Made by a program: the position numbers and the translations under genes. Shown piece by piece: positions 1 through 64,000 of a stretch of DNA of 64,000 bases. Position 1 is the stretch's first letter, and each line of letters opens with the position of its first letter. A model generated the notes under the pieces. That model was given only the letters and a program-made list of their open reading frames with translations, was not told the origin of the DNA and did no database searches. This DNA comes from Acidobacteriota bacterium. Its GTDB lineage: Bacteria; Acidobacteriota; UBA6911. The stretch spans positions 840 through 64,839 of the forward strand of contig JAFGAO010000068.1 in the NCBI GenBank assembly GCA_016933615.1, given 5' to 3'.

Positions 1-791
1 ACTGGCGCTTGATTTTCTATTTTGGCGCCGCACTGACCGTTCTATTCATTCCTCTATTTCATTTCGTGATACCGGAATCCGTCCATTGGCTGGTGCGCAA
101 ACAACCGGACGGCGCGCTGGACAAAGTCAACACTATACTGAAACGTATCGGACATAATCCTGTTGCGGCGCTGCCGGAGATAAGCCCCGAAGCACGAAAA
201 AAATCCATTGGGGATCTTTTTGCACCGGGTCTGCTCCGGATAACAATCATAATAGCGGTTGCCTATTTTCTGCAGATTTTTACCTATTATTTCATACTGA
301 AATGGGTACCTAAGGTGGTCGTCAATATGGGCTTTACCTCCCCCGAAGGAGCAAGCATGTTGATGTACGCAAATATCGGGGGAGCCCTGGGCGGCATGTG
401 CCTGGGTCTTTTAAGCCGGCGACTTGAAGTAAAGAAGCTGACGATTGCGGTCCTGGTGCTTTCAGGTGTTTTCATTACTATACTGGGCCTGACACCGGCC
501 GACCTGACTTACTTTGCATTTCTAGTCGCGCTTTGCGGGTTTTTCGGGAATGCGGGCATACTGGGACTTTACGCCCTGTTTCCGGCTGCTTTCCCGACGC
601 ATGTGAGGGCATCCGGCACCGGTTTCGTGCTCAGCGTAGGCCGCTTGGGCGCAGGCTTGTCGCCGCCTTTTGTAGGTTATTTGTTCGACCGCGGATTAAT
701 CTTGCCCCGCGTGACTCTGCTTATAAGCATTGGTACATTCGTCGGAGCCGGAGTTCTATCCTTCCTTAAACTCAGGAAAACGGTGGAATGA
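1..791 (+). CDS. MFS transporter, C-terminal ~260 aa (5' end outside window)
   Basis: The frame of track ORF 9..791 stays open back to nt 3. TM-rich sequence with loop 'ESVHWLVRKQPDGALDKV', typical of aromatic-acid/H+ symporter-type MFS proteins. Confidence 0.75.
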   Translation, partial: WRLIFYFGAALTVLFIPLFHFVIPESVHWLVRKQPDGALDKVNTILKRIGHNPVAALPEISPEARKKSIGDLFAPGLLRITIIIAVAYFLQIFTYYFILKWVPKVVVNMGFTSPEGASMLMYANIGGALGGMCLGLLSRRLEVKKLTIAVLVLSGVFITILGLTPADLTYFAFLVALCGFFGNAGILGLYALFPAAFPTHVRASGTGFVLSVGRLGAGLSPPFVGYLFDRGLILPRVTLLISIGTFVGAGVLSFLKLRKTVE

Positions 792-869
792 TTCTTTAAA
801 AGCGCCCAATTTCCGAATCAAGTTCGAAGCATAGGAATGGGTGGTTCATGCAGTTTAGCGCAATGTCCA

Positions 870-1850
870 CTATATTGGATGCCGGACGGGTTGAAAACGC
901 ATTCTGTGAACGGCTTGTGTGTACTCATTCATCATTTTTTGTATGACTGCTGCCGCAGGTATTATTTCCCGTATCAATCCGGCGGAGGATCCGGCATAGG
1001 CATCCCCGTTTTCCATGTCTCCCAAAAGCTGTCCCTTACGGGTCCTGCCGCGGCCGATAAATCCCTCAATTCGTTCCTTGCCGGCACCGGAACGTTCCAT
1101 TTCGGCGAGATCCTCTAAAAACCGGGACTTGAGACTTCGAACCGGGATGCTGCCCCGTCTCGTTATCAGGGTTGCATTATCTCCGGAATCCATAATGGCC
1201 TTCTTATAGGCAGAATGGGCCATGCATTCTTCGGAGGCGACAAAGCGTGTGCCCAACTGCACGCCCGAGGCTCCGAGGGCGAAAGCGGCAGCCATTCCCC
1301 GCCCGTCGGCGATGCCTCCGGCGGCTATAACCGGGATTTTAACCGCATCGGCCACCAGTGGAAGCAGCGACAATAGGGGGATTTCTTCGCGCGCGATGCG
1401 CCCCGCCGCCTCGCAACCTTCTGCAACGACAATATCGACACCGCAGGATTCCGCCAGCCGGGCCTGAGACACTGAACCGATCACATGCAGGACCTGCATG
1501 CCGGCGCAATGAAACAACTCTGTATATGTGCCCGGATCTCCTGCGGCGGTAATGACGATAGCCGCTTCTTCCCGGAGCAGCACATCCACAAGCCGCCCGC
1601 TTTCCGGAAGATCCAGAAGGATATTTACCGCAAACGGCTTATCCGTCCGTCGCCGAATCCGCTGAATCTGGAAGCGAAGGTTTCGGGCGGGATCGCCGTT
1701 TCGAGTCATCCCGGCATGAGGGCTGAGAGTGCCGAGTGCGCCCGCTTCGGAGACGGCGGCGGCAAGTCCCGCCTCCGCAAGCCGGAACATCCCTCCCTGA
1801 ATGACGGGGTACTCGATCCCTAAAAGCCTGCAGACGCGGTTCTTTTCCAT
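870..1850 (-). CDS. NPD-type FMN oxidoreductase (nitronate monooxygenase / FabK-like)
   Basis: 326 aa. N-terminal 'LLGIEYPVIQGGM' and 'VIAAGGIADGRG' TIM-barrel FMN-binding signatures of the 2-nitropropane dioxygenase family. Confidence 0.8.
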   Translation of the reverse strand: MEKNRVCRLLGIEYPVIQGGMFRLAEAGLAAAVSEAGALGTLSPHAGMTRNGDPARNLRFQIQRIRRRTDKPFAVNILLDLPESGRLVDVLLREEAAIVITAAGDPGTYTELFHCAGMQVLHVIGSVSQARLAESCGVDIVVAEGCEAAGRIAREEIPLLSLLPLVADAVKIPVIAAGGIADGRGMAAAFALGASGVQLGTRFVASEECMAHSAYKKAIMDSGDNATLITRRGSIPVRSLKSRFLEDLAEMERSGAGKERIEGFIGRGRTRKGQLLGDMENGDAYAGSSAGLIREIIPAAAVIQKMMNEYTQAVHRMRFQPVRHPI

Positions 1851-1977
1851 GTAGGGCCGCCAATCGTTTCCCGTTTCCGGCTCCCGGGCATGTCCCGTTA
1901 CAGGGAACCTTCATCGATAAGCCATGAAACAAAAGCTTCCCCGGCAACGTGGTCTCCAGGTCAGAAAATGAATCTGA

Positions 1978-2118
1978 CTAGTCCGACGAGGGAAGCGGCT
2001 TCGGTTCCTGAAGTTTCATTTCTTGGCCGCAGCAGGTAAAGGTGCCCTCGCCGGCCTTGGTGCAGAGAACTTCGGTGCCGCATTTTTCGCATTTATAGCG
2101 CTTGCCTAGCTGACTCAT
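1978..2118 (-). CDS. desulforedoxin-like small metal-binding protein (46 aa), not in ORF track
   Basis: Hand translation gives MSQLGKRYKCEKCGTEVLCTKAGEGTFTCCGQEMKLQEPKPLPSSD. The pattern YKCxxCG...GTxxCCGxxM matches desulforedoxin (CxxC + CC). AAAGG lies about 12 nt upstream of the ATG. Confidence 0.65.
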   Translation of the reverse strand: MSQLGKRYKCEKCGTEVLCTKAGEGTFTCCGQEMKLQEPKPLPSSD

Positions 2119-2156
2119 AGTGCGTTTTACCTTTCAAGCAATTTCATGCCGGGAAA

Positions 2157-2276
2157 TTACTTTTTTATTTCCATCGGCCGGCCGCAGCAGGTCACCGTTC
2201 CGTCTCCGCCTCGGGTGACGATGACCTCCGCACCGCATTTGGAACATTTGTATCGCTTGCCCACCTGATTTGCCAT
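2157..2276 (-). CDS. desulforedoxin-like small metal-binding protein (39 aa), not in ORF track
   Basis: Hand translation gives MANQVGKRYKCSKCGAEVIVTRGGDGTVTCCGRPMEIKK, with the same CxxC...CC pattern. A GGAAGGGGGAA Shine-Dalgarno-like run lies just upstream. It is a tandem paralog of 1978..2118. Confidence 0.7.
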   Translation of the reverse strand: MANQVGKRYKCSKCGAEVIVTRGGDGTVTCCGRPMEIKK

Positions 2277-2431
2277 GGTTCCCCCTTCCATTCAGTTGAA
2301 TCCAAAACGCCTTTTACCCGGGCCGCGGTCCCACCTTACGGGACCGGCAGATCCCTCGTTCTCCGTCTCTCGTTCAGGATTCTTTACGGAGGTTAAAAAC
2401 AGACAATCTATCCATGCAATCCAATTATTAT

Positions 2432-3106
2432 TTATAGCTCTATCTCTTTCAGGTCGGGAGCAACCAGAAGCTTCGGCTCCGTCACCGACTGAATATCCTC
2501 TATCCTCAGGCCGGGGTATAATTCCCGCAAAAGAATCCCTTCGGGCACAACCTCCAGCACCGCCAGGTCGGTAAATATCTTATGCACCTTTTTACGGGCA
2601 GTCGCGGGGTAGGTCAGCTCCCGCACCAGCTTGGGAGTGCCCTCGCGGGTCGTATGCTCCATCGCTATAAAAAGCTTCCTGGCGCCGGATGCAAGATCCA
2701 TGGAACCGCCGATATTACCAACTCCGTTCAATCCCCTGGACGGATTCATCCAGGAAGCGAAATCCCCGGCCTCATTGACCTGAAACGCCCCCATAACGGT
2801 AACGTCTATATGACCGCCCCGTATCATGGCGAAGGACTCGCAAATATCGAAATATACCGACCCTTCCACTTCCGTAACGGGCTGGCAGCTTGCATTGATG
2901 AGGTCCTGGTCCGCGGCGTCACCCTCGGCCAGGCTGCCTGTCTTCAGCATTCCGATCTCCGACTGGAGGATTACGTCCCGGCCCTCCAGCCAGTTGCTCA
3001 CCAGAGTGGGGATCCCTATTCCAAGATTGACATAAGAATTGTCTTCGATTTCTTTGCTCACCCGCAAAGCGATGATTTCACGGGGTAGGCCTTCGTATTT
3101 TCTCAA
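2432..3106 (-). CDS. family-I (3-oxoacid type) CoA-transferase, subunit B
   Basis: 224 aa. 'NLGIGIPTL' and 'LQSEIGML' (SENG-type catalytic Glu region) are typical of ScoB/AtoA. Confidence 0.9.
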   Translation of the reverse strand: MRKYEGLPREIIALRVSKEIEDNSYVNLGIGIPTLVSNWLEGRDVILQSEIGMLKTGSLAEGDAADQDLINASCQPVTEVEGSVYFDICESFAMIRGGHIDVTVMGAFQVNEAGDFASWMNPSRGLNGVGNIGGSMDLASGARKLFIAMEHTTREGTPKLVRELTYPATARKKVHKIFTDLAVLEVVPEGILLRELYPGLRIEDIQSVTEPKLLVAPDLKEIEL

Positions 3107-3172
3107 ATTCCGCCTCCTGTACTTTAGCGGGAAAAATTTATCACCACTGCGGATTCAACGGTGCGCCGCGGA

Positions 3173-3922
3173 TCATACATTCGTAATTTCAAAGGCGATC
3201 CGGGGCACCGGGATCACTCTGTGCACGAATATTCCGGGAGTGTGTACGGAATCCGGCTCGAGATCTCCGGAAGCCGCCAGGTTTTCCACTTCGGCCACGG
3301 TAACGCGTGCGGCCATCGCCATAACATGATTGAAATTCCGGGCCGTCTTTCGGTAGCGCAGGTTGCCTTCGGAATCCCCTGAATAGGCATGAACAAGTGC
3401 GAAATCCGGTTTGAGCGCATATTCCAGGACGCATGTCCGCCCGTCAATGGTGCGGATCTCGCGCTCCTTCCGCTTGCCCTCGATGTTGGTGATTACCGAC
3501 TGCTCCACCATCGATCCGATGCCGACCGGGATGTAGCTGGCCGGAATGCCCGCCCCAGCCATCCGGTATTTTTCGCTCAAAGTTCCCATCGGGTAAACCT
3601 CGAATTCGATTTCCCCGGACCTTACTTTCTGCTCCAGAGGATGCCGGGCGCCCCTGGAGGCGGACCGAAAAAGCCCGTAGGAATCGATGATTTTCCGGAT
3701 CTGGCCGTTTTCCACCAGCGCATCCAGTTCGTCTTTCGCTCCCAGAAGCGGCCCCGAACCACAGGCCAGCGTAAGGCCTTTCACCTCCTTTTCGATAAGA
3801 GCCCTCAAAAGCAGCCTGGGCACTCCTGCAGCGAAAAATCCTCCCACGGCAACCGTCGCGCCGTAGTCGAGGCCCGACAGAGCTTCCCGCATATCCTTTA
3901 CAACTTTATTCATAAACTCCAT
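3173..3922 (-). CDS. family-I (3-oxoacid type) CoA-transferase, subunit A
   Basis: 249 aa. 'GATVAVGGF', 'EFEVYPMGTL' and 'GDSEGNLRY' are typical of ScoA/AtoD. It sits directly upstream of the B subunit. Confidence 0.9.
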   Translation of the reverse strand: MEFMNKVVKDMREALSGLDYGATVAVGGFFAAGVPRLLLRALIEKEVKGLTLACGSGPLLGAKDELDALVENGQIRKIIDSYGLFRSASRGARHPLEQKVRSGEIEFEVYPMGTLSEKYRMAGAGIPASYIPVGIGSMVEQSVITNIEGKRKEREIRTIDGRTCVLEYALKPDFALVHAYSGDSEGNLRYRKTARNFNHVMAMAARVTVAEVENLAASGDLEPDSVHTPGIFVHRVIPVPRIAFEITNV

Positions 3923-4041
3923 CCCGTATGATTTTACCCTCGCCGACTCAGTCGGCGCTTCTGCTTAAACCGCATCGGGGAGCGGGCCGGTTCTTCTATC
4001 CCCGTCGGCATTTTGAACAAGCAATAGAATTAGACGAATCT

Positions 4042-4830
4042 TCACTTCGACGCACTTCGGCATTGAAGGGCCAGCCGCCGCTCCAGGTCGAGGCCCTGAT
4101 CGAGCGTCATATCCATACCCCTGACAACGGCCTGCTTGGCGCTTCTGACAACCCGGGGATCCAGGGAAGCGATCTCAAGCGCCACTTCCTCCGCAGACTG
4201 CAACAGCCGTTCTCCGGAAACGAGATGACTGACCAAACCCGATTCAAATGCTTCCCTTCCCTTGCACCGTCGTCCGGTCAGGAGCATGTCCAGCGACCGC
4301 CCCAGACCAAGAAGCCTCGGCAGCGTCTGCGTGCCGCCGGCTGCCGGCAGGATTCCCAGTTCGACTTCGGGGAGCCCGAACACGACATCCTCCGACGCGA
4401 TGCGCAGGTCGCAGTACAGGGCGATCTCAATCCCGGATCCCAGGACGTACCCGTGCAGGGCCGCAATCAGGGGCTGAGGCACGCTCAGAAAAAGCCTCCA
4501 GAGGTCGCGTAGCGCGCGGATTCGCCTTGCCTTGATCGCTGAAGGAGCGGTCAGGAACTCCTTCAGGTCGGCCCCGGCGCAGAAGGCCTTTTCGCCGGCG
4601 CCCCTGAAAATCACCGCACGGATCTCGTCATCGATCTTTATGGCGCTCAACACTTCGTACAGATCGTCCCGCATCCGGACGCTGAACGCGTTCAAGGCCT
4701 GCGGCCGGTTCAGCGTCACACGGGCGATGCCCCGGTCGTCTTTTTCAAAAATTACGGTCTCGAATGCGCCCATCGGTAACCTTCCCGGCAGCCGTGTAAA
4801 GCCGGCATGAAAAAGAGGAATCCGCTTCAT
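4042..4830 (-). CDS. enoyl-CoA hydratase/isomerase (canonical crotonase)
   Basis: 'ARVTLNRPQALNA', 'GAGEKAFCAGADL', 'GLPEVELGILPAAGGTQ'. The ATG at 4830 overlaps the stop of the upstream gene (ATGA), which suggests translational coupling. An alternative start is M20 at 4773. Confidence 0.85.
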   Translation of the reverse strand: MKRIPLFHAGFTRLPGRLPMGAFETVIFEKDDRGIARVTLNRPQALNAFSVRMRDDLYEVLSAIKIDDEIRAVIFRGAGEKAFCAGADLKEFLTAPSAIKARRIRALRDLWRLFLSVPQPLIAALHGYVLGSGIEIALYCDLRIASEDVVFGLPEVELGILPAAGGTQTLPRLLGLGRSLDMLLTGRRCKGREAFESGLVSHLVSGERLLQSAEEVALEIASLDPRVVRSAKQAVVRGMDMTLDQGLDLERRLALQCRSASK

Positions 4831-5582
4831 TCTCCCTTGAATTCCGGCTTTCTTTTTTCTTTGAAAGCGTTGATCCCCTCAGTACGGTCGGACGCGCCGA
4901 ACAAGAGCAGATAGAGATCCATTTCCTTGCCGATTCCCTGATCGAGAGTCAGATCCATGCCGCTGTAGAGGGCTTCTTTCGCGAAATGGAGCGATAAAGG
5001 AGATTTCAGCGCCATTTGCCGGGCCAATTCCATGGCCGAAGCCTCCAGTGCATCCGGTGCAACCACACGGTGCACGAGTCCGATCTTGAGGGCTTGGGCG
5101 GCATCGATCGATTCGCCGGTCAGTATCATTTTTATCGCCCGGCTCTGTCCGATCAGCCTCGGAAGCCTCTGTGTTCCCCCATTCGAAGGGATTCTCCCAC
5201 GGCAAGTTTGACGCATTGCGAAAACGGACGCGTCGGTGGCGATCCTGAGATCGCACGCGAGCGCCAGTTCCAGTACCAAGTCGGTGGCGTCTCCCCTTAC
5301 CGCGGCTATAACGGGCCGTTTGATGCCGGAAACCGCTTCAACCGGAGATAATACCCCCGCTTCTCCGGAAGAGATCCGATCCGGCAAATCGTGCATTCGC
5401 CCGCCAAAGAACAGCACGACGATTCTGGTCTCTTCATCCCAGGCGATCTGTTCGCACAGCCCGGAAAAATCCGTCCAACGCTGCGACAAAGCTTCTTCAT
5501 CAGCCGGCAGATCGTTCAGATCCACGACGATGCAAAATCCGTCCTTACGCCAGCCCAGAGTTTTATATTTCCGTGCGTCCAC
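4827..5582 (-). CDS. crotonase-fold protein with degenerate active-site motifs
   Basis: Crotonase C-terminal half ('GGTQRLPRLIG', 'ELALACD', 'EGINAFKEKRKPEF'). 'FFGGRMHDL' replaces the AGADL oxyanion motif and 'AMRQTCRG' replaces PE(V/L)xLG. Start chosen at GTG 5582, 9 nt after AAGGAG. The track ORF extends to 5807, probably spuriously. Confidence 0.7.
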   Translation of the reverse strand: MDARKYKTLGWRKDGFCIVVDLNDLPADEEALSQRWTDFSGLCEQIAWDEETRIVVLFFGGRMHDLPDRISSGEAGVLSPVEAVSGIKRPVIAAVRGDATDLVLELALACDLRIATDASVFAMRQTCRGRIPSNGGTQRLPRLIGQSRAIKMILTGESIDAAQALKIGLVHRVVAPDALEASAMELARQMALKSPLSLHFAKEALYSGMDLTLDQGIGKEMDLYLLLFGASDRTEGINAFKEKRKPEFKGE

Positions 5583-5810
5583 CGTTATAGTCTCCTTGAA
5601 CCGGGTGCGCGGCTCCGGGATTTGGAGTCTCCGCATTCCTGAGGGCAAGTCGCAAAATTTCGGAATACACATCATATGGCAGGAGGAACGTGATAACCAG
5701 TAGAGATTGGCCGGTATTCCGTTATAGGAATACGGGCCTGTCTTTAAAAACAGGCGTATACCGGGCGGCCACTCTTGGATGTGTCTGTGCCGGGCTGCTG
5801 CAGTCACGCA

Positions 5811-5839
5811 TTCATAAGGCCGGTAAAAAATGTTAGAAT
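5811..5839 (+). promoter_or_regulatory. candidate sigma70-type promoter for the AOR/TRAP block
   Basis: TTCATA (5811-5816), 17-nt spacer, then TGT-TAGAAT (extended -10, 5834-5839), about 100 nt upstream of the AOR ATG. Motif match only. Confidence 0.3.
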
Positions 5840-5938
5840 CGCCTCTCGGGATTCAGGCCCGGTGGTGTTTGGAGCCGGGAACAACCTTCTGCGCGATTTC
5901 GAAAATGACGTACCAGGAAGCAACAGGAGCAAATAATA

Positions 5939-7786
5939 ATGGCAGAAAAACCAGGCGGGTATCTGGGGCGCGTTCTGCGCGTAAATCTCGGCAGTGAGAA
6001 AATAACGATAGAACCGCTGGACCACTCCATTCTCCGCAAGTTTGTCGGCGGCGCGGGTCTGGGAGCCAGGTATCTTTACGAAGAAGTGCCCCCCTCCGTC
6101 GAGTGGTCCGACCCGGATAACAGGCTGGCGTTCTTTTCCGGACCTTTCGGCGGCACCCGGTATGCGGGATCGGGGATGATATCCGTCGTCAGCAAGGGAC
6201 CGATGACCCATATGGCCGGTTCCTCGCAGGCCAACGGCTTTTTCGGCACTTTCCTGAAATTTTCCGGTTTTGACGGCGTGATCATTCAGGGGGCGGCCAG
6301 CGACTGGAAATACCTGCGGATTCATGACGGAACGGCCGAACTGCGCGATGCGCGGGACCTTCTCGGCCGGGACACCCTGGAAACCGAAAACATCATCCGC
6401 AGTAGACTCGACCGTCAGTGCAGCGTTTACGGCATCGGGCCGGCGGGGGAAAATCTTGTGCGCTATGCGGCCATATTCGGCGATCACGGGCACGTAGCGG
6501 CCCACAACGGACTTGGCGCCGTGATGGGATCTAAAAAATTGAAGGCGGTCGCGGCCGAGCGGGGGCACGAGAAAATCGAGGTCGCCGATCCGGAGCGGTA
6601 TGCCGCGGCGGTAAAGGAATTTGCCCGGAAATTCCACAAAATGCAGCATCCACTGTTCCAGTACGGAACCGCCGATCTCGTCGGACTGGCAAAAAAACTC
6701 GGCTGGCTTCCGGTGAAGAATTACACCACGAGCGAATTTCCCGAATTCGAAAAATTCACCGGGGAATCCATCCGCAGGAATTTCAAGACCAAATCCACAC
6801 CCTGCTGGGCATGCCGCAAGGGGCACACCTGCTCGATTCAGATAGAAGAAGGCCCTTTCGCCGGATTCGAGGGGGAGGAACCGGACTACGAGGGCGTGGC
6901 CGCCATGGGTTCGCTGATCGGCCAGACCGATCCGGCAACGACCATTTACCTGTGCAACATGGTGGACCGCCTTGGCATGGACATCAACGAAAGCGGGTAC
7001 GTCATCGCCTGGCTCATGGAATGCTACGAAAAGGGATATCTCAAGAAATCCGACCTGGACGGCGTCGAAATGACATGGGGAAACGGCGGCGCGGTTATGG
7101 AGATGCTGAAAAAGATCGCCTACCGCGATGGATGCGGCGACCTGCTGGCCGAAGGCGTCAAGCGTGCATCGGAAAAGATCGGGGGAGAGGCCGCCGACTG
7201 CGCGGTCTATACGCTGAAGGGGGCTTCCCCGCGTACGCACGATCACCGCGCCAACTGGCCGGAACTCATCGATACCTGCCTGTCCAACACCGGGACCATC
7301 GAAGTGACCGGCGGCGCGCCCAAACCGGAGGAACTGGGCCTGGAGCCGGTGAAAAATCCGGCCGATCCCGTTGAAGTGTCCGGCATGAACGCCAAACTCA
7401 ACGGCAAGGGGCAGTTTCTGGACAGCCTGCCGCTTTGCCGCTTCTGCATGCAGGATTTTAAATCCCCGATCGAGGCGCTGAACATCATCACGGGATGGGA
7501 TATGGATATTGCGGAAGCGATCGATGCCGGGCGCCGCGTGGTCAACCAGTTCCGGGTCTTCAATTTCCGGCATGGCCTGACCAAGGAAATGGAGGCCCCC
7601 TCCGTCCGTTACGGCTCTACTCCGTCGGACGGTCCGGCCGAAGGCAGAGCCATCATGCCCCAGTGGAACGCCTTGCGCCGGAACTATTACGAGCAGATGG
7701 GCTGGGATCCCGAAACCGGAAAGCCGCTTCCCGAAACGCTGAAAAAACTCGGCCTGCCGGACCTGATCCCGGGGCTATCCTCATGA
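5939..7786 (+). CDS. aor: aldehyde:ferredoxin oxidoreductase family (tungstopterin/[4Fe-4S])
   Basis: 615 aa. N-terminal 'GYLGRVLRVNLGSEKI', 'GGAGLGARYLY', a Cys cluster 'CWACRKGHTC' and C-terminal 'DSLPLCRFC' are typical of the AOR family. Confidence 0.9.
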   Translation: MAEKPGGYLGRVLRVNLGSEKITIEPLDHSILRKFVGGAGLGARYLYEEVPPSVEWSDPDNRLAFFSGPFGGTRYAGSGMISVVSKGPMTHMAGSSQANGFFGTFLKFSGFDGVIIQGAASDWKYLRIHDGTAELRDARDLLGRDTLETENIIRSRLDRQCSVYGIGPAGENLVRYAAIFGDHGHVAAHNGLGAVMGSKKLKAVAAERGHEKIEVADPERYAAAVKEFARKFHKMQHPLFQYGTADLVGLAKKLGWLPVKNYTTSEFPEFEKFTGESIRRNFKTKSTPCWACRKGHTCSIQIEEGPFAGFEGEEPDYEGVAAMGSLIGQTDPATTIYLCNMVDRLGMDINESGYVIAWLMECYEKGYLKKSDLDGVEMTWGNGGAVMEMLKKIAYRDGCGDLLAEGVKRASEKIGGEAADCAVYTLKGASPRTHDHRANWPELIDTCLSNTGTIEVTGGAPKPEELGLEPVKNPADPVEVSGMNAKLNGKGQFLDSLPLCRFCMQDFKSPIEALNIITGWDMDIAEAIDAGRRVVNQFRVFNFRHGLTKEMEAPSVRYGSTPSDGPAEGRAIMPQWNALRRNYYEQMGWDPETGKPLPETLKKLGLPDLIPGLSS

Positions 7787-7951
7787 CACGCTCCGCCGCT
7801 GTCTCCCGGACACGGAAAATTGAATGCGCCATCCGGAGTTAGGTTCCTATAGTGTGCGGAATCCGATGAATTTCAGGAAACACTACGGAGGATTTTCTGG
7901 CGCAATGCCGTTTGACGACAACGATCTCAACGGAATTGAAGACGGACTGAA

Positions 7952-8965
7952 ATGAAACACGGCCTGCCGGGCCTCCTGCTCCTGCTGATTCTGACAGGTT
8001 CGGGCTGCCCGCAAAAAAAACAGGAGATTCAACTCGCTTTCACAGGAGCCCTGCCCTCCCACGACCGACTCAGCCAGGTGCTGGAGGAATGGGGCCGGGA
8101 CCTGGAAGCGAAAAGCGGCGGAGAACTGAAAACAGTCTTTTATCCCGGAGGCATTCTCACTCCGGCGTCCCAGCTTTTTGACTCCGTAACCACCGGCATA
8201 GCCGATATCGGATTCGGCCCGACGGGAGTCACTCCCGGCCGGTTTCCCCTGACGGAGGTTCTGGAATACCCGCTGGGCATTAAAAGCGCGTTTGCCATGA
8301 CGCAATTGTCCAACGACTTTTTCCGGAAGTTCAAGCCGCGGGAATTCGACCGCGTCAAGGTTCTCTTTTTCATGAGCGCCAGTCCCGGACAGCTGCACAC
8401 CAAAAGGCCCGTCCGCAGACTCGAGGATTTAAATGGAATGAGAATACGGTGCCTCGGGGGGAACGCGTCCAAAGTGCTCAAAGCCCTGGGTGCGGTTCCC
8501 ATCGTCCTATCTACGGGGGACACCTATGATGCACTGAGGAAAGGCATCGTGGACGGAGTGGTGGCGGCATGGGATTCACTGGAAACCCTCAAATGGGGAG
8601 AAGTTTTGCCATACACTACCGTGAGCCATCATGCGGCCGTCGGCGCCCCCGGTTTCGTCGTCATGAACCGGAATGCCTGGGAAAGCCTTTCCCTGGAATT
8701 ACAGGGAATCATCGATGCCATGTCCGAGGAATATGCCGAGAAGTTGAGCAGGATCTGGGATGAAAAGGACCGCAATACCATCCAAAAGTGGAAGGCCCGG
8801 AATCATGTCTCCATCTGCTTGAGCGAGGAGGAGGAGAAAAGATGGGGCGATGCCGTATCTCCGCTATACGAAATGTTCATCAGGGAAAAATCCGCCCGGG
8901 GGCTGGATGCCGCGGCTGCATGGAAGTACTGCAAGGACTGGGTGCGCAGCAACGCCCTGCAATGA
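7952..8965 (+). CDS. dctP: TRAP transporter solute-binding protein (DctP family)
   Basis: 337 aa. Signal/lipoprotein-like N-terminus 'LLLLLILTGSGC'. It is followed by DctQ- and DctM-type genes. Confidence 0.8.
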   Translation: MKHGLPGLLLLLILTGSGCPQKKQEIQLAFTGALPSHDRLSQVLEEWGRDLEAKSGGELKTVFYPGGILTPASQLFDSVTTGIADIGFGPTGVTPGRFPLTEVLEYPLGIKSAFAMTQLSNDFFRKFKPREFDRVKVLFFMSASPGQLHTKRPVRRLEDLNGMRIRCLGGNASKVLKALGAVPIVLSTGDTYDALRKGIVDGVVAAWDSLETLKWGEVLPYTTVSHHAAVGAPGFVVMNRNAWESLSLELQGIIDAMSEEYAEKLSRIWDEKDRNTIQKWKARNHVSICLSEEEEKRWGDAVSPLYEMFIREKSARGLDAAAAWKYCKDWVRSNALQ

Positions 8966-8976
8966 CGCCGCGGGCA

Positions 8977-9091
8977 GTAGGGGCGAACCTTGTGTTCGCC
9001 CGTCTTGGGAAGAGTCACACGGTAGGGGCAAACCTTGTGTTCGCCCGTCTTGGGAAGAGTCACACGGTAGGGGCAAACCTCGTGTCCGCCC
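8977..9091 (+). repeat. REP-like palindromic element, 45-nt unit x2 plus a partial third copy
   Basis: GTAGGGGCGAACCTTGTGTTCGCCCGTCTTGGGAAGAGTCACACG at 8977-9021, repeated at 9022-9066, with a degenerate partial copy at 9067-9091. The core hairpin is GGGCGAAC/GTTCGCCC. Confidence 0.9.
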
Positions 9092-9167
9092 TCAATCCGA
9101 CACCGCCAGGACGGCAGTGCCGAATCCTGCGAACGCCCGGATGGGCAATGCCCGGGAGACTCCGATA

Positions 9168-9650
9168 ATGGGAAACCCGCTGATTCATTTTTCCGATCGC
9201 CTGAGCGCCTGGATGGAGTTTGCCGCGGGCGCCGCTCTCGTTGGAGTCATGCTGCTGATAGGTTCCGACATCGTCGGCAGGCTGGCCGGGCACCCGGTAC
9301 CGGGGACCTTTGAAATCGTTTCCCTCGCGGGCGGTTTGATTATCGGGCTCGCGCTGCCGGCAACGTCGAGATCGAAAGGGCATGTCGGTGCCGACATCCT
9401 GCTGGCGAAGCTTCCCGCGAAATCCGCTCTTCTCCTTAAAGCGGCGACGCGCCTGATCGGCATAGCCCTGTTCCTCATCGCGGCTTACGGCATGGTCATG
9501 ATGGGCGCGCGCCTGAAGGAGGCGGGAGAGGTTACGGCGGAGCTGTCCATTCCCTTCTATTGCATCCCGTATGCCATAGGGGGAGCTTTCCTGGTGCAGG
9601 CCCTGATCCTGCTGTCGGAAATTTTAATTGGTGATGCCGGATATGAGTGA
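9168..9650 (+). CDS. dctQ: TRAP transporter small permease (DctQ family)
   Basis: 160 aa from ATG 9168 ('MGNPLIHFSDRLSAWMEFAAGAAL...'), four hydrophobic segments. The 5' part of track ORF 8850..9650 only reads through the REP array. Confidence 0.8.
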   Translation: MGNPLIHFSDRLSAWMEFAAGAALVGVMLLIGSDIVGRLAGHPVPGTFEIVSLAGGLIIGLALPATSRSKGHVGADILLAKLPAKSALLLKAATRLIGIALFLIAAYGMVMMGARLKEAGEVTAELSIPFYCIPYAIGGAFLVQALILLSEILIGDAGYE

Positions 9651-10938
9651 GGTGCTGATCGGCTGTATCGGCCTATGCCTGCTGCTTGTTCTTTTCCTTA
9701 CGGGAATCGAGCTCGCCTTTGCCATGACCTGCATAGGCTTCATCGGATTTGCAATCCTCAGGTCCTGGCCAGCAGCCGTGGACCTGGTGGCCAAAGATTT
9801 TTTCGACGCTTTCGCCTCCTACGCATTTGTCGTCATACCGCTTTTTGTACTGATGGGCCAGATCGCCTACAACTCGGGCATCGCTGAAAAAATGTACGGG
9901 ACGTCCCGAAAATTCGTCGGTCACGTCCCCGGAGGCCTGGCGCTGGCCACGGTCGTCGGAGCCACAATTTTCAAAGCGATTTCGGGATCCTCGCTGGCGA
10001 CCGCCGCCACCTTTTCAAGCATCGCCGTGCCGGAAATGGACAAATGCGGATACGACAGGAAGCTGTCGACGGGAGTTGTCGCGAGCGTGGGAACGCTCGG
10101 CATTCTGCTGCCCCCAAGCGGCACGATGATCATCCTGGCCATGATCACGAATCAATCCATCGGAAAACTGTTTCTTGCCGGCATCGCTCCGGGGCTTTTG
10201 ATCGCTCTTCTGTTTCTTGCGACCATTGTCGTATGGTGCCGCATAAATCCGTCGCTTGCACCCAGGGGGGAATCTTGGGGCTGGAAAGAGCGGATCGGTT
10301 CGATACCCCGGATTCTCGGGCCCCTGCTGATCTTCGTCGTCACCATAGGGGGCCTTCTTGCGGGATTCTTCACCCCCACAGAAGCGGGCAGCGTCGGTTC
10401 CATCGCGGTTCTCCTGCTCACTGTGCTGAATCGGGACCTGGATTTCAGGGGCTTCGTGAAATCAATCCGGGAATCGCTGCGCATGGGATGCATGGTCCTG
10501 ATGCTGATCGGGGGATCGGCCGTGCTCGGCCACTTCGTGGTCGTATCGACAATTCCGGGCGCCGTCGCGGCCTGGACCCTGGAGCTGCCGCTTCCGCCTG
10601 ATCTGATCGTCGCGGTCATCCTACTTATTTATCTCATCGGCGGTTCCTTCGTCGACGACGTTGCTTTCATGATTCTGGCCACTCCCATCTTTTTCCCGGT
10701 AGCGATGAAGCTCGGGTACGATCCCGTCTGGTTCGCCGTCGCCATCGGCGTAACTCTCATGATCGGCGTGATCACGCCGCCGGTTGCCGTCGCCGCCTTT
10801 ATCGTCAAAAACATCACCCGGGAGCCGATCGGCCGGGTCTATAAGGGTGTTCTGCCGTTTTTAATTACCCTGGTTCTTTGCCTGGTCCTGCTCTTTGTTT
10901 TTCCGCAGCTGGCAACCTGCCTTCCCGGCAAATATTAG
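9628..10938 (+). CDS. dctM: TRAP transporter large permease (DctM family)
   Basis: 436 aa polytopic membrane protein overlapping the dctQ stop. The start is ambiguous: TTG 9628, ATG 9634 or ATG 9643. Confidence 0.9.
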   Translation: MVMPDMSEVLIGCIGLCLLLVLFLTGIELAFAMTCIGFIGFAILRSWPAAVDLVAKDFFDAFASYAFVVIPLFVLMGQIAYNSGIAEKMYGTSRKFVGHVPGGLALATVVGATIFKAISGSSLATAATFSSIAVPEMDKCGYDRKLSTGVVASVGTLGILLPPSGTMIILAMITNQSIGKLFLAGIAPGLLIALLFLATIVVWCRINPSLAPRGESWGWKERIGSIPRILGPLLIFVVTIGGLLAGFFTPTEAGSVGSIAVLLLTVLNRDLDFRGFVKSIRESLRMGCMVLMLIGGSAVLGHFVVVSTIPGAVAAWTLELPLPPDLIVAVILLIYLIGGSFVDDVAFMILATPIFFPVAMKLGYDPVWFAVAIGVTLMIGVITPPVAVAAFIVKNITREPIGRVYKGVLPFLITLVLCLVLLFVFPQLATCLPGKY

Positions 10939-10982
10939 ATACGCCCGCGATAAAGAGCGCTGGTTTCGGGCCGGGTCGGCAC

Positions 10983-12266
10983 CTATGGACATCGATCCGG
11001 GACGACGGTGGCGGGTTGGAGCCGCTTTGCCTGGTTGCGCCGTATTCTGTAGAGGACGACGACCATGACCGCGACAACGGAGGTCAATCCCATCAACATT
11101 TCCAGAACCGGAAGATAACTTCCATAGATTCTTTCCATCTCCGCAATGACCGATATCCCCAGCCCTCCACAGGCCACATCCACGGCGGTCAGGACCCCCA
11201 GGATTTTCCCATAGGAATGACCGGCAAAAAACTCGGCAATAACCAGCTGGATCAGCGTAAACGTTCCGCCGAAGCCGAGGCCGAAAACGGCGGCATAGGC
11301 GTACAGATACATCAGATTGCCGGTGCTTGAAAGCCTGAGGAAAAAGAGTCCGGTCAGCAGCAGGATCACAACGAGAATCATGATGGATATTTTGTCCAAA
11401 CGGTCGCTCATGTGACCGAACAGCAGCTTCCCGGCTATGGCGAACCAGAAAATGGCGCTGAAGATTAAAGAGTAGGTACTCCTGGGAAGCCCCAGCTCCT
11501 CGCTCATGAAAAAGGATTGATTGTTGTAGATGCCGTTCATGGTGAACCACAGCGCACCGGTGGCCAGCGCCAGGATATAAAACGCCGGATTGCGCAGGGC
11601 TTCTTTCATCGTGGGGCCCTCAATCTTATTTTTCTGCGAGGACCGCTTTGCCTCCGCCGCTTCGTCCCCGTCCGGCGGCAGCCCCTTGTCTTCCGGGCGG
11701 CTTCGAACAAGGAATATATAGGGGAGCAGCATCATGACCGCGCACAGGATGAGAAAAACGGTTATCGCGTCCCGCCATCCGCCGTTTTCCATAACGTAAT
11801 TGAAGACAAGAGGGAAAACGGCCCCGCCTATGCTGGTGCCCGTTAAGGTAATGCCGACGGCAATGCCCCGGTAGCGCCGGAACCAGCGCGTCACGACCAG
11901 AATGGTCGGCACCTGGCCGGCGCAGACCTGGGAGAAAGCCAGCACGATGTAAATGACGGTCAGATGCGTCAGAGTTTCCATCGAGCGGTAGGCTAAAAGG
12001 CCCAGCACGGTTATGCAGCCCCCGGCAATCATGAAGATTCTGGCGGAGTAGCGGTCGAACAGCGAACTGACGAAGGGAGTGATGGACGCGCCCGTGAGGA
12101 AAAAAATGGTCGCGGCGTACGAGATGCTCTGTTTGGACCAGCCGAACTCGGCTGTCAGCTCGGGATAAAAAAGCGGCAGCGTGTAGACCTGGACGCCGAC
12201 GAGGGCGGTATAGCTGGCAAAGATGCCTGCCAGCACCCACCAGCCGTAAAAGATTCTGTCGCGCAA
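10983..12266 (-). CDS. MFS transporter (oxalate/formate- or monocarboxylate-like)
   Basis: 12-TM-like pattern. Start reassigned to TTG 12266, 7 nt after AAGAGGAG. The track ORF's extension to 12527 is non-membrane, Arg/Pro-rich sequence. Confidence 0.8.
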   Translation of the reverse strand: MRDRIFYGWWVLAGIFASYTALVGVQVYTLPLFYPELTAEFGWSKQSISYAATIFFLTGASITPFVSSLFDRYSARIFMIAGGCITVLGLLAYRSMETLTHLTVIYIVLAFSQVCAGQVPTILVVTRWFRRYRGIAVGITLTGTSIGGAVFPLVFNYVMENGGWRDAITVFLILCAVMMLLPYIFLVRSRPEDKGLPPDGDEAAEAKRSSQKNKIEGPTMKEALRNPAFYILALATGALWFTMNGIYNNQSFFMSEELGLPRSTYSLIFSAIFWFAIAGKLLFGHMSDRLDKISIMILVVILLLTGLFFLRLSSTGNLMYLYAYAAVFGLGFGGTFTLIQLVIAEFFAGHSYGKILGVLTAVDVACGGLGISVIAEMERIYGSYLPVLEMLMGLTSVVAVMVVVLYRIRRNQAKRLQPATVVPDRCP

Positions 12267-12853
12267 GGTAAGGCTCCTCTTAGGAAATTGAATTCGTAAA
12301 TTTGGGCGTTTCCAGCATACACCAGGGCAGTCAAAATTCAGTCCCAAATAAACGGCCACGGCAGGTGCCGGGAAATTGGCCTGTGCCCGGAGGCAGGGCG
12401 GTTTCCGCACCCGCAACGGGAAATAGCCTTTAAAGATTCCAATAAACGGGCGCATGAATCCCTCCAACGCCGGGATCCCCATGCTTTGGCACAATCCTGT
12501 AATCCGGCCCAATAGTGCAGGACGCATGCCTTACATACAATATCTATCTCATTCCTTTTCAATAATTTAAACCATACATGCCCCGGAATAAAATTCTATG
12601 AAGAACCAACCCCTTAATGATAGAATCACACCCGCAGAATTCCCTGGATCTGACTGTGATTCTCCGTTCGACCGGAACCTGCCGGTGAATTCTCAGCGAT
12701 AATTAGGAGCGGGTATCCATTGAAGAATCCGCTACAGGGCGGGCGATCAAGCTATCGCGGGCTTCCCTTTTTTCTTATGTGCAGGAACAGGATGCCCTTC
12801 AGGATCGGGTTATTCCGGTATCATGATCGGATAACGGCAAACGGAGCGAAACG

Positions 12854-14299
12854 ATGAGTGTACGTGCGTCGGTAGCAGATGTCGTGGTAATCGGCTCGGG
12901 GGCCTCAGGCTTGACAGCCGCCCTGACTGCGGCTGAAGGCGGAGCGACTGTAAGCGTTTTCGAAAAGCAGCGCGCGCCTGGCGGGACGTCGATCAATTTT
13001 GAAGGCATCTTTGCAGTTGAAAGCGACATGCAGCGGGCACAATTTATTGACTACAGCCGGGACGACGCCTTCAAAAGCATCATGGAATACAACCACTGGA
13101 AGGCAAACCCCCGCCTGGTTCGCAATATCGTCAATGAATCCGCCGAAACCATATCGTGGCTCGAGCGACAGGGTGTCGAATTTGCCGGCGTCTCCATCAA
13201 CATGCCGAAGTCGCCCCGTACCTACCACGTCGTAGCCGGCACCGGGCAGGCCGTTGTACAAGCGCTTGTTTCCAATGCAAAAGGGAAAGGCGTCGATCTG
13301 CGGATGGGAACCCCGGTCACGAAAATCCTCAAGGAAGGCGGCCGCATCACGGGCGTCATGGCTGAAGGCGGCACGGACAACATCCGGGTGAACGCCAAAG
13401 CCGTTGTGATCGCCAGCGGCGGATTCGCGAACAACCGGAAGTGGATCAAGAAGTATACGGGGTTCGAACTCGAGAAAAACCTGTTTCCCGTCGGCAACAC
13501 GGGCAAATTCGGCGACGGCATTCGCATGGCCTGGGAAGTGGGAGCCGCCCAAGAGGGCATTGGTGTCGTGGAACTGTACCGAGCCGGTCCGCTTACGACC
13601 GAAATCGGCGGCCAGGTGGAATGGCCCACGGTCCAGCCGGATCTCTGGGTCGATCCGCGCGGCGAAAGATTCTGCGATGAATCAATCGCGTTCTACGACA
13701 CCTCCGTCGGAAACATGAATGCGAAGTTCAAGGAAGGATACACCTACAGCCTTTTCGATTCATCGATCCTCGAGCGCCTGAAACAGGAAGGACTCGATAA
13801 AAACGTCAATGTGAGGACGCCTCCCGGTTCCAGGCTTACCAATTTCGACAAGGAACTCGAGATCCTTTTCAAAAAGGGGAACACGGATGTCTTTGTCGCC
13901 GATTCCGTCGAGGAACTGGCCGTCAAAATCAAGGTGGATCCGGGGGTACTGAAATCCACTGTAGATGAATACAACGGGTTCTGCGAGAGAAAGCATGATG
14001 ATCTTTTTGCCAAGGATCCCAGGTATCTGAGGCCTTTGAAGGGCCCCAAGTTTTACGCCGTGAAAGCCCATACCGTCTTCCTCGGCACCATGGGCGGAAT
14101 CAGGATCAATCAAAAAACCGAGGTCATCGACAAAAAGGATAAGGTCATCCCGGGCCTCTACGCCGCCGGATTCGATGCAGGCGGCATGTACGGCGACAGC
14201 TATCACATTTCAGTTGCTTCCGGCTCCTCGTCCGGATTCGCAGTCAATTCGGGACGCATCGCGGGCAAGAGCTTATTGAACTATATTAAAACCGTTTAA
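12854..14299 (+). CDS. FAD-dependent oxidoreductase (fumarate reductase / 3-ketosteroid dehydrogenase-like flavoprotein)
   Basis: 481 aa. Dinucleotide fold 'DVVVIGSGASGLTAALTAAEGG...EKQRAPGGTS' and C-terminal 'GLYAAGFDAGGMYG'. Confidence 0.85.
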   Translation: MSVRASVADVVVIGSGASGLTAALTAAEGGATVSVFEKQRAPGGTSINFEGIFAVESDMQRAQFIDYSRDDAFKSIMEYNHWKANPRLVRNIVNESAETISWLERQGVEFAGVSINMPKSPRTYHVVAGTGQAVVQALVSNAKGKGVDLRMGTPVTKILKEGGRITGVMAEGGTDNIRVNAKAVVIASGGFANNRKWIKKYTGFELEKNLFPVGNTGKFGDGIRMAWEVGAAQEGIGVVELYRAGPLTTEIGGQVEWPTVQPDLWVDPRGERFCDESIAFYDTSVGNMNAKFKEGYTYSLFDSSILERLKQEGLDKNVNVRTPPGSRLTNFDKELEILFKKGNTDVFVADSVEELAVKIKVDPGVLKSTVDEYNGFCERKHDDLFAKDPRYLRPLKGPKFYAVKAHTVFLGTMGGIRINQKTEVIDKKDKVIPGLYAAGFDAGGMYGDSYHISVASGSSSGFAVNSGRIAGKSLLNYIKTV

Positions 14300-14350
14300 G
14301 GTTCAGGATTAATGACAAATCGTTGAATCCTGAACGCTGAACGGGCAACG
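14300..14350 (+). repeat. heptad-type inverted repeat element (a)
   Basis: Starts 1 nt after the stop. GTTCAGGATT (14301-14310) pairs with AATCCTGAAC (14326-14335). The right arm is the heptads TGAATCC TGAACGC TGAACGG (14324-14344). Confidence 0.8.
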
Positions 14351-14360
14351 GAGTGTGTTT

Positions 14361-14528
14361 ATGGCAGATGAATTTCAGGGCAAGGTGGTTCTGATGACGG
14401 GAGGCTCCTACGGCATCGGCCGGTCGGCAGCCATCGGTTTTGCCCGAAGGGGTGCTCGTGTCGTAGTTGCGGATATCGACCAGAAGGATGGGAGACGGAT
14501 TCCGATAGCGACGTTCAACGGTTTATAA
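14361..14528 (+). pseudogene. SDR N-terminal remnant (55 codons)
   Basis: MADEFQGKVVLMTGGSYGIGRSAAIGFARRGARVVVADIDQKDG.. then a stop. Only the Rossmann beta1-alphaA-beta2 (TGxxxGIG) is present, where a full SDR is ~250 aa. It has its own ACGGAG SD. Confidence 0.55.
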
Positions 14529-14531
14529 CCA

Positions 14532-14557
14532 TGAACACTGAACGATGAACCTTGAAC
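14532..14557 (+). repeat. solo TGAAC heptad array (x4)
   Basis: TGAACAC TGAACGA TGAACCT TGAAC at 14532, 14539, 14546 and 14553, with a strict 7-nt period. It abuts the truncated SDR remnant. Confidence 0.85.
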
Positions 14558-14579
14558 AGCATTACAGGAGAAAACACAA

Positions 14580-16061
14580 ATGAGTTCAGAGTATCGGGCA
14601 CTTATCAACGGAGAGCTTTGTGAAGCATCCACAAAAGAAACCATGGAAGTCATCAATCCCGCAAACGGCAAAGTCGTCGGGCATGCGCCTAAATGCGGCC
14701 CTGTCGAAGTGAACCGGGCGGCTGAAGCGGCCTACAAAGCGGCACCGGCCTGGGCGGAAAAATCGCCGACCGAAAAGGCGGCGATATTCTTCAAAATGGC
14801 GGGGCTCCTCCGAAGGCATCGCGACGAATGGGCGAAACTGGAAACCATGCAGTACGGGGGGCCTATTTTTAAAACCTTTAATTTCGACATGGTTTTCGAT
14901 GCGGAGCATTTTGAATTCATGGCCGGCGTGGGACGGGCCGTTACGGGCAAATCCCTCCCGGTCGGGCCGCAGGCCATTTCCGTGACTCTGCGCCAGCCCC
15001 TGGGCGTTGTCGGTCTGATCACGCCCTGGAATTTTCCTCTGGTCACGGCTATTTCCAAAATAACCCCGGCGCTGATGATGGGAAACACGGCCGTAGTTAA
15101 GCCCGCCTCCTGCGCTCCGCTGACCGTGCTGAAACTGGGGGAGCTTGCCGTTGAAGCCGGGTTTCCTCCGGGCGTTCTGAATATCCTATCGGGTCCCGGC
15201 TCTTCGGTCGGGGAAGCCATCGTGAACCATCCTTACGTGGCCAAGATCAACTTTACGGGAGATTCGGAAACCGGCAAGCGCATCCTGGGTCTGGCAAGCG
15301 CCGCCGTTAAGCCGGTCGCGTGCGAACTGGGCGGCAAAAATGCCTTCATCGTCATGCCAGATGCGAACATGAAAGCCGCGGTCGAGGGCGCCGTATGGGG
15401 AGGATTTTTCAATTCGGGCCAGAACTGCGGCGCTTCGAGCCGCTATCTCATCCACGAGTCGGTCTATGACGAATTCGCAGAAAAGTTCGTGGAAGCCGCG
15501 AAACAGCTGCGCGTTGGGGATCCATTGAATCCCGACACCATGATCGGACCGGTCGCCTACAAGGGACACAGGGACAACATTGAAAAATTCGTCGAGCGGG
15601 CCAAAAAATCCGGTGCCGGGCTGCTTCTCGGCGGGGAGCGCCCGAACACGCCGGAGACGAAGGACGGGTATTTCGTCGCACCCACCATCTTCGGGGACTG
15701 CGACCCGAAATCGGAGATCATGCAGGAGGAAGTGTTCGGTCCTGTCGTCGCCCTGGCAAAATTCAGCACGCCCGAGGAAGCCGTGGCCCTGGCCAACGAT
15801 TCGCGGTTCGGCCTGTGCGCCTCCATCTGGACCAGGGACATACGGCAGGGGCTCGTCATGGCCAAACAGCTCAAAGTAGGCACCGTGTGGCTGAACCAGC
15901 ACCTGTCGATCGTGTTCGAATGTCCGTGGGGAGGCTGCAAGGAATCCGGCCACAGCAAGGAAAACTCCATCATGGTGCTTGACGAATACAGCATGATGAA
16001 AAACGTTTGGATCGATCTTGTAGGAACTCCGGCGACGCCCTGGGAAGGCAAGTTCGACTAA
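14580..16061 (+). CDS. NAD(P)+-dependent aldehyde dehydrogenase
   Basis: 493 aa. 'ELGGKNAFIV' and the catalytic-Cys region 'FNSGQNCGASSR' are ALDH superfamily hallmarks. Confidence 0.9.
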   Translation: MSSEYRALINGELCEASTKETMEVINPANGKVVGHAPKCGPVEVNRAAEAAYKAAPAWAEKSPTEKAAIFFKMAGLLRRHRDEWAKLETMQYGGPIFKTFNFDMVFDAEHFEFMAGVGRAVTGKSLPVGPQAISVTLRQPLGVVGLITPWNFPLVTAISKITPALMMGNTAVVKPASCAPLTVLKLGELAVEAGFPPGVLNILSGPGSSVGEAIVNHPYVAKINFTGDSETGKRILGLASAAVKPVACELGGKNAFIVMPDANMKAAVEGAVWGGFFNSGQNCGASSRYLIHESVYDEFAEKFVEAAKQLRVGDPLNPDTMIGPVAYKGHRDNIEKFVERAKKSGAGLLLGGERPNTPETKDGYFVAPTIFGDCDPKSEIMQEEVFGPVVALAKFSTPEEAVALANDSRFGLCASIWTRDIRQGLVMAKQLKVGTVWLNQHLSIVFECPWGGCKESGHSKENSIMVLDEYSMMKNVWIDLVGTPATPWEGKFD

Positions 16062-16062
16062 A

Positions 16063-16108
16063 GGTTCCCCGTTTCGAGTTTCCCGCTATGCCTTCAACGG
16101 GAAACGAA
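16063..16108 (+). repeat. heptad-type inverted repeat element (c)
   Basis: Heptads GTTCCCC GTTTCGA GTTTCCC (16064-16084). GTTTCCCG (16078-16085) pairs with CGGGAAAC (16098-16105). It starts 2 nt after the ALDH stop. Confidence 0.8.
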
Positions 16109-16116
16109 TTAAAGGT

Positions 16117-17838
16117 TTGGATATGAATCCATCAACGCATCCGGGTAAAGTACTGGATCTTCAAGAAGCTGTAGGACGTTACGTAAAGCCCGGGATGACG
16201 CTGCACCTCGCCGCCGGCATCGGCGGCCCCAGCGCCGCGGTTTGCGAGATCATCCGGCAGTTCCGGGATAACGATCCCGGGTTCACCCTGATTCAAAGCA
16301 CCGTGACCGGACATAGTCTCAACCTCGTTCATGCCAGGCTGGTAAAAAAGCTTATCTGTTCCGTGTGTGCGAATATCTCCGCCTCCGGACGTCCGAGTCG
16401 GGTAATTCAGAATGCAATTGAAGAAAAACAGGTTGCAATGGAGAACTGGACGCTGAATTCCCTGCAGCAGCGCCTTATGGCCGGCGCGTTCGGGGTGCCC
16501 TTCATGCCCACCCGCTCCATCGTCGGGAGCAGCATAGCCGAAGAAAACGGTGAAACGTTTAAAAACATTGAAGATCCGTTCGGCTCGGGAGCCGCAGTCG
16601 GGCTGGCGGGCGCTCTCGTGCCCGATATTTCCATCATCCATGGATGCGTTGCGGACTCCGAAGGCAACACTATTGCAGCCGCTCCCTACGGGGAGGATCT
16701 CTGGGGCGCCCTGGCCAGCAGTGGAGGCGCCGTCGTCACCGTCGAGAAAATCGTTCCCACGGAGTTCATTCAGAGATACGCCGCCCTGGTCAAAATCCCC
16801 GCTTACGCGGTGAACGCCGTGGTGGCGGCCCCCCTGGGACTGCATCCGTTTTCCTTGGCCAACCCGGGCATCGTCGGTATGCAACCCTATGAAAAGGACG
16901 TGGATTTTCTCGACACCCTCTATGAAGCTTCCGCCGGCGATGATACGCTGGATGCATGGATTCATGAATGGGTTCTTCGGTGCGAAAACCACAGCCAGTA
17001 CCTCGACAAGCTCGGTGAAAAAAGGATTGCGGATCTTAAAAGAAAGTCCGGGAAGGTGAAAACCGCCCCGCCTCCGGCGCCGCCGGCCCTAATCAAAGCG
17101 GATCAGGAATTCAAACCAAAGGAAATGATGCTGATTGCCATGGCAAGGGAAATATTGACCAGCGTGACCCGGAAGGGACACAAGGCCGTGCTTGCGGGCG
17201 CGGGCCTGGCCGCTACAGCGGCATTCCTGGCCTATTTCCGGAGCGTGCAAAACGGCCGGGCCGGATTCGAACTGGCTACCGGCAACGGCCAGATCGGCTA
17301 CACGCCCGTCGCGGGCCAATCCATACTCGCCGGCGAAGCCAATGTGAGAACGTCGAAAATGCTGACCGACACAACCGTGATGCAGGGCGTCATTGTGGGG
17401 GGAGCGAATAACCGGTGCCTGAGCGTTCTCGGCGCCGGCGAAATGGACCGGTTCGGCAACATAAACTCCACGACGGCTTCCGACGGCAAGTTTCTCGTCG
17501 GTTCCGGGGGCGTCAACGATGCGCTCAACGCGCGCGAAGCCATCCTCTGCTTGAAGCAGTCCAAAGACCGGTTCGTGGACCGGCTTGCCTATGTGACGGG
17601 CCGGGGCGGAAACGTAACGACCGTGGTATCGAACATGGGCATTTTCAGGAAGGCGGATTCCAAGGGCGAACTGCATCTGGAGGCGTGCTTCCCCGAAACT
17701 CGCGGCCGGAGCATCGAAGAGAAGGTCCATGAAATTCGAAATCATTGCGGGTGGGAGCTTAAGACGGCGCCCGCAGTTGAGGAAATTCCCCGGCCGTCTC
17801 CGGAGGAACTCCAGCTTCTCCGCTGGCTGAGTCCCTGA
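16117..17838 (+). CDS. family-I CoA-transferase, fused alpha+beta domains (glutaconate/3-oxoacid type)
   Basis: 573 aa. The N-terminal half resembles GctA/ScoA ('GMTLHLAAGIGG', 'FMPTRS'). A Pro/Ala linker 'KTAPPPAPPALIK' joins it to a beta-like half ('GAGEMDRFGNINST', 'GSGGVNDA'). Confidence 0.75.
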   Translation: MDMNPSTHPGKVLDLQEAVGRYVKPGMTLHLAAGIGGPSAAVCEIIRQFRDNDPGFTLIQSTVTGHSLNLVHARLVKKLICSVCANISASGRPSRVIQNAIEEKQVAMENWTLNSLQQRLMAGAFGVPFMPTRSIVGSSIAEENGETFKNIEDPFGSGAAVGLAGALVPDISIIHGCVADSEGNTIAAAPYGEDLWGALASSGGAVVTVEKIVPTEFIQRYAALVKIPAYAVNAVVAAPLGLHPFSLANPGIVGMQPYEKDVDFLDTLYEASAGDDTLDAWIHEWVLRCENHSQYLDKLGEKRIADLKRKSGKVKTAPPPAPPALIKADQEFKPKEMMLIAMAREILTSVTRKGHKAVLAGAGLAATAAFLAYFRSVQNGRAGFELATGNGQIGYTPVAGQSILAGEANVRTSKMLTDTTVMQGVIVGGANNRCLSVLGAGEMDRFGNINSTTASDGKFLVGSGGVNDALNAREAILCLKQSKDRFVDRLAYVTGRGGNVTTVVSNMGIFRKADSKGELHLEACFPETRGRSIEEKVHEIRNHCGWELKTAPAVEEIPRPSPEELQLLRWLSP

Positions 17839-17859
17839 TTGACGACTCCGGATAATCGT

Positions 17860-17930
17860 TTTACGATTGAAATGCTGCATGACGATCGGCCAGGATCCTC
17901 AGGCTTATCCCGAAGAATTTCAATCGTAAA
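17860..17930 (+). repeat. 14-bp perfect inverted repeat in an intergenic gap
   Basis: TTTACGATTGAAAT (17860-17873) and ATTTCAATCGTAAA (17917-17930), separated by a 43-nt spacer, between two CoA-transferase genes. Confidence 0.7.
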
Positions 17931-17941
17931 TTGAAAATGAG

Positions 17942-19174
17942 GTGAACATGAGCGGCGGACCATTACAGGGCATAAGGGTTATCGAGTGCGCCGGCTATCT
18001 GAGCGCCCCTACGGCATGCTATATGCTGGGGGACCTGGGCGCCGAAGTAATCAAGATAGAGGATCGGGTGACGGGGGATCCCTCACGGGGGACTTCGGCC
18101 GTTTTCGGCTCCTCCATGACGCTGGCCAACGGCGAAAACATCCTGTTCGAAACGGCGAACCGGAATAAAAAAAGCCTGACGCTGGATCTGAAAAAGGAAA
18201 AAGGCCGGCAGCTGCTCTACGAGCTGGTTTCCAGAGCGGACGTTTTCTGCACCAACTTCACCCAAAAGGCCATAGAAAAACTCAAGATCGATTTCGAAAC
18301 CCTGAAGAAATACAACCCGAAACTGGTTTACGGCCTTGCCACCGGCTACGGCCTCAAGGGCCCCGAGAGCGCCCGGCGCGCCTTCGACAGCGTCGCGCAG
18401 GCCCGCTCCGGAATTATGTACGCTCTAGGCGGCGAACCGGACGCCCCCCCGGCCCAAATCGGAGGCCCTGTCTTCGACCAGATGACCGGAACCCTGCTGG
18501 TTTATGCAATCCTGGCAGCCCTGATCGCGCGCGACAGGCAGGGCAAGGGCCAGCAGGTTGAGGTGTCGCTCCTGGGATCGGGAATTCATCTGCAGGCGTA
18601 TAACCTGAACACGGCCCTTCTGCGGGGGCGCCAGATCCCCAGACCTTCCAGAAGGTCTCTGAAAAATCCGATGGCGAACCATTTCGAATGCGCCGACGGC
18701 GAATGGATTCTTCTTTCGGAGCCCCAGGCCGACCGTTTCTGGCCCGCTTTCTGCAATGCGCTGGGCATCCAGCAGCTGGAAAAGGATGAAAAATATGCCG
18801 ATGCAGCCGTCCGCAGGGAGAATTTCCGGGAATTGCTGGATATTATTGAACGGGTCTTCATAACCAAAACCAGAGACGAATGGATGAAAATCCTGGACGA
18901 AAAGGGCGAAGGCATCGCCTACTCTCCCGTCCTGAGACCGACGGACCTCGCCAACGACGCCCAGGCGCTCGAAAACGGCTACATCGCCACCATCGAGCAT
19001 CCGTCCCTGGGAGCCATCAAGATGGTGGGCAATCCGGTCTACTTCAGCGATACGCCGGTAACGGTAGACGGATATGCACCCTGCTTCGGCCAGAACACGG
19101 AGGAAGTCCTTCTGGAGGTCTGCGGCTGCGACTGGGACAAAATACAGGAGCTAAAGGACGAGGAAGTCATATAA
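17942..19174 (+). CDS. family-III (CaiB/BaiF) CoA-transferase
   Basis: 410 aa. 'GIRVIECAGYLSAPTACYMLGDLGAEVIKIE' and C-terminal 'GQNTEEVL' are typical of the family. The start is GTG 17942 or ATG 17948. Confidence 0.9.
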   Translation: MNMSGGPLQGIRVIECAGYLSAPTACYMLGDLGAEVIKIEDRVTGDPSRGTSAVFGSSMTLANGENILFETANRNKKSLTLDLKKEKGRQLLYELVSRADVFCTNFTQKAIEKLKIDFETLKKYNPKLVYGLATGYGLKGPESARRAFDSVAQARSGIMYALGGEPDAPPAQIGGPVFDQMTGTLLVYAILAALIARDRQGKGQQVEVSLLGSGIHLQAYNLNTALLRGRQIPRPSRRSLKNPMANHFECADGEWILLSEPQADRFWPAFCNALGIQQLEKDEKYADAAVRRENFRELLDIIERVFITKTRDEWMKILDEKGEGIAYSPVLRPTDLANDAQALENGYIATIEHPSLGAIKMVGNPVYFSDTPVTVDGYAPCFGQNTEEVLLEVCGCDWDKIQELKDEEVI

Positions 19175-19178
19175 GAAG

Positions 19179-19242
19179 GTTCCCCGTTCAGGGTTCAGCA
19201 TTGAAAGTCAACCTTGAACGATGAATCCTGAACCTTGAACGG
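19179..19242 (+). repeat. heptad-type inverted repeat element (d)
   Basis: GTTCCCC GTTCAGG GTTCAGC (19179-19199) faces TGAACGA TGAATCC TGAACCT TGAACGG (19215-19242). The 15-nt arms 19184-19198 and 19228-19242 pair with one G.U position. Confidence 0.85.
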
Positions 19243-19259
19243 TAAGCGGGAGTCGATCG

Positions 19260-20726
19260 ATGATAACAACCTTAAGGAATAAGCGGCTGGATGAAAAAGA
19301 ATTTCTGAAAATGCGGGATCCGGTTCTCGACCTATGGCCGACGGGGCGCGAGGTGGATCTCGACGAAGCTGTCGAATATCAAAAGCAGCTGCCCGACTCC
19401 AAGAACTGGCACAAGCTGGCCCGGAAAATGAATGCGGAAGGCCGCACCGCCATATTCCCCAGGGCGGGAACCGGGCTGCTCGAGGCCCAGATCCGGCTCT
19501 CCCGGAAACTCGAGGAATCGTGCGTTCCCTTCATCCCGGTAACGTCCGACAGCTACACGCGCCAGCTGGAATTCGAAAAGGTCGACGGCATCCTGGATGA
19601 AATGCGAAAGACCGGCCGCAACCTGCTCAACGGCTTCCCCCTCATCAACTACGGGGTGAAACAGACGCGCAGACTTATTGAGAGCGTCACCGTGGGCGCC
19701 TTCAACCCCAGGCTTTCGCTCAAATCCTACAAGCTGGCGACCGAAATCTCCTTTGCCGCCGGCATGACGGCCGTCGCCGCATGCCCCTTCATCTCCTGGG
19801 CGGCCTATGAAAAGGACGCGACGCTGGAAGAATCCATGGCCGTCAACCAGTACGTGCACCGGCTGATCGGCTACTACGCCGACCGTGGAGTGGTCATTTC
19901 CACGGACAACCACGGATGGATTCTGACGGGGATGCAGCCGATGACCGTAAACCTGGCCACCACCATTGCCGACGCCATAATGGTCGCCGAGCAGGGGGGG
20001 AGGAGCATCACGTCGGTCGTTCATCTGATGGGCAACATGGCCCAGGATCTTGCCTGGATTCGCGTGACCCCAAGACTGCTGAGGGAATACCTGGACAAGC
20101 TGGGATACAGGGATGTGGAGATCGCGGGCGTTTTCGCGCAGCACACTCCCCTTTTCCCCATGCCCCAGAGCATGGGCGGCGCATTCGCTTTCCCGAACTA
20201 CACGGCCGTCGTCGCCGCACTCGGGAAAACGGAAGCCGTATCCATCCGCACCATCGACGAAGCTCTCGGTGTTCCTACGGAAGAATCGCACACCCTCAGT
20301 TACGAATCCGCAAACTGGCTGCTCCAAATAGTCCGTGGCCAGAAGTTCGAACTGCAAAGCGCCCAGGTCGACGAGGAAGCCGCCGTTGCCGAGGCTGAAA
20401 TACGCGCGTTCATGGACAGGATCCTGGAAGTCGGCGACGGCGACGTAATCGTCGGATGCCTGAAGTGCGTCGAAGAAGGGTTCCTCGATTCCAGTTTCAG
20501 TCCCAACAAACAGGTTCGCGACCAGGTGATAGGCATCAAGGACAGCCGCGGTGCGATCCGGTGGAGGGAATTCGGCAACCTTCCGCTGCCGGAAGAGATC
20601 AAGAAATTCCACCGTGAAAAAGTGGCGGAAAGAGAAAAAGCGGAAGGCCGCGAAATGGACTACGACGCCCTCGTTCAGGATTTCTGGGCTTTCAGCAAAG
20701 GCCGGCTAACCGGGAAACCGGAATAA
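19260..20726 (+). CDS. glutamate mutase epsilon (GlmE/MutE)-like B12-dependent mutase, large subunit
   Basis: 488 aa, collinear with clostridial methylaspartate mutase E as I remember it: 'LDLWPTGREVDLDEAVEY', 'FPRAG', 'SYTRQ', 'LLNGFPLINYGVK', C-terminal 'FSKGRLTGKPE'. Confidence 0.85.
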   Translation: MITTLRNKRLDEKEFLKMRDPVLDLWPTGREVDLDEAVEYQKQLPDSKNWHKLARKMNAEGRTAIFPRAGTGLLEAQIRLSRKLEESCVPFIPVTSDSYTRQLEFEKVDGILDEMRKTGRNLLNGFPLINYGVKQTRRLIESVTVGAFNPRLSLKSYKLATEISFAAGMTAVAACPFISWAAYEKDATLEESMAVNQYVHRLIGYYADRGVVISTDNHGWILTGMQPMTVNLATTIADAIMVAEQGGRSITSVVHLMGNMAQDLAWIRVTPRLLREYLDKLGYRDVEIAGVFAQHTPLFPMPQSMGGAFAFPNYTAVVAALGKTEAVSIRTIDEALGVPTEESHTLSYESANWLLQIVRGQKFELQSAQVDEEAAVAEAEIRAFMDRILEVGDGDVIVGCLKCVEEGFLDSSFSPNKQVRDQVIGIKDSRGAIRWREFGNLPLPEEIKKFHREKVAEREKAEGREMDYDALVQDFWAFSKGRLTGKPE

Positions 20727-20729
20727 TAA

Positions 20730-20817
20730 GGTTTCCCGTTCTGCGTTTCACGTTTCCCGTTAAAATTAATAATTACCAAACGAGAAACGGGGAGCCGGAA
20801 ACGGGGAACGGTTTTTT
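20730..20817 (+). repeat. heptad-type inverted repeat element (e) ending in a T-run
   Basis: GTTTCCC GTTCTGC GTTTCAC GTTTCCC (20731-20758), an AT-rich loop, then GAGAAAC GGGGAGC CGGAAAC GGGGAAC (20782-20809), followed by G and TTTTTT (20812-20817). Confidence 0.8.
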
Positions 20818-20834
20818 GAAGGAGAACCATCAAA

Positions 20835-21257
20835 GTGACCAATCCAACCGTGATAACGGGAACCGTGGGCAAAGATGCGCACGTCATAGGAACAAAAATA
20901 TTATCCCGCGCCCTGCGGGAAGCCGGTTTCAACGTCGTGGAACTGGGGATCCTGACTCCCCCCGAGGAATTCATTCAGGCCGCCCTCGACAACAAAGCCG
21001 ATGCCATTCTCATGAGCTCGCTTTATGGAATGGGAGAGAACGATGTGCAGGGATTCAAAGAGAAATGTATCCAGGCGGGGCTGAATGATGTGCTTCTTTA
21101 CATCGGCGGGAATCTGAGCGTGGGCAAACACGACTTCTCCGAAGCCGAAGCGACCTTCAAAAAACTCGGCTTCGACCGCGTGTACCCGCCGGCATCGGAC
21201 GTGAAAAAGGCCATCGCGGATCTCCGGGCCGATCTGAAAGCCAAAGGAAAAGCTTAG
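20835..21257 (+). CDS. glutamate mutase sigma (GlmS/MutS)-like B12-binding subunit
   Basis: 140 aa. DxHxxG cobalamin motif 'GKDAHVIGTK', plus 'AGFNVVELG', 'ADAILMSSLYG' and 'LLYIGGNL' as in MutS/GlmS. GTG start 11 nt after AAGGAG. Confidence 0.85.
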   Translation: MTNPTVITGTVGKDAHVIGTKILSRALREAGFNVVELGILTPPEEFIQAALDNKADAILMSSLYGMGENDVQGFKEKCIQAGLNDVLLYIGGNLSVGKHDFSEAEATFKKLGFDRVYPPASDVKKAIADLRADLKAKGKA

Positions 21258-21265
21258 GAAATACA

Positions 21266-22507
21266 ATGCGCCCAAGTATGCTGGGAGGCTATCGCGCCCT
21301 GGACCTGACCGATGAAAGGGGATTCCTGTGCGGCAAGATCCTGGCCGAACTCGGAGTGGACGTGATCAAGGTGGAGAAACCCGGGGGCGATCCCGCTCGG
21401 AAGATCGGACCATTCTGGCACGACCAGGCGGACCCTGAAAAAAGCCTGTACTGGTTTGCATACAACAGCAGCAAACGCGGAATCACCCTCGACCTGGAAT
21501 CCGTGGAAGGGAAAAGCCTCTTTCGCGGCCTGGTCCAAACGTCCGATTTCGTCGTTGAATCCTTCGATCCGGGCGTATTGGGCAAGCTTGGGTTCGGCTA
21601 CCGGGAATTGCGGCGCATCAAAAAGGACATCATCCTCACGTCGATCACTCCGTTCGGCCAGTCCGGGCCCTACAGCCGGTACAAGGCTGCGGACCTGACC
21701 CTCATGGGAATGGCCGGGGAACTTTTCATGACCGGTGATTCCGACAAACCCCCGGTCAACATCAGCATGCCGCAAGCCTGCATGCATGCGGGGGCGGATG
21801 CGGCCGTCGGTTCCATGCTGGCGCACCACCACAGAAGAATGACCGGCGAAGGCCAGCACGTGGACGTAGCCATGCAGCACAGCGCCGCCTGGTTCCTGGC
21901 CCAGACCATCCCGCACTGGGAAATGGAAAACCTGATCCTCGGTCGCGTGGGTACCTTCCGCACCAGCAGCCGCGGCACGCTGCAGCGACAGGTCTGGCCG
22001 TGCAGGGACGGATACATATTCTTTTTCATGATCGGGGGGCAACAGGGGGCCAAGACCGGCTACCAGCTGGTGCAATGGATGGAAGAAGAAGGAATGGCCG
22101 ACGAATTTCTTAAGGGCTATAAATGGGAAGAATTCGACATGGCCACGGCCACGCAGGAGCTGATCGATAAAATCTCCCGGCCGATCGCGGAATTTTTCCT
22201 GACTCGAACCAAGAAGGAAGCCCTGGATGCCGCGATGTCCAGAAACATTTCCATCTGCCCCCTTATGGGCAACCGGGACCTGCTCGAAGACCCGAACCTG
22301 GCCGCCAGGGGCTTCTGGAAGCCGATTGCGCATCCCCACTTGAGAACCACGATCCCCTATCCCAGGCAGTTCGCGCGATCCTCGGAAAACGATACGGAGA
22401 CCCGGTTCCGGGCTCCACGCATCGGTGAACACAATACGGAAGTCTACAGGGAACTCGGCCTGTCAGCCGACCGGGTGGAAGAATTGAAAAAACAGGGAGT
22501 TATATAG
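21266..22507 (+). CDS. family-III (CaiB/BaiF) CoA-transferase
   Basis: 413 aa. 'YRALDLTDERGFLCGKILAELGVDVIKVEKPGGDP' and C-terminal 'GEHNTEVYRELGL'. Confidence 0.9.
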   Translation: MRPSMLGGYRALDLTDERGFLCGKILAELGVDVIKVEKPGGDPARKIGPFWHDQADPEKSLYWFAYNSSKRGITLDLESVEGKSLFRGLVQTSDFVVESFDPGVLGKLGFGYRELRRIKKDIILTSITPFGQSGPYSRYKAADLTLMGMAGELFMTGDSDKPPVNISMPQACMHAGADAAVGSMLAHHHRRMTGEGQHVDVAMQHSAAWFLAQTIPHWEMENLILGRVGTFRTSSRGTLQRQVWPCRDGYIFFFMIGGQQGAKTGYQLVQWMEEEGMADEFLKGYKWEEFDMATATQELIDKISRPIAEFFLTRTKKEALDAAMSRNISICPLMGNRDLLEDPNLAARGFWKPIAHPHLRTTIPYPRQFARSSENDTETRFRAPRIGEHNTEVYRELGLSADRVEELKKQGVI

Positions 22508-22511
22508 AAAA

Positions 22512-22575
22512 AACGGCTTCCGTTCAGGGTTTCCCGTTCCCCGTTGCGATTCCAGGACAGAAACGGGAAACCCCT
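22512..22575 (+). repeat. heptad-type inverted repeat element (f)
   Basis: GTTCAGG GTTTCCC GTTCCCC GTTGCGA (22522-22549). A perfect 12-bp stem joins GGGTTTCCCGTT (22527-22538) and AACGGGAAACCC (22562-22573). Confidence 0.85.
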
Positions 22576-22589
22576 TAAGGGCGAAACGT

Positions 22590-24689
22590 ATGGGAATCAA
22601 TAGTAAATATGAAAAGCTGCTGGAGCCCGGATATATAGGAAAGGTGAAAACCCGGAACCGAATGATCAAATCGGGCGCCGGCATGCTGATGTGGCACCAG
22701 GACGACCTGCGTATGCGCCCTGAGGTTCTGGCGTTTTACGAAGGGATCGCCAGGGGCGGCGTCGGCCTGCTGATCGTGGAATCGCCGACCGTCGATTACC
22801 CGAGAGGCGTCCGGTGGAAAGAACGGTACCGGATCGACGACGACAAATACATACCGGGCCTTGCGGAGCTTGTGGAAATCATTCACAGTCACGGCTGCCC
22901 CACATTCATGCAGATGAACCATGACGGCCCCTGGGAGGTCAAGCTGCCTTTTGTGCCGGAGCCGATGTACGACGGCCCGCCTATCGGGGCGTCCGCCGTC
23001 AGCTTCACGGAAGGAGCCGCCGACTTCCACAAGGAACCGCCCCATCCGCTCACGGTCGGGGAGATCCAGGAAATCGTGGAAAAGTTCGCGGCCGCGGCAG
23101 TCCGGGCCCGGAAGGCGGGGTTCGACGGAGTGGACATCAATGCCGCAAGCAGCCACCTCCTGCACAACTTCTTCTCCCCCTTCTTCAACCGGCGCGAGGA
23201 CGCCTACGGCGGGAGTGTCGAAAACAGGGCCCGTTTCGCGGTGGAAGTGGTTCAGGCAATAAAAAAGAGCGCCGGTTCCGATTTCCCTCTCTCCATTACC
23301 ATCAACAATTTCGAATCGGGCCGGGTTATCGGCGTCGACGACAGCCGGTGCCTCACCCACGAGGACGCCCGCATGATCGCCCGGCTTCTGGAGCATGCGG
23401 GGGCCGACGCCATCCAGGTCCGAAGCCATATCCTGGGGTATCACGTCGGCGCCTACCTTCCCGACACGCTTTTCTATCCGGAACCTCCCTTCGCGCCGGA
23501 ACTCTTCCCGGAACAGTACGATGCCAGCGACATGGGCGTCGGCGCCAACATACCCGGGGCGGCCGGGATCAAGAGCGCCGTTTCCATCCCGGTCATCACC
23601 GTCGGCAAACTCGACGCGGATCTTGGCGAGAAAGCCATCCGGGAGGGCAAGATTGATTTCATCGCGATGACCCGGCGCCTTCTGGCCGACCCGGATTATC
23701 CCAGAAAAATCGCGGAAGGAAGGCTGGAGGATATTCAGCCCTGCACCGGATGCGACAACTGCCTGGGCAGCCGCCGCTGCCGCATCAACGGACTTCTGGG
23801 CACGCCGTACAACACCATAGAAAAAGCGGAGCAAAAGAAAAAGGTGCTCGTCATCGGCGGCGGCCCGGCCGGCATGTCGGCCGCCCGCGTATCCGCGCTC
23901 CGGGGCCATGACGTGACCCTTTACGAACAGGCGACCGCACTTGGCGGATTGCTGCCGGTTGCGTCGATTGTAAAGGGCCCCCGCCCCGAAGACCTCTCTC
24001 TAATTGTGAACTATTTCTCCCGACAGCTGTCAAAGCTCGGCGTCAAGGTGAGACTCGGCAAGACGGCGGATTTGGCCGCCGTCGAAGCGCTCAAACCGGA
24101 CGTGGTGTTCCTGGCCGCGGGCGGCACTTCAACCGTGCCCGGGATTCCGGGCATCGACGGCCCGAATGTCGTCAACGGAGCGGCGCTGCATCAAAAACTT
24201 AAATTCGCTCTGAAGTTTTTCAAGCCTGAGACCATCCGGAAGCTGACTAAACTATACATGCCTCTGGGTAAAAGGGTGGTTGTCATCGGCGGCGCCATCC
24301 AGGGGTGCGAACTGGCAGAATTTCTCACCAAGCGGGGCCGCGAAGTCACCATTGTCGAGACCGGCGAGATGCTGGGCGACGGCATGGTGGATGCCATGAT
24401 GGACTACCTGTTCAACTGGTTCAGGAAAAAAGGGGTCAAAATGATCAGCGGCGTCAGGGAATACGTCGAAATCATCGATAAAGGCCTGACCATTATAGAC
24501 CGAGACGGCAACAGACGGCTCCTCGAAGCGGACAGCATCGCGACGGCCCTGCCGCTGACGCCCAACAACGAGCTTCTGGAAAAACTGAAAGCCACCGTGC
24601 CGGAAGTCTATGCAATCGGGGACTGCAATGAGCCGCTGCTTATAGCGGACGCCATCGGGACCGGTCTCCGTACCGCCCGGGAAATTTAA
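22590..24689 (+). CDS. OYE-family NADH:flavin oxidoreductase with [4Fe-4S] and FAD/NAD(P) domains (2,4-dienoyl-CoA reductase / enoate reductase / BaiCD-like)
   Basis: 699 aa. N-terminal TIM barrel ('RNRMIKSGAG', 'MQMNHDG'), Cys cluster 'CTGCDNCLGSRRC', then 'KKVLVIGGGPAGMSAA' and a second Rossmann fold 'RVVVIGGAIQGCELAEFL'. Confidence 0.9.
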   Translation: MGINSKYEKLLEPGYIGKVKTRNRMIKSGAGMLMWHQDDLRMRPEVLAFYEGIARGGVGLLIVESPTVDYPRGVRWKERYRIDDDKYIPGLAELVEIIHSHGCPTFMQMNHDGPWEVKLPFVPEPMYDGPPIGASAVSFTEGAADFHKEPPHPLTVGEIQEIVEKFAAAAVRARKAGFDGVDINAASSHLLHNFFSPFFNRREDAYGGSVENRARFAVEVVQAIKKSAGSDFPLSITINNFESGRVIGVDDSRCLTHEDARMIARLLEHAGADAIQVRSHILGYHVGAYLPDTLFYPEPPFAPELFPEQYDASDMGVGANIPGAAGIKSAVSIPVITVGKLDADLGEKAIREGKIDFIAMTRRLLADPDYPRKIAEGRLEDIQPCTGCDNCLGSRRCRINGLLGTPYNTIEKAEQKKKVLVIGGGPAGMSAARVSALRGHDVTLYEQATALGGLLPVASIVKGPRPEDLSLIVNYFSRQLSKLGVKVRLGKTADLAAVEALKPDVVFLAAGGTSTVPGIPGIDGPNVVNGAALHQKLKFALKFFKPETIRKLTKLYMPLGKRVVVIGGAIQGCELAEFLTKRGREVTIVETGEMLGDGMVDAMMDYLFNWFRKKGVKMISGVREYVEIIDKGLTIIDRDGNRRLLEADSIATALPLTPNNELLEKLKATVPEVYAIGDCNEPLLIADAIGTGLRTAREI

Positions 24690-24755
24690 AGCAGTAAGCA
24701 GTTGGCAGTAATCTGATTCGGATTCGGGCTCAGATGAAATAGGGTATAAGTGACG

Positions 24756-24780
24756 GTAGGGGCGAACCTTGTGTTCGCCC
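24756..24780 (+). repeat. REP-like palindromic element, single copy
   Basis: GTAGGGGCGAACCTTGTGTTCGCCC, in the same orientation as the 8977 array. Confidence 0.9.
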
Positions 24781-24830
24781 TGGTAACGAAAAGTTGGCAG
24801 GAGGCGGGAGAAAGAAGCCAGGAGTCAGAA

Positions 24831-26057
24831 GTGACAGACACTGGGAAAAAGGTATTTGATGATCTGAAGATTGCGGCTTTCAGCTGGGCCATGGTCGGCC
24901 CGCTGACCCTGAAATTCTTCGCCGATTACGGGGCGGCGGTTATCCGCGTGGAAACGAGCTTGCGCCCCTGCGTCACACGGACCTCGGCGCCCTACAAAGA
25001 CAACATCCCCGGCATCAATCGCAGCGGCTACTTCAACCATTTCAGCGCCAACATGATGAGCCTGTCGCTGAACATGAAAAGCCCGCAGGGTCTGGATGTG
25101 GCCAAAGAGCTGATTGCCTGGTCGGATGTCGTCATGGAGAACTTCACCCCGGGAGTCATGGACAAATGGGGCCTCGGCTTCCAAGAGCTGAAGAAGATCA
25201 AGCCGGACATCATCATGGTGCGGCAGAACGGCTTCGGCGTCGAAGGCCCCTACAAAAACCTGGCCGCCTTCGGGATGATCCTTTCCGCCATCGCCGGAAT
25301 CCCCAACTACATCGGTTGGCCGGACGGAGGGCCCCTTCCCGTCGGCGTGGGCGCCTATACCGACAGCATCAGCCCGCGTTTCGCCTCGGCCGCCCTGATC
25401 GCGGCCCTGGAATACCGGGACAGGACCGGGAAAGGCCAGCTCATCGACCTGGCGCAATTTGAAACCGCTCTCTATTTTCTGATGCCGGGGCTACTCGATA
25501 CCTGTGTCAACGATCGCGAGCCTGTCCGAAACGGCAATGCCGTCGAATGGGCCGCGCCGCACAATGTCTACCCCTGCAAGGGAAAGGAGCGGTGGTGCAC
25601 CATCGCCGTGACCGAAGAAGTCCAGTGGCCGGCGCTTTGCAGCGCCGTGGGCAAACCCTGGCTGGCGCAGGATCCGCGGTTCGACACCCTGAAGCGCAGG
25701 AAAGAAAATGAAAAGGAGCTGGACGAGGAAATAGCATCCTGGACGAAAGAGCGGACGCCGGAAGAAGTGATGAACGTGCTTCAGGCGGCGGGTGTTGCGG
25801 CCGGAGTCGTCGAAAATGCATCCGACGTGTTCGAGGATCCCCAGTTGCGCCGGCGGGGGCTTTTCTGGCCCATGGAGCACGGCGAGATGGGCGCATTCAC
25901 GCACCTGGGAACCAGCATGGTCCTTTCGGAAACACCGGCGCAGGCGGAAGCGCCGAGCCCGTGCATCGGGGAGCATAACGAATATATACTCACAAAAATC
26001 CTGGGCAAGACGGATGATGAATTTGTCGAGCTGCTAGCCGCAGGCGCGCTTACATAA
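24831..26057 (+). CDS. family-III (CaiB/BaiF) CoA-transferase
   Basis: 'LKIAAFSWAMVGPLTLKFFADYGAAVIRVE' and C-terminal 'GEHNEYILTKILG'. Start moved to GTG 24831, 6 nt after GGAG, because the track start at 24750 lies inside the REP element. Confidence 0.85.
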   Translation: MTDTGKKVFDDLKIAAFSWAMVGPLTLKFFADYGAAVIRVETSLRPCVTRTSAPYKDNIPGINRSGYFNHFSANMMSLSLNMKSPQGLDVAKELIAWSDVVMENFTPGVMDKWGLGFQELKKIKPDIIMVRQNGFGVEGPYKNLAAFGMILSAIAGIPNYIGWPDGGPLPVGVGAYTDSISPRFASAALIAALEYRDRTGKGQLIDLAQFETALYFLMPGLLDTCVNDREPVRNGNAVEWAAPHNVYPCKGKERWCTIAVTEEVQWPALCSAVGKPWLAQDPRFDTLKRRKENEKELDEEIASWTKERTPEEVMNVLQAAGVAAGVVENASDVFEDPQLRRRGLFWPMEHGEMGAFTHLGTSMVLSETPAQAEAPSPCIGEHNEYILTKILGKTDDEFVELLAAGALT

Positions 26058-26075
26058 TACTACGGAGGTTTCATC

Positions 26076-26954
26076 ATGGATTTGGAGTTTATTCGGTACG
26101 AAAAAGAGGAACAGGTTGCATTTATGACATTGAACCGGCCGGACCGTCTCAACGCCATCGGACCCGAAATTTACCGCGACTGGACGGCGGCCCTGGATGA
26201 AGCGGAGCAGGATGACGACGTAAAGGTTATCGTCTTCAAGGGTGCGGGGAAGGCCTTCAGCGCCGGGGCCGACCTGACGGGCGTCGGGTACGTTTACGGC
26301 ATGAAGGATCCCAAGCCGGGGGAAAGAGGCAGGCAGCGCATCCCCCTGAGGGTAAAATTCGAATTCGACCGGCGCGTTTTTCTGGATTTTCACAGAAGGA
26401 TTCTTTTCTGCAAAAAGCTGACGATCGCACAACTCCATAAGTACTGCCTCGGCATCGCTTTCAATATCGTGTCGCACTGCGACATGATCATCGCCAGCGA
26501 GGATTGCCGGATGGGGCATGTCGAGGAGCGTCTCGGCCAGGGCGGCATGACGCTCACCCCCATCATGATACTCCGCTGCGGATTCACTCGGGCGATGGAG
26601 CTTTGCCTGACCGGCCGGACCTTCAACGGCAAAAAAGCCGCGGAATATCAGCTGATCAACAAGGCCGTGCCGGCGGACAAGCTCGACGAAGAGGTCCGGA
26701 ACCTGGCCTACGGCCTGTGCCTCCATCCCAAAGACGGCATCGCCGTCGGCAAGGCGATGCGGGAGATGATATACACGACTATGGGAATCGATCGCGGATT
26801 GGTGGACCACTACATAATGCACACGATGCAGACCAACCGGGTCCTGGATGAGGGCGAAGTCAATTTCTTCAAGATGAGAAGAGACAAGGGTGTTCGGGAA
26901 GCCGCCCACGAGAAGCACGATCGCTTCAAAGTCCTCGACGACTTCGACAATTAA
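26076..26954 (+). CDS. enoyl-CoA hydratase/isomerase family protein
   Basis: 292 aa. 'VAFMTLNRPDRLNA' and 'GAGKAFSAGADL'. Confidence 0.85.
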   Translation: MDLEFIRYEKEEQVAFMTLNRPDRLNAIGPEIYRDWTAALDEAEQDDDVKVIVFKGAGKAFSAGADLTGVGYVYGMKDPKPGERGRQRIPLRVKFEFDRRVFLDFHRRILFCKKLTIAQLHKYCLGIAFNIVSHCDMIIASEDCRMGHVEERLGQGGMTLTPIMILRCGFTRAMELCLTGRTFNGKKAAEYQLINKAVPADKLDEEVRNLAYGLCLHPKDGIAVGKAMREMIYTTMGIDRGLVDHYIMHTMQTNRVLDEGEVNFFKMRRDKGVREAAHEKHDRFKVLDDFDN

Positions 26955-26972
26955 AGCTTGGTGGATGCGAAG

Positions 26973-27052
26973 CCTTGGAGTGCGGCAGCTTGCTGCCGCC
27001 TTCGTTATATAGATTCCAAATCAAAGCGGCAGCTTGCTGCCGCACTCCAAGG
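26973..27052. repeat. composite inverted repeat (27-nt arms)
   Basis: CCTTGGAGTGCGGCAGCTTGCTGCCGC (26973-26999) and GCGGCAGCTTGCTGCCGCACTCCAAGG (27026-27052). Each arm also carries its own GCGGCAGC/GCTGCCGC mini-palindrome. The spacer is 26 nt. Confidence 0.85.
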
Positions 27053-27088
27053 ACTCTTCTTCGCATTACTATTTCAGGAGATGAAGGC

Positions 27089-28462
27089 ATGGATGCTGCA
27101 GTGGAATTTGCCCGGAATTTCGCGAATACGAAATACGAGGATCTTTCTTCCGAAGTCGTCGACGCGACGAAGAAGGAGATCCTGGATCTCATGGGTGTCG
27201 CCCTGGGCGGCATTTCCCAGCCGGGGGCTACGCACGTGCGCAGGCTCATGGAGGCATGGGGAGGCAAGGAAGAAAGCAGCATCATCGGCGGCAGCCTGAA
27301 GGTTCCGGCGCCGAACGCGGCCCAGGCGAACGCCACCATGGCGCACGCCCTGGATTTCGACGACGTGCACGAAGCGGCAGTCATGCACCCCGGGATAGCG
27401 GCCATCCCCGTTGCATTGGCCGTAGCGGAAGCAGAAGGAAATTTCAGCGGCAGGGAACTGATCACGGCTACGGCCCTGGGCGTCGACATGATGTGCCGTC
27501 TGGCCTTGGCGACCACCCCCGGTAAAAATCCGATCGACCTTGGATGGCACCTTACTTCCCTGTTCGGCTTTGTCGGATCTGCCGCTACGGCGGCCAGGAT
27601 TATGGGACTGCCCGAAGAAAAAATAGTCGATGCCATCGGTATCGGCTACCACCAGTGTGCGGGAAACGGCCAGTGCGTCAAAGACGGGGCGTTGACCAAG
27701 AGGCTCGGACCGGGATTCGCCATAAAAGGCGGCATCACCGCGGCTCTATTGGCGAAAATGGGCGTGACGGGATCGACGAACAGCTTTGAAGGCGAGTGGG
27801 GCCTCTACCAACAGTATATGGACGGGGATTACAGCCGGGAAATTCTCCTCGAGGACCTGGGCAAACGCTTCGAAGGTGTCCATGTCGCCATCAAGCCCTA
27901 TCCCTGCTGCCGGGGCATTCATCCCGCAATCGATGCCGGACTCGCACTGGCTATCGAAGACGGTGTCCGCAGCGAACACATCAAGGAAATTGTATTGACC
28001 GTGACGGAGGCGCACCTTTCCCTGCTCTGTACGCCTGAAGACGCTAAAAAATCACCCAGGAGCCCCGTAGACGCCCAGTTCAGCATTCCCTGGGGCGTCG
28101 CTTCGGCCATTGTGGGGAAACGGGTCGGTCTGGACAATTTCACGGAAAAAGCCATTACGAACAGCGATGTCCTGGAGGTCACACAAAAGATGCGGCTGGA
28201 GGTGGACGACGCGCTGAGCAAGCCCGGACCGGACCCGACGCGGATTAAGATTATTACGCATGACGGGAATGTGTTTGAGAAAGTGGTGCACACTCCCCTC
28301 GGCAGTCTTGATCGCCCCATGTCGTACGATGACTGCGCAAACAAATTCAGGGATTGCGCAAAAAGCCTCGATCCCGATCGTGTGGAACAACTCATAGAAC
28401 TGGTCGGAACACTGGAGCAGGTTGACGATATACGGGCAATAATTCAACTTCTAACAACATGA
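27089..28462 (+). CDS. MmgE/PrpD family protein (2-methylcitrate dehydratase-like)
   Basis: 457 aa from ATG 27089, 8 nt after GGAG. 'AVEFARNFANTKYEDLSSEVVDATKKEILD', 'HALDFDD', 'HPG' and 'KPYPCCRGIH' are typical PrpD-family blocks. Confidence 0.85.
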   Translation: MDAAVEFARNFANTKYEDLSSEVVDATKKEILDLMGVALGGISQPGATHVRRLMEAWGGKEESSIIGGSLKVPAPNAAQANATMAHALDFDDVHEAAVMHPGIAAIPVALAVAEAEGNFSGRELITATALGVDMMCRLALATTPGKNPIDLGWHLTSLFGFVGSAATAARIMGLPEEKIVDAIGIGYHQCAGNGQCVKDGALTKRLGPGFAIKGGITAALLAKMGVTGSTNSFEGEWGLYQQYMDGDYSREILLEDLGKRFEGVHVAIKPYPCCRGIHPAIDAGLALAIEDGVRSEHIKEIVLTVTEAHLSLLCTPEDAKKSPRSPVDAQFSIPWGVASAIVGKRVGLDNFTEKAITNSDVLEVTQKMRLEVDDALSKPGPDPTRIKIITHDGNVFEKVVHTPLGSLDRPMSYDDCANKFRDCAKSLDPDRVEQLIELVGTLEQVDDIRAIIQLLTT

Positions 28463-28469
28463 ATGATTC

Positions 28470-28490
28470 ATTCGGCGACAGGCGCCGAAT
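28470..28490 (+). terminator. short GC hairpin after the PrpD-like gene (no U-tract)
   Basis: ATTCGGCG (28470-28477), loop ACAGG, CGCCGAAT (28483-28490). Confidence 0.25.
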
Positions 28491-28564
28491 TACCGGGAAG
28501 CCAGGAGCCGGGATAGAAACGAGCTTTTAATTTTCAATCTTCAATCAAGTGAGGAGGCAGGCCA

Positions 28565-29410
28565 ATGGGGGACGTTTTAAAAGGAAAAGTGGCATTCGTT
28601 ACCGGTGCGGCGGCGAAGCGGGGTATGGGAAGGGCCGTTGCCGTGCGGCTGGCCAAGGAAGGCGCCGACGTGATGGTGACCGATGTATTTGCATCGCCCA
28701 AAAGCGCCTGGGCCGGGGATGAAGGCTGGAAAGGGCTGGAAGATGTCGTAAAGGAAATTGAAGCGGTCGGTCGTAAAGCCGCTTCGGCCGTGGCAAACGT
28801 GGTCAACCTGGCCGAATGCGAAGCGGCCGTCAAGGACACGATCGACAAACTGGGCCGGATCGACATCCTGGTCAACTGCGCCGGAACACGCGGCCCCGTC
28901 GGCGTGAACATTGTCGACGGCGACGTAAAGGACTGGGAAGCGCTGTTTGACGTAAACGCAATCGGTACCATGGTCATATCCAAAGCCGTCGGCAAGGAAC
29001 TGATCCGCCAGAACCGGGGCGGCAAGATCGTGCACATCGCTTCGGCCGCGGGCAAGCTTCCCTGCCCCGGAAGCGCCGCCTATGCAGCCTCCAAATGGGC
29101 CGTTATCGGGATCACCCAGGCCCTGGCCATGGAACTGGCCCCCTACAAGATCAACGTCAACTCGATCAATCCCGGCTTCTTTGCCACCAACCTGCGCGAC
29201 GACGACGCGACCATGCACAGCAAGAAAAAAGGGATTACGGTGGAAGAGTTCCGGAAGGACGAATACAAGATGCTTTCTGACATGGTTCCCCTGAAGCGTA
29301 TGGGAACGGTTGACGACATCGCCAACCTTATCTTCTTCCTGGTCACAGACCAGTCGGAATACCTGACGGGTGTGGATATTAATATTACGGGCGGCACATT
29401 GATGCATTAA
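28565..29410 (+). CDS. short-chain dehydrogenase/reductase (SDR)
   Basis: 281 aa. 'VAFVTGAAAKRGMGRA' and the YxxxK site 'YAASKWA'. Confidence 0.9.
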   Translation: MGDVLKGKVAFVTGAAAKRGMGRAVAVRLAKEGADVMVTDVFASPKSAWAGDEGWKGLEDVVKEIEAVGRKAASAVANVVNLAECEAAVKDTIDKLGRIDILVNCAGTRGPVGVNIVDGDVKDWEALFDVNAIGTMVISKAVGKELIRQNRGGKIVHIASAAGKLPCPGSAAYAASKWAVIGITQALAMELAPYKINVNSINPGFFATNLRDDDATMHSKKKGITVEEFRKDEYKMLSDMVPLKRMGTVDDIANLIFFLVTDQSEYLTGVDINITGGTLMH

Positions 29411-29413
29411 AGA

Positions 29414-29466
29414 CGTTTCCCGTTCCCGGTTTCCCGTTTAAAAAAACGGCGCGATACGGGAAACTG
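29414..29466 (+). repeat. heptad-type inverted repeat element (g)
   Basis: GTTTCCC GTTCCCG GTTTCCC GTTTAAA (29415-29442). GTTTCCCGT (29429-29437) pairs with ACGGGAAAC (29456-29464). Confidence 0.85.
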
Positions 29467-29491
29467 CAACAGACCAACGGAGGATAGCAAA

Positions 29492-30313
29492 TTGTTACTG
29501 GAAAACAGGGTGGCGGTTATTACCGGCAGCGCCAACGGTATGGGCAAAGCCATGGCGCTGAAGTTTGCAAGTGAAGGCTGCAATATCGTCGTCAACGACA
29601 TCCAGATTGAGAAAGCTCAGGAAGTTGCCGAGACAATCAGGGCAGGCGGGCGGGATGCCATCGCGGTCAGAGCTGATGTCTCCAACAGTGAGGATATAAA
29701 ATCCCTGATACACCAGGCGGTTGAAAAATTCGGCCGTATCGAAATCCTGGTCACCAATGCCGGTGCCGCCGGCGGGGCCGATCTGGAGCATTCGGACGAG
29801 GAAGAGTGGGACAGGGTCCTGGCGCTGAACCTGAAAGGCGCCTTCATGCTGTGCAAGGCTGTCGTCCCTCACATGAAAAAACAGCGCTACGGCAAAATCA
29901 TCATGCTTTCCTCCATGGGAGCCGTCCGGCCCTCGATATCCGTGCTTGCCTACCATGCCGCCAAGTCCGGAATTATCGGACTGATGAAAAATCTCGCATT
30001 TGAACTGGCTCCCTTCGGCATTTATGTGAACTGCATCGTGCCGGGCCCGATTGAAACGCCGTTCTGGGATCCGCTTTCGGCGGGCATGTCGGAAGAAAAA
30101 AAACAGGCGTTTTTCGCCGCACTCGGCAGGAAGGAAGTGCCGCTGGGCCGGATGGGGCAACCGGAAGAGATTGCCGGACCGGCGCTGTTCTTTGCATCGG
30201 AACTGTCTTCCTACGTCACCGGCCAGGTGCTTTGCGTCGCGGGCGGCCAGCCGGGCATCACGCAGAGCATGACCTTTATCTCCTCCCCGGAGAGCGAGGG
30301 ATTCGGGAAATGA
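29492..30313 (+). CDS. short-chain dehydrogenase/reductase (FabG-like SDR)
   Basis: 273 aa. 'VAVITGSANGMGKA' and 'YHAAKSG'. TTG start 6 nt after GGAGGA. It is adjacent to a paralogous SDR. Confidence 0.9.
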   Translation: MLLENRVAVITGSANGMGKAMALKFASEGCNIVVNDIQIEKAQEVAETIRAGGRDAIAVRADVSNSEDIKSLIHQAVEKFGRIEILVTNAGAAGGADLEHSDEEEWDRVLALNLKGAFMLCKAVVPHMKKQRYGKIIMLSSMGAVRPSISVLAYHAAKSGIIGLMKNLAFELAPFGIYVNCIVPGPIETPFWDPLSAGMSEEKKQAFFAALGRKEVPLGRMGQPEEIAGPALFFASELSSYVTGQVLCVAGGQPGITQSMTFISSPESEGFGK

Positions 30314-30610
30314 TACGGGATGCCCTGATTGTGGCGGCGGCAAAGGCGGCGAGGGCGAAAGAGCTTTGGAGTGAAAAATTGAATCCCGGCCAAAACTACG
30401 AGGGGGTTGTTGTCGTCAATCCTTTACAGAAATGATAAAGCCTCCATTTGCCTTCATGATCAACAACAAATGCAGAAGCTTTCAGCATTTTTGCGGGTAA
30501 GGGCGGGCACCAACTTGTCCGCCGAAGCCTGCGGGGCGAAGGCGGAAGGTTCGCTTCTTCATTGCATCGGCGTTCGTTTGTTTGCCCATATTCAATAATT
30601 CAGGGGGAAA

Positions 30611-30697
30611 GGGCGAACACAAGGTTCAGGGCGAACACAGGGCGAACACAGGGCGAACACAGGGCGAACACAGGGCGAACACAAGGTTCGCCCCTAC
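30611..30697 (-). repeat. REP-like element with an internal 11-mer expansion
   Basis: GGGCGAACACAAGGTTCA, then GGGCGAACACA x4, then GGGCGAACACAAGGTTCGCCCCTAC. Orientation is opposite to the 8977 and 24756 copies. Confidence 0.9.
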
Positions 30698-30710
30698 TTA
30701 AAATCCGGAC

Positions 30711-31194
30711 CTACAGAATATCCTGTAGCCCCAGCTCCTCCAGCCTTTCCTTTCGGAATTTGCCGGTCTCGAAGTCGAAGCCCATGGCCTCGAGGTATTG
30801 GCGCTTGAGCCCCTCGAATTCGAGGGTCACGCTCCTGGTCGGCCCCGCCGTGAGCGGCGGGTTCCCGCGGGCCCTTTCCGGCAGAGTGAAATCGGAAAGC
30901 CGGAATCCTTCCCTGAAATTGAAAAGATGCAGCATGGTGCCGATGCGCTGCCCCGTCAGTTTTAAATTCTCTATGTCCAGGTCCCAGCCCTTGATCGCGC
31001 GCATCAGCTCGATCCAGCGGAAATTCAGGCCGTCGGCCGCGAATATGCACACGCCGGAGCAGTTCATGAGTTGCTGCCAGCCCGACATGACGGCCTGGTA
31101 CTTTCCCTTCCCTTCGGGATTGTACCTGGCGGACCGTCCCCTCGGTCAAATTCACAAACAGAATTCTGCCGATATATCCGAATCCAGCTTTCAT
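30711..31194 (-). pseudogene. aldehyde:ferredoxin oxidoreductase remnant (large internal deletion plus frameshift)
   Basis: ATG 31194 (AAGGAG 6 nt upstream) encodes the AOR N-terminus 'MKAGFGYIGRILFVNLTEGTV'. After ~25 codons the homology continues in another frame with the AOR C-terminus ('YNPEGKGKYQAVMSGWQQLMNCSGVCIF...GWDLDIENL...YLEAMGFDFETGKF'). About 450 codons are missing relative to the intact AOR at 5939. Confidence 0.75.
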
Positions 31195-31407
31195 TGGACG
31201 CTCCTTAATAGGAATTCCTCTCGAGGCGACCGGCTATAAAGGGCTGTTCCGGACCGTATTGTGTTATGAATCCGACATCATTATCGAAGGCGTGCTGCAT
31301 ACTGCGATGTGGAAACATTTTCATGCTCACGATCCGGCCATATTCCATGTAAGTTGCGTGCGGCATTGTAACATCGAACAGCTGGGACTTCCTGTTTATT
31401 CGACCGT

Positions 31408-31435
31408 TTGAAACCCGGGAAAAGTCCGCTAATAT
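31408..31435 (+). promoter_or_regulatory. candidate sigma70-type promoter for the 31462->41304 block
   Basis: TTGAAA (31408-31413), 16-nt spacer, TAATAT (31430-31435), 27 nt upstream of the ATG. Motif match only. Confidence 0.35.
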
Positions 31436-31461
31436 ACCCTGACTGAATAGGAGACGCGATC

Positions 31462-33546
31462 ATGAGCGGGAAGGCGCAGTTTGAAATGCTGCTTTCACCT
31501 TTTAATATAGGAAAAATGCGGCTTAAGAACCGAATAATAAAGACCGCGGCAGAAATGAATACCCATGATCCCCATGATGCCCGGATGAACCAGAGAACCA
31601 TCGACTACGTGGAAGCAGTGGCCAGGGGCGGTGCAGGCATGGTTATTCTCTGGGATGCCTACCTTGATTATCCTTTGGGCGCAAGGATGCCCGATGGGTT
31701 GCGTATTGACGCTGACGAATACATTGCAGGCTTCAGCCAATTGGCCGATGCCGTCCACAAGCATGATTGCAGTTTATCGGTGCAGATGATGCATGCCGGA
31801 CCCTGGTGCCCGGCGTCGTTTTCCGGGCGCCCGCCAATCGCCGCTTCCGTGATGAGAGTCGAGGTGTATGAAAAACACTGGGGTGACGAAACCGTTGAGG
31901 CAGCCGTTGCCGATATTGAAGAAATTCAGGAAAAGTTCGTTCGTGCGGCGGAGCGCTACAAGAAGGCCGGGGTTGACCATCTGGAGATACATTGCGCTAC
32001 ACAGCACCTGGGCAATACCTTTATGTCCCGTCACTGGAACAAACGCAAGGACCGGTACGGTCCTCAAAGCCTGGAAAACCGGTCCCGGTTTATGGTTGAA
32101 ATCATCGAGGAAATTAAGAGACGTCTGGGGAAAGACTTCCCGATAGGGGTCCATTATAATGCCGCCGAATATGGGATAGATGACGGCATAACTCCCGCGG
32201 AGGGTCAGGAATTCGGGCGAATCTTCGAAGCTGCCGGCGCCGATAATCTTCATCCCAAAGCCGATGGTTTGGGTCCAATCTATAAATTAATGAACTGGCC
32301 CGATACGGTCTGCTATCCGGAGCCTCCGGACCCCTTGCCGGAAGGGCTTGATGGAAGCCGAAGCGGGGCCGGATTCTGGGTGCCGCTGGCCGCATCGGTC
32401 AAGAAGGCGGTTTCCATACCGGTTATTGCCACCGGCGGCATCCATGCCGAACTTGCAGAGAAAATCCTGCGGCAGGGTAAAGCGGATTTTATCGGCATGA
32501 CCCGACGCCTGTTGGCCGATCCGGCACTCCCCAACAAGATTGCCGCGGGAAGACTAAAGGACATTGCCCCATGCACACGCTGTCTTTCCTGCCTCGACAG
32601 AATACATTCGCACCCTATTCCGGGGAGATCATGCTGCCGCGTCAATGCTTCCCTGACAAGAGAGCGGGAATACGAAATCAAACCGGCAGTCAGGAAGAAA
32701 AAAGTGATGGTGGTCGGTGGCGGGCCGGCGGGAATGGAGGCGGCAAGGGTCGCGGCTTTAAGGGGGCATGAAGTGGCGCTGTATGAGAAAGAACCTCAAC
32801 TGGGAGGATCCGTACCCGTGGCGGCCACGATCAAGGGGCTTGAGATTGAAGATCTTCCTGCCCTGGTTCGCTATCTCAATACACAAATTACCAAGCTGGG
32901 CGTCAAGATCCATCTTGGCCAAGAGGTCAATAAGGCGATTGTCGAGCAGGTCAAGCCGGATGTGCTCATACTGGCGACGGGAGGATTGTATTCCGTTCCG
33001 GAAATACCCGGAATCGATTCGGGCAACGTGGTCAGGGCTGCCGACCTGAACCGCCGGCTGAAGGCTTGTTTGAGGTTCACAGGTCCCAGGCTGCTGACGT
33101 GGGCCGCGAAATTCTGGATGCCCATCGGTAAAAATGTTGTCATTATCGGCGGCGCCATACAGGCCCTCCAGCTGGCGGCATTTCTGGTTAAGCGCGGCAG
33201 AAAGGTCACAGTTGTCGACACAGCCGAGAAAATGGGGGATGGACTGGTTGAGTTCTATAAGATGCGACTGTTTTGGTGGTTGGAGCAAAAGGGAGTGCCC
33301 TTATTGTCCGGCGTAAAGTATGAGGAGATAACAGATAAGGGGCTGACGATCACTACCCGCGAAGGAGTGAAAACGCTCCTGGCGGCAGATGCCGTAATAC
33401 CTGCTTTGCCTATGGCGCCGGACACTGAGTTCTTCAAAAACCTGAAGGGGACAGCCCCTGAAATCTATCAGATCGGCGACTGTGGAAACTCTGCCCTGAT
33501 AATAGATGCTATCGGGGACGGTTCCCGAATTGGCCGCGCCATATAA
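31462..33546 (+). CDS. OYE-family NADH:flavin oxidoreductase with [4Fe-4S] and FAD/NAD(P) domains (paralog of 22590..24689)
   Basis: 694 aa with the same architecture: 'KNRIIKTAAE', 'VQMMHAG', 'CTRCLSCLDR...CC', 'KKVMVVGGGPAGMEAA', 'NVVIIGGAIQALQLAAFL'. Confidence 0.9.
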   Translation: MSGKAQFEMLLSPFNIGKMRLKNRIIKTAAEMNTHDPHDARMNQRTIDYVEAVARGGAGMVILWDAYLDYPLGARMPDGLRIDADEYIAGFSQLADAVHKHDCSLSVQMMHAGPWCPASFSGRPPIAASVMRVEVYEKHWGDETVEAAVADIEEIQEKFVRAAERYKKAGVDHLEIHCATQHLGNTFMSRHWNKRKDRYGPQSLENRSRFMVEIIEEIKRRLGKDFPIGVHYNAAEYGIDDGITPAEGQEFGRIFEAAGADNLHPKADGLGPIYKLMNWPDTVCYPEPPDPLPEGLDGSRSGAGFWVPLAASVKKAVSIPVIATGGIHAELAEKILRQGKADFIGMTRRLLADPALPNKIAAGRLKDIAPCTRCLSCLDRIHSHPIPGRSCCRVNASLTREREYEIKPAVRKKKVMVVGGGPAGMEAARVAALRGHEVALYEKEPQLGGSVPVAATIKGLEIEDLPALVRYLNTQITKLGVKIHLGQEVNKAIVEQVKPDVLILATGGLYSVPEIPGIDSGNVVRAADLNRRLKACLRFTGPRLLTWAAKFWMPIGKNVVIIGGAIQALQLAAFLVKRGRKVTVVDTAEKMGDGLVEFYKMRLFWWLEQKGVPLLSGVKYEEITDKGLTITTREGVKTLLAADAVIPALPMAPDTEFFKNLKGTAPEIYQIGDCGNSALIIDAIGDGSRIGRAI

Positions 33547-33599
33547 GTAATGGAACAGATTATATCCGGACAGGAACATTTTGGAACAGAGAGGCAACT

Positions 33600-33992
33600 A
33601 TGACCCGTGAAGAATTTGATGTTTACCTGGAAAAATTCAACGGCAGGGATTACGAGGGATTTCTTGATTACTTCGCCGACGAATTCGAAATGATCCATGT
33701 CGGCGGTTCGTTTAAAACCCGGGAATCGGTAATGAAGTTCTATAATTTCCTTCATGCCTATATTAAGGAAAGCGTGATTGTGGATCGTTTTGTTTCCGAT
33801 GAACATACGGTCGCGCTTGAAGCCAGGGTGCAGATTCAGGGAGTGAAGGAATTGTCCCCCGAGACAGTGGCCGCCTCGGACTACCCGAAGCTCAAGCCGC
33901 TTGCGGTCGGACAGACAGCCGTGATTCCGCAGTTCATTCATTATCATCTGGAGAAGGGGAAATTCGTAAAAGTCGTTTGTGCGGAACTTTAA
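33600..33992 (+). CDS. SnoaL/NTF2-like fold protein
   Basis: 130 aa. 'FDVYLEKFNGRDYEGFLDYFADEFEMIH' matches the pattern of SnoaL-like polyketide cyclase / ketosteroid-isomerase-like proteins. Confidence 0.7.
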   Translation: MTREEFDVYLEKFNGRDYEGFLDYFADEFEMIHVGGSFKTRESVMKFYNFLHAYIKESVIVDRFVSDEHTVALEARVQIQGVKELSPETVAASDYPKLKPLAVGQTAVIPQFIHYHLEKGKFVKVVCAEL

Positions 33993-34152
33993 AAGGGCGG
34001 CTTGAAAAGAGTCGCCCATAGAGTCATCTTCAAACAGGTGGCGGGGCAAAAAATAATTCCGGCCGGCTTCATACGCCCGCGGAAAAACTCCGCGGGAATT
34101 GCGGCTCCCTATGCGGTATGCTTATGTCGTGACATTATAAAAGGAGTTTCCA

Positions 34153-34614
34153 ATGCCGGATTCAACAGACAAACCCAAAGCCGTGTTCTGTACCAACACT
34201 CAATTGCCGCTCGGCGTCCACGATTTTGAAGCCGACGGCGACGGGCCCGCGAAGGCGCACGCACCGGATCCCCTTCACAGGGTCATCTACATGGACGACC
34301 GCGTCGTCCCGGGCTCCTTTTACGTCGAAGCCGTGTGGGTAAAAGGTTCCGTGCCCAAGGTTCACCCCGTGCACCGGCACGATCACGACGAGATCCTCGG
34401 CTTCGTGGGAAGCGATATGGAGAACCCGGACGATCTCGGGGCGGAAATCGATATCGTCATCGACGGCAAAAAGACGACGATCACCAAAACGTGCTTTATC
34501 CACGTGCCTGCCGGTGTGGAGCACGGCGGGCTCTGTTTCAGGAAAATCGACAGGCCGGTATTTCAGATCGCCATGTTGAGGCAGGATATATTTGAAAGCG
34601 TCCCCCCCACGTAG
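34153..34614 (+). CDS. cupin-fold protein, function unknown
   Basis: 153 aa. Cupin motif 1 'HRHDHDEILGFVG' (HxHxxxE) and motif 2 'HVPAGVEHG' (PxGxxH). AAGGAG lies 6 nt upstream of the ATG. Confidence 0.6.
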   Translation: MPDSTDKPKAVFCTNTQLPLGVHDFEADGDGPAKAHAPDPLHRVIYMDDRVVPGSFYVEAVWVKGSVPKVHPVHRHDHDEILGFVGSDMENPDDLGAEIDIVIDGKKTTITKTCFIHVPAGVEHGGLCFRKIDRPVFQIAMLRQDIFESVPPT

Positions 34615-34645
34615 GAATTTCCTGCCGCGGGCCGGAAAAATTATC

Positions 34646-35581
34646 ATGACAGGCGCCGGGAAAAAGGCTGCGCCGCCAAGGGCGGTTATTACAAACATCC
34701 AGGGCTTTTCCATCCATGACGGGCCGGGAATACGCACGGTGGTTTTTTTCAAGGGGTGCCCGCTCGCCTGCCGCTGGTGTGCCAACCCGGAATGCCTGTC
34801 CCCCGAGCCGCAGATCGGGTTCATTGAGACTCTCTGCACGGATTGCGGGGAGTGCTCCCAAATCTGCGCCGAGGGCGCCATCCGCGGCGGCAAAGGCGTT
34901 CACCGGATCGACTATTCTCGCTGCACCTCCTGCGGCGATTGCGTCGACGGCTGCGGCTACGGGGCGCTCGTGCGCTACGGCGAATCCATGACGGTTCCCG
35001 ACGTCTGGGATATCGTCCGGCGCGACAAGATGTTTTACGACAGTTCGGGCGGGGGCGTCACGGTCTCGGGGGGGGAGCCTTTGCTCCGGGCGGGATTCGT
35101 CCGGGAGCTGTTTGAGCTGTGCAGACAGGAGCGGATCGATACCTGCATCGAGACGTGCGGATTGGCCGCCCGGGATGCGCTTGTTGAGGTTATTCCCGTC
35201 ACGGATCACTTCCTGTTCGATCTGAAGCTCATCGATCCAAAGCTGCACAAAACATACACCGGACAATCCAGCGGCATCATTCTCGAAAATGCCGCATTTC
35301 TCATGGAGCGGGGCGTCGACATCGTATTCCGGCAGCCGCTGGTTCCCGCAATAACCGATACTGTTGAAAATATGGAAGCGACCGCGGCCTTTCTCAAAGG
35401 ATCCGGCAAAAAGGACGTAAGCCTGGAGTTGATGCCCTACCACCGGATGGGGCGGGGCAAATACCGGGCGCTCGATATGCGGTATCTCATGGACGGGACC
35501 GAAGCAGCGGGGAACGAAAGAGCGGAGGCCGTCAAAAAAGCCTACATCGATCTCGGCGTACGTTGTACGATTTCAAGGTAA
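34646..35581 (+). CDS. glycyl-radical enzyme activating enzyme (radical SAM, with two ferredoxin-like cluster motifs)
   Basis: 'GFSIHDGPGIRTVVFFKGCPLACRWCANPE' (CX3CX2C), 'CTDCGECSQIC' and 'CTSCGDCVDGC', plus the SAM motif 'SGGEPLL'. Start taken at ATG 34646. Confidence 0.9.
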   Translation: MTGAGKKAAPPRAVITNIQGFSIHDGPGIRTVVFFKGCPLACRWCANPECLSPEPQIGFIETLCTDCGECSQICAEGAIRGGKGVHRIDYSRCTSCGDCVDGCGYGALVRYGESMTVPDVWDIVRRDKMFYDSSGGGVTVSGGEPLLRAGFVRELFELCRQERIDTCIETCGLAARDALVEVIPVTDHFLFDLKLIDPKLHKTYTGQSSGIILENAAFLMERGVDIVFRQPLVPAITDTVENMEATAAFLKGSGKKDVSLELMPYHRMGRGKYRALDMRYLMDGTEAAGNERAEAVKKAYIDLGVRCTISR

Positions 35582-35601
35582 CAGCATCTTCGGAGTCTGA
35601 A

Positions 35602-38046
35602 ATGGTCGAAGTGAACATGCAGCTTCTTGACAGGATCGACGACCTGAAACTCGGCGAACGGGTCCTGCAGTGGAAAAAGGCCGTGAAAGAGGCCGGGTGG
35701 AAACTTTTCGCAGAGAGGGAGAAATGGACCGTCCAGTCCTGGCGCGAAACCGAAGGGCTCGACATCCAGCTGCGGCGCGCCCTCCTATTCAAGAAGGTGG
35801 TGGAGAATGTCGAAATCCGGATTCAGGACTACGACAGGATCGCGGGCCGCCTGACGCCCGCCGTTATCGGATGCATGACCTCGATCGACGTCTGCGGCGA
35901 CTACATCCCGGGCATCTGGCAGGACTCCGACAAGCTGAGGATCACGATGGACGCCGACGTCGGCATGGATCCCGAAAGCATTGAAATTCTTCGCGCCGGC
36001 GCGCGGCTGTTTCGCGGGAAAACGGCGCCCGAGATGACCTACAAGGCCTGGGAGGCGGCCGACGGCGGCTGGATCAGGGATGCCGAAGCGGCCAAGCTCA
36101 AGGATCCGACCCTGGACACCGGCATATTCGGACAGGTCACTTCCGTACTGATGTGGAAGAAGATTTTGGAGAAAGGCCTGAAAGGCTTCATCCGGGAGGC
36201 CCGGGAGCATATCGACGCGTTTGTCGCAAACCGGGAAAGCGACATCGACCGGCTTTACTTCTGGAAATCCTCGATCATCGCATGCGAAGCGGTCATCGAT
36301 CACGCCCGCCGATACGCCGCCGCGGCCAGGGAAATGGCTGAAAAGGAAACGTGGCCGGAACGCAGGGCCGAGCTGCTCGAAATGGCGGCCGCCTGCGGCC
36401 ATGTGCCCGAGAATCCGGCCCGGACCTTTCACGAGGCGCTGCAATCGATGGCCATCGTGGGCGTGTGCAAGAACTACGAGCACCCGATGCACAACAATCC
36501 CCAGTGGGGGCGAGGCGACCAGTACCTGTATCCCTACTTCATCCGGGACATCGACGAGGGAACAATCACGCTCGAAAAGGCTTCGGACCTGCTCGCGGAG
36601 CTCATCGGCCGCTGGGGAACCCAAACCTTCGTCTCCTCCGAGAGCTCCATGGAATCGCACCAGATCAATTTCGGAATCAACAACGCCATGATCGGCGGTG
36701 TGAATGCGGCGGGCGAGGACGGTTCCAACGAATTGAGCTACCTGTTCCTGCACGTCGTCGGGCTGCTGCAGCTGTCGTCCCCGACCCTGGGCCTGCGCTG
36801 GAACGGCAAAACGCCCTCCTGGATTATGAACAAGGCCATCCGCACGAACATGGCCACCAAGGGCGGCATTCCCCTTTTCGAAAACGACGAAGTCGTCATC
36901 GAGCATTTCCTCAAGGACGGAATCCCGATCGAGGAGGCCGCGGAGTGGTGCGGGCTGGGCTGCGTGTATCCCTGCCTTCCCTCAAGGGCGGAGCATTACG
37001 GCGCCGAGGGCATCGCCGCCTGCAATCTGGCCGCGATGCTTCATCTGGTGCTGCACAACGGCGCAGACGTAAACGACAAACAAACGGGGCTGCAGACGGG
37101 CGACCCGAGAGAGTTCAAGAGCTTCGAAGATCTCTACGGCGCCCTGATGCGGCAGCACAGGTTCATCACGCACCGTATTTTCTGGCTTGCGTCCATCGCC
37201 CGCAGGGAACAGCCCAAGCACATGAGGCTCCCGTTTTTGTCGACCGTGGGCGTTCCGAGCTGCATGGAACTGGGGCAGGATCTCCTGATTCCGGACCCGG
37301 AATCCTGCATGTTCGGCATTTCCGACAGGGCCATCATCGACGTCGCCGATTCTCTCATGGCCTTGAAGAAGCTGGTGTTTGATGAAAAGAAGCTGACCAT
37401 GGGGGAACTTCTCGAGGCGATCGACGGCAACTTCGAAGGCCGGGAGGGGGAACGGATCCGGCGCCTGTGCCTGGCGCAACCCAAGTTCGGCAACGATATC
37501 GACGAGGTGGACCTGCTGGCCAAAAGAATCGGCGAAGACTCCGAGCGCATCATCCGCAGCTACGACAACTCCCCGTTCCGCAATTACATGATCGCGCGGG
37601 AAGGGCTCGCCTGGCACTATTTCGGCGGGCTGGGCGTGGGTGCCCTGCCCAACGGGAGAAAGGCGTTCGAGCCGCTCAACGACGGCTCCATCTCCCCGAT
37701 GAGAGGCGTGGACAGGGCGGGGCCGACCGCCGTGCTGCGTTCGGCGCTCAAGGCCGGGTTCAGGGAATCCCACGCCTCGGTGCTGAACCAGAAGTTCTCC
37801 GCGTCCATCCTGGGGAGCCGAGAAAGCATCGACAAGCTCGCGGCCTACACCAACGCCTTCATGGCAAACGGCGGCTCCCACATCCAGTACAACATGGTGG
37901 ACACGAACGAACTGCGGGACGCGAAAATCCACCCCGAAAACCATCGCGACCTGATCGTCCGCATCGGGGGTTTCAGCGCCTATTTCACGCAGCTTTCCGC
38001 CGACATCCAGGACGACGTCATCAACCGGAGCGAGCACAACCTTTAG
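35602..38046 (+). CDS. glycyl-radical enzyme, PFL2/dehydratase-like clade, unknown reaction
   Basis: Glycyl radical motif 'DLIVRIGGFSAYF' (Gly codon 37969-37971). Cys loop 'WCGLGCVYPC' (Cys codon 36961-36963). 'GPTAVLRS' and 'KFGNDIDEVD' blocks. Start ATG 35602, 6 nt after GGAG; the track start at 35563 overlaps the activase. Confidence 0.9.
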   Translation: MVEVNMQLLDRIDDLKLGERVLQWKKAVKEAGWKLFAEREKWTVQSWRETEGLDIQLRRALLFKKVVENVEIRIQDYDRIAGRLTPAVIGCMTSIDVCGDYIPGIWQDSDKLRITMDADVGMDPESIEILRAGARLFRGKTAPEMTYKAWEAADGGWIRDAEAAKLKDPTLDTGIFGQVTSVLMWKKILEKGLKGFIREAREHIDAFVANRESDIDRLYFWKSSIIACEAVIDHARRYAAAAREMAEKETWPERRAELLEMAAACGHVPENPARTFHEALQSMAIVGVCKNYEHPMHNNPQWGRGDQYLYPYFIRDIDEGTITLEKASDLLAELIGRWGTQTFVSSESSMESHQINFGINNAMIGGVNAAGEDGSNELSYLFLHVVGLLQLSSPTLGLRWNGKTPSWIMNKAIRTNMATKGGIPLFENDEVVIEHFLKDGIPIEEAAEWCGLGCVYPCLPSRAEHYGAEGIAACNLAAMLHLVLHNGADVNDKQTGLQTGDPREFKSFEDLYGALMRQHRFITHRIFWLASIARREQPKHMRLPFLSTVGVPSCMELGQDLLIPDPESCMFGISDRAIIDVADSLMALKKLVFDEKKLTMGELLEAIDGNFEGREGERIRRLCLAQPKFGNDIDEVDLLAKRIGEDSERIIRSYDNSPFRNYMIAREGLAWHYFGGLGVGALPNGRKAFEPLNDGSISPMRGVDRAGPTAVLRSALKAGFRESHASVLNQKFSASILGSRESIDKLAAYTNAFMANGGSHIQYNMVDTNELRDAKIHPENHRDLIVRIGGFSAYFTQLSADIQDDVINRSEHNL

Positions 38047-38090
38047 TATGATTACTTGAAAATTATTCGAATAACGGGGGAGATGTTTAT

Positions 38091-38873
38091 ATGACGGGGG
38101 GATTTCAGGGGAAAACGGCGCTGGTTACGGGAGCCGCTTCCGGAATTGGAAGGGCGGCCGCGCGGCTTTTTGCCAAGGAAGGGGCAAACGTCATTGTTTC
38201 CACAGGCACCAACATCCGGGGCGGAGAAGAAACCGTCCGGATGATAAAAGAAAACGGAGGGGAGGCCGCATTCGTCAAGTGTGACGTCACCCGTGCGGAA
38301 GATATAGAAGCGATGGTCGCGCGTGCGCTCGAACTCTACGGAGGTCTCCACTACGCATTCAACAACGCCGGCATTGGCCCCGACGGAGATCGTATGCCCA
38401 TCGTAGCGGTCGCCGAATGCCCGGTGGAAATCTGGGACAAAACGCTGGACATCAACCTGAAAGGCATATTCCTGTGCATGAAATACGAAATCCGGCAAAT
38501 GCTGAAGCAGGGCTTCGGCGCCATCGTCAATAATTCATCCATCGGAGCCTACAAAGCGGTCCCGGGATTCGCGGCCTACGACGCGAGCAAAAGCGGCATG
38601 ATCGGCCTTACAAAAGCGGCCGCGCTGGAATATGCAACCTCCGGAATCCGGATCAACGTCCTGTGCCCGGGTCCGACCGACGGCACGCAGCTGATGGAAA
38701 AACTGACCCGGTTCCATCCGGAAGAGCGGGATCATATCAACAGCACGGTTCCCATGAAGCGTTTGGCGTCTCCGGAGGAAATGGCCCAGGTCGCCGTCTG
38801 GCTGTGTTCGGAATCCGCGTCGTTCGTCACCGGATGCCAGATCCCGGTCGACGGCGGGCTTACAGCGACCTAA
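38091..38873 (+). CDS. short-chain dehydrogenase/reductase (SDR)
   Basis: 260 aa. 'TALVTGAASGIGRA', 'NNAG' and 'YDASKSG'. Confidence 0.9.
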   Translation: MTGGFQGKTALVTGAASGIGRAAARLFAKEGANVIVSTGTNIRGGEETVRMIKENGGEAAFVKCDVTRAEDIEAMVARALELYGGLHYAFNNAGIGPDGDRMPIVAVAECPVEIWDKTLDINLKGIFLCMKYEIRQMLKQGFGAIVNNSSIGAYKAVPGFAAYDASKSGMIGLTKAAALEYATSGIRINVLCPGPTDGTQLMEKLTRFHPEERDHINSTVPMKRLASPEEMAQVAVWLCSESASFVTGCQIPVDGGLTAT

Positions 38874-38883
38874 CTCCATATTT

Positions 38884-41304
38884 ATGCGCAGCAGTCCTGA
38901 CAGTGACAGGGGAGGATACGGAAGCATCCTCAAAGGCACCCTGGTACTGGATCTCGCGGACGAAAAGGGCAGCTACTGTTCGAGACTCCTTGCGGACCTG
39001 GGAGCCGAGGTCATTAAAATTGAACCGCCCGGGGGAGACCCATCCAGAAATCTGGGGCCTTTCTATCGTAAAGAAGCGGGCGGCGAGCCTGTCAGTCTTT
39101 CTTTCTTCTACAACAACCTGAACAAGAAAAGCATCTGCCTGGACCTCCGGGCGGCGGAGGGAAGACGTTTCTTCAAAAGGCTGGCGCAAAGGGCCGACGT
39201 TCTGGTGGACACCTTCCCGCCGGGCTACTTAGACAGTCTGAAGCTTGGCTCCGAATCGCTCCGCGGCGAAAATCCCGGCTTAATTCACCTTTCGATCACG
39301 GCTTTCGGGCACAGCGGACCGAAATCGGCCTGCCGCGCATCCGACAGCGCCGTTTCCGCCTATGGGGGCCAGACATACGTTTGCAGCAACGGGTCGGGCA
39401 AACCCTCGAAGTTGTTCGGCATGCAATCCTGGTACGCGGCATCGCTCTTCGGCGCCGTCGCCGTCATGCTCCGGCTGCGGCAGCGGAAACGAACCGGGCG
39501 CGGGATTTTCATCGACCTCTCCGCCCAGGAAGCCGTCGTCTCCACACTGGACCATGTGCTGATCGATTATTTTTCAGACCGTCGAATCGCCCACAGGCGG
39601 GATGCATCGACTCGTGACAGCCGCTTCCAGGTTGTTCCCTGCAAAGACGGTTTCCTCCTCCTTACGATCCTGGAAACCTGGGATACGCTGATCGAACTTA
39701 TCGATTCGGAAAACGGAGCCAGGAATTTCCCGGATCCGAGGTGGAGAGATCCGGATTACCGCCTGAAACACTTCGGCGATATGCTCAAAGTTATAAAAGA
39801 GTGGGCCTCGCGCCACACAAAACGGGAGCTGTTCGAAATCGGCCAGGCAATGCGCTTCCCCTGGGCTCCCGTCGCTTCAGCCCGGGAAGTTCTTGAAAGC
39901 CCGCAGCTGCGCTCCCGCGGTTTCTTTGTCGAAAGCCGTGTTTCGGGGGAAAAAGCGATCCTTCCCGGCACCCCCTACAGGTTCAATTCCTGGAAACCCA
40001 CGACTCCAGTGCCCGCCCCACGCCCTGGGGAACACAGGACCGAGGTACTGAAAAAACTGGACACCCATATAAAAATAAATAATTTAAAACATGAAGTATT
40101 TGATTATAAATATTCATATTTAAATAATAATATTCTAAAAGGAATCAGGGTGCTGGATCTGTCCAGGATGCTTTCCGGGCCGTACGCCACCCGGATCCTG
40201 GCTGATTTCGGAGCGGAGGTGATCAAGGTCCAGACCGGGAAAACCGCCCGGGGTGCCGAGCGCGACGACAGCGCCTATTTCAGCGCGTGGAACCGGAACA
40301 AGCGCAGCATCCGGCTGGACCTGGATTCAGAGGAGGCAGGAGAGGTTTTTCTGAAGCTGGTTGCTGGAAGCGACATTCTCGTGGAAAACTATTCCCCCCG
40401 TGTCATGGCCAATTGGGGATTGCCCCCGGATCGAATGAAAGACGCGAACCCTTCCCTGATTATGCTGAGCATCTCGGCGATGGGGCAAACGGGCCCCTGG
40501 AAAGACTTCGTCGGATACGCCCCTACATTCCATGCCCTTTCGGGATTGATGTCCGCATCGTCGTCTGTACCCGGCTCTCCCGCAACCATCGGACATGCGT
40601 TCGGGGACGTAATGGCCGGACTCTATGGCGCCTTTTCTCTGATGGCGGCTCTGGAATTCCGGGATAACACAGGACAGGGCCTGCATATCGATCTTTCCGG
40701 ATACGAAGCCCTGTGTTCCCTGCTCGGCCCGGCCCTGATGCATAACTCGCTGGCCCGTGATGCGGGCGAACGGAGCCGATGGTGTGAAGAATACTGCGAT
40801 ACGGTACCGGACGGGTGCTATCCGTGCCGGGGAACCGATCGCTGGTGCACCCTGACGGTAAAAAACGATACCGAGTGGCGGACATTCTGCAGCGTTCTCG
40901 GCCGGCCGGAACTGGAATCGGACCGCTTCGCCACCCCGGAGGGAAGGAGAAAACACGAACAGGCGCTCGATGACATTATTAAGAACTGGACGGAGGCCCG
41001 TTCTGCGGAATCCGCGGTCGGGGCTATTCAGAAGGCAGGGCTTGCGGCCGGTATCGTTCAGGACGCAAGGGAGATTTCAAGGGATAGGCATTTAACCGCC
41101 CGCAAATTTTTCATTTCCCTGAAACACCCGCAACTCGGCGATACGGCCGCCGACAGATCCGCCCTGTGGCCGTGGGACTGCGCCACGGACGGATGGCGGG
41201 CCGCGCCGCTTCAGGGAGAGGCCGACCGCGATATATTCGTAAAGCTTCTCGGAATGCCGGAAGAAACCTTCAGGGATTTCCTGAGGCGGGGGGTCATCGG
41301 ATAA
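38884..41304 (+). CDS. tandem fusion of two family-III (CaiB/BaiF) CoA-transferase domains
   Basis: 806 aa. Domain 1: 'LVLDLADEKGSYCSRLLADLGAEVIKIEPPGGDP...GEHRTEVLKKL'. AT-rich linker at 40066-40143. Domain 2: 'IRVLDLSRMLSGPYATRILADFGAEVIKVQ...LRRGVIG'. Confidence 0.85.
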   Translation: MRSSPDSDRGGYGSILKGTLVLDLADEKGSYCSRLLADLGAEVIKIEPPGGDPSRNLGPFYRKEAGGEPVSLSFFYNNLNKKSICLDLRAAEGRRFFKRLAQRADVLVDTFPPGYLDSLKLGSESLRGENPGLIHLSITAFGHSGPKSACRASDSAVSAYGGQTYVCSNGSGKPSKLFGMQSWYAASLFGAVAVMLRLRQRKRTGRGIFIDLSAQEAVVSTLDHVLIDYFSDRRIAHRRDASTRDSRFQVVPCKDGFLLLTILETWDTLIELIDSENGARNFPDPRWRDPDYRLKHFGDMLKVIKEWASRHTKRELFEIGQAMRFPWAPVASAREVLESPQLRSRGFFVESRVSGEKAILPGTPYRFNSWKPTTPVPAPRPGEHRTEVLKKLDTHIKINNLKHEVFDYKYSYLNNNILKGIRVLDLSRMLSGPYATRILADFGAEVIKVQTGKTARGAERDDSAYFSAWNRNKRSIRLDLDSEEAGEVFLKLVAGSDILVENYSPRVMANWGLPPDRMKDANPSLIMLSISAMGQTGPWKDFVGYAPTFHALSGLMSASSSVPGSPATIGHAFGDVMAGLYGAFSLMAALEFRDNTGQGLHIDLSGYEALCSLLGPALMHNSLARDAGERSRWCEEYCDTVPDGCYPCRGTDRWCTLTVKNDTEWRTFCSVLGRPELESDRFATPEGRRKHEQALDDIIKNWTEARSAESAVGAIQKAGLAAGIVQDAREISRDRHLTARKFFISLKHPQLGDTAADRSALWPWDCATDGWRAAPLQGEADRDIFVKLLGMPEETFRDFLRRGVIG

Positions 41305-41316
41305 AGTATCACCAAA

Positions 41317-41742
41317 TTATTTTTTGAGGGCTGCGACGGCGTGGTAGCAGGATTTGCGCTTGTATTCCCGGTCGAACAGGAGCGGATAGTTCGTACGGCC
41401 CCTGACGGGGAAATAATTTTTCCATGACTCGCCGTCGCCCGTTCCCCAGAAAGTGACGCGCCGGATCGCGCTACGGTATTTGAGAAACAGCTTGAAGAAC
41501 TCGACATAACGATCGGCGAGCTGTTTTTCGACCCCAGGAGGCATACCGTTCACATAGGGATCGAGTTCCTCGGCATACTGAGCCCTGTCGGATACATCGG
41601 CTCCCGTTTGCTGTTGCGCCCGTGGCAGTACGTCGACATCCATCTCGGTTATATGAACCTGCATTCCGGTCTCTGCAAAGGTCGCGATGCTTTTCTCAAA
41701 CTCCCCGATGTCCGGATAATCCAATCCGACATGCCCCTGCAT
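41317..41742 (-). pseudogene. GH10 (endo-1,4-beta-xylanase family) C-terminal fragment
   Basis: 141 aa starting at the 'GMQGH' block, with the nucleophile motif 'ITEMDVDV' (cf. ITELD). The N-terminal half, which carries the acid/base Glu, is absent. Only ~50 nt separate it from the upstream purF-like stop. Confidence 0.6.
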
Positions 41743-41793
41743 GCCGATTCCGGTCCGGTTAACGTGCTGCCTCGGTTTCCGCGAACAAAAGCC

Positions 41794-43200
41794 TCAACCT
41801 ATGGACTTTCCGTCCCAGCAGTACGTACACAGTTTTTCTTTCGGCAGGCCGATTGCCTCCACCAGATCATCCAGCCTCTGGTACTTCAAGGTGGTCAGGT
41901 TCAGCTGCCGGCCTACGCATTCGACCATGGCGCGGTACGGCCCCGAATCTGGATCCGCGTAGGTTCCCAGATCGATCTTCCCATCGGGATCGATTTCCTG
42001 AATCGCCTTCCGTGCGGCCAGCTCCGTCTCGGATTTGGATTGCGAAAAATTGAGGAATTTACAGCCGTACACCAGAGGGGGGCAGGCCGGGCGCATGTGG
42101 ACCTCTTTTGCCCCAAGGGCATACAACCGGCTGATGATATCCTTGAGCTGGGTGCCCCGGACGATGGAATCCTCGCAGAACAGCAGGCGCTTGTCATGAA
42201 TCAGTTCCTGAACCGGGATCAGTTTCATGCGGGCAATCAAATCCCGAACGCGCTGATCCCGGGGCATGAACGAGCGGGGCCAGGTCGGAGTGTATTTGAC
42301 GAACGGCCTGCGATAGGGCAAGCCCGCCTCCGCCGCATACCCGATGCCGTGCCCGACGCCGGAATCCGGGATGCCCGCCACGTAGTCCACCTCCACATTG
42401 TCGGCTCGGTAGAGCGCGGCCCCGCAGCGGTTGCGCGCCGCTTCCACGTTGATGTTTTCGTAGGTGGACGCCGGATAGCCGTAGTACACCCATAAAAAAG
42501 CGCAGATCTGCAGCACATCGCCGGGAGGATTCAGCCGCTCCATACCGTCCGGCGTGAGACGCACGATTTCGCCCGGACCCAGGAAAGAATCGATTTCGTA
42601 GTCGAGATTCGGGAAAGCTGCCGTTTCCATGGTGACGGCCCAGGAGCCTTCTTTCCTGCCTACGCACAACGGGGTGCGCCCCAGGCGATCCCGGGCCGCG
42701 ATCACGCCGTCCTCGCACAAAAGCAGCATGGTACAGGATCCCTCTATGGCCGCCTGGGCCGCCTGAATCCCTTCAACGAGGCTTTCTTCCTTGTTGATCA
42801 GCGCCGCGACCAGTTCCGTGGGGTTGGTTTCATTCATGGAAAGCTCGGAAAAGTGGGCGATGCGCTTCTCGAGGACCGTTTGCGTGAGAGCATCGAGGTT
42901 GTGGATGCGCCCAACGGTTGCCAGTGCATATCTTCCTAGATGGGACCCTACAAGCAGGGGCTGATCTTCATTGTCGCTGATGACCCCGATTCCCATTTCC
43001 CCAGCGAGCTTGGGCAGATCGTCCTCGAATTTGGAACGGAACTGGGAATTGGAGATGTCGTGTATGTTTCTTTTGAAGCCTTTTTTGTTGTGAACCACCA
43101 TGCCGCCCCGCCTCGTGCCGAGGTGGGAGTGGTAATCGGTCCCGTAAAAAAGGTCGATACTGCAGTCCGCCTTGGATGTTGCGCCGAACAAACCGCCCAT
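41794..43200 (-). CDS. amidophosphoribosyltransferase-like protein (PurF family, lacks N-terminal Cys)
   Basis: 468 aa. PRTase motif 'LLFCEDSIVRGTQLKDII' and Ntn-type domain similarity, but the N-terminus is 'MGGLFG' where 'MCG' is expected. GGGAGG SD lies upstream of the ATG. Confidence 0.75.
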   Translation of the reverse strand: MGGLFGATSKADCSIDLFYGTDYHSHLGTRRGGMVVHNKKGFKRNIHDISNSQFRSKFEDDLPKLAGEMGIGVISDNEDQPLLVGSHLGRYALATVGRIHNLDALTQTVLEKRIAHFSELSMNETNPTELVAALINKEESLVEGIQAAQAAIEGSCTMLLLCEDGVIAARDRLGRTPLCVGRKEGSWAVTMETAAFPNLDYEIDSFLGPGEIVRLTPDGMERLNPPGDVLQICAFLWVYYGYPASTYENINVEAARNRCGAALYRADNVEVDYVAGIPDSGVGHGIGYAAEAGLPYRRPFVKYTPTWPRSFMPRDQRVRDLIARMKLIPVQELIHDKRLLFCEDSIVRGTQLKDIISRLYALGAKEVHMRPACPPLVYGCKFLNFSQSKSETELAARKAIQEIDPDGKIDLGTYADPDSGPYRAMVECVGRQLNLTTLKYQRLDDLVEAIGLPKEKLCTYCWDGKSIG

Positions 43201-43313
43201 TGTGCCTCCCGACCGCCGTTACGGATCTCTTATCACAAAAAATGTTAAACGCGCGCATTACTTTAAAGGAAAATCATCCCGGCGTCTTCAATAAATCGAC
43301 CTCTCAGGTGAAA

Positions 43314-44867
43314 TCACTTGTCCGGCCATACAATCTTCCCTCCGAGCACGGTCATAACCGCCCGGATATCCTTGATTTCGCAAGGGGGGACGGAGAACGG
43401 ATCCCGGTTCAGAAGAACGAGATCGGCCTTTTTCCCCGAACGCACCGATCCCCTCACGCGCTCTTCGAAATTTGCCGCGGCACCTCCGTAAATGTGCATT
43501 GCAAGAGCCTGCTTTAGATCAATACAAGGCCCCGGCATGCGGCGCCCGGTTTCGGTCCGGCGCGTAACGGCGGCCGAGATGCCGACCCACGGATTGGGGT
43601 CCGCGACCGGAAAATCGGAACCGAATCCTGTCCCGACCCCGTTCTCAAGCATCGCCCCGACCGGATACAGATTCTCCAGGTCCCCGGCCCGGACCGTCTC
43701 GAGATAACGATCCCCTTCGTAATTAAGAAACGCCGGCTGCGTCACGGCCATAATCCCGAGATCCGCCATTTTCCGCAGCAGCCCGGGACGGCAAACCGAA
43801 CAGTGTTCGATGCGATGGCGCGCGTCCGCTTCCGGCCCGAGACGCAAAGCCCGGGCAAGCCCCGCGACGCAAGCCGCAATAACCGGTTCTTCGACGGCGT
43901 GAATTGCAGCCTGAAATCCCTTTGTGTGAATGGACGCGATGATTTTGCCTAGTTCCTCCGACCCGGGATCGAGGCTGCCCGTCACCCGGTTGACGACAAT
44001 CTTTACGGCGCCCAATTTGAGTTCCCCGTCGGGAACGCGGGTAACATAATCCTTTTCATTAAAATCCGCAAAAGCCCGCAAACCCAGCATCATCGAGAGT
44101 CCGGGTGCGAAAAGCCCCCTCTGTTTCCACGATTCGTATTTTTGCCATTGTTTCAAACCGTTGCAGGACGAGGCGTCCTGAACCGACGTGATTCCGCAGG
44201 AAAGCAGCTTTTCATTCGCCCGCTTGAGACCGTTCTCGATCCCGGCCTCGTCAAGTCCGGGGATCCTTCCGGACAGATACCCTCCCATGCCGAACAGGAG
44301 CCCCGTCGGCAGGCCGGTATCGGGATCGCGGTCTATCATGCCTCCGGGCGGGTCCCCGGTTTCATCGCCGATCCCGGCTTTCTCGAGAGCGAGGCTGTTC
44401 AGCACATGGGCGTGTCCCGAGCGGTGCGTCAGTTTCACCGGGTTCGAAGGAGCGACCCTATCCAGATCCCGGCGGTTCGGGTGCCGTTTTTCGGAAAGAT
44501 AGAATTCATTATAGCTTTTCCCTCGCACCCACTCTCCGGGGGAGGCCCTTGCACAGGCATCCCGGATCTTTTCCCGGATATCCGAAACGGACCGAATCCC
44601 GTTCCTGGGCGACAGGCTCAAAGAAATCAGGTTTTCAGCATATGCGACAAGGTGACAGTGCGCGTCGACGAATCCGGGGATCAGCGTCCTTCCGGCGCAA
44701 TCCACGATCCGGCCCGCCTTTCCTTTCAGGCCCTCCTGCATCTCGAGCCGGGACACAAGAGCAACGCGGCCGTCCCTGACGGCAACCAGCGATGCGTCCG
44801 GCATGCCGGGATCCAGCGTGACCACCTTTGCATTGCAGAAAACCGTATCGTACCCGCCTTCAGACAC
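43314..44867 (-). CDS. metal-dependent amidohydrolase (amidohydrolase-3 / YtcJ-like)
   Basis: 517 aa. 'LIPGFVDAHCHL' and C-terminal 'GSDFPV...ADLVLL' blocks. Confidence 0.8.
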   Translation of the reverse strand: MSEGGYDTVFCNAKVVTLDPGMPDASLVAVRDGRVALVSRLEMQEGLKGKAGRIVDCAGRTLIPGFVDAHCHLVAYAENLISLSLSPRNGIRSVSDIREKIRDACARASPGEWVRGKSYNEFYLSEKRHPNRRDLDRVAPSNPVKLTHRSGHAHVLNSLALEKAGIGDETGDPPGGMIDRDPDTGLPTGLLFGMGGYLSGRIPGLDEAGIENGLKRANEKLLSCGITSVQDASSCNGLKQWQKYESWKQRGLFAPGLSMMLGLRAFADFNEKDYVTRVPDGELKLGAVKIVVNRVTGSLDPGSEELGKIIASIHTKGFQAAIHAVEEPVIAACVAGLARALRLGPEADARHRIEHCSVCRPGLLRKMADLGIMAVTQPAFLNYEGDRYLETVRAGDLENLYPVGAMLENGVGTGFGSDFPVADPNPWVGISAAVTRRTETGRRMPGPCIDLKQALAMHIYGGAAANFEERVRGSVRSGKKADLVLLNRDPFSVPPCEIKDIRAVMTVLGGKIVWPDK

Positions 44868-45050
44868 CCGGATATCCCCCGTTCCCGTATGATAAGAAAT
44901 ATCGTTTCATTCCGGGGCCTGTGACGAAGGGAAGCCGCCCCGCCGCACGGGCACCGGAATCTGAATTGTTGATTCTGAACCGACTGCAATATATCATGGG
45001 CCGCCTGAACGCGATCTTCGTTCATTATTTTACACTAAGGGGAATCTCCA

Positions 45051-46406
45051 TTGACGGAAGGCATGCCATCCGGGAAGTCCGCGGCAACGGATACCGCCGA
45101 TTCCAGCAGAGAAAGTTCCAGGCCGTTGCTGAAATTCATTGGCTGGAGTTTCCTGGGTTCTTTCATATTCTTTGTCCCCATCTCCATCAACCAAACGACA
45201 ACCATACCCCTGGATCATATCCTGACCGTAATACAAAACACCGTCCCGTGGTTTGGTCCGCTCTTTGCGCTTGCCGTCATTGCGATCGGGGGCATCCTTC
45301 CCTTCCGGGATAAAAGCTGGAACCGGGACGGGGTTACCGCCGTTCTTTCAATCCTCAAGCTGCTCGGCATCGGAGCCGGGATCATGGCCTACGGCAGGAT
45401 CGGTCCCGACTGGCTGCTCAAAGAGGACCTGCTTCCCTTTTTGTGGACTAAAGTGGCCGTTCCCGTCGCCATTATCGTGCCGCTCGGATCCATATTCTTA
45501 ACTTTCATCATCTGCTACGGGCTGCTGGAATTCATCGGCGTCCTCATGCGGCCCATCATGCGCCCCATCTGGAAACTGCCCGGAAGATCCGCCGTGGATG
45601 CCGTGACCTCTTTTGTAGGCAGTTTCGCCATCGCCATGTTTCTCACAAACCGTATTTACAAGGAGGGGAAATACACCGAAAGAGAAGCGGCGATCATCCT
45701 GACCGGGTTTTCGAGCGTTTCCGCCAGCTTCATGGTCATCGTCGCAAGAACCCTGGGACTGATGGAAATCTGGAATACGTTTTTCTGGACCACGCTGCTG
45801 GTGACCTACCTGGTTTCGGCCATTACCCCGAGGCTGTATCCGCTGAAATCCATAAGAAATGAATATTATCTCGCAAGCGGAACCCCCGAGCCCTCGCTGA
45901 AAGGGAATCTGCTATGCAATGCCCTGCGGGCCGGACTGGAGGCGGCCGGCAAATCAGGCTCCCTGTACCACAATATCCGGGCTAATTTGAAGGACGGAAT
46001 GTTTATGACCTTCAGGCTGATATCCACCATAATCTCCGTCGGCCTCATTTCGCTGGTCCTGGTGGAAACAACTCCGGTGTTTGATTACATCGGTTACATT
46101 TTCTACCCGTTCGCCTATCTGACCCGACTGCCGGACCCCGCCATTGTGGCCAAGGCCGCCGCCGTGGCGGGCGCCGAGATGTTTATCCCGTCCGTCCTTG
46201 TGGCCGGGACGCCGGGAGTTGCCGTGATGTCTAAATTTGTAGTCGGAGTGGTATCGATCGCATTAATCCTGTTTTTCTCCGGATCCATTCCCTGCCTCCT
46301 TTCGACCGATGTGCGTTTAAGCGTCAGGGATCTGATGATCATAATGGTGGAACGCGCGGTTCTGGCTTTGCTGATTGCGGCGCCGATCGCCCATTTTCTC
46401 TTCTAA
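45051..46406 (+). CDS. polytopic membrane protein, YjiH/nucleoside-recognition-domain-like
   Basis: 451 aa, many TM segments. TTG start 7 nt after AAGGGGA. The family assignment is tentative. Confidence 0.55.
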   Translation: MTEGMPSGKSAATDTADSSRESSRPLLKFIGWSFLGSFIFFVPISINQTTTIPLDHILTVIQNTVPWFGPLFALAVIAIGGILPFRDKSWNRDGVTAVLSILKLLGIGAGIMAYGRIGPDWLLKEDLLPFLWTKVAVPVAIIVPLGSIFLTFIICYGLLEFIGVLMRPIMRPIWKLPGRSAVDAVTSFVGSFAIAMFLTNRIYKEGKYTEREAAIILTGFSSVSASFMVIVARTLGLMEIWNTFFWTTLLVTYLVSAITPRLYPLKSIRNEYYLASGTPEPSLKGNLLCNALRAGLEAAGKSGSLYHNIRANLKDGMFMTFRLISTIISVGLISLVLVETTPVFDYIGYIFYPFAYLTRLPDPAIVAKAAAVAGAEMFIPSVLVAGTPGVAVMSKFVVGVVSIALILFFSGSIPCLLSTDVRLSVRDLMIIMVERAVLALLIAAPIAHFLF

Positions 46407-46420
46407 ACTAGGGAATTTCG

Positions 46421-47797
46421 ATGACTCATTCCGCAAGAGACAGCTGGGGATCCCGCGCGGGATTCGTGCTGGCGGCGGCGGGATCCGCCGTAGGGCTCGG
46501 GAATCTGTGGAAGTTTCCATACATCACATGGAACAACGACGGCGGCGCTTTTGTCGTCGTCTACCTGCTTGCAGTCGTTTTCATCGGCCTTCCCCTTATG
46601 ATGAGCGAGATCCTCGTCGGCCGCTCCACGCAGCTCAGCCCCGTACCGGCATTCGCAAAGCTTGGCGGCAGATTGTGGTCCGGCGTAGGCTGGCTCGGCG
46701 TAGCCTCAGGAGCCGTGATTCAGTCCTACTACATGGTCATCGCCGGATGGTCCCTGAGTTCCTTCGTGCAGTGCCTGGGCTGGACTTTTAAGGGATACTC
46801 CCTTCCCCCTGACGGCGCATTTGATGCGTTTCTGTCCAACGGCCCCCTTCAGATCGGGCTTACGCTGATATTCACCCTGCTCACTGCGTTCATCGTCTAC
46901 CGCGGGATCGGCGGCGGCATTGAAAACGCGACGAAGGTGCTGATGCCGGCGCTTCTGATAATTCTCCTGTATCTTGTTTTTACGACGCTGACCATGGAGG
47001 GGCGCAATCAAGCACTCGCGGAAATCTTCATTCCCGATTTTTCCGAACTTGGCAAGGAAGGGTTCCTGGAGGCCATGGGCCAGGCATTCTTCTCGTTATC
47101 CCTGGGACTGGGAGCCATGGTCGCCTACGGATCCTACATGGGCAAAAAAGAGTCCATCTTCAAGTCTGCCCTCTGGGTGGTGGTGCTCGACACAGTCGTC
47201 GCCCTCCTCTGCTGCATCGCCATGTTCACGATCATCTTTTCGGTTCCCGGGCTGGAGAATCGCGTATCCGGATCCACGATCGGCATGCTGTTTATTACGC
47301 TGCCGGAACTTTTCTATACGGAAATGCCCGGGGGATTCCTGCTCGGCCCCCTTTTTTTCGTGCTTGTGGCATTCGCTGCCCTCACTTCAACCATCTCGCT
47401 GGGGGAAGTAACCACGTCCCTGCTGATCGACCGGAAAGGCTGGTCACGGGTGCGCGCCACGCTGGTCACAACGTCCGTCGTTTTTGTCGGCTCCATTCTG
47501 GCCGCGCTCTCTCTCGGCGCCAACGGGCTTTTGTCCTCATTCACTGTCTTCGAAGGGAAAGCGGGCGTTCTGTCCACCCTGGATCACCTGGCGGCCAACT
47601 GGATGCTCCCCACGGGCGGCTTCCTGATAACCCTCTTCGTGGGCTGGAAACTGGGGAGGAAATTCTGCTTGGAGGAACTGGGGCTGGAAAAACCCAACCC
47701 GGCTTTTACTGTCTGGCTCTGGATCGTACGTATCGTGGCTCCGGCCGCGGTGCTCATCCTTCTGATAAATGTGTTCATGGGAAAAGATTTTTCGTGA
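46421..47797 (+). CDS. neurotransmitter:sodium symporter (NSS/SNF) family transporter
   Basis: 458 aa. 'AAGSAVGLGNLWKFPY' is the NSS signature. Confidence 0.9.
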   Translation: MTHSARDSWGSRAGFVLAAAGSAVGLGNLWKFPYITWNNDGGAFVVVYLLAVVFIGLPLMMSEILVGRSTQLSPVPAFAKLGGRLWSGVGWLGVASGAVIQSYYMVIAGWSLSSFVQCLGWTFKGYSLPPDGAFDAFLSNGPLQIGLTLIFTLLTAFIVYRGIGGGIENATKVLMPALLIILLYLVFTTLTMEGRNQALAEIFIPDFSELGKEGFLEAMGQAFFSLSLGLGAMVAYGSYMGKKESIFKSALWVVVLDTVVALLCCIAMFTIIFSVPGLENRVSGSTIGMLFITLPELFYTEMPGGFLLGPLFFVLVAFAALTSTISLGEVTTSLLIDRKGWSRVRATLVTTSVVFVGSILAALSLGANGLLSSFTVFEGKAGVLSTLDHLAANWMLPTGGFLITLFVGWKLGRKFCLEELGLEKPNPAFTVWLWIVRIVAPAAVLILLINVFMGKDFS

Positions 47798-47967
47798 TTC
47801 CGAACTCATTATTGAACTATTCCTGAGCCTGCTGCATCCAAATCCAGGAAAGCTCCTTGTCAAAAAATCGATAATCCTGATAGCATGTAGGATATAGAAA
47901 AAAGCGGAGATATTACCTCAAAAGACGGACATGAAGTAAAGCATTCGATACGACCCTTGAAGGGGGA

Positions 47968-50900
47968 ATGCCTATGATCCGACATGTCTTTCCGGCAGTC
48001 CTGTTTCTGTGTGCCATTGCGGCGGCGCAAACCGAACAACCGGAGACGAAGCAGGATCCGGCCGACAGCAAGGTCTTCCGCATCGATGTGAACCTCGTAC
48101 AGGTGGATGCCGTCGTTACGGACAAAGACGGCCGTCCCGTCGACGATCTGACCGCCAACGACTTCACCATCCTGCAGGACGGCAAACGGCAGGAAATCAC
48201 CAACTTTTCACTGGTCCGGCTGAAGGATTCCGCCGTTACCCGACCCGTCGTTAAAAGACCGGCATCGGAAATACAGGAAACACCGTCACGTCCGCCGCTT
48301 CAGTCCGTAAAGCTGAAGAAAAATGAAATCCGGGGGGTCATTGCCCTTGTGGTGGACGACCTGGGATTATCCTTCTCCAACATGGTACGGTCCCGGGAAG
48401 CCATCAGGAAATGGGTTGATGAAGAAATGCAGCCGGGGGATCTGGTGGCCGTCGTCACAACCGGATTGGGGATGGGCGGCCTGCAGCAGTTTACGGGCGA
48501 CAGGCGGGTCCTCCATGAAGCGATCGACCGCATCCACTTCAATGTTCTCAGCCGTGTCGGATCCTCAAGCTTCCGGGCTGAGTCCGGGGCAAGCGTTCTT
48601 TCGCCCATCGGAGGGACAATAAGAAGTGTCCTGGGGACTCTGGAAGCCATACGATATGTACTGAAAGGCATAGGTAACTTTCCCGGCAGGAAAAGCCTCA
48701 TGCTTTTCAGCGAACATCTGCGGATCCATTTCGACGACGGCGGGATTATGGCGATGGACCTGAGCGATCTCGTCAAGGAAAAGCTGGATCAGTTGATCCA
48801 GGATGCCAACCGGGGGGCGGTCGTCCTGCACACCATCGATCCCCGAGGGGCCTTACGGACAGAAATTTCGGTGGAAGACACGCTGACGCTGGTAGGCGGT
48901 AACGCAATGTCGCTTGATGCAATGGGTGATAGAACGGCGGAAACAATGGCCAAAATGAATGAAGTCGCCTCAGCGCGTGAAATGGAGTGGATAAAATCCC
49001 GGGAAGGCCTTTTCATAATGCCCGGGGAGACCGGGGGGTTGTATATCCCGAATCACAATGAAGTCGGGATTGCCCTGCAGGAGGCCGCGCGGGACGGTGA
49101 AGTCTACTACCTGATCGGTTTCCGCCCCGACGCGGAAACCGTCGCTGAAATGCAACATAACAGGGGCAAGTTCCACGAGATCAAAGTTCGTGTGAAACGG
49201 CCCGGCCTTGAGGTACGGTCCCGCTCCGGTTTCTTCAGTTCCACCGATACGACATACGCGCCTGCCCCGCCGGCCGATACAATGGCGCAGGCGATGCTTT
49301 CCCCTCTTATGCATGACGACCTGGCGGTCCACCTGACATCCGGTTATGTCCAAAGTACCGGTGGAGAATACCTGCTGCGGGCATGGGTGCATCTGCCGGG
49401 CCGTCAATTGACGGTTCTGCGCGACAACAATGGAGAGAACTCCATCTCCCTGGAAACCCATGCGGCCACAACCGGCTTCGACGGCCTCATCCGCGACTCG
49501 GACAGGACAGTGCACAGGATTCCCCTTACCAACCAGGGCGTCCTGTCTGTCCGGGAACACGGCCTGCGGCTTTCCATCACGATTCCGGCCAAGGATCCCG
49601 GCGCTTACTTCGTCCGGCTGGCTGTAAAAGACCAGGGCTCGGGCAGGATCGGATCCGCCTATCAATACATAGAGATCCCCGATTTAAAAAAAGAAGGCCT
49701 GGCACTTTCGGATCTTTTTGTCGTCAACTCGAATGAAGACGTGCGGTGGATTCTGTCCCAAACAGGCCGGGAGTCAGAGGATCGGCTCTACTCCGCCGGT
49801 CAGAACCGCGAAAAGAGTCCCGCAATCCGGCAGTATCAGCCGGGGGAGAGCATTGAATACCTCACCCTGATCTACAACACGGATACCCGCCCCGATCTGC
49901 CGCTCGATCTGGAAACCCGGACCATTCTATACAGGGACGGAAGCGAAATTTTCACAAGCGAACCGGAAGCCGTGGACCTCACCGGTGTAACGGACCTGGA
50001 AAGGATCCCGGTCAAAAAAAGACTGCGTCTGGGCAAAACCATGCCGCCGGGGGATTACATACTGCAGCTTCAGGTCCGGGATAAGCGGGCAGAGGAACGG
50101 GACGGCTTTGCCGTCCGGTCCCTGGATTTCCATGTCATCCCGGAACAGGAGCCCACCAATCTTGAAAAGGCTGAAATGTCGATTCGCCTGGGCAATGAAG
50201 CAAATCACGCCGGTAAAAAAGAGGAGGCCGCCCAGGCCTTCGCGGAAGCGGCCCGGCTGTACCGGGAAGAACTCCGGTACAGTCCCGACGATATTGTTTT
50301 ATGGAAAGAGACGGGTACGGTGTCTTTCCTGGCCGGTCAAACCGATCAGGCCGTGGCCGCTTACCAGGAGGCCGTCCGGCTGCAGCCGGAAGACGCGGAA
50401 TCCCATTACATGCTCGGAATCATCCGTGCGACAAATGACGTAGAATCCGCGATCGGGGATTTCCGGGAAGCCGTCCGGCTGAATCCTGAAAATGCAAAGT
50501 ATCATTTCGATTTGGGCCGCGCATTGGCCCAAATAGAAGATTTTGAGTCTTCGATCGAAGCCTTCAGGGAGGCTTCCCGGCTGGATCCCCGGGACGGAGA
50601 AAGCCTTGCCTCCCTGGGAATTGTCCTCGAGCAGATGGGCGAAACGGAAGAAGCCGCGGAAGAGTACCGCAAGGCGCTGGCGCTGAATCTTACCGACCGC
50701 AGCGCCGAAAGCGTGCGCGGTCTATTGAAAAACGCATTAGAGGATTTCAAGAATCCGGATACGATCAAGCGCCAGGAATATTATACCCTTAGGGTGAAAC
50801 AATGGCGGGATGCCGTGAACAATCACATCCCCGGGGAATCCGATGAGGCGGCGGTAGAGGTCGGAAGCTGGCCGGTCGAGGATTTGAGGATCGTTCTTTA

Positions 50901-51954
50901 CCTGGTCGACCATATCAAACGAGGGAAACTGCAATCCTATATCGACGCCGGCGTCATATCCCTGTTCAAAGGCAGGCGGTATATTAACCAAAACATCCTT
51001 CCGTTTCTCCACATTCCGGATGATTCCAATCCTTTGCTGAAACGGGCGGCGCTGCTGCACACCGATATAGCCTTGCTTCAACTGGATACAGGCCAAATCC
51101 GTGAAAAGAGACCGGATTACCGGGGTGCCGTGTCCATAAAGGGCAACGATGCCATCGCATTGCAGGACGGTCATGCAACGGTACAGGGCAGAGGGTGGCA
51201 TTGGAAATTTGCCCGTCAACTGCTCGATAACGTTACCCCGCGACCTTCCGAAGACGGCATGGTTCGAAAGTGGTATGTTGCCGCCACCGCTTTCATGCTC
51301 GCGGGGCGGCTGGCGGCCGATGCCGAGGATAACCTGGCCCTTGCCATGGAGTACTTTCCGTCCGATCCTCATTTACTTTTCTACAGGGGTGTTTTACACG
51401 AGAAATACGCCGCGCCCGCATTTCAAAACGCACTCCCTCCGGACGGTATAACTTTTGCATTCGGCAACGCCGAAACAGAACTGAAGAAGGCCCGAAAATA
51501 TTTTCAGAAGGCGCTGAAAGCCGATCCGGAATTTTCCGAAGCGCGGCTGCATCTCGGGCGGGTCATGGGGCTTCTCGGCGACCACCAGGAAGCGGTGGAG
51601 GAATTGCAGAAAGCAGCCGCTTCCATCACGGATGATCGGCTCAGTTACTACGGCTTCCTCTATCTCGGGAATGAACTGGCGGCGCTGAACCGCACAGCGG
51701 AGGCGCGCATACAGTACGAAACGGCCGCCGCACTCTATCCGAATGCACGGGCTCCGCTACTGAGCTTAAGCCGGCTTGCACTCAGCGGCGGCGATTATAA
51801 GAACGCGCTCTTCTTTGGAAAACAGGTTTTGACATTGCCGTCTGAAGAGGCCGGTTCGGACGACCCCTGGTGGAGCTATGACGTCTCCCCGGGTTTCAAT
51901 GCATCCGCGCTCATTTCGGAAATGTACGAAGCGGTCGAAATCCCGGCTCCCTGA
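47968..51954 (+). CDS. secreted VWA-related + TPR giant protein, paralog 1
   Basis: 1328 aa. Signal peptide 'AVLFLCAIAAAQ'. The block 'VFRIDVNLVQVDAVVTDKDGRPV..DF.ILQDGK.QEI' resembles the VWFA-related domain common in Acidobacteria. TPR-like repeats occur mid-protein and at the C-terminus. ATG 47974 may be the true start. Confidence 0.8.
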   Translation: MPMIRHVFPAVLFLCAIAAAQTEQPETKQDPADSKVFRIDVNLVQVDAVVTDKDGRPVDDLTANDFTILQDGKRQEITNFSLVRLKDSAVTRPVVKRPASEIQETPSRPPLQSVKLKKNEIRGVIALVVDDLGLSFSNMVRSREAIRKWVDEEMQPGDLVAVVTTGLGMGGLQQFTGDRRVLHEAIDRIHFNVLSRVGSSSFRAESGASVLSPIGGTIRSVLGTLEAIRYVLKGIGNFPGRKSLMLFSEHLRIHFDDGGIMAMDLSDLVKEKLDQLIQDANRGAVVLHTIDPRGALRTEISVEDTLTLVGGNAMSLDAMGDRTAETMAKMNEVASAREMEWIKSREGLFIMPGETGGLYIPNHNEVGIALQEAARDGEVYYLIGFRPDAETVAEMQHNRGKFHEIKVRVKRPGLEVRSRSGFFSSTDTTYAPAPPADTMAQAMLSPLMHDDLAVHLTSGYVQSTGGEYLLRAWVHLPGRQLTVLRDNNGENSISLETHAATTGFDGLIRDSDRTVHRIPLTNQGVLSVREHGLRLSITIPAKDPGAYFVRLAVKDQGSGRIGSAYQYIEIPDLKKEGLALSDLFVVNSNEDVRWILSQTGRESEDRLYSAGQNREKSPAIRQYQPGESIEYLTLIYNTDTRPDLPLDLETRTILYRDGSEIFTSEPEAVDLTGVTDLERIPVKKRLRLGKTMPPGDYILQLQVRDKRAEERDGFAVRSLDFHVIPEQEPTNLEKAEMSIRLGNEANHAGKKEEAAQAFAEAARLYREELRYSPDDIVLWKETGTVSFLAGQTDQAVAAYQEAVRLQPEDAESHYMLGIIRATNDVESAIGDFREAVRLNPENAKYHFDLGRALAQIEDFESSIEAFREASRLDPRDGESLASLGIVLEQMGETEEAAEEYRKALALNLTDRSAESVRGLLKNALEDFKNPDTIKRQEYYTLRVKQWRDAVNNHIPGESDEAAVEVGSWPVEDLRIVLYLVDHIKRGKLQSYIDAGVISLFKGRRYINQNILPFLHIPDDSNPLLKRAALLHTDIALLQLDTGQIREKRPDYRGAVSIKGNDAIALQDGHATVQGRGWHWKFARQLLDNVTPRPSEDGMVRKWYVAATAFMLAGRLAADAEDNLALAMEYFPSDPHLLFYRGVLHEKYAAPAFQNALPPDGITFAFGNAETELKKARKYFQKALKADPEFSEARLHLGRVMGLLGDHQEAVEELQKAAASITDDRLSYYGFLYLGNELAALNRTAEARIQYETAAALYPNARAPLLSLSRLALSGGDYKNALFFGKQVLTLPSEEAGSDDPWWSYDVSPGFNASALISEMYEAVEIPAP

Positions 51955-51971
51955 TCCTGAGGGCCCCGAGC

Positions 51972-52001
51972 CGTCCCGGAAGGCGCCTTTCTTTCGGGAC
52001 G
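51972..52001 (+). terminator. hairpin between the two giant paralogs (no clear U-tract)
   Basis: CGTCCCG (51972-51978) pairs with CGGGACG (51995-52001), with a 16-nt loop. Confidence 0.25.
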
Positions 52002-52166
52002 TGCCATATTCCTGAACCATTTGGCCGCCTGTCTCATCTGAATCGAAGACAGTTCCCTGTAAAAAATCCGGCAATCCTGCTAGTATGCGGGATATTCAAA
52101 ACAACTCAGGAAAACAATGCCGGGACGGGATTATAAATGCATTGAACCCGACAATGGGAAAACCCT

Positions 52167-55100
52167 ATGAACCGATATCTGCTGCTCCCGTTATTGCTCT
52201 TGTGTGCGTATGCGCCCGCACAAATCCCGCAATCCGCCGCCAAGGAGGGGGACGGCGCGGCCGGGGTATTCCGGGTCGACGTAAACCTGGTCCAGGTGGA
52301 CGCCGTCGTTACGGACAAGAACGGCCGACCCGTGACCGACCTCACGGCCGGCGATTTCATCATTCTCCAGGATGGCAAGCCACAGGAAATCACGAACTTT
52401 TCCCTGGTTCGTCTGCCGGCGCCCTTGCTTTCAGGCCCTGCCGTGAAAAAGCCGCCTTCGAAATTCCGGGACGCCTCCCCTCAGGCGCCCACGCCACAGG
52501 TCCGTATGACGCCCGAAGAGGTGCGGCGGGTCGTGGCCCTGGTCGTGGACGACCTGGGGCTCTCCTTTTCCAATACGGTGCAGGTACGGGATGCCGTCAG
52601 GAAATGGGTCGACGAGGAAATGCAGCCGGGCGATCTTGTAGCCGTCGTCACGACAGGATTCGGTATGGGCGGCCTGCAGCAGTTCACGGGCGACAAAAAG
52701 CTGCTGTATGAAGCGATCGACCGCATCCGTTTCAACATTCTCAGCCGTGTCGGAGCTTCGAGCTACGAACAGGAGGAGACGGCTCTTTCGACCCAGCAGG
52801 AGGAGGAACGCAGCCGGGGAATGACGATGGGAACCCTGGGAAGCCTGCGCTACATTCTCAACGGCATGGAAATTCTTCCCGGAAGAAAAAGCCTGATCCT
52901 TTTCAGCGAAAACTTGGTGATGAATTTCGACGATTCCGAAGAGGGGGACGAAGGGGCGGTATTTAAAATGAACCTGAGCGACTCGAGCAAGGACAGGATG
53001 CAGCTTCTGGTTCAGGACGCCAACCGGGCCTCCGTCGTCATCCACACCATCGATCCAAGGGGAACCACCTGGGGCGCCCACCCGGATGTCGAAACCAGCG
53101 AAATGACGAAATCGCGCGAGGGCCTCACGGTCATGGCGCAGCAGACCGGAGGGCTGTTTATCGGGGACCACAATTTCGTCGAACCTTCGCTGCAGGAAGC
53201 CGCCCGGGACGGCGAAACCTACTACCTGATCGGATTCCTGCCCGGTGCGGATACCGTCGCGGAAATAAAGGAAGGCCGATCCAAATACCACAACCTGACG
53301 GTCCGCGTGAAGCGGCCAGGCCTCCAGGTGCGGTCCCGCTCCGGCTTCTTCAGTACAACCGAAGAAGCCCCCTACGCGCCAGCGCCGGACAGCGACACCT
53401 TGGCTCGGGCGATGCTGTCCCCGCTTCTGCAGGACGATCTGCCCGTGCGCCTGGCGTCCGGCTACGTTTTAGGCCCGGAAGGAGACTACCTGCTGCGGGT
53501 CTGGGTTCATCTGCCCGGCCGGCAGCTGGCTGTTATCCGCGAGGGGAACGGAGAGCATTACGTCTCCCTGGAGACCTATGCCGCCACAACCGGTTTCGAC
53601 GGCCTGATCCACGACTCGGGGAGGACCACGCACAAAATTCCCCTGAACACCCAGGAGATTCTGTCGATCCGGGAACACGGCCTCCGGTTTTCCGTCGCCA
53701 TTCCGGCCAAGAATCCGGGCACATATTTTGTACGGCTGGCGGTAAAGGATCTGGGCTCGGGCAGAATCGGATCCGCCTATCAGTATGTCGAGATCCCCGA
53801 TCTGAGAAAGGAAGGCCTGGCTCTTTCCGATCTTTTTGTCATCAACAGCAATGAGGACGTGCGGCTGATCCTGCCGGATGCAGGCGGCAAGTCTTCGGAA
53901 CAGGCGTATTCCACTGGACAGAATCGGGAAAAAAGCCCGGCCATCCGGCAATATCAGCCCGGCGAGACTCTCGAATTCCTGGCCGTGGTTTACAATGCAG
54001 TCGCCCTGCAGGGATCGCCGCCGGATCTTGAGACCCGAACCGTTCTTTACAGGGACGGTGGTGAAATTTTCAGAAGCGATCCCGAACCCGTGGACCCGGG
54101 AAAAGCTTTCGATTCTGCGAGGATTCCGGTTAAAAAGAGAATGCGCCTGGGCAAAACGATGCCGCCCGGCGATTATATCCTGCAGCTTCAGGTGATCGAC
54201 AAAAGGGCGAAGAAACAGAAAAACCTCGCCTCGGCGTCCCTGGATTTTCAGGTAATCCCCGAAAAGGAACCCGGCAATCTGGAAAAGGCTGAAGCGTTGA
54301 TCCGCCGGGGCAACGAAGCAAACAGGGCCGGCCGGAAAGAAGTAGCGGCGCAGGCCTTCGCGGAAGCCGCCCGGCTGTACCGGCAGGAGATAGGGAACCA
54401 TCCGGACGACACCGTTTTATGGAAGCAGGCGGGGACGGTGCATTTTCTGGCGGGCCAAACGGAGGAGGCCGCGGCCGCTTACGAAGAGGCCGTGCGGCTG
54501 CAGCCCGAGGACGCGGAATCGCATTACATGCTGGGGATCATCCGTGCGGCGACCGACGTGGATTCGGGGATCGGCAGCCTGCGGGAAGCCATACGGCTCG
54601 ATTCAGACAACGCGAAGTATCGTTTTGATTTAGGCCGCGCGCTGGCTCAAAACCAGGACTTTCAGTCTTCGATTGAGGCGTTAAGGGAGGCCTCCCGCCT
54701 GGATCCCCGGGACGGAGAAAGCCACGCTTCCATGGGAATCGTCCTGGAGCAGATGGGAGAAATGGAAGAAGCCGTAGGCGAGTACCGCCAGGCGCTGGCA
54801 CTGGATCTTTCCGACAACAGCGCCGACAGCGTGCGGGAGCTTCTGAAAAAAGCGCTGGCGGATTTTGGGGACGGGGATGCGGAAAAGCGCCGGGAATCCA
54901 TCACCCTGAGAGCAAAAGACTGGCGCTCGGCCGTTGAGCGGCACGTTCCGGGGAAATCGGACACGGCGGCCGTAGAGGTGGGAAGCTGGCCGGTCAACGA
55001 TTTGGATATCATTATTTCCCTGCTCGACAATATCCGCGAAGGGGAACTGGATCCCATTGTTGAAAGCAGCCTCGTGCGCCCTTTCAAGGGCAGGCAGTAC

Positions 55101-56075
55101 ATAGAGGAAAGTATTCTTCCTCTTCTGAATCTTACCGACAGCAACAACCGGCTTTTGAAAAGAGCCGCGCTGCTTCACACCGACATCGCCATGTTCCAGC
55201 TCGATACCGGTCCGCTCGACTCGAAGACCGTGATCTATCGGGGCATCGTTTATAAAAAGGGCCGCCAGGCTGCCGTTTCCATCCAGGACGGCAGGGGTAC
55301 CGGCCTGAAAAAAGTCTGGCACTGGGAATTTGCGCGCCATCTTCTCGGCAGGATTGCCCCCCGCCCCTCCGATGACGACATGGTCCGGAAGTGGTATGTC
55401 GCCGCGACGGCTTTCATGCTCTCGCGCCGGCAATTCGATGAGGCGGAGGACAACCTGGCGGCCGCCCTGGAGCACTTTCCGTCGCATCCCGGGCTGCTGT
55501 TTTACAGGGGCGTCCTGCACGAAAAGTACGCGACGACCCCATTCCAGGACGCCCTTCCGCCGGAAGGGGGGACTTTTGTATTCGGCTCCGAAAAATCAGA
55601 GCTGCAGCGAGCCGAGGGGTACTTTCAGAAAGCCCTGGAAATCGATCCTGCCTTTTGCGAAGCGCGCCTGCACCTGGGACGGGTGCAGGGACTGCTCGGC
55701 GACCATGAGACGGCAGTCGACGAGCTTCAGCAAGCCGCTGCCTCCATCAAAGACAGGCAGCTTCGTTATTACTGCGCTCTCTACCTCGGAAACGAGCTGG
55801 CGGCCCTCAACCGGACGGCGGAAGCCCGCAAACAGTATGAAACAGCCGCAAAACTTTATCCGGGGGTCCAGTCTCCCCTGCTGGGTCTGAGTCAGCTTGC
55901 CCTTAAAAGCGGCGATTATGAAAACGCCATGGCTTTTGGAAAACAGGTTTTGACATTGCCGGCTGGAGAGGACGCATCCGACGACCCGTGGTGGAGTTAT
56001 GATGTCTCCGCGGTTCTCAATGCACCCGCTCTCATTTCGGAAATGTATGAAGCGGCGGCAATTCCGTCTCCCTGA
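52167..56075 (+). CDS. secreted VWA-related + TPR giant protein, paralog 2
   Basis: 1302 aa, collinear with paralog 1 over its whole length, with long identical runs (e.g. 'DVNLVQVDAVVTDK', 'YLGNELAALNRTAEAR', 'DDPWWSYDVS'). Signal peptide 'LLLLCAYAPAQ'. Confidence 0.8.
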   Translation: MNRYLLLPLLLLCAYAPAQIPQSAAKEGDGAAGVFRVDVNLVQVDAVVTDKNGRPVTDLTAGDFIILQDGKPQEITNFSLVRLPAPLLSGPAVKKPPSKFRDASPQAPTPQVRMTPEEVRRVVALVVDDLGLSFSNTVQVRDAVRKWVDEEMQPGDLVAVVTTGFGMGGLQQFTGDKKLLYEAIDRIRFNILSRVGASSYEQEETALSTQQEEERSRGMTMGTLGSLRYILNGMEILPGRKSLILFSENLVMNFDDSEEGDEGAVFKMNLSDSSKDRMQLLVQDANRASVVIHTIDPRGTTWGAHPDVETSEMTKSREGLTVMAQQTGGLFIGDHNFVEPSLQEAARDGETYYLIGFLPGADTVAEIKEGRSKYHNLTVRVKRPGLQVRSRSGFFSTTEEAPYAPAPDSDTLARAMLSPLLQDDLPVRLASGYVLGPEGDYLLRVWVHLPGRQLAVIREGNGEHYVSLETYAATTGFDGLIHDSGRTTHKIPLNTQEILSIREHGLRFSVAIPAKNPGTYFVRLAVKDLGSGRIGSAYQYVEIPDLRKEGLALSDLFVINSNEDVRLILPDAGGKSSEQAYSTGQNREKSPAIRQYQPGETLEFLAVVYNAVALQGSPPDLETRTVLYRDGGEIFRSDPEPVDPGKAFDSARIPVKKRMRLGKTMPPGDYILQLQVIDKRAKKQKNLASASLDFQVIPEKEPGNLEKAEALIRRGNEANRAGRKEVAAQAFAEAARLYRQEIGNHPDDTVLWKQAGTVHFLAGQTEEAAAAYEEAVRLQPEDAESHYMLGIIRAATDVDSGIGSLREAIRLDSDNAKYRFDLGRALAQNQDFQSSIEALREASRLDPRDGESHASMGIVLEQMGEMEEAVGEYRQALALDLSDNSADSVRELLKKALADFGDGDAEKRRESITLRAKDWRSAVERHVPGKSDTAAVEVGSWPVNDLDIIISLLDNIREGELDPIVESSLVRPFKGRQYIEESILPLLNLTDSNNRLLKRAALLHTDIAMFQLDTGPLDSKTVIYRGIVYKKGRQAAVSIQDGRGTGLKKVWHWEFARHLLGRIAPRPSDDDMVRKWYVAATAFMLSRRQFDEAEDNLAAALEHFPSHPGLLFYRGVLHEKYATTPFQDALPPEGGTFVFGSEKSELQRAEGYFQKALEIDPAFCEARLHLGRVQGLLGDHETAVDELQQAAASIKDRQLRYYCALYLGNELAALNRTAEARKQYETAAKLYPGVQSPLLGLSQLALKSGDYENAMAFGKQVLTLPAGEDASDDPWWSYDVSAVLNAPALISEMYEAAAIPSP

Positions 56076-56307
56076 ACCTCAATTCCGATATTGCCTTTGC
56101 TGGGAAAGTCTATTCCATTTGTTCTCAGGCCTTTAACACGAGCAAATCCAACTTCGCCGAAGTCGGATTTATGATAGACAAACTGTTGAGCCAAAAAGAG
56201 AACAGCATCTTTTCGATAGTCAACTTCGGAATTGAGGCTGAAACCAAAGGGCGGAGCTGCTCTGAAAATCCAAAGGGTAAAGTCTACGGAAACAATGATG
56301 TATTGGT

Positions 56308-56341
56308 GTTATTGCCGCCATCGCAGCCGTACGGCAATAAC
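56308..56341 (-). terminator. 10-bp hairpin just downstream of the DAACS gene
   Basis: GTTATTGCCG (56308-56317) pairs with CGGCAATAAC (56332-56341), with a 14-nt loop. There is no U-tract. Confidence 0.3.
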
Positions 56342-56347
56342 CGCCGC

Positions 56348-57568
56348 TCATTTTTCTTCAAAACGGTTGACGACGGCCGTGCCGACGAGGTCGCTCCAGA
56401 CATTGGTTGCCGTACGCATCATATCCAGCACGCGGTCGACCGCAATAATAGTGCCTATGCCTTCAAGCGGCAGGCCGACCGCCTGCAGGATCACCACCAG
56501 CATCACAAGGCCGGCCATGGGAATCGCGGCCGCCCCGACGGATGCCAGAAGCGCCGTCAGCAGCACCAGCGCCTGCTCCCCCACGCCGAGGCCGGTGCCG
56601 TACATCTGCGCTATGGTCAGCGCGGCTACGGCTTCATAGAGCGCGGTGCCGTCCATATTGACGGTCGCACCCATAGGGAGGACGAAGCTCGTCACGCCCC
56701 GGCGGTTCCCCGCCAGTTCCGAACACTCCATTGTCAGAGGGAGAGTCGCTCCGGAAGAGGCCGTGGAGAATGCCGTGGCCAGAGCCGGCGAACAGACACG
56801 AAAATACGAATACGGTTGACGTTTCCCCAATATTCTCAAGACGAGGGGCAAAGCGATCAGGGCATGGATGAACAGGCCGAATCCCACGGTAATGAAATAG
56901 AACCGCAGATCCCAGATAATGCCGGGACCGCTCCGGGACACTTCCCGGGCCAGAAGAGCGAAGATCCCTATCGGGGCCAGCTTCACGATCGCCAGGGTTA
57001 AGGCCTGGATGACTTCGAGAACTCCGTCGATAACTTTCTTCACCGATTCTACGCCGGAGCCTGTCAGCCGTGTCAGGAAGAGGCCGAAAAGCAACGCGAA
57101 GAAAATGACGGGAAGCACGTCTCCGGAAGCCATCGAGGAAAAAATATTGTCGGGCACTATCCCGAGAAGGAACTGGGGCAGAGTCTGCGTGGTGGTGGAA
57201 AAACCTTCAGGAAGAACGCCCGCCGGTGCCAGGTCCAGATAATCGCCCGGCCGGATGAGATTGACCAGCACAAGGCCGATGGCAATGGCGAGGGTAGTGG
57301 ATACGGTGTAATAGATCATGGTCCGGATACCTACCCGCCCGACGGACCGGGCGCTGCCCAGGCTCGCGATCCCGCTTACCAGCGAGGTAAAGACAAGCGG
57401 AATGATAATCATCTTCAATAGACGTAGAAACAGATCTCCCAGGAATCCGATGGATTGGGCCGCGGCGGGAAGGATCCATCCCATCCCAATGCCGGCGATC
57501 AGCGCGAGGAGTACCTGCCAGTGCAGTTTCAAATACCAGGACTTTTCATTGGGTTTGATTTCTTTCAT
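56348..57568 (-). CDS. dicarboxylate/amino acid:cation symporter (DAACS family)
   Basis: 406 aa. 'LKMIIIPLVFTSLVSGI' and 'SSGATLP...MGATVNMDGTALY' are typical of the GltP/DctA family. Confidence 0.9.
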   Translation of the reverse strand: MKEIKPNEKSWYLKLHWQVLLALIAGIGMGWILPAAAQSIGFLGDLFLRLLKMIIIPLVFTSLVSGIASLGSARSVGRVGIRTMIYYTVSTTLAIAIGLVLVNLIRPGDYLDLAPAGVLPEGFSTTTQTLPQFLLGIVPDNIFSSMASGDVLPVIFFALLFGLFLTRLTGSGVESVKKVIDGVLEVIQALTLAIVKLAPIGIFALLAREVSRSGPGIIWDLRFYFITVGFGLFIHALIALPLVLRILGKRQPYSYFRVCSPALATAFSTASSGATLPLTMECSELAGNRRGVTSFVLPMGATVNMDGTALYEAVAALTIAQMYGTGLGVGEQALVLLTALLASVGAAAIPMAGLVMLVVILQAVGLPLEGIGTIIAVDRVLDMMRTATNVWSDLVGTAVVNRFEEK

Positions 57569-57612
57569 TGACCGAGAAGATTCACCGCCTGCTGCACGCT
57601 GAAATGTTCAGA

Positions 57613-57669
57613 GGGCGAACACAAGATTGGGCGAACACAAGATTGGGCGAACACAAGGTTCGCCCCTAC
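57613..57669 (-). repeat. REP-like element with a 16-mer expansion
   Basis: GGGCGAACACAAGATT x2, then GGGCGAACACAAGGTTCGCCCCTAC. Confidence 0.9.
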
Positions 57670-57684
57670 AGAATGCCGACTGTT

Positions 57685-58563
57685 TTATTCCTTTTTATCC
57701 ATCCGATAAAAGGAACGCAGGTGACCGTCGTGCGTCGTTACGAAGAAGTCGGTCGCCGCATAGCCTTTCCTGAAATAGTGCCGGAACATCTGGCGCATTT
57801 TCGACTGCCACTGCATGGCGATCCCCAAATCGCGGCCCTTGATTTCCTGAAGATTGTAGGGCACTTCAAAAAGGAATTTATCCTCGGCGAAGTTCAGTTT
57901 TATTCCGGAAGGCTTCATCAATCCCGGCGCCGCTTCCTCCATTTCGTTGATGGCCCTCAGCCGTTTCATCTCTTTTTTGAGATCGTGGCGCGGCGGGCCC
58001 GTTTCCAGCCGGCGCGCCACTTCGCCGGATCCCAGATCCCATTTCGTCAGGAGCCGGTCCGTGGGCAGACCGCGGTCCGGAAACCGCGTCGTCTCTCCAA
58101 AATAGTTCTCCTCGTACTGATCCGCGGAGGCTCCGAGCTTCCCCAGAGCGAAATAGGCATGCATCGGCTGCATGGGATCAAAGGATGCGGTGATCCGCTT
58201 TATCTTTTGTTTCAATGCTTCCCTGCGCTGCGCAGATTTGAGTTTGAATCCGATATCGAAATTCCGGTAGGCAACGCGCACGGCCAGAAGGCAGGAATGC
58301 TGGACCGGGCCTTTTGAATCCCTCCCCTGAAGGCTGAATACGAATCCCACCAGGTCGCCGATATTGCTGTAGGCGCCGAGAAGGATGCCACCCGAACGGT
58401 GCGCTTCCAGCAGCAGCGAAACCGGAACCACGTCCACATCCTCCGAATTCCAGACTTCTTTCTGGATATCTTCGCAAGTCTTGTAGTCCGCCAGGTTGCG
58501 AAACGGGGCGATGGTGACTTTGATTTCGTCTTTCCTCTTTTTTCGTCTTGCAGCCGGAGTCAT
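57685..58563 (-). CDS. GNAT-fold-like protein of unknown function (COG3375-like)
   Basis: 292 aa. 'HSCLLAVRVAYRNFDIGFKLKSAQRREAL' and 'ASFDPMQPMHAYFALGKLGA..YEENYFG' resemble a conserved uncharacterised acyltransferase-fold family. The assignment is from memory. Confidence 0.5.
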   Translation of the reverse strand: MTPAARRKKRKDEIKVTIAPFRNLADYKTCEDIQKEVWNSEDVDVVPVSLLLEAHRSGGILLGAYSNIGDLVGFVFSLQGRDSKGPVQHSCLLAVRVAYRNFDIGFKLKSAQRREALKQKIKRITASFDPMQPMHAYFALGKLGASADQYEENYFGETTRFPDRGLPTDRLLTKWDLGSGEVARRLETGPPRHDLKKEMKRLRAINEMEEAAPGLMKPSGIKLNFAEDKFLFEVPYNLQEIKGRDLGIAMQWQSKMRQMFRHYFRKGYAATDFFVTTHDGHLRSFYRMDKKE

Positions 58564-58616
58564 GTTGCCTCACTTCCCGTATCAGGGTTTGTCCTTGATA
58601 AACCTTCTGCGCTATC

Positions 58617-59867
58617 TCATTCTGCCGGACCGTAGAGCAGCGCCTCCCTGCGCACGGCCAGAAATTCCGTCATCTCATGCCTGCCCGTTTCCAGCACCTC
58701 GGCTGCAGAAGCGCCCGCCCGCAGCATCCGCATCGCCTTCGCATTGCCCAGCAATTGCATCACGGCGTCCAGTTCGAAAACATCCGGGTACAGGCGGGAC
58801 AGCACCGATACCAGGGTGAGCCCGAGGAGCACCGAGTGGACTTTCTCCCGATTGGCTATATGGACGCTGACGCCGCCGCATTTTTCCCCGGAATACCTGC
58901 CTGTTTTAGGCGTGAAATAGACCGGGACGAAACATACGCCCGGCGGTTGCGCCTCACGCAGCGCAGCCGCGAGCCGGCGCGGTTCGATCCACGGCGCGCC
59001 GACTGATTCAAAAGGCCTTTCGGTGCCCCGCCCCACCGAAACGTTGGTTCTTTCCAGCAGGCAGATTCCGGGATAGAGAATCGCCGCCGCCAGGCTCCGC
59101 ATGTTCGGAGAGGGATCGACCCAGAGCTGTCCGGTATCGTTGTAGTAAAAAGACCGCTGCCAGCCCTGCATGGCCACAACATGCAAAGTCGCACCTATGG
59201 CCTTTTGCCGGTTGAAATAGCGCGCGAGCTCTCCAACGGTCATTCCATGGCGGATCGGAAGAGGCATGTACCCGGTAAACGAAACCCGGTCCGCATCCAG
59301 CATCGGTCCCTCGACCTGCATCCCGCCGACAGGATTGGGACGATCCAAAACATAAAAAGGTATCTTTGCTTCCGCCGCGGCCTCCATGCAGTATGCCATG
59401 GTCGATATATAGGTGTAAAACCGCGCTCCGATATCCTGGACATCAAAAATCAATGCTTCGACCCGACGGAGCATCTCGGGCGTCGGTTTCCTTGTGTCCC
59501 CGTACAGGCTGTAAACGGGAAGGCCCGTAACGGCATCCGGGGAGGAATCGATTCTGCCGTCCAGTATTCCGCGGATTCCGTGTTCGGGGCTGAAGAGAGC
59601 GATCAGCTCGCAAACGCCCGACTGCAAAAGCAGATCGATGGTCGTCGTCCCGTCGGCGGCCAGCCCCGTATGATTCGTTATCAGGCCGACGCGTTTCCCG
59701 GCAAGGGGCCCGAAATTCTCCCGCCGCAAAACATCAATGCCGTTTAGGACCTCCGGTGAGGAATCTCCACCCGCGGCGGCAGCCGTCAATAGAAGGCACA
59801 TCGCCACCCGGAGAATGCGGGCCGCACGCAATTGACTATAATAAGCCTTGAAAGCTTTTTGTAGCAT
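58617..59867 (-). CDS. DUF1343 / NamZ-like exo-beta-N-acetylmuramidase family protein
   Basis: 416 aa. 'GLITNHTG', 'LFSPEHG', 'VYSLYG' and 'FDVQDIGARFYTYISTM' are DUF1343 blocks. The N-terminus looks like a signal peptide. Confidence 0.8.
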   Translation of the reverse strand: MLQKAFKAYYSQLRAARILRVAMCLLLTAAAAGGDSSPEVLNGIDVLRRENFGPLAGKRVGLITNHTGLAADGTTTIDLLLQSGVCELIALFSPEHGIRGILDGRIDSSPDAVTGLPVYSLYGDTRKPTPEMLRRVEALIFDVQDIGARFYTYISTMAYCMEAAAEAKIPFYVLDRPNPVGGMQVEGPMLDADRVSFTGYMPLPIRHGMTVGELARYFNRQKAIGATLHVVAMQGWQRSFYYNDTGQLWVDPSPNMRSLAAAILYPGICLLERTNVSVGRGTERPFESVGAPWIEPRRLAAALREAQPPGVCFVPVYFTPKTGRYSGEKCGGVSVHIANREKVHSVLLGLTLVSVLSRLYPDVFELDAVMQLLGNAKAMRMLRAGASAAEVLETGRHEMTEFLAVRREALLYGPAE

Positions 59868-59974
59868 TAAAATTCCCGTTTTTTACGAATCAGGAAAAAT
59901 TATACATCAAAAAGCAAATTGACGGCGAGGATTGAGGCGCAGCGCGGGATCCCGGGCTATGGATCGGATACCGA

Positions 59975-61759
59975 TCATTCGAAAACGGTTTTCCATCCCC
60001 TGCGGTTCAGGTCCCGGTGAATAACCAGGCCCGCGATCAGCGCAATTACGAGGAACACCAGCCCCGTCAGCAAGTCCCCGAAAATAATCTTGCCTGTCCC
60101 GAACAGGCTCAGATACACCAGGATGCACCCGCAAACCCAATCCAGCAGATTGCAGGCTGCGTCGGACCGGGCCGGTACGTCGGGAGCCTTTTCGGCAACA
60201 GGGCCCCAGAGGCATGCGCCGGGGCGGACTCTCCGGTAGAAAGAAACCAGGATCTCCTCTTTTTCCGGAGCCGTCAGAAATGTCGCGAGGAGCCAAGCGG
60301 CCGTGGAGCATGCAACCGTAATAAGCACGGTCCAGGCAAACTGGAGCTCATCGCTGTCCATTTTCAGGCAAACCTGCAGAAGCATCGATACAACGAACGA
60401 AGCCACCATGGCGGAAACCTCGCTCCAGGCATTGATGCGCCACCAGAACCACCTGAGAAGAAAAACGCTCCCCGTGCCGGCGCTGACGGCAATTAAAAAT
60501 TTCCAGGCGCCGGCAATGGAATCCTGGTAGTAGGTAACGAGGCAGGACACCAGCATAATTACAATGGTGGAGACCTGAGACGCCTTCACATAATGCCGTT
60601 CGGCGCGATTGCGGGCCAGGAACCGCCTGTACAAATCATTGACCAGATAGGAAGCACCCCAGTTCAGCTGCGTGGTGATGGTGGACATGTAGGCGGCGGC
60701 AAACGCAGCCAGGATCAGCCCCCGCAGCGCGGTCGGAAATACGCCGGGATCCATGACCACCATGACGAAACCCGACTCCTTGTCCGCAAGCGTTGGATAA
60801 AGGATAATCGAACACAGAGCCACCAGTATCCAGGGCCAGGGGCGAACGGCATAGTGCGCGATGTTGAACCAAAGGGTAGCCAGCAGGGAATGCCTTTCAT
60901 CCTTGGCGGAAAGCATCCTCTGGGCGATGTAGCCGCCGCCGCCCGGCTCCGCTCCGGGATACCAGGTCGCCCACCAGTTGACGGCCAGATAGACGACAAA
61001 GGTCAATACCGGCATCCAGGCGGAACCGATCTCCGGGACGAAGGAGAGTATGGATCCGCCGCCTGAACCCGATGCGGCTTTGGCTTCATCCAGGGACCGG
61101 AGCTTGAGTATCAGGGAATCCATCCCGCCCACGGCATCGACGGCGAAAACGGCCAGTACCACCATCATCGCCATTATCAGGGCAAATTGAAAAAGGTCCA
61201 TCACCAGGACTCCCCAGAGGCCGGAGAGAGTCGAAACGGCGGCTGTCACGAGCATGAGCACCAGTACCAGCAGGAGAGCCTGTATTTTTGTGATCCCGAA
61301 TACCGTCATCAGGATTTTAACCATGGCCAGGTTCACCCATCCTATCACGATGCAGTTTATCGGAAGCCCAAGATACAGGGCGCGGAATCCCCTGAGAAAC
61401 GCGGCCGGCCGGCCGCTGTAACGGATTTCGGCAAACTCGACATCCGTCAGAACTCCGGCGCGGCGCCACAGCCGGGCATAAAAAAAGACGGTCAGCATCC
61501 CGCTCATCAGCATATTCCACCAGAGCCAGTTTCCCGCTATCCCGTGGTCGGCTACCATGCCCGTCACAGCGAGAGGGGTATCCGCCGCGAATGTCGTGGC
61601 CACCATGGAAGTCCCGGCCAGCCACCAGGTCACCTTCCTGCCGCCGACAAAATAATCCTCGGTTGAAGCGGTCGCGCGTTTTCGGAAATACAAACCGATG
61701 CCCGCGCTGAGCGCAAAGTATGCAATTATAACCAGCCAATCGACGGTCGCTAGCGGCAT
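59975..61759 (-). CDS. sodium:solute symporter (SSS) family transporter
   Basis: 594 aa from ATG 61759 (GGAGGTG upstream). 'YFVGGRKVTWWLAGTSMVATTFAADTPLAVTG'. The 39-codon extension in the track is non-membrane sequence. Confidence 0.85.
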   Translation of the reverse strand: MPLATVDWLVIIAYFALSAGIGLYFRKRATASTEDYFVGGRKVTWWLAGTSMVATTFAADTPLAVTGMVADHGIAGNWLWWNMLMSGMLTVFFYARLWRRAGVLTDVEFAEIRYSGRPAAFLRGFRALYLGLPINCIVIGWVNLAMVKILMTVFGITKIQALLLVLVLMLVTAAVSTLSGLWGVLVMDLFQFALIMAMMVVLAVFAVDAVGGMDSLILKLRSLDEAKAASGSGGGSILSFVPEIGSAWMPVLTFVVYLAVNWWATWYPGAEPGGGGYIAQRMLSAKDERHSLLATLWFNIAHYAVRPWPWILVALCSIILYPTLADKESGFVMVVMDPGVFPTALRGLILAAFAAAYMSTITTQLNWGASYLVNDLYRRFLARNRAERHYVKASQVSTIVIMLVSCLVTYYQDSIAGAWKFLIAVSAGTGSVFLLRWFWWRINAWSEVSAMVASFVVSMLLQVCLKMDSDELQFAWTVLITVACSTAAWLLATFLTAPEKEEILVSFYRRVRPGACLWGPVAEKAPDVPARSDAACNLLDWVCGCILVYLSLFGTGKIIFGDLLTGLVFLVIALIAGLVIHRDLNRRGWKTVFE

Positions 61760-61956
61760 CGGCACCTCCCCTGAAGATGGATGGATGCATCCCCTTTTCC
61801 ACTGCAGTCGTCCATCTTTAACCGGGAATCGGGAATCGTCAACATGTGTTTGACGCGATGAGGTACGGGGCGCCAAGCAGCCGAAGAATTCAGAATTCAG
61901 TCTTTCTGGGATAGTCGTCTAAGGCATGTTAATATTTTCAGCGAGGAATTGATCCC

Positions 61957-62928
61957 ATGGAATCCAGCGAGATAAAAAGCCGATGCGTGGGTACCATCGT
62001 TGGATTTGCCGTCGGGGACGCCTTGGGGATGCCGGTCGAATTCCTGAGCCGGGAACAGATTCAACGATACTACGGGGAAGAAATTTCCAACTACATGCAG
62101 GCTCCCGCAGGGCATGCGAGCGATTTTCTCCCCAGGGGATCCTATACCGACAATACCCAGACCCTGCTCGCAACCGCGGAATGCCTGATAGAATGCAAAA
62201 AGATGGATCCAGTCAGGCAGGCGGAGGCGCTTCTTTCCTGGTATCTGAACAGCGTTCCGCACCGAACGCCTTCGAACGCCTGCATAAGAGCCTGCAAGCA
62301 CCTGTCCACAGGCAGGCCCTGGAATAAAAGCGGAGTGTTCAGCAGCGACTGCCAGGCAACCGGCAGGATGCCTCCCATAGGACTTATGTTCTACCGCCGG
62401 CCTCAGACCCTGGCCCGCGCGGCGCTGGATAACTGCATTATCACGCACAATGAGCCCCGCGCCCGTGCAGCCTGCGTCGCTGTCGCCTACCTTATCTCCA
62501 GACTGGTTCAATCCGGTGAACGCGCCTGGCCAGCCGACCAGGCTCTGGAAACGGCCGACTACATCAGCCACCTGAGCGAGGATCTGGCCGGACTGATTCG
62601 CTGGTCGACCCAGATCGTGCACCTGTCTCCAGAAGAAGCGCTGTTTGAGATAGGGACCAGTTCCGATGTTATGGAAACCATACCTGCCGCTCTCTACTGC
62701 TTCCTCAAGCATCCGAGAGATCTCCCCGGTGCCGTCCTCTCGGCGGTGAACGCCGGAGACGCGGCGGCATCCATCGGAGCTTTGGCAGGTTCTTTCGTCG
62801 GTGCCCTGGCGGGCCGTGAAGTCATTGACAGTGCATGGCTGCATGGCATCGAAAATTACGACGTACTCATCGGAATAGGAGAAAATCTGGCGAATCTTAC
62901 CAATCCCCAGGATATTGTAGGATACTAA
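61957..62928 (+). CDS. ADP-ribosylglycohydrolase family protein
   Basis: 323 aa. 'GFAVGDALGMPVEF' and 'SYTDNTQ' are typical DraG/ARH motifs. Confidence 0.85.
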   Translation: MESSEIKSRCVGTIVGFAVGDALGMPVEFLSREQIQRYYGEEISNYMQAPAGHASDFLPRGSYTDNTQTLLATAECLIECKKMDPVRQAEALLSWYLNSVPHRTPSNACIRACKHLSTGRPWNKSGVFSSDCQATGRMPPIGLMFYRRPQTLARAALDNCIITHNEPRARAACVAVAYLISRLVQSGERAWPADQALETADYISHLSEDLAGLIRWSTQIVHLSPEEALFEIGTSSDVMETIPAALYCFLKHPRDLPGAVLSAVNAGDAAASIGALAGSFVGALAGREVIDSAWLHGIENYDVLIGIGENLANLTNPQDIVGY

Positions 62929-63249
62929 CCAAACCTTATACGCTATCCCCCCCGTGACGACTGAAACCTGTCTTCGATTCTTGGGCCCACCAAGGGCTCG
63001 GGTTACAAGGTTGTTTGAAGGCTTCCGGAGTGGTTGATGGATTGCTCTATGAACAGAATGCCGGCAGGAAAACCGCGTAGAAAAATTATTCACAGATTTT
63101 GTGGAAAACCGGAGGAAAACGTGGGTTTTGAACAGGACTAAATGATTAGATTCAATAATCTTTCTACCTATTTGCTTAAAAGATGTGCAACGGTATTTTG
63201 ATAACTGACTAATATTTTCCAGGCTGCAGTCCTTCCAGCACGCATCCGG

Positions 63250-63447
63250 TCAGTGAACGGCAACCATACCGGATTCCAGACAGGCGCCGGCGGTTCCGGC
63301 TTTGGGATCTCGTCCATAAAACGGAGTTCCCGGCGCGCAACTTATCTCGGGGTTCCGCTTGGCGCTGACGGCCCGCGCCAACAGTTCTTTGATATTGCGG
63401 CTTTCCAAGGTGCGTCCATTTATTTTTACGGAATAAACTCTGTACAT
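63250..63447 (-). CDS. hypothetical small protein (65 aa)
   Basis: An ORF with GAGGGA 3 nt upstream of the ATG. I recognise no family, so it may not be coding. Confidence 0.25.
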   Translation of the reverse strand: MYRVYSVKINGRTLESRNIKELLARAVSAKRNPEISCAPGTPFYGRDPKAGTAGACLESGMVAVH

Positions 63448-63489
63448 GGTTCCCTCTGCAATAAATACAACCTGTGTTTCCCAATATCA

Positions 63490-63514
63490 GGGCGAACACA
63501 AGGTTCGCCCCTAC
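63490..63514 (-). repeat. REP-like palindromic element, single copy
   Basis: GGGCGAACACAAGGTTCGCCCCTAC, 6 nt downstream of the lexA stop. Confidence 0.9.
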
Positions 63515-63520
63515 TACGGG

Positions 63521-64000
63521 TTAATGATATTTTCGCATGACACTGACCACCACACCCTGGATCTTCACCCTTGCTTCATCCAGAATGATCGGGGCCAGCG
63601 ACTCATTGGCCGGCTGAAGCCTTACGCGCCCTCCCTCGGGGTAGTACTTTTTCAGCGTCACTTTTTCATTGTCAATCAACGCAACAACCGTTTCTCCGGG
63701 ATCGGCTGTTTCCCGGGATTCCACGACGACATAATCCCCGTTCCGGATCTGTTCCTCAATCATCGACTCTCCCTGAACCTGCAGGACATAATACCGGCCC
63801 CGGCCGGGAAGAAAAGCGTTCGGAACCTCGAGCGTTTCAGGGGCGGAAACCGCTTCAATAGGCCGGCCGGCGGCGACATATCCGAATAGAGGCAATGCAC
63901 GGATTCCCGGGGATTCTTCGTGCGACAGCTGAATGGACCTGGCGCGGTTGGTATCCCGATGAAGATAGCCGCGGATTTCCAGGGCTTCCAGGTGTTTAAA
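63521..64000 (-). CDS. lexA: LexA repressor (5' end outside window)
   Basis: The frame is open to the window edge. 'FKHLEALEIRGYLHRD' (end of the wHTH), the Ala-Gly cleavage site 'YVAAGRPIE', and the S24 peptidase blocks 'LQVQGESM' and 'VVALIDNEKVTLKKY'. Confidence 0.9.
   Translation of the reverse strand, partial: FKHLEALEIRGYLHRDTNRARSIQLSHEESPGIRALPLFGYVAAGRPIEAVSAPETLEVPNAFLPGRGRYYVLQVQGESMIEEQIRNGDYVVVESRETADPGETVVALIDNEKVTLKKYYPEGGRVRLQPANESLAPIILDEARVKIQGVVVSVMRKYH

Follow-up and report, generated by a model that had tools for sequence, protein, structure and literature searches.

Does a 41-kb stretch crowded with anaerobic catabolic genes encode one pathway for one substrate, or has it been put together from parts with separate histories? 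The question arises from positions 1–41304 of a 64,000-nucleotide stretch of acidobacterial DNA (hereafter, the window), which a preliminary description had read as a single unit of about 35 genes with an unnamed substrate.

Gene content of the region

Pfam and NCBIfam scans recovered the three systems highlighted in that description, namely a glycyl radical enzyme (GRE), a B12 mutase and a tungsten-type aldehyde:ferredoxin oxidoreductase (AOR), and all other named families were present at their reported places among the 34 genes of the region. Family-III CoA-transferases comprise three single proteins and one double protein (five Pfam domains), and family-I enzymes an A/B pair and one fused GctAB-like protein. 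Also encoded are three crotonases, three SDRs, two OYE/FadH-type Fe-S flavoenzymes, PrpD/MmgE, SnoaL and ALDH proteins, a TRAP DctPQM system, two MFS transporters (one partial), an NMO/FabK-like flavoprotein, an FAD_binding_2 flavoprotein and two desulforedoxins. AMP-binding ligase, acyl-CoA dehydrogenase, thiolase, HTH regulator and transposase families gave no matches among the window ORFs scanned, confirming the reported absence of ligase, acyl-CoA dehydrogenase, thiolase, regulator and mobile-element genes from positions 1–41304. CoA transfer is, as proposed, the sole encoded activation chemistry, and this is also true within the conserved operon of 20 relatives described below. The gene density of the region is not a chance feature; the dense anaerobic catabolic content and the unnamed substrate were both upheld, and an orthologous cluster with experimentally defined function was not found in the literature searched. 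The single unit, by contrast, was not supported by comparative genomics, which resolves the region into four modules (M1–M4) with separate histories.

A conserved operon forms the core

M2 is a 24.5-kb block (5.9–30.3 kb) whose conserved operon portion spans 12.9–30.3 kb. It comprises the following features:

5939–7786, plus: tungsten-type AOR (AFOR_N, AFOR_C)
7952–8965, about 9141–9650 and 9628–10938, plus: TRAP DctP, DctQ and DctM (Pfam DctP/DctQ/DctM)
10983–12527, minus: MFS carboxylate transporter (Pfam MFS_1; same position in L002)
12854–14299, plus: soluble FAD enoate reductase/dehydrogenase, fumarate-reductase/VprA/TcuA family (FADb2; FAD_binding_2)
14580–16061, plus: NAD(P) aldehyde dehydrogenase (ALDH; Aldedh, 538 bits)
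16117–17838, plus: fused GctA-GctB-like family-I CoA-transferase-fold protein (CoA_trans, N-terminal half only)
17942–19174, plus: family-III CoA-transferase a (CoA_transf_3, 370 bits)
19260–20726 and 20835–21257, plus: B12 mutase, GlmE-like and GlmS-like subunits (Met_asp_mut_E, 409 bits; B12-binding)
21266–22507, plus: family-III CoA-transferase b (CoA_transf_3, 251 bits)
22590–24689, plus: OYE/FadH-type Fe-S flavoenzyme OYE1 (Oxidored_FMN and Pyr_redox_2)
24750–26057, plus: family-III CoA-transferase c (CoA_transf_3, 333 bits)
26076–26954, plus: crotonase ECH3 (ECH_1; orthologues 87–95% identical)
26975–28462, plus: PrpD/MmgE-fold protein (MmgE_PrpD_N and _C)
28565–29410 and 29492–30313, plus: SDR1 and SDR2 (adh_short)

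The genes from the fused CoA-transferase through CoA-transferase a, GlmE, GlmS, CoA-transferase b, OYE1, CoA-transferase c, ECH3 and PrpD to SDR1 occur in the same order in 20 Acidobacteriota species, at 62–95% amino acid identity. SDR1 is always the last gene of the operon, SDR2 is found in some relatives, and the upstream side carries a variable TRAP/FADb2/SDRx/ALDH set: ALDH orthologues (87–93% identical) precede the core operon in most longer loci, FADb2 orthologues occur in L002, L005, L006, L035 and L036, and the TRAP genes lie directly upstream in L008, L009, L011, L020 and L101. The copy in the window is without SDRx and a 303-aa gene, both of which are present in the nearest relative (L107). 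This uncharacterised operon, organised around the GlmES-like B12 mutase and conserved over Acidobacteriota, is probably the functional core of the region.

AOR and TRAP genes stand next to the operon in some relatives only. The AOR matches P. furiosus AOR with 310 bits versus 162 bits for BamB, and its orthologues (84% identical) adjoin SDR2, a second AOR, NuoF/G-like genes, TRAP and FADb2-SDRx-ALDH, never M1 genes. Distant lineages repeat the orders GlmS-MutL-cupin-OYE1-AOR-SDR-SDR-AOR and GlmS-CoAT3-CoAT3-ECH3-PrpD-AOR (CoAT3, family-III CoA-transferase), and the SDR2-SDR1-AOR grouping is seen there again. Judged by these orthologue neighbourhoods and gene orders, the AOR belongs with M2.

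The two ends of the region match a single locus in relatives

M1 occupies both ends of the region (1–5.8 kb and 38.1–41.3 kb), with decayed members at the module junctions:

9–791, plus: MFS transporter, truncated 5′ at the edge of the window (Pfam MFS_1/Sugar_tr)
870–1850, minus: NMO/FabK-like FMN enoyl reductase (Pfam NMO, 210 bits)
1978–2118 and 2157–2291, minus: two tandem desulforedoxin genes (CxxCG...CCG motifs)
2432–3106 and 3173–3922, minus: family-I 3-oxoacid CoA-transferase B and A (Pfam CoA_trans)
4042–4830 and 4827 to about 5582 (ORF to 5807), minus: crotonases ECH1 and ECH2 (Pfam ECH_1)
30711–31194, minus: AOR2 pseudogene (1.4-kb internal deletion; 62% amino acid identity to the L109 AOR2 C-terminus)
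38091–38873 and 38884–41304, plus: SDR3 and fused double family-III CoA-transferase (Pfam)
41317–41742, minus: GH10 pseudogene, edge marker (C-terminal 141 aa only; Glyco_hydro_10 profile 203–309 of 311)

The genes that the two ends share with the relative L109 lie about 6 kb apart there. In L109, as in L110, the order MFS-NMO-desulforedoxin-ECH-ECH-AOR2-NuoG-NuoF faces a block consisting of the fused family-III CoA-transferase, a radical-SAM gene and GH10-amidohydrolase-Gate-SNF. Because L109 and L110 carry both halves as facing blocks, M1 was probably contiguous at an earlier stage. Amino acid identities to L109 are 75% for the MFS that opens the ancestral locus, 61% for the NMO/FabK-like reductase (NCBIfam FabK 294 bits versus a cut-off of 453), and 80% and 56% for ECH1 and ECH2. 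A single Desulfoferrod_N gene holds the desulforedoxin position in L109, which is without the second desulforedoxin, SDR3 and both family-I CoA-transferase genes; the latter find their best PDB matches in SCOT/AtoDA-type enzymes and retain the catalytic Glu in 'QSEIG'. SDR3 and the fused CoA-transferase are collinear with L107 (95% and 69% amino acid identity, respectively).

The AOR2 remnant and the truncated GH10, which abuts the right edge of the region at 41304, mark module junctions; one further 'gene' is thereby corrected to an AOR2 pseudogene. By blastn, window positions 30709–31125 correspond to L109 3998–4414 and 31125–31197 to 5814–5886; these breakpoints and the identity of the remnant protein define an exact internal deletion of 1.4 kb. 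GH10 is intact (379 aa) in L107 and L109, and the radical-SAM gene that separates it there from the CoA-transferase is missing from the window. A short repeat, GGGCGAACACA, has six copies, one exactly at the SDR2/AOR2 junction and others at intergenic sites; it also falls within the annotated 5′ end of family-III CoA-transferase c, the true start of which is probably downstream of 24780.

The GRE module is unlinked to the operon in the other genomes examined

Between SDR2 and the right half of M1 lie M3 (first line) and M4:

31462–33546 and 33600–33992, plus: OYE/FadH-type Fe-S flavoenzyme OYE2 and SnoaL_2 protein (Pfam)
34153–34614, plus: metal-type cupin, 153 aa, conserved GRE partner (no Pfam match)
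34646–35581 (ORF from 34592), plus: GRE-activating radical-SAM enzyme (TIGR02494, 320 bits; cut-off 174)
35602–38046, plus: GRE, 814 aa (PFL-like and Gly_radical)

In L107, the 5′ end of OYE2 is inverted and 93% identical. The 153-aa ORF that precedes the activase is now identified as a conserved cupin. It belongs to a narrow family (181 proteins, 69–96% identity) and in L022, L023 and L024 is the neighbour of the activase and GRE genes, as it is in L001 from the opposite strand. AlphaFold and Foldseek assign it a cupin fold like that of MarH and KdgF, in a moderate model (pLDDT 64). The GRE start is most likely 35602, giving 814 aa as in all orthologues, rather than 35563. The enzyme falls under every NCBIfam cut-off and has more than 100 orthologue clusters at 75–88% identity. 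Its Cys loop reads GCVYP instead of GCVEP, invariantly in 14 orthologues, so that Cys-Val-Tyr stands in place of the Cys-x-Glu of eliminases and isomerases. A fumarate-adding function was considered and rejected, the best matches being dehydratase and lyase models and small subunits being absent.

Cupin and activase are the sole partners retained by GRE orthologues at 75–88% identity, and elsewhere the trio sits in unrelated neighbourhoods. No GRE lies within 10 kb of the operon at any of 20 operon loci, and none of six GRE loci carries an M2 gene. In the complete genome OY761556.1, GRE (4.68 Mb) and operon (1.78 Mb) are 2.9 Mb apart; in the MAG CAZPHK01 they are on separate contigs, and in the nearest relative another gene occupies the GRE position. 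A synteny check on relatives thus found the GRE module never adjoining the CoA-transferase operon in the other genomes examined and, judged by this linkage, M4 is independent of M2.

A probable mosaic rather than a co-inherited pathway

The region is probably a mosaic, specific to this lineage, that brings together four anaerobic catabolic modules with M2 as its core, rather than one co-inherited pathway. M1 would be the older locus, in which MFS, FabK-like reductase, desulforedoxin, two crotonases and AOR2 faced the fused family-III CoA-transferase; M2 would now split it, with M3 and M4 likewise between its halves. Decay of M1 would have followed, through internal deletions in AOR2 and GH10 and loss of the radical-SAM and NuoF/G-like genes. 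The direction of these events (insertion here or loss elsewhere) we infer from a handful of relatives.

It is unlikely that, instead, the 34 genes all serve one alicyclic or branched carboxylate, gathered in this lineage as a co-working island in which the GRE would make a radical step early and the CoA-transferases and OYE enzymes would follow downstream. The plus-strand genes between 12.9 and 41.3 kb form an uninterrupted run with short gaps, which is consistent with such a pathway and would allow co-transcription here, and M1, M2 and M3 share recurring enzyme families. Cupin paralogues (37–41% identity) are found within the operons of distant lineages and, in L005, following SDR1. On the metagenome contig L063, moreover, a different GRE (42% identity) and activase lie directly upstream of GlmS-MutL-OYE1-AOR-SDR-SDR-AOR, so that a functional link of GRE to M2-type genes may exist in some lineages. 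What speaks against one pathway is the separation of the GRE trio from M2 in every other genome examined, including the complete chromosome, the different gene at the GRE position in the nearest relative, the restriction of retained GRE partners to cupin and activase, and the state of the junction M1 genes, which are pseudogenes or missing.

The module junctions were read from one metagenome-bin contig, and repeats such as the one at the SDR2/AOR2 junction can seed mis-joins between contigs of related strains. An assembly artefact is nevertheless improbable: GC content is even over all junctions, and the AOR2 remnant aligns collinearly with L109 on either side of one clean internal deletion. 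The outer flanks (left, MFS-NMO; right, GH10-GATase-amidohydrolase-Gate-SNF) are ordered as in L107 and L109, which fits insertions into a real locus.

The operon mutase differs from glutamate mutase at the amino-binding site

In glutamate mutase, an arginine claw binds the two carboxylates and Glu171 binds the substrate amino group. The GlmE-like subunit retains the claw (Arg66, Arg100, Arg149) and Tyr181, and the GlmS-like subunit carries DxHxxG. Ala replaces Glu171 invariantly (20 of 20 GlmE orthologues). The enzyme is thus predicted to bind two carboxylates as glutamate mutase does, but with a hydrophobic pocket in place of the amino-group site. That M2 is an ordinary methylaspartate-pathway operon for glutamate fermentation, with a true glutamate mutase, is accordingly very improbable, even though GlmS passes the methylaspartate mutase S cut-off (196 versus 110 bits) and GlmE falls just under that of TIGR01503 (365 versus 390 bits) and scores 338 bits with Clostridium cochlearium GlmE. 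Besides the substitution, methylaspartate ammonia-lyase, mesaconase and MutL were not found in the window scans, and the partner genes, for CoA-transferases, an enoyl-CoA reductase and a crotonase, have no role in the methylaspartate pathway, which works on free acids.

The least probable reading of all is a pathway for bile acids/steroids (bai-like) or arylsuccinates (bbs-like): the overlap noted in the preliminary description stands for families (OYE-type Fe-S flavoenzymes, SDRs including an adjacent pair, SnoaL, family-III CoA-transferases, MFS, crotonase) but goes no further, since BaiCD scores (306–334 bits; cut-off 825) lie below those for mycofactocin-OYE and bilirubin reductase, BaiB-type ligase, BbsG-type dehydrogenase and BbsAB-type thiolase were not found in the window scans, the GRE does not belong with the fumarate-adding enzymes, and the B12 mutase and IRG1-like protein have no counterpart in either system.

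Proposed chemistry of the M2 operon

Because enzyme scores lie below equivalog cut-offs, specificities are guesses. FADb2 reaches 360 bits with VprA (cut-off 600), family-III CoA-transferase a is under all NCBIfam equivalog cut-offs, and ECH3 is under those of every model, including HCHL-type hydratase/lyase (135 versus 276 bits). NCBIfam lactate and oxalate/formate transporter matches of the M2 MFS are weak. The best PDB match of OYE1 is 2-naphthoyl-CoA reductase (249 bits), followed by FadH. The fused GctA-GctB-like protein (orthologues 65–79% identical) distantly matches glutaconate CoA-transferase, AibA and IpdA, and the PrpD/MmgE-fold protein is nearer to IRG1/CAD (PDB, 114–138 bits) than to PrpD (25 bits).

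In the reaction order that we propose, the TRAP or MFS carrier would bring in a carboxylate, and AOR, ALDH and SDRs would oxidise aldehyde or alcohol groups to give a di- or tricarboxylate. Four CoA-transferase-fold proteins would then put CoA on, off and between carboxyls, drawing on a CoA donor from central metabolism and not on ATP. An enoyl- or dienoyl-CoA could be reduced by the NCR/FadH-like flavoenzyme, and the adenosylcobalamin mutase would rearrange the free dicarboxylate. Finally, crotonase, SDRs and the IRG1/PrpD-like protein would hydrate, oxidise, and either decarboxylate or isomerise the branched or linear product, if the pathway runs in this direction.

The likeliest substrate class would be an unsaturated or branched C5–C7 di- or tricarboxylate akin to itaconate, aconitate or 2-methyleneglutarate. 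Hints of a dicarboxylate come from CoA-transferase models of the succinate-glutarate, mesaconate and formyl/oxalyl types, the GctAB-like family-I fusion, the IRG1/CAD-like PrpD fold and a weak TcuA match of FADb2. A further hint is a tannase-family esterase encoded upstream in L006 and L018; the substrate may be released from plant esters.

Gene content of the island

Long, non-overlapping ORFs of the window were translated and scanned against Pfam and NCBIfam. All families named in the preliminary description were present where it had placed them, and the absence of ligase, acyl-CoA dehydrogenase, thiolase, HTH regulator and transposase families holds for the scanned window ORFs. The genes of the island (positions 1-41304) are arranged as listed below.

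Genes of the island, in order
Far left of the window: partial MFS carrier
Left, minus strand: NMO/FabK-like flavoprotein
Left, minus strand: two desulforedoxins (44-46 aa)
2432-3922, left, minus strand: family-I CoA-transferase B/A pair
Left, minus strand: two crotonases
Plus strand: tungsten-type AOR, then TRAP genes DctPQM
Minus strand, after the TRAP genes: MFS carrier
After the minus-strand MFS gene: FAD_binding_2 flavoprotein (FADb2), ALDH and fused GctAB-like family-I CoA-transferase-fold protein (CoAT1_fus)
Following stretch: three single family-III CoA-transferases (CoAT3_a, CoAT3_b, CoAT3_c) alternating with GlmE/GlmS-like proteins and an OYE/FadH-type flavoenzyme (OYE1)
After the family-III CoA-transferase/mutase stretch: crotonase (ECH3), PrpD-fold protein and two SDRs (SDR1, SDR2)
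After the two SDRs: second OYE-type enzyme (OYE2), SnoaL protein, 153-aa ORF, GRE activase and glycyl radical enzyme (GRE, 35602-38046)
Last genes, after the GRE: third SDR (SDR3) and double family-III CoA-transferase

The island consists of four modules: a conserved B12-mutase/CoA-transferase operon (M2), an autonomous, non-canonical GRE trio (M4) and two others, namely the OYE2-SnoaL pair (M3) and the genes at both ends (M1). The earlier interpretation of the region as catabolic and dependent on CoA transfer stands, while the single "supercluster" it proposed is to be replaced by these modules. An Rfam scan of the window gave no match and therefore no cobalamin riboswitch, and a promoter and terminator scan of 28-42 kb returned counts near shuffle expectation. 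In the literature searched, we found no description of the M2 operon, of a GlmE-like enzyme with a Glu171 substitution, or of this GRE clade.

The M2 operon in relatives

A scan with the GlmE-like query, using one genome per species, recovered 20 Acidobacteriota loci. In these, tblastn with all window proteins revealed a retained gene order at 62-95% identity: CoAT1_fus, CoAT3_a, GlmE, GlmS, CoAT3_b, OYE1, CoAT3_c, ECH3, PrpD and SDR1. SDR2 closes the operon in some of the loci only, and TRAP, FADb2, an extra SDR (SDRx) and ALDH genes vary upstream of the core; SDRx and a 303-aa gene, for example, are present in the M2 locus L002 and missing from the window copy. As judged from this gene order, the central M2 operon is a real, conserved unit. 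The stretch from CoAT1_fus to SDR1 is without ligase, dehydrogenase or thiolase in the relatives as well, and the reliance on CoA transfer proposed for the window is therefore a conserved property.

Orthologues of the AOR (84% identity) found in a metagenome scan adjoin SDR2, a second AOR, NuoF/NuoG-like genes, TRAP genes and FADb2-SDRx-ALDH, neighbourhoods that link the AOR to the M2 gene set. Among distant contigs, L058, L059 and L063 share a GlmS-MutL-cupin-cupin-OYE1-AOR-SDR-SDR-AOR arrangement, and L094 carries GlmS-CoAT3-CoAT3-ECH3-PrpD-AOR. At least 20 species carry the M2 operon, in a phylum that is abundant where carbon is turned over in peat, wetlands and sediments and whose anaerobic catabolism is known mostly through annotation.

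Several neighbours occur in single loci or a few of them. Two of the 20 species have a tannase/feruloyl-esterase-family gene (320-347 bits) just 5' of the M2 operon (L006 93-1649, L018 4186-5682), which hints at an aromatic or acid substrate derived from an ester; a PNPOx-like flavoprotein is also encoded 5' of the operon in L006. In one species (L016 2753-4994), an IS21-type element (IstA/IstB) separates ALDH from the C-N hydrolase gene preceding CoAT1_fus, this hydrolase gene being found 5' of the operon in one species. In L058 (12213-19992), the GlmS-MutL-cupin-OYE1-AOR-SDR-SDR-AOR genes are followed on the 3' side by genes for a DMSO-reductase-family molybdopterin oxidoreductase, a URO-D-family protein, a further OYE-type enzyme and a nitroreductase.

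The GlmES-like mutase

The mutase shares the two-subunit architecture of C. cochlearium glutamate mutase GlmES (PDB 1CB7/1CCW). Its GlmE-like protein matches 1CB7_B with 338 bits over residues 5-488, a full-length TIM-barrel homology (409 bits in Pfam), and its GlmS-like subunit carries the DxHxxG cobalamin motif ('DAHVIG'). In the alignment to C. cochlearium GlmE, the claw residues Arg66, Arg100 and Arg149 as well as Tyr181 are all identical, Glu171 is replaced by alanine, residue 173 of the window protein, and SNEGGG reads AVAACP. Both the alanine and the changed SNEGGG region are invariant in 20 of 20 Acidobacteriota orthologues. In C. cochlearium GlmE, Glu171 contacts the substrate amino group, and the claw arginines and Tyr181 bind the two carboxylates.

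The GlmE-like protein falls below equivalog level (365 bits against the TIGR01503 cut-off of 390), and the GlmS-like subunit passes its own (196 against 110). Neither a MutL reactivase nor a methylaspartate ammonia-lyase is encoded among the scanned window ORFs, MutL being seen only in the distant-lineage versions L058 and L063. Unlike GlmES, the window mutase genes are embedded among CoA-transferase genes. Canonical glutamate fermentation is rejected on the Glu171Ala exchange and the missing partner genes.

Among 1.84 billion representatives, only two full-length 50%-identity clusters lie at 47-48% identity to the GlmE-like protein. The nearest relative outside the Acidobacteriota is a fused GlmE-GlmS protein of Oscillospiraceae (48% identity) in an unrelated gene context. 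In a quick alignment of about 115 full-length GlmE-like cluster representatives (P0241-P0390), the canonical R-R-R-E-Y signature is found in 31, and this validates the Glu171 alignment column; the others vary at this position and often in the arginine claw too, and forms of ~640 aa with an extra N-terminal region are common. Because only this fraction retains the signature, glutamate is probably not the substrate of many GlmE-like mutases, and the superfamily probably includes numerous B12 mutases yet to be characterised.

For a reaction of the glutamate-mutase type on a substrate that has no amino group, the nearest precedent, likened by chemistry alone, is 2-methyleneglutarate mutase of Eubacterium barkeri nicotinate fermentation, which catalyses the B12-dependent rearrangement of a non-amino C6 dicarboxylate. 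There, the 2-methyleneglutarate step is preceded by an aldehyde/alcohol interconversion and followed by isomerase and hydratase steps; the pathway runs on free acids throughout, its mutase is a single chain, its isomerase is of PrpF type and its hydratase of aconitase type. Unlike this system, the island is devoid of nicotinate dehydrogenase and enamidase. If the window mutase acts on a non-amino dicarboxylate, it would extend a very short list of B12 carbon-skeleton mutases.

Other enzymes of the island

The CoA-transferases are nearest to succinate-glutarate, mesaconate and formyl/oxalyl types. The full-length CoA_transf_3 domains scored 370, 251 and 333 bits in the single proteins and 579 bits for the two domains of the double one, with all substrate-specific family-III equivalogs below cut-off. 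CoAT1_fus resembles glutaconate CoA-transferase, whose fold is shared by AibAB, a decarboxylase, and IpdAB, which hydrolyses a ring. The family-I A/B pair (2432-3922) matches SCOT/AtoDA-type structures with 155 and 182 bits, and its 'QSEIG' aligns with 'QSENG', so that the catalytic Glu is kept. We also considered the steroid ring-cleaving IpdAB/IpdC/EchA20 set, to which the A/B pair, the NMO and the crotonases could correspond, and rejected it: the pair is of SCOT/AtoDA type with its catalytic Glu and reaches only 38-39 bits with IpdA.

The intact AOR contains AFOR_N and AFOR_C and scored 310 bits with P. furiosus AOR (1AOR), 214 with FOR and 162 with BamB. It is accordingly predicted to be a tungsten aldehyde:ferredoxin oxidoreductase, an AOR proper, and a BamB-like benzoyl-CoA reductase is rejected on the same comparison (310 versus 162 bits). 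FADb2 resembles the fumarate-reductase/VprA/TcuA family. The PrpD-fold protein possesses both PrpD/MmgE domains; among solved structures, it comes closest to IRG1/CAD from Bacillus and mammals (114-138 bits, which is low) and to IDS epimerase, and models of PrpD-type 2-methylcitrate dehydratase gave 32-49 bits against cut-offs of 575-950. By these scores, it would resemble IRG1/CAD more closely than PrpD. OYE1 has the three parts of NCR and FadH (an FMN-binding OYE domain, an Fe-S linker and an FAD/NAD(P) domain), and its best solved relative is 2-naphthoyl-CoA reductase (NCR, 249 bits); the mycofactocin-OYE, bilirubin-reductase and BaiCD models scored similarly, all below cut-off, and no other naphthalene-pathway genes are present in the island. 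The SnoaL protein has a SnoaL_2 match of 37 bits only and no NCBIfam match.

The preliminary description had pointed to likenesses with two known operons. With bbs, the island shares family-III CoA-transferases, two paired SDRs and a crotonase; the scanned window ORFs, however, contain no acyl-CoA dehydrogenase or thiolase domain, and the full set of BbsEF transferase, BbsG acyl-CoA dehydrogenase, BbsH hydratase, BbsCD dehydrogenase and BbsAB thiolase is therefore incomplete. With bai, it shares OYE-type flavoenzymes, an SDR, a SnoaL/NTF2 protein and an MFS carrier, but the BaiCD model gave 306 and 334 bits against a cut-off of 825, and no AMP-binding ligase that could stand for BaiB was found among the scanned ORFs. 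All scores remain below the family cut-offs, and neither operon has an equivalent of the mutase, the AOR, the ALDH or the IRG1-like protein.

A glycyl radical enzyme trio independent of M2

The PFL-like barrel (PF02901, 430 bits), the glycine-radical domain (PF01228, 85 bits) and a 'RIGGFSAYF' motif place the GRE within its superfamily, and the adjoining activase scored 320 bits with TIGR02494 (cut-off 174). The fold, the glycine-radical motif, the single Cys and the TIGR02494-type activase are shared with GRE 1,2-eliminases and isomerases (GDH, HypD, CutC, IslA, HpsG, YbiW/PflD), which provide the best sequence matches (310-380 bits). The Cys loop differs: it reads GCVYP, a single Cys followed by Val-Tyr, compared with GCVEP in GDH and 9RCO, GCVET in HypD and GCTEA in IseG, whose Glu serves as general base or in hydrogen bonding, and the C-V-Y loop of the window GRE is invariant in 14 orthologues. 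GRE eliminases and isomerases keep C-x-E on the Cys loop, and two cysteines occur only in PFL and TdcE (2026 review, PMC13450708). In further distinction from the eliminases and isomerases, the partner is a small cupin rather than dehydrogenase or microcompartment genes. None of the NCBIfam equivalogs was reached, HpsG scoring best (444 bits against 1000) and the PFL2-3 subfamily giving 453 against 678.

A fumarate-adding X-succinate synthase (bss/ass/mas) was rejected: TutD and MasD match with 252 and 300 bits, below the dehydratase/lyase matches, the activase gave 192 bits with the BssD model (cut-off 496), and in place of small beta/gamma subunits the only small ORF beside the GRE encodes the cupin. 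The limonene GRE (PMC12583861) is a fumarate-adding enzyme of Syntrophobacteraceae and is unrelated. Against pyruvate formate-lyase stand the one Cys followed by Val-Tyr, where two adjacent cysteines would be expected, and 79.5 bits with TIGR01255 against a cut-off of 994.

This GRE family is publicly annotated (P0002-P0120) as "formate C-acetyltransferase" (also by JGI) or 'pyruvate formate-lyase', a reading against which the loop and the model scores argue. The UBA6911 family genome paper took a "formate C-acetyltransferase plus activase" as formate production from pyruvate, which may concern another gene than this GRE. Fermentation inferences from the PFL label are doubtful, given the single Cys on the loop and the score of 79.5 versus 994 bits.

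More than 100 GRE orthologue clusters were found, all of ~814 aa and 75-88% identical. The loci with 88% and 85% identity have no neighbours in common with the window other than the genes for the 153-aa protein and the activase, and at a 76%-identical locus the GRE stands alone, without partners. On a complete 6.9-Mb Acidobacteriota chromosome (OY761556.1), the GRE orthologue lies at 4.68 Mb beside cupin, SDR and activase genes, with unrelated genes around, and the M2 operon at 1.78 Mb. No GRE gene was detected within 10 kb of the M2 operon in any of the 20 M2 loci. These gene neighbourhoods indicate that the M4 GRE module is independent of M2.

The family of the 153-aa protein is narrow (181 matches, 69-96% identity), and the protein carries His/His/Glu/His cupin motifs. 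Its structure model (pLDDT 64, moderate) resembles, at fold level only, small cupins that act as metal-dependent epimerases and isomerases, MarH and KdgF among them.

In the distant contig L063 (47-4274), the 3' end of a GRE gene, an activase, GlmS-like and MutL genes lie directly 5' of OYE1-AOR-SDR-SDR-AOR. Over its C-terminal 244 residues, this GRE shares 42% identity with that of the window, and a GlmE gene was not seen in the 12 kb of L063 that were covered. Given this arrangement, a functional link of the GRE to a mutase-type gene set is possible in some lineages.

Proposed function

Judged by their nearest characterised relatives, the enzymes probably act on short di- and tricarboxylates and on the CoA esters of these, and we propose a scheme for the M2 pathway on the basis of these relatives and of the operon neighbours. 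A logic like that of methacrylyl-CoA (hydration, removal of CoA, and oxidation of alcohol to aldehyde to acid) would be applied to a 2-methylene- or otherwise unsaturated dicarboxylate, and the mutase would interconvert linear and branched skeletons. The island would work like other CoA-transferase-based anaerobic routes, and it falls outside glutamate fermentation, bai, bbs, the fumarate-adding GREs, PFL and the GRE eliminases. A more far-reaching reading is, in our estimate, less likely than not: the M2 mutase would be an undescribed adenosylcobalamin carbon-skeleton mutase acting on a non-amino dicarboxylate, and it would stand at the core of an anaerobic pathway that needs no ATP, activates by CoA-transferases only and is widespread among Acidobacteriota of wetlands and peat. 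Apart from this, the Cys-Val-Tyr, cupin-associated GRE would catalyse a reaction outside the eliminase, isomerase, decarboxylase, formate-lyase and fumarate-addition classes.

Modules within a probably split locus

The double CoA-transferase at the right end of the island led to two further loci, L109 and L110 (54% identity). Both carry, in order, MFS (75%), NMO (61%), desulforedoxin, ECH1 (80%), ECH2 (56%), a second-type AOR (AOR2), NuoG-like and NuoF-like genes, with the double CoA-transferase, radical-SAM, GH10, amidohydrolase, Gate, SNF and SDF genes facing them. The L109 locus does not include a second desulforedoxin, the two family-I CoA-transferase genes or SDR3. Genes common to the two ends of the island and L109 are ~6 kb apart in L109, and further right the window order is kept there, except that the GATase gene is absent from L109. 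By this comparison, the two ends of the island (1-5.8 kb and 38.1-41.3 kb) are identified as one older locus, M1.

A minus-strand ORF (30711-31088) is 62% identical to the C-terminus of the L109 AOR2, for which NCBIfam gives only generic AOR matches; by blastn, window positions 30709-31125 and 31125-31197 match the two ends of this gene, with exactly 1.4 kb missing between them. L107, the nearest relative, belongs to the MAG that also holds the M2 locus L002. In L107, SDR3 (95%) and the double CoA-transferase (69%) precede the radical-SAM gene and a GH10 gene of full length. Compared with L107, window positions 41305-41804 show two separate clean deletions within 500 bp, one of the whole radical-SAM gene and one of the 5' two-thirds of GH10, leaving its last 141 codons. 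L107 also contains the 5' end of OYE2, inverted and ~4 kb 5' of SDR3, and a 1135-aa gene in place of the window SnoaL-cupin-activase-GRE genes.

From this handful of relatives, we infer that M2 (5.9-30.3 kb) and M3 with M4 (31.5-38.0 kb) sit inside a split and decaying M1. Since all other genomes have M2 and M4 in other contexts, the opposite polarity, in which the losses would have happened elsewhere, is less parsimonious. The placement of M2, M3 and M4 within M1 refers to the junctions as assembled in a metagenome bin, one of which carries the short repeat GGGCGAACACA. The division into modules shows which genes to express together.

Repeats and other features of the window

The 11-nt element GGGCGAACACA occurs in 13 copies in the window, against 0.03 expected by chance, and resembles a REP-like repeat family. 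Of its five sites, four are intergenic. At three of the sites, the copies are arrayed in tandem (periods of 45, 11 and 16 nt), one array lying at the junction of SDR2 and the AOR2 pseudogene; the single copy at 24770 falls within the annotated 5' end of CoAT3_c.

Sites of GGGCGAACACA in the window
8991-9046
24770-24780
30611-30683
57613-57655
63490-63500

Window positions 47968-51954 and 52167-56075 encode adjacent paralogues of ~1300 aa, which have long N-terminal parts without a Pfam match and TPR repeats in matching positions (residues ~700-900 and ~1150-1220).

Follow-up and report, generated by a model that had tools for sequence, protein, structure and literature searches.

Heptad-Repeat Palindromes in an Acidobacteriota Operon Appear to Link an Unexplained Bacterial Repeat Class to an Unexplained Protein Family, S23p

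An excess of intergenic heptamers has been on record since 1990 in cyanobacteria (as STRR), Xanthomonas, Geobacter and Beggiatoaceae, and we know of no explanation for it. The S23p proteins (PF05635) pose a puzzle of their own: structures of the family have been solved, but to our knowledge they have no enzymatic or binding activity, and we know of no function for the family outside diversity-generating retroelements (DGRs), whose Avd protein is a further member of PF05635. Here we analyze seven heptad-periodic elements within one operon of the window (the whole 64,000-nucleotide stretch of Acidobacteriota DNA under study) and propose that hairpins of this kind link the repeat class to the protein family.

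Two groups of mobile palindromes provide a general frame. REP/BIME/REPIN elements with their RAYT genes are likewise short, multi-copy, extragenic palindromes that often lie between operon genes, and in E. coli REP elements can stabilize upstream mRNA. Our elements differ in having no RAYT gene, no fixed consensus, arms made of heptad arrays and a different associated gene. MITEs such as Correia/NEMIS of Neisseria, the ORF-less offshoots of autonomous elements, share with them an excess of ORF-less over ORF-bearing copies, terminal inverted repeats and co-transcription; Correia elements are cut by RNase III. In contrast to MITEs, the enclosed gene here is no known transposase, the arms are internally repetitive and change in length, and no target-site duplication is visible at the one recent gain.

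The repeats themselves resemble the heterogeneous heptanucleotide repeats described as (GGGANTN)n in Xanthomonas, as STRR in cyanobacteria and as GGGGAYT in Nostoc (Rehm et al. 2015, PMC4692102), with 70-75 convergent inverted repeat pairs in each Xanthomonas genome (PMC4692102). In both sets, 7-base units stand in tandem between genes and combine a conserved core with free positions, and most arrays have about four units. The core here is GTT(Y), so a G-quadruplex is not an option for these arrays, and they are tied to S23p genes, a link that PMC4692102 does not mention. Geobacter metallireducens carries paired hepta- and octanucleotide repeats, in classes 1-3, that were described as "global regulator binding sites" (Aklujkar et al. 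2009, PMC2700814). These, too, have 4-5 tandem 7- or 8-base units (GTTGCTYN, MTYCTGA) in opposite-strand pairs at variable distance, occur between operon genes as well (proBA) and are unique to some species of a genus. They use other words and have no reported associated gene; their reading as IHF/HU sites was a proposal without a test (PMC2700814).

S23p genes are best known from intervening sequences (IVS) in the 23S rRNA of Coxiella, Leptospira, Brucella and Xanthomonas (Warrier et al. 2016, PMC4990558), which are regarded as selfish, with a decay-prone ORF and, in Coxiella, a terminal stem of 28 bp that RNase III cuts (PMC4990558). As in the cassettes described below, a PF05635 ORF sits within terminal inverted repeats, which pair into a long stem. 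In contrast to the IVS, the hosts here are mRNA spacers rather than rRNA helices, the arms are tandem heptads, and the window copies lack the ORF.

Heptad elements in the operon, the genome and its relatives

All seven elements are intergenic, stand where the preliminary description had placed them and consist, as it had noted, of phased GTTYNNN and NNNRAAC heptads (Table 1). Not all are inverted repeats, as had been claimed, given that 14532-14557 is a right arm alone (RNA fold z -1.3). Hairpin strength is uneven, with three of the seven weak and stems of about 20 bp in only two or three. The elements fill the space from the stop codon to the next ribosome-binding site almost exactly, and they must be co-transcribed with the operon genes. 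The proposed start close to the stop codon holds for most (heptads begin 1-4 nt after it), but not for the element at 22512, where the distance is 14 nt.

Table 1. Heptad elements and associated features of the window operon (window coordinates; junctions named by flanking genes; fold energies in kcal/mol)
Feature	Position	Strand	Description	RNA fold	z
Palindrome of heptads	14300..14350	.	directly 3' of g1 stop; GGTTCAGGATT ... AATCCTGAAC, then GCTGAAC GGGCAAC	-19.6	-4.35
SDR (short-chain dehydrogenase) stub	14361..14528	+	first 46 codons conserved, then out-of-frame tail		
Solo right arm	14530..14557	.	CATGAAC ACTGAAC GATGAAC CTTGAAC		
Element	16063..16108	.	left heptads GTTCCCC GTTTCGA GTTTCCC and one right unit; 8-bp stem		-0.46
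g3–g4 spacer	17839..17941	.	palindrome from another word family, ACGATTGAAAT / ATTTCAATCGT		
Palindrome of heptads	19179..19242	.	g4–g5; GTTCCCC GTTCAGG GTTCAGC ... TTGAACG ATGAATC CTGAACC TTGAAC	-30.6	-6.08
Palindrome of heptads	20730..20817	.	g5–g6; four left units, 24-nt loop beginning GTTAAAA, four right units, T-run	-34.5	-3.34
Palindrome of heptads	22512..22575	.	g7–g8; left arm at 22522-22542		-1.7
g8–g9 spacer	24690..24749	.	heptads GCAGTAA GCAGTTG GCAGTAA; congener G022 has an intact GTTTCCC-armed S23p cassette instead		
g11–g12 spacer	28463..28564	.	short TTCAATC-type heptad run just 5' of ribosome-binding site		
Element	29414..29466	.	g12–g13; four left heptads and decayed right arm		-2.7

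Across the 3.62-Mb assembly (82% complete), arrays of at least three GTTYNNN units number 43, compared with 1 in a shuffle, and a chance origin is excluded. An unbiased scan returned 195 four-unit-persistent trimers at period 7, versus 34-58 at periods 5, 8, 10 and 11. Among the trimers of period 7, GTT/AAC leads by a wide margin (63; the next reaches 17), and the order GTTY...RAAC occurs 16 times against 2 for the opposite order. The heptad period and GTT core of the unit as originally defined were thus upheld, whereas a pyrimidine at position 4 is not required: arrays of GTTNNNN total 94, with 79 in intergenic positions under a crude gene model (85.5% coding). Tandem 7-base units are therefore over-represented and predominantly intergenic, as in heptanucleotide long simple-sequence repeats.

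Because the units are heterogeneous, a strict scan for identical units was too stringent (13 arrays), and a degenerate detector was used instead. It placed period-7 arrays in 163 of 1444 spacers (~11%), versus 45 in shuffles, with equal frequency whatever the orientation of the flanking genes (10-13% each for divergent, convergent and co-directional spacers). Placement after stop codons, previously taken as a feature of the family, is therefore not one. Likewise, confinement to the block 12854-30313 applies to GTTY arrays within the 64-kb window, but 36 further clusters lie elsewhere in the genome, in all intergenic contexts. The view of a dispersed, REP/MITE-like family fared better, as unit number and wording change fast between species. 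So did the argument that the phasing exceeds what a simple hairpin needs, with GTT invariant at period 7 and positions 5-7 free; this combination points to sequence-specific recognition rather than a mere hairpin.

Arrays occur in 29 of 41 related genomes and also in many phyla; within the genus, which comprises at least 45 species-level genomes, a control with the reversed pattern stayed close to 0. An exact-match protein search with the window genome returned no record, and tblastx against named loci from Desulfobacterales, Geomonas and Myxococcota reached 62% identity at most. In eight congeners with the orthologous operon, palindromes stand at the same junctions with different words and copy numbers and with matched arms. 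The g4–g5 element has an orthologous counterpart in seven of these eight, in differing words, and orthologous elements were also found for g5–g6. At g12–g13, G004, G022 and G023 keep the left arm almost unaltered, although their 4-fold degenerate sites are only 56-64% identical. A left arm pairs better with the right arm of its own element than with those of other elements (-1.12 vs -0.93 kcal/nt, p = 0.005).

S23p cassettes and their arm words

An intact cassette occupies the g8–g9 junction of congener G022. It comprises five heptads of GTTTCCC type (GTTTCCC/GTTTCCG four times, GTTCCCC once), a 129-aa ORF and the units GGGAAAC CTGAAAC GGGAAAC. Against PF05635 the ORF reaches 102 bits, and it matches PDB 2GSC at 1e-8; the outer arms pair around it (z -4.0). 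This recent gain shows no visible target-site duplication; it replaces ~150 nt of spacer, so its boundaries are not informative. No clean empty site was found for the cassettes. The preliminary description had missed the S23p (PF05635) connection.

A comparative series at a single junction runs from intact cassette through decayed ORF and solo palindrome to single arm. Full-length SDR lies 5' of the g2 ortholog in G003, G018, G022, G012 and G001. The SDR–g2 junction holds an intact S23p cassette in G003 (SDR–ALDH), a decayed one in G018 (truncated ORF and left arm), a solo palindrome in G022, and an SDR stub with a right arm in the window. Cassettes also occupy this junction in L206 and L210, two metagenome loci. 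The window stub, which shares 67% identity with the G003 full-length SDR at its N-terminus (E 8e-20), is a deletion scar, with the adjoining right arm a likely remnant of the S23p cassette at this junction. Descent from ORF-bearing cassettes is shown for this window junction only; the g4–g5, g5–g6, g7–g8 and g12–g13 junctions hold no ORF in any of nine genomes.

Among 33 S23p loci inspected across the genus and class, about 30 are bordered by inverted periodic arrays. Arms range from 3 to 17 units, and an idea of five units per pentamer was dropped as unsupported by that range. The arm words agree with the S23p protein tree, in which a GTTY clade (100/100 support), a GATTCCA clade (97/89) and an ATTGACG/ATTACGA clade (100/100) are joined by further groups with CAGGAGA and GTCGGCA/GTCAGTA words. 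PDB 2GSC, the solved S23p of Xanthomonas, scores similarly against two word clades. Within the genus, the GTTY clade is bordered by arm words of the window (GTTCAGG, GTTCAAG, GTTTCCC, GTTCCCA).

The correspondence between protein clade and repeat word held in an independent set of 80 metagenome contigs with a GTTY-clade S23p locus. At least three phased GTT units lie upstream in 72/78 loci, compared with 0 in shuffles and 4 with a TTG control, and at least three AAC units lie downstream in 42/72. These loci and the window share the words GTTCAGG, GTTCAAG and GTTTCCC. With genomes counted as independent, S23p-bearing genomes are more likely to carry arrays (odds ratio 18.9, p = 0.001), and cognate-clade genomes have more GTTY arrays (p = 0.004).

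The window elements themselves have no PF05635 ORF between their arms. Cognate S23p is absent from the window genome as assembled (82%), whose single S23p is a decayed remnant of another clade on another contig. It is also absent from the array-rich congeners G023, G005 and G002; arrays thus persist without it.

Origin of the elements and rival explanations

The seven elements are probably ORF-less ("solo" or orphan) members of a cassette-type repeat family. Its complete unit would be a small S23p gene, encoding a four-helix bundle (PF05635), between inverted 7-base arrays, with an invariant core (here GTT, mostly GTTY) specific to the enclosed S23p clade. Cassettes settle in intergenic spacers and are inherited long-term at a given junction, and their arms gain, lose and rewrite units yet stay matched. 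Units would change by slippage, the arms would be kept matched by arm-to-arm correction, and frequent loss of the ORF would leave a solo palindrome or a single arm. Since the window genome lacks the cognate S23p, its copies would be orphans or relics. The clade–word match could, however, reflect co-inheritance rather than recognition, and the order of events may be the reverse, with S23p genes having landed in pre-existing palindromes.

As to their effect, the intercistronic stem-loops would most likely act as double-stranded RNase III targets and/or 3'-exonuclease barriers, an RNA-level role that we infer only by analogy with the S23p-bearing IVS of 23S rRNA. Selection by the host for such a role is a separate matter. 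The preliminary description had proposed that the elements shape intercistronic mRNA processing, stability or partial termination and so enzyme stoichiometry. On such a view the host would keep the hairpins because they govern processing, the stability of mRNA segments or translational coupling, with consequences for the enzyme ratios of this operon; we consider this unlikely. It would account for the persistence of elements at shared junctions in congeners that have diverged by 36-44% at 4-fold sites, for the abutment on stop codon and next ribosome-binding site, for the first GTT lying 7 nt from the stop's first base in about half of cases, and for the presence of 7 of the 43 genome clusters within this 16-kb block. 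Yet arrays are equally frequent in divergent spacers, downstream of no gene; the g12–g13 right arms have decayed while the left arms are kept; and G012 and G044 have lost or degraded elements with the operon intact. Nor is there a sense-strand bias: among 23 operon elements, the sense RNA folds better in 15 and the antisense in 8 (p = 0.10), with 52 vs 47 G-U pairs. Terminator features are also missing. No plus-strand terminator-like match falls at any element (18 in the region vs 23.5 expected), a scan for terminators and promoters found none at the elements, with totals at or below shuffle expectation, and the one element ending in a T-run, 20730-20817, was not flagged as a terminator. Rfam at permissive E-values over 12000-31000 returned nothing at the elements. 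Without terminator-like matches or a significant folding advantage of the sense strand, the claimed processing or termination role is unsupported, and we see no sign in the sequence that the elements were selected for an RNA role.

We also weighed three further readings. Plain heptanucleotide simple-sequence repeats, in which slippage grows 7-base runs in whatever spacer, hairpin-templated repair makes palindromes and S23p genes are unrelated passengers prone to sit in such spacers, would explain the fast turnover of copy number and wording among species, the occurrence of arrays in all intergenic contexts and many phyla, and the solo state of the majority; an excess of heptamers is also known as a general phenomenon (PMC4692102). 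We nevertheless find this account rather improbable: positions 5-7 vary from one unit to the next around a constant GTT, so adjacent units are not plain copies made by slippage; arrays mark 72/78 S23p loci but only ~11% of ordinary spacers; and the arm word tracks the S23p clade. The elements might instead serve as phased sites on DNA for a chromosomal protein to bind, whether S23p in trans or a nucleoid protein of the IHF/HU kind; this would suit the GTT core, the strict 7-bp period, the strand symmetry and the indifference to context. G. metallireducens offers a precedent (PMC2700814), and Nostoc heptamer repeats affect expression by way of an unidentified partner (preprint 10.1101/2022.06.06.494920). 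This, too, has little probability in our judgment, as the gap between stop codon and ribosome-binding site inside an operon would be an unusual location for transcription control, no binding protein is known for the arrays and the window genome lacks the cognate S23p. Mobilization of a REP/BIME family by a RAYT (TnpA-REP) transposase is scarcely credible, even though the elements are dispersed extragenic palindromes that often come in pairs. Y1_Tnp (PF01797) had 0 matches in the window genome (82% complete) and matched 6 of 14 control genomes, and we rejected REP/RAYT on this empty search; moreover, the arms are variable tandem heptads, and there is no fixed REP consensus with a GTAG-type head. 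A fixed 20-40-nt imperfect-palindrome consensus was not found, the GTT core alone being constant while words and unit numbers vary per copy, nor was an autonomous transposase element of MITE type; the only associated gene is that of S23p, a four-helix bundle.

Wider scope and other word families in the operon

Taken together, the junction series and the clade–word match merge the heptamer-repeat and S23p puzzles into one testable hypothesis, namely that an S23p protein binds or propagates its own heptad word. A broader version is a tentative but real possibility. S23p proteins might be sequence-specific readers of 7-base-phased repeats, each clade with its own core word (GTT, GATTC, ATTRACG, CAGGAG, GTCRNYA), and with the inverted arrays they might form a previously unrecognized, very widespread class of selfish or mobile cassettes. 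The ORF-less relics of this class would be the bacterial intergenic heptamer repeats, and the class would be the source of the S23p intervening sequences in rRNA. For annotation, the 50-110 nt spacers within operons of this lineage would largely be cassette relics and should not be taken as dedicated regulatory sites unless transcript evidence supports it.

A palindrome at 26964-27070, unrelated to the elements, gave weak microRNA-like Rfam matches only. Other spacers of the same operon carry different heptad words (Table 1). At the g3–g4 junction, G041 and G015 have a clear (ATTGACG)n / (CGTCAAT)n heptad palindrome, and ATTGACG words border a separate S23p clade. In G005, words of the AATTCTC/AATTTTC type border an S23p gene (L195).

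Heptad elements in the operon and across the genome

Re-reading the sequence bore out the seven heptad stretches of the preliminary description (table), which lie among the consecutive plus-strand genes g1 to g13. Left arms are runs of GTTYNNN and right arms their complements (GGGAAAC, CCTGAAC). The claim that all seven form stems held unevenly: four fold well (z -6.1, -4.4, -3.3 and -2.7), the rest score -1.7, -1.3 and -0.5, and one is a solo arm without a hairpin. A count by eye of some 30 junctions, in the window operon and its orthologs, puts the stop codon in register with the array in about half of them: its first base is exactly 7 nt away from the first GTT (TAA/TAG + 4 nt). At the other end, the next ribosome-binding site (AACGGGAG, the Shine-Dalgarno sequence) shares bases with the final AAC unit, and translational coupling via the stem base would be possible. 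Each of the block's nine spacers of 50 nt or more has a periodic element, in one word or another. GTTY is the word at six junctions; g3|g4 has an ATTGA-type palindrome, g8|g9 has GCAGTAA and g11|g12 has TTCAATC; in effect, the block's spacers consist of such elements.

Periodic elements and related features in the window and on other contigs (C) of its assembly
Feature	Position	Details
Heptad element	14300-14350	
Heptad element, solo right arm	14530-14557	start previously placed at 14532
Heptad element	16063-16108	
Heptad element	19179-19242	
Heptad element	20730-20817	left arm 20731-20758: GTTTCCC GTTCTGC GTTTCAC GTTTCCC
Heptad element	22512-22575	
Heptad element	29414-29466	
Dehydrogenase (SDR) stub	14361-14528	46 conserved codons (67% identity, E 8e-20), then directly the solo right arm
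Stop codons in register with array	19174, 20726, 29410	by-eye count; also in orthologs
Hairpin	24760-24790	GGGCGAACCTTGTGTTCGCCC; inside called N-terminus of g9
Composite palindrome, g10|g11	26964-27070	GGAGTGCGGCAGCTTGCTGCCGC ... GCGGCAGCTTGCTGCCGCACTCC
11-mer tandem array	30611-30697	(GGGCGAACACA)n, bounds AAGGTTC...GCCCC
S23p remnant	C222:7846-8226	no start codon; Pfam positions 19-85
Shorter S23p fragment	C86:5583-5708	
Three tandem units of ~122-129 nt	C89:2358-2640	each (GTTCCCA)3-5, then conserved ~90 nt
Second-family palindromes	C240:10990-11141, C131:2472-2603, C117:25476-26805, C269:7432-8872	

The feature is real and far exceeds chance: the window assembly (3.62 Mb, 298 contigs) contains 43 arrays of at least three GTTYNNN units, against one in a shuffled copy. 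GTTY precedes RAAC in 16 cases and follows it in two. Relaxing position 4 raises the count to 94, of which 79 are intergenic by our own gene model (85.5% coding sequence). In a motif-free scan, 195 trimers persisted over four units at period 7, compared with 34-58 at periods 5, 8, 10 and 11; the persistent core was GTT/AAC (63), followed by a trimer at 17. Because the unit's other phases persist 4-9 times less often than this core, adjacent units are not simple slippage copies; the core is kept while positions 5-7 drift.

Confinement to the operon had also been suggested. Within the window the elements do occur only in the block 12854-30313, but 36 further clusters elsewhere in the genome occupy ++, --, +- and -+ spacers. 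A word-independent detector, applied to spacers of 40-400 nt, found period-7 arrays in 163 of 1444; the shuffled set gave 45, and coding pieces matched for size gave 41. The orientation of the flanking genes made no difference to the rate, which was 10.5-11.4% for co-directional spacers, 13.5% for convergent ones and 10.4% for divergent ones. Placement after stop codons therefore reflects the geometry of this operon rather than a family trait, and the arrays are not an operon-specific device; they are indifferent to genomic context.

Beyond this genome, (GTTYNNN)3GTTY was found in 29 of 41 related genomes (0 to 314 matches each), while the control, the pattern read backwards, had almost no matches in the genus. 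When one genome of each species was scanned, the matches listed included arrays from Acidobacteriota, Bacteroidota, Verrucomicrobiota, Cyanobacteria, Planctomycetota, Desulfobacterales and other groups, and many of the arrays had an inverted partner.

Two further arrangements were observed in the window assembly. On contig C89, a large outer-membrane-like gene ends directly before the array, and the contig end is close by. A larger second family (~25 copies) consists of ~150-nt composite palindromes with GTTGCAG/GTTGCAC/GTTGAAC arms and conserved inner ends (GTTAAAAACAAA..GC.TCGTTGCAC and complement); these arm words also flank an S23p gene in the relative G018 (locus L184).

S23p cassettes and their remnants

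In the relative G022, the orthologous operon has a cassette at g8|g9. Five heptads of GTTTCCC type (GTTTCCC or GTTTCCG in four, GTTCCCC in one) come after the stop codon, then a 129-aa ORF, and then GGGAAAC CTGAAAC GGGAAAC. The ORF encodes S23p, a small four-helix-bundle protein (PF05635, 102 bits; matching 2GSC, a pentameric Xanthomonas protein), and the outer arms are predicted to close a stem round the entire ORF (z -4.0). The window and G023 have another spacer here, of roughly 150 nt.

The junction between SDR, a short-chain dehydrogenase gene, and g2 (ALDH) captures several states of such a cassette. G003 has a full SDR, a GTTCCCA arm, an intact S23p, a TGGGAAC arm and the g2 ortholog, and metagenome contigs L206 and L210 have the same order of SDR, cassette and ALDH. 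G018 retains the left arm and a truncated S23p but is missing the right arm, G022 has a solo palindrome of GTTTCCC, and the window has the SDR stub and solo right arm. The cassette architecture comes with a decay series at one junction of the operon, where solo arms and palindromes are therefore decay products of an ORF-bearing cassette. This second cassette explains the scarred window region 14300-14579, and solo palindromes at the remaining junctions would share this origin.

The cognate S23p clade occurs only in G022, G006, G024, G015 and G003, and is broken in G018; genomes with it have more GTTY arrays (p=0.004). It was not found in the window genome or in several array-rich congeners. 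The window elements are therefore orphans, the local form of a widespread family of heptad-armed S23p cassettes. The sole sizeable S23p homolog of the window assembly, the C222 remnant, belongs to a clade other than GTTY and has no flanking arrays.

The operon is syntenic from g2/g3 to g12/g13 in the eight congeners compared. A heptad palindrome stands at g4|g5 and g5|g6 in almost all of them and at g7|g8 and g12|g13 in most; none of the operon copies has one at the 8-nt or 18-nt junctions. Words and copy numbers vary between species at shared junctions (GTTTCCC throughout in G022; GTTCAGG, GTTCAAG and GTTCACC in G023; GTTTCCC and GTTTACG in G015). The window and G004 have g4|g5 loops in common, and unit order at g12|g13 is identical in four genomes though 4-fold degenerate sites are just 56-64% identical; element orthology among close relatives is clear. 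Elements persist long at their junctions with fast internal turnover. Left arms pair better with their own right arms (-1.12 kcal per nt) than with right arms from elsewhere in the set of elements (-0.93 kcal per nt; Wilcoxon p=0.005), so the arms co-vary, which can be mutational, via hairpin-templated correction.

Correspondence of S23p clade and arm word

A Pfam profile search found PF05635 in 32 of the 41 relatives. Nine genomes do without it, and seven of these have no GTTY arrays either; the odds ratio is 18.9 (p=0.001) and Spearman 0.57, statistics that ignore phylogeny. Approximately 30 of 33 S23p loci from the genus and class are flanked by inverted periodic arrays, whose period is 7 in most and 6 or 8 in a few. 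In a maximum-likelihood tree of these 33 proteins, the grouping follows the arm word. The GTTY proteins of G022, G024, G003 and G015 form a clade (100/100) with GTTGGAC, GTTAGCAC and GTTRCAG as successive outgroups; GATTCCA (97/89) and ATTGACG/ATTACGA (100/100) mark other clades, and CAGGAGA and GTCGGCA/GTCAGTA further groups. Several clade members lie at non-orthologous sites, as judged from differing flanks.

The same correspondence emerged from 80 independent metagenome contigs whose S23p belongs to the GTTY clade (60-80% identity). At least three phased GTT units occur within 200 nt upstream in 72 of 78 loci (shuffles 0, TTG control 4), at least three AAC units downstream in 42 of 72, and at least one arm in 68 of 70. 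GTTCAGG, GTTCAGAG, GTTCAAAG and GTTCAAG are the commonest arm words, with GTTTCCC rarer; GTTCAGG, GTTCAAG and GTTTCCC also occur in the window. Across phyla, an S23p ORF abuts the array in 4 of 120 GTTY loci, two of these nearest the GTT-word clade.

In metagenome loci L202, L226, L242, L270, L274 and L278, a complete small palindrome (GTT run, AAC run) precedes the S23p ORF and another array follows, with alternating 7- and 8-nt units (GTTCAGG / GTTCAGAG). Environmental cassettes are therefore often hairpin-ORF-hairpin rather than one stem.

Possible roles and known repeats

S23p would recognise, or help propagate, its own arm word. With protein identity down to 45-50%, co-inheritance alone would not obviously preserve the core, an argument that falls short of proof. 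REP-type elements are exonuclease barriers, and by analogy with these and with S23p intervening sequences, transcribed copies would serve as intercistronic stems. In the intervening sequences, RNase III cuts a 28-bp terminal stem (PMC4990558). The preliminary description expected the elements to shape mRNA processing, stability or termination; nothing in the sequence points to selection for a function at the RNA level, and none of the elements scores as a terminator. Sense transcripts of operon elements are predicted to fold better than antisense in 15 cases versus 8, which is not significant (p=0.10; G-U pairs 52 vs 47). The suggested Rfam search gave no match at the heptad elements.

Intergenic heptamer-repeat palindromes are an already known kind. 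Xanthomonas has heterogeneous heptamer repeats, with convergent pairs among them, and over-representation of heptamers is noted generally (PMC4692102); the paired tandem hepta- and octanucleotides of Geobacter metallireducens have been listed as putative sites for IHF/HU (PMC2700814); and Nostoc heptamer repeats are reported to affect expression via an unidentified partner (preprint 10.1101/2022.06.06.494920). The TAACTGA repeats catalogued in Beggiatoaceae, and those of cyanobacteria (PMC4679880), read GTTATCA on the opposite strand and may belong to the same GTT-core superfamily. A Planctomycetaceae contig (L116) has GTTATCA, GTTCTCA and GTTTTCA units within one array. REP/RAYT membership fails, since the window genome has no Y1 transposase; as for MITEs, neither a transposase nor a target-site duplication was found. 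PF05635 is homologous to Avd of diversity-generating retroelements (PMC10053308). Titles and abstract openings of the S23p/PF05635 literature searched do not mention flanking repeats, and no work in the literature searched joined heptanucleotide, intervening sequence and 23S, an absence that does not prove novelty. The association of heptamer repeats with S23p genes appears undescribed, and opens an old puzzle to experiment.

Other repeats share the window. The strong palindrome at g10|g11 belongs to a distinct GC-rich REP-like family, with weak microRNA-like Rfam matches only; its motif recurs in G022 and G023 at g11|g12, and G004 has a related motif at g7|g8. The hairpin at the start of g9 is related to the 11-mer array, and its position within the called N-terminus argues that the true g9 start probably lies further downstream.

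Follow-up and report, generated by a model that had tools for sequence, protein, structure and literature searches.

A putative GlmES-like mutase lacking the amino-group-binding glutamate in a conserved Acidobacteriota operon with CoA-transferase and acyl-CoA genes

The mutase genes and their conserved operon

The window, i.e. the whole 64-kb stretch of DNA analysed, carries both subunit genes of a putative adenosylcobalamin (AdoCbl) mutase within a block of 11-12 genes conserved in 20 Acidobacteriota species (ALDH, GctAB-like, SUGCT-like CoA-transferase, GlmE, GlmS, BbsE/F-like pair, NCR-like flavoenzyme, crotonase, IRG1/PrpD-like, SDRs). The features are the following:

7952-10938, + strand: TRAP transporter DctPQM (Pfam), a likely uptake system
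14580-16061, + strand: aldehyde dehydrogenase (ALDH), first gene of the conserved block (PF00171, 538 bits)
16117-17838, + strand: fused GctA+GctB-like protein of family I CoA-transferase fold (1POI_A, 1POI_B)
17942-19174, + strand: family III CoA-transferase CaiB1, SUGCT/formyl-CoA-transferase-like (PF02515, 370 bits)
19260-20726, + strand: GlmE-like catalytic (TIM-barrel) subunit of the putative AdoCbl mutase, 488 aa (PF06368, TIGR01503, 1CB7_B, AF2/Foldseek)
20835-21257, + strand: GlmS-like B12-binding subunit, 140 aa (NF002612, TIGR01501, 1I9C_A)
20874-20891, + strand: DAHVIG motif, GlmS residues 14-19
21266-22507, + strand: family III CoA-transferase CaiB2, like benzylsuccinate CoA-transferase chain A (9FN0_A)
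22590-24689, + strand: OYE1, OYE plus pyridine-nucleotide-disulphide oxidoreductase, 2-naphthoyl-CoA reductase/FadH-like (Pfam)
24750-26057, + strand: family III CoA-transferase CaiB3, like benzylsuccinate CoA-transferase chain B (9FN0_B)
26076-26954, + strand: crotonase-family protein, ECH (PF00378)
26975-28462, + strand: MmgE/PrpD-family protein, nearest IRG1/cis-aconitate decarboxylase and IDS epimerase (Pfam)
28565-29410, + strand: SDR1 (Pfam)
29492-30313, + strand: SDR2 (Pfam)

The ORF at 19260-20726, called GlmE-like in the sequence-only reading, is a full-length GlmE homologue: Pfam Met_asp_mut_E (PF06368) covers it end to end (409 bits, E 2.5e-122), phmmer retrieved 1CB7_B (E 7e-100), a global pairwise alignment gave 37.3 % identity to crystallised C. 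cochlearium GlmE, and the NCBIfam equivalog TIGR01503 scored 365 bits, slightly below its 390.1 cut-off. Its AF2 model (pLDDT 91.7) matched 6H9E_B and 1CB7_B in Foldseek with a TM of 0.95 and an rmsd of 1.8 A, versus only about TM 0.5 for MCM-type acyl-CoA mutases, and Pfam detected no PF01642 domain. The GlmS-like gene follows after a 108-bp spacer. Its product exceeds both equivalog cut-offs (NF002612, 196.5 bits for a cut-off of 110; TIGR01501, 171 bits for 135.8), matches 1I9C_A (E 2e-44) and lines up with crystallised GlmS at the DxHxxG, SxL and GG motifs, which bears out the B12-binding gene and the E-then-S order recognised beforehand.

Canonical MutL and methylaspartate ammonia-lyase (MAL) from a locus with S-L-E-MAL order (L026) were used as bait. 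Neither gave a tblastn match in the six frames of the window, even at E 10, in agreement with the earlier claim, and both were also absent from 20 related Acidobacteriota loci. No MAL lay within 10 kb of the GlmE-like gene, whether in the 20 species or in the five relatives surveyed outside the phylum; MutL does occur beside relatives of the mutase in other phyla.

Upstream, ALDH is conserved at 87-93 % in 12 loci, and DctPQM directly precedes its gene in several related genomes (L012, L013, L015, L024). An optional upstream flavoprotein is vinylphenol reductase-like. The GctAB-like protein, whose gene is conserved in 18 related loci, matched 1POI_A (4e-22), 1POI_B (1.6e-6), AibA and IpdA; its beta half reads FELATGNGQIG and a catalytic-Glu motif is not evident. 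CaiB1, conserved at 74-91 % across loci, matched 10UH (1e-52) and 9BR6, i.e. SUGCT (1.5e-50).

Downstream, CaiB2 matched 9FN0_A (3e-71, 244 bits; runner-up 135 bits) and CaiB3 matched 9FN0_B (1.6e-75, 258 bits; runner-up 171 bits), and orthologues of both adjoin GlmE-like genes in three other lineages (L027, L028, L114). CaiB2 and CaiB3 would form a BbsE/F-like heteromer, and CaiB2 is not the partner of CaiB1. The earlier picture of mutase genes bracketed by CoA-transferases thus holds insofar as family III genes lie on both sides (17942-19174 and 21266-22507), but it is misleading, as the downstream one pairs with that at 24750-26057.

OYE1 matched 6QKG (7e-73) and 1PS9 (1e-50), and its homologues adjoin GlmE-like genes in L028 and L115. 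The crotonase, which has a recognisable counterpart to just one of the two classical catalytic Glu of its family, is 71 % identical to that adjoining a Syntrophorhabdales GlmE-like gene (L028) and weakly similar to hydroxycinnamoyl-CoA hydratase/lyase. The MmgE/PrpD-family protein, whose true start is probably Met38, matched 7BRA (4e-39) and reached only 49 bits with the PrpD equivalog; PrpD-family genes also adjoin GlmE-like genes in L004, L027 and L114. All long loci retain SDR1 and five retain SDR2, and two SDR1-like genes adjoin the GlmE/S pair of L115. No complete known pathway fits the operon, from which methylitaconate isomerase, lyase and thiolase are missing; the isomerase was not found in the 64-kb window either.

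Substrate pocket residues and the GlmE superclade

Residues were mapped onto glutamate mutase E (1CCW/1CB7/1I9C) using phmmer, MAFFT and global pairwise alignment, which agreed:

19461-19463, + strand: Arg68 (FPRAG), Arg66 of the arginine claw, kept (three alignments)
19560-19562, + strand: Arg101 (SYTRQ), Arg100 of the claw, kept (three alignments)
19710-19715, + strand: Arg151-Leu152 (NPRLS), Arg149 kept and His150 lost (alignments)
19767-19799, + strand: remodelled loop TAVAACPFISW after barrel strand 4 (ungapped alignment, AF2 model)
19776-19778, + strand: Ala173 in place of Glu171 (ungapped alignment)
19905-19913, + strand: Asp216-x-His218 at the end of strand 5, for canonical Glu214-x-Phe216 (alignments, AF2 model)
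20247-20261, + strand: Arg330...Glu334, corresponding to Lys326/Glu330 (alignments)

The claw arginines noted earlier are therefore genuine (R68, R101 and R151), and both strings quoted for the loop, i.e. clostridial TSNEGGGISYN and TAVAACPFISW, were correct. Tyr181 (Y183) and Glu330 (E334) are also kept; Lys326 and Glu330 are contacts of the adenosyl ribose. Replaced residues include Glu171 (A173), Tyr177 (S179), His150 (L152), Gly172-174 (Ala-Cys-Pro) and Lys326 (R330). All three methods upheld the Glu171-to-Ala substitution: the alignment is gap-free from R149 to Y181, and the sole acidic residue between positions 152 and 183 is E162, matching invariant E160. The AF2 model places the end of barrel strand 4 at residue 172.

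A phylogeny of GlmE homologues placed the query in a monophyletic superclade (NJ bootstrap 100/100) with hosts among Acidobacteriota, Syntrophorhabdales, Desulfobacterota, Chloroflexota, Bathyarchaeia and Oscillospiraceae, on which we found no literature. The claw is kept in all sampled members and Glu171 in none, so that its loss is a trait of the whole clade: the position holds Ala in the query and Leu, Ser or Pro in relatives. His150 has given way to Leu, Met or Phe. In most members Asp occupies positions 173 and 216, and the query branch is distinguished by His218. While 39 columns (including R66, R100, R149, N123, Y181 and E330) are invariant in canonical enzymes and superclade alike, 24 canonical-invariant columns are changed (including H150, E171, G172, G173, Y177, E214, F216, M294 and K326) and map to the C-terminal ends of barrel strands 3, 4, 5, 7 and 8 in the AF2 model. 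All 20 genome matches to the query GlmE were Acidobacteriota (80-92 % identity across the 20 species, pocket signature conserved), always with a paired GlmS gene.

Loss of the catalytic Glu171 and absence of a reactivase nearby might suggest that the protein is a relic of glutamate mutase, either without catalytic activity or regulatory. We regard this as highly improbable given the identity and pocket signature maintained across 20 species, the intact B12-binding and ribose-contact motifs and the constant company of GlmS. Alternatively, a CoA thioester instead of a free acid as substrate would account for the four CoA-transferase-fold genes, the crotonase and the enoyl-CoA-reductase-like enzyme of the operon. 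No superclade member departs from the three arginines that bind the carboxylates, which argues for two free carboxylates; with the GlmE rather than MCM fold and the missing PF01642 domain, a thioester is very unlikely.

Relative to glutamate mutase GlmES/MutSE (EC 5.4.99.1; C. cochlearium, C. tetanomorphum; 1CCW, 1CB7, 1I9C, 6H9E), the query enzyme is likewise two-subunit (E 37 % and S about 52 % identical) and shares the GlmS motifs and Arg66, Arg100, Arg149, Tyr181, Asn123 and Glu330. It departs at the replaced residues given above, at Glu214 (Asp), Phe216 (His) and about 15 further canonical-invariant positions, as well as in gene order (E-S versus S-L-E), absence of MutL and methylaspartase, separate clade and CoA-transferase/acyl-CoA operon setting. 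A genuine divergent glutamate mutase, in which another residue, e.g. Asp216 or His218, takes over the amino group and methylaspartase and MutL are encoded elsewhere, would agree with an S subunit above the glutamate-mutase equivalog cut-offs, an E subunit only 25 bits short, the retained claw, Tyr181 and Glu330, and a MAL/MutL search covering the window and related loci rather than the whole genome. It is nevertheless very unlikely: Glu171, His150, the GGG loop, Tyr177 and 20 more canonical-invariant positions are changed together, the clade stands apart at 100/100 bootstraps, MAL is absent within 10 kb in all species and relatives surveyed, and the genes conserved alongside it encode CoA-transferases and acyl-CoA enzymes, which the methylaspartate pathway does not need.

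Proposed reaction and comparison with known systems

Because Glu171, which holds the amino group of glutamate, is lost, the query mutase probably rearranges a different dicarboxylic acid. With moderate confidence, we consider it a GlmES-architecture AdoCbl mutase for a non-amino 2-substituted glutarate/3-methylsuccinate pair, acting on the free acid within a CoA-ester pathway. The carbon-skeleton mutase for a non-amino dicarboxylate postulated by the sequence-only reading is thus supported, and extended by the clade-wide Glu171 loss, the pocket positions and the glutarate-type and BbsE/F-like CoA-transferases.

The analysis establishes homology, fold, cofactor motifs, the kept claw, the loss of Glu171, the clade structure and the conserved synteny, from which we infer activity, substrate, flux direction and what each neighbour does. 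GlmS would bind B12 base-off/His-on via DAHVIG, and the GlmE TIM barrel would clamp two free carboxylates with its three arginines; the alpha-amino group would no longer be recognised, the C2 substituent being other than NH3+. The mechanism would be the customary radical one: the adenosyl radical would take a hydrogen, the C2 fragment would undergo a 1,2-shift and the hydrogen would be given back, so that a 2-substituted glutarate and its 2-substituted 3-methylsuccinate counterpart are interconverted. This free-acid step would lie inside a CoA-ester pathway, with glutarate-type CoA-transferase homologues (GctAB-like, SUGCT-like) upstream and a BbsE/F-like succinyl-CoA:substituted-succinate CoA-transferase pair downstream, then bbs-like processing by an NCR/FadH-like ene-reductase, crotonase and two SDRs; the IRG1/PrpD-like enzyme may have a related free di- or tricarboxylate as its substrate. 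The catalytic Glu motif seems to be missing from the GctAB-like protein, so a "CoA off, rearrange, CoA on" scheme may fail for that gene.

Judging from pocket composition and gene context, we tentatively favour a pair of itaconate type (methylene or alkylidene), 2-methyleneglutarate/3-methylitaconate. The PrpD-family partner is IRG1-like, a mutase relative adjoins Mo-hydroxylase and petal-death/dimethylmalate-lyase-like genes (L030), others adjoin 2-hydroxymethylglutarate-dehydrogenase-like genes (L027, L114), and OYE-type ene-reductases repeatedly adjoin these mutases. The candidate reaction that we rate highest is thus that of 2-methyleneglutarate mutase, Mgm (EC 5.4.99.4, Eubacterium barkeri nicotinate fermentation), in which AdoCbl chemistry rearranges the same carbon skeleton and the migrating group is non-amino and non-polar; the likeness lies in the reaction and in this gene context of relatives. 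Mgm is a single 614-aa polypeptide. In a 2009 census it formed a sequence class apart from glutamate mutase and occurred in no sequenced genome (PMC2667541); AdoCbl mutases moving -CH(NH3+)COO-, -C(=CH2)COO- and -COSCoA have been tabulated (PMC6257451). Our second choice is 2-hydroxyglutarate/3-methylmalate. Since polar or ionisable groups remain (Asp at 173 and 216; His218), the substrate may be a hydroxy, oxo or even different amino acid.

The benzylsuccinate beta-oxidation (bbs) operon of anaerobic toluene degraders likewise has a BbsE/F-like heteromeric family III pair, a crotonase, two SDR genes and succinyl-CoA activation of a substituted succinate as its logic. Unlike it, the query operon has an NCR/FadH-like flavoenzyme in place of BbsG, no BbsAB thiolase and no linked fumarate-adding glycyl radical enzyme (GRE), and includes genes for a B12 mutase and for an IRG1/PrpD-like protein, neither of which occurs in bbs operons.

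The glycyl radical enzyme and possible aryl or alkyl substrates

35563-38046: GRE, best scores to 1,2-eliminase-type families

The same kind of mutase could instead accept a bulky aryl or alkyl substituent (e.g. benzyl-, phenyl- or alkyl-substituted succinate/glutarate pairs) and serve the anaerobic degradation of substituted succinates of aromatic or hydrocarbon origin, including products of fumarate-adding GREs. Three partners have aromatic-acting enzymes as nearest solved relatives (benzylsuccinate CoA-transferase; 2-naphthoyl-CoA reductase), to which the weak hydroxycinnamoyl-CoA hydratase/lyase similarity of ECH and the vinylphenol reductase-like flavoprotein can be added, but all such scores are far under equivalog level. 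Relatives occur in Syntrophorhabdales, known aromatic degraders; however, Pfam revealed neither a BbsG-type acyl-CoA dehydrogenase nor a BbsAB-type thiolase in the operon. Pocket residues are smaller than their canonical counterparts at E171A, Y177S and M294T but larger at G172A, I175F and N178W. Finally, the GRE is only 14 kb downstream of the mutase genes, yet it is eliminase-like (Cys loop GCVYP), is not accompanied by small-subunit ORFs and lies outside the conserved block, synteny with the 20 related genomes stopping at the SDR genes. Overall, we find an aryl or alkyl substrate unlikely.

The suggested link of the mutase to GRE-derived dicarboxylates is not supported by these features of the GRE or by the intervening gene OYE2, whose orthologues are unlinked to mutase operon or GRE in 14 other contigs. 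The accompanying analogy with alkylsuccinate metabolism stands at the functional level, both being B12-dependent 1,2-shifts from branched to linear in an anaerobic dicarboxylate pathway, but not at the family level: the alkylsuccinate step uses MCM-family acyl-CoA mutases (PF01642, CoA-ester substrates), whereas the query belongs to PF06368 and has a clamp for two free carboxylates.

Identity and active-site residues of the E and S subunits

The gene pair under study comprises the following open reading frames:

19260-20726 (+), GlmE-like E subunit, 488 aa
20835-21257 (+), GlmS-like S subunit, 140 aa

The E subunit was matched end to end by the Pfam family of the methylaspartate mutase E chain (PF06368, TIM-barrel fold; 409 bits), which is its sole domain match, the catalytic domain of the methylmalonyl-CoA mutase (MCM) family (PF01642) being absent from it. 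On the equivalog model TIGR01503 it scored 365 bits, under the cut-off of 390.1, which is probably why an identical protein from an Acidobacteria MAG (P0001) is named 'hypothetical' at NCBI. The S subunit is a GlmS-type B12-binding protein that passed both NCBIfam subunit S equivalog cut-offs and whose base-off/His-on B12 motifs (DAHVIG for DxHxxG, SxL and GG) align to crystallised GlmS. These matches bore out the sequence-only reading of an E-like gene followed by an S-like gene, and the domain assignments likewise confirmed the family III CoA-transferases that it had placed on both sides of the pair. An AlphaFold2 model of the E subunit, built with 41 homologues, was confident (pLDDT 91.7) and superposed on glutamate mutase E with a TM of 0.95 and an rmsd of 1.8 A; the next best folds, i.e. 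aminomutases and MCM structures, reached only ~TM 0.5.

Residues were mapped onto the glutamate mutase of C. cochlearium, whose numbering is used here, by three independent alignments that agreed with one another: phmmer against the PDB (match to 1CB7_B, E 7e-100), a 120-sequence MAFFT alignment and a global pairwise alignment (37.3% identity). We take Arg66, Arg100 and Arg149 to form the carboxylate claw, Glu171 to act as amino-group contact and base, and Glu330 to be among the ribose contacts.

Correspondence between C. cochlearium glutamate mutase and the query E subunit
Arg66: query R68, kept (arginine claw)
Arg100: query R101, kept (arginine claw)
Arg149: query R151, kept (arginine claw)
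Tyr181: query Y183, kept, the sole one retained among the His150, Gly172-174, Tyr177 and Tyr181 contacts
Glu330: query E334, kept
Glu171: query A173, changed
His150: query L152, changed
Gly172-174: query A-C-P, changed
Tyr177: query S179, changed
Lys326: query R330, changed

The earlier proposal, made from a remembered alignment, that the claw arginines are kept and that Glu171 is replaced by Ala was thus upheld by all three alignments. Misalignment does not account for the missing Glu171, since the Arg149-Tyr181 segment aligned without gaps and contained no alternative acidic residue.

In the canonical reference locus L026, genes are arranged in the order GlmS-MutL-GlmE-methylaspartase. When its MutL and methylaspartate ammonia-lyase served as tblastn queries against all six reading frames of the window, no match was obtained even at E = 10, in agreement with the initial statement that the window encodes neither protein; nor was MutL/GlmL or methylaspartate ammonia-lyase found by tblastn in 20 related loci. 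Loci from beyond the Acidobacteriota often do include a MutL gene (L004/L027, L030 and L114).

Phylogenetic position and pocket signature

Among 1.84 billion cluster representatives searched, two relatives stood at 47-48% identity (P0121, from Oscillospiraceae, and P0122), all other matches dropping sharply to ~37%. With P0122 as query, a second search retrieved a large group of sequences 55-88% identical to it, hosted by Chloroflexota, Desulfobacterales, Thermodesulfobacteriota, Syntrophorhabdus, Syntrophales and Bathyarchaeia. In a neighbour-joining tree of 140 sequences, the query family and the P0121 and P0122 groups formed one clade (100/100 bootstraps) apart from the canonical enzymes, the E subunit thereby falling outside the canonical glutamate mutase clade. 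E-then-S order, or an E-S fusion, is a trait of this superclade. The Oscillospiraceae fusion (P0121/P0277) had no informative operon around its gene, and the contigs of the nearest small relatives (P0387 and P0406) were too short for context.

Alignment columns were compared between 31 canonical and 28 superclade sequences. Glu171 was present in 100% of the former and 0% of the latter. The two sets had 39 invariant columns in common, among them those of the claw arginines, Asn123, Tyr181 and Glu330. A further 24 columns, invariant in the canonical enzymes, had other residues in the superclade; they include His150, Glu171, Gly172, Gly173, Tyr177, Pro180, Met294 and Phe297, together with Glu214 (always replaced by Asp), Phe216 (by Asp or His), Lys326 (by Arg) and Asn340 (by His). 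In the AlphaFold2 model, the changed residues were located at or just past the C-terminal ends of barrel strands 3, 4, 5, 7 and 8, the face on which TIM-barrel active sites lie. Most of the superclade has Leu at position 171, where the query branch has Ala or Ser and P0121 has Pro; position 150 is occupied by Leu, Met or Phe. Most superclade members carry Asp173 and Asp216 and the query branch has Cys/Ser173 and His216 instead, a difference suggesting that substrates may vary between sub-branches. Compared with canonical glutamate mutase (EC 5.4.99.1), the query therefore shares the PF06368 fold, the B12 motifs of the S subunit and the arginine claw, whereas it differs in Glu171, His150, Gly172-174, Tyr177, TIGR01503 score, linkage to MutL and methylaspartase, and clade.

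Literature searches (glutamate-mutase-like paralogues; hydroxyglutarate, methylmalate or methylitaconate mutases; co-mentions of Acidobacteria, Syntrophorhabdus and bbsEF) found no publication on the superclade, and database names of its members are all automatic, either 'methylaspartate mutase epsilon subunit' or 'hypothetical'. Beyond the superclade, PF06368 includes dozens of 50%-identity representatives (P0123-P0211) with non-canonical pockets, many of them devoid of one or more claw arginines; the family is thus far more diverse than its single known activity implies and contains many further uncharacterised paralogue clades.

Conserved gene neighbourhood and the glycyl radical enzyme

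Scanning one genome per GTDB species yielded 20 loci, all from Acidobacteriota MAGs (62-92% identity). In nearly every sufficiently long locus, tblastn of the window proteins recovered a conserved block in the order ALDH, fused GctAB-like, CaiB1, GlmE, GlmS, CaiB2, OYE1, CaiB3, ECH, PrpD-like, SDR1 and sometimes SDR2, with a TRAP transporter directly 5' of the block in several loci. The phylogeny and neighbourhood survey proposed with the sequence-only reading thus revealed a separate 100/100 clade and a conserved CoA-transferase operon.

Partner genes of the mutase and their closest solved enzymes (E-values)
16117-17838, 573-aa family I protein (GctAB-like): glutaconate CoA-transferase A+B, fused (4e-22 / 1.6e-6)
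17942-19174, CaiB1, family III CoA-transferase: SUGCT and formyl-CoA transferase (1e-52 to 1.5e-50)
21266-22507, CaiB2, family III CoA-transferase: benzylsuccinate CoA-transferase chain A, 9FN0_A (3e-71; runner-up 135 bits)
22590-24689, OYE1, NCR/FadH-like flavoenzyme: 2-naphthoyl-CoA reductase (NCR; 7e-73), then 2,4-dienoyl-CoA reductase (1e-50)
24750-26057, CaiB3, family III CoA-transferase: benzylsuccinate CoA-transferase chain B, 9FN0_B (1.6e-75; runner-up 171 bits)
PrpD-family protein: IRG1 / cis-aconitate decarboxylases (CAD) and IDS epimerase (4e-39)

Because their best matches are the two chains of one enzyme (9FN0_A and 9FN0_B), CaiB2 and CaiB3 look like a BbsE/F-type heteromeric succinyl-CoA:substituted-succinate CoA-transferase. 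The assumption that the flanking CaiB1 and CaiB2 constitute one enzyme was rejected, as the partner of CaiB2 is CaiB3, and so was the assignment of the PrpD-family protein as 2-methylcitrate dehydratase, given a PrpD equivalog score of only 49 bits and closest structures of the IRG1/CAD type. The GctAB-like protein may not be a transferase: a catalytic-Glu motif (ESG/SENG) was not evident in it, the region reading FELATGNGQIG, and its PDB matches include the decarboxylase AibA and the ring-opening hydrolase IpdA. Neither a cobalamin riboswitch nor any other Rfam family was detected in the window, where promoter and terminator scans stayed at background level.

Besides this counterpart of the heteromeric BbsE/F transferase, the operon has one crotonase and two SDR genes, assigned at family level only, which may or may not correspond to BbsH and BbsCD. 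Neither an ACAD (BbsG acyl-CoA dehydrogenase) nor a thiolase (BbsAB) domain occurs in the conserved block. A live rival to our preferred substrate (discussed below) is that the mutase acts on a substituted succinate arising when aromatics or hydrocarbons are broken down, a reading that draws on the BbsE/F-like and NCR-like operon partners and is to be set beside the properties of the glycyl radical enzyme (GRE) gene found in the same window:

34592-35581, GRE activase
35563-38046, GRE

Both scored best against 1,2-eliminase-type families, and the GRE matched no NCBIfam equivalog. Its Cys loop reads GLGCVYP and its Gly motif VRIGGFSAYF; the Tyr of the Cys loop presumably sits where 1,2-eliminases have their catalytic Glu. 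X-succinate synthases carry small subunits (PMC13450708), and no small-subunit ORF was found beside this GRE. The gene is moreover located beyond the conserved operon block, and a linked fumarate-adding GRE with small subunits, as expected of a bbs-type pathway, was thus not found in the window. Between the operon and the GRE lies OYE2 (31462-33546), a second OYE+FAD/NAD flavoenzyme ~45% identical to OYE1, whose orthologues (78-89% identity) were linked to neither the mutase operon nor a GRE in 14 other metagenome contigs. The earlier suggestion that the mutase handles GRE-derived dicarboxylates consequently found no supporting evidence: the GRE is eliminase-like, devoid of small subunits and outside the block, and the OYE2 orthologues are unlinked. 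On the 3' side of the GRE are an SDR gene (38091-38873) and a gene for an 806-aa two-domain family III CoA-transferase fusion (38884-41304), part of which resembles the BbsE/F-like CaiB2.

The partner-gene associations are older than the Acidobacteriota operon, since partners recur beside GlmE-like genes in L027, L028, L114, L004 and L115. Pairs of CaiB2 and CaiB3 orthologues adjoin GlmE-like genes in L027, L028 (Syntrophorhabdales) and L114; the operon ECH and the crotonase of L028 share 71% identity. PrpD-family genes recur at L004, L027 and L114, OYE/FadH-like genes at L028 and L115, and SDR pairs at L115, where a second E gene with GlmS adjoins an OYE and two SDR genes (1934-11917). At L030 (1773-12910), one GlmS stands between two E genes and is followed by MutL, and a xanthine-dehydrogenase-type Mo-hydroxylase and a petal-death/dimethylmalate-lyase-like gene adjoin. 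In L027 and L114, neighbours are about as close to the 2-hydroxymethylglutarate dehydrogenase of E. barkeri as to any solved enzyme.

Candidate reaction and implications

Given that the cofactor-binding motifs, the Glu in contact with the ribose and the clamp for two carboxylates are all conserved, and that the protein is under strong constraint across 20 species, we infer that E+S forms an active AdoCbl mutase, which would bind a free dicarboxylate of C5 type posed like glutamate. The replacement of the amino-group ligand and base by Ala and of His150 by Leu argues against an amino substituent on the substrate. The non-amino-dicarboxylate idea of the sequence-only reading had a real basis and is now better supported, by the clade-wide loss of Glu171 and the CoA-transferase context.

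AdoCbl mutases of this class shift a group X from one carbon to its neighbour: glutamate mutase moves -CH(NH3+)COO-, 2-methyleneglutarate mutase moves -C(=CH2)COO- and methylmalonyl-CoA mutase moves -COSCoA (PMC6257451). The predicted mutase would interconvert 2-X-glutarate and 2-X-3-methylsuccinate as free acids, CoA esters being used before and after this step, which would fit the glutarate-type CoA-transferase homologues on one side of the pair and the substituted-succinate-type ones on the other. We prefer an itaconate-type substituent, i.e. the pair 2-methyleneglutarate / 3-methylitaconate or a close analogue, because hydrophobic residues have replaced those at positions 150 and 171; because itaconate-type CoA esters are what BbsE/F and BbsH handle in the bbs pathway; because itaconate is the product of IRG1-family enzymes and a flavoenzyme of the ene-reductase type recurs beside such mutases; and because the L030 and 2-hydroxymethylglutarate-dehydrogenase-like contexts recall nicotinate fermentation. 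Such nicotinate-pathway-like neighbours were seen only in relatives (L030, L027 and L114), not in the window operon, whose Pfam assignments include no methylitaconate isomerase, hydroxymethylglutarate dehydratase/dehydrogenase or dimethylmalate lyase, as would be the context of 2-methyleneglutarate mutase (EC 5.4.99.4). In a 2009 census, the E. barkeri 2-methyleneglutarate mutase was treated as a sequence class apart from glutamate mutase (PMC2667541).

The second candidate pair is 2-hydroxyglutarate / 3-methylmalate, which glutamate mutase slowly turns over. With it, the minimal module of L028 (BbsE/F-like transferase, crotonase and mutase) would constitute a closed route from mesaconate to 2-hydroxyglutarate. 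As the operon is without isomerase, lyase and thiolase, no complete known pathway can be written for it.

More broadly, we give slightly less than an even chance to the proposition that the GlmE family holds a large phylum-spanning superclade catalysing a different rearrangement of non-amino dicarboxylates (candidates being 3-methylitaconate / 2-methyleneglutarate or 3-methylmalate / 2-hydroxyglutarate), and that these mutases, with a BbsE/F-like CoA-transferase and a crotonase, constitute a new anaerobic route from branched C5 acids of the itaconate/mesaconate type to the glutarate/2-oxoglutarate pool. To our knowledge, very few families of adenosylcobalamin carbon-skeleton mutases exist, and we know of one substrate pair, and a single reaction since the 1960s, for the GlmE family. 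If true, the proposition would add a new B12 enzyme activity in which the radical machinery and carboxylate clamp are kept and the rest of the pocket is rebuilt, illustrating how substrate specificity evolves in B12 radical enzymes. A dicarboxylic acid pathway that has so far gone unrecognised would likewise be indicated for Acidobacteriota, Syntrophorhabdales, Desulfobacterota, Chloroflexota and Bathyarchaeia, anaerobes that are abundant in sediments, peat and bioreactors but uncultured. Superclade genes are currently labelled 'methylaspartate mutase' by JGI and other pipelines, a label that would then mislead metabolic reconstructions into assuming glutamate fermentation or a methylaspartate cycle.

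The window is overall dense in genes of acyl-CoA metabolism. Genes observed outside the operon are the following:

870-5807 (-), separate set of 3-oxoacid CoA-transferase A/B subunits, two crotonases and a nitronate-monooxygenase-like gene
5804-7573 (-), 589-aa ORF with no family match, overlapping the next gene and probably spurious
5939-7786 (+), tungsten-type aldehyde:ferredoxin oxidoreductase (AOR)
12854-14299, soluble fumarate-reductase-type flavoprotein, also TcuA-like, upstream of the operon
47968-56075, two tandem paralogous genes, each for a TPR-repeat protein of ~1300 aa

Against the vinylphenol reductase model, the flavoprotein reached 360 bits, short of the cut-off; it is present in just three related loci (L006, L009 and L010). 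An AOR gene also adjoins the GlmE-like gene of another relative (L032).
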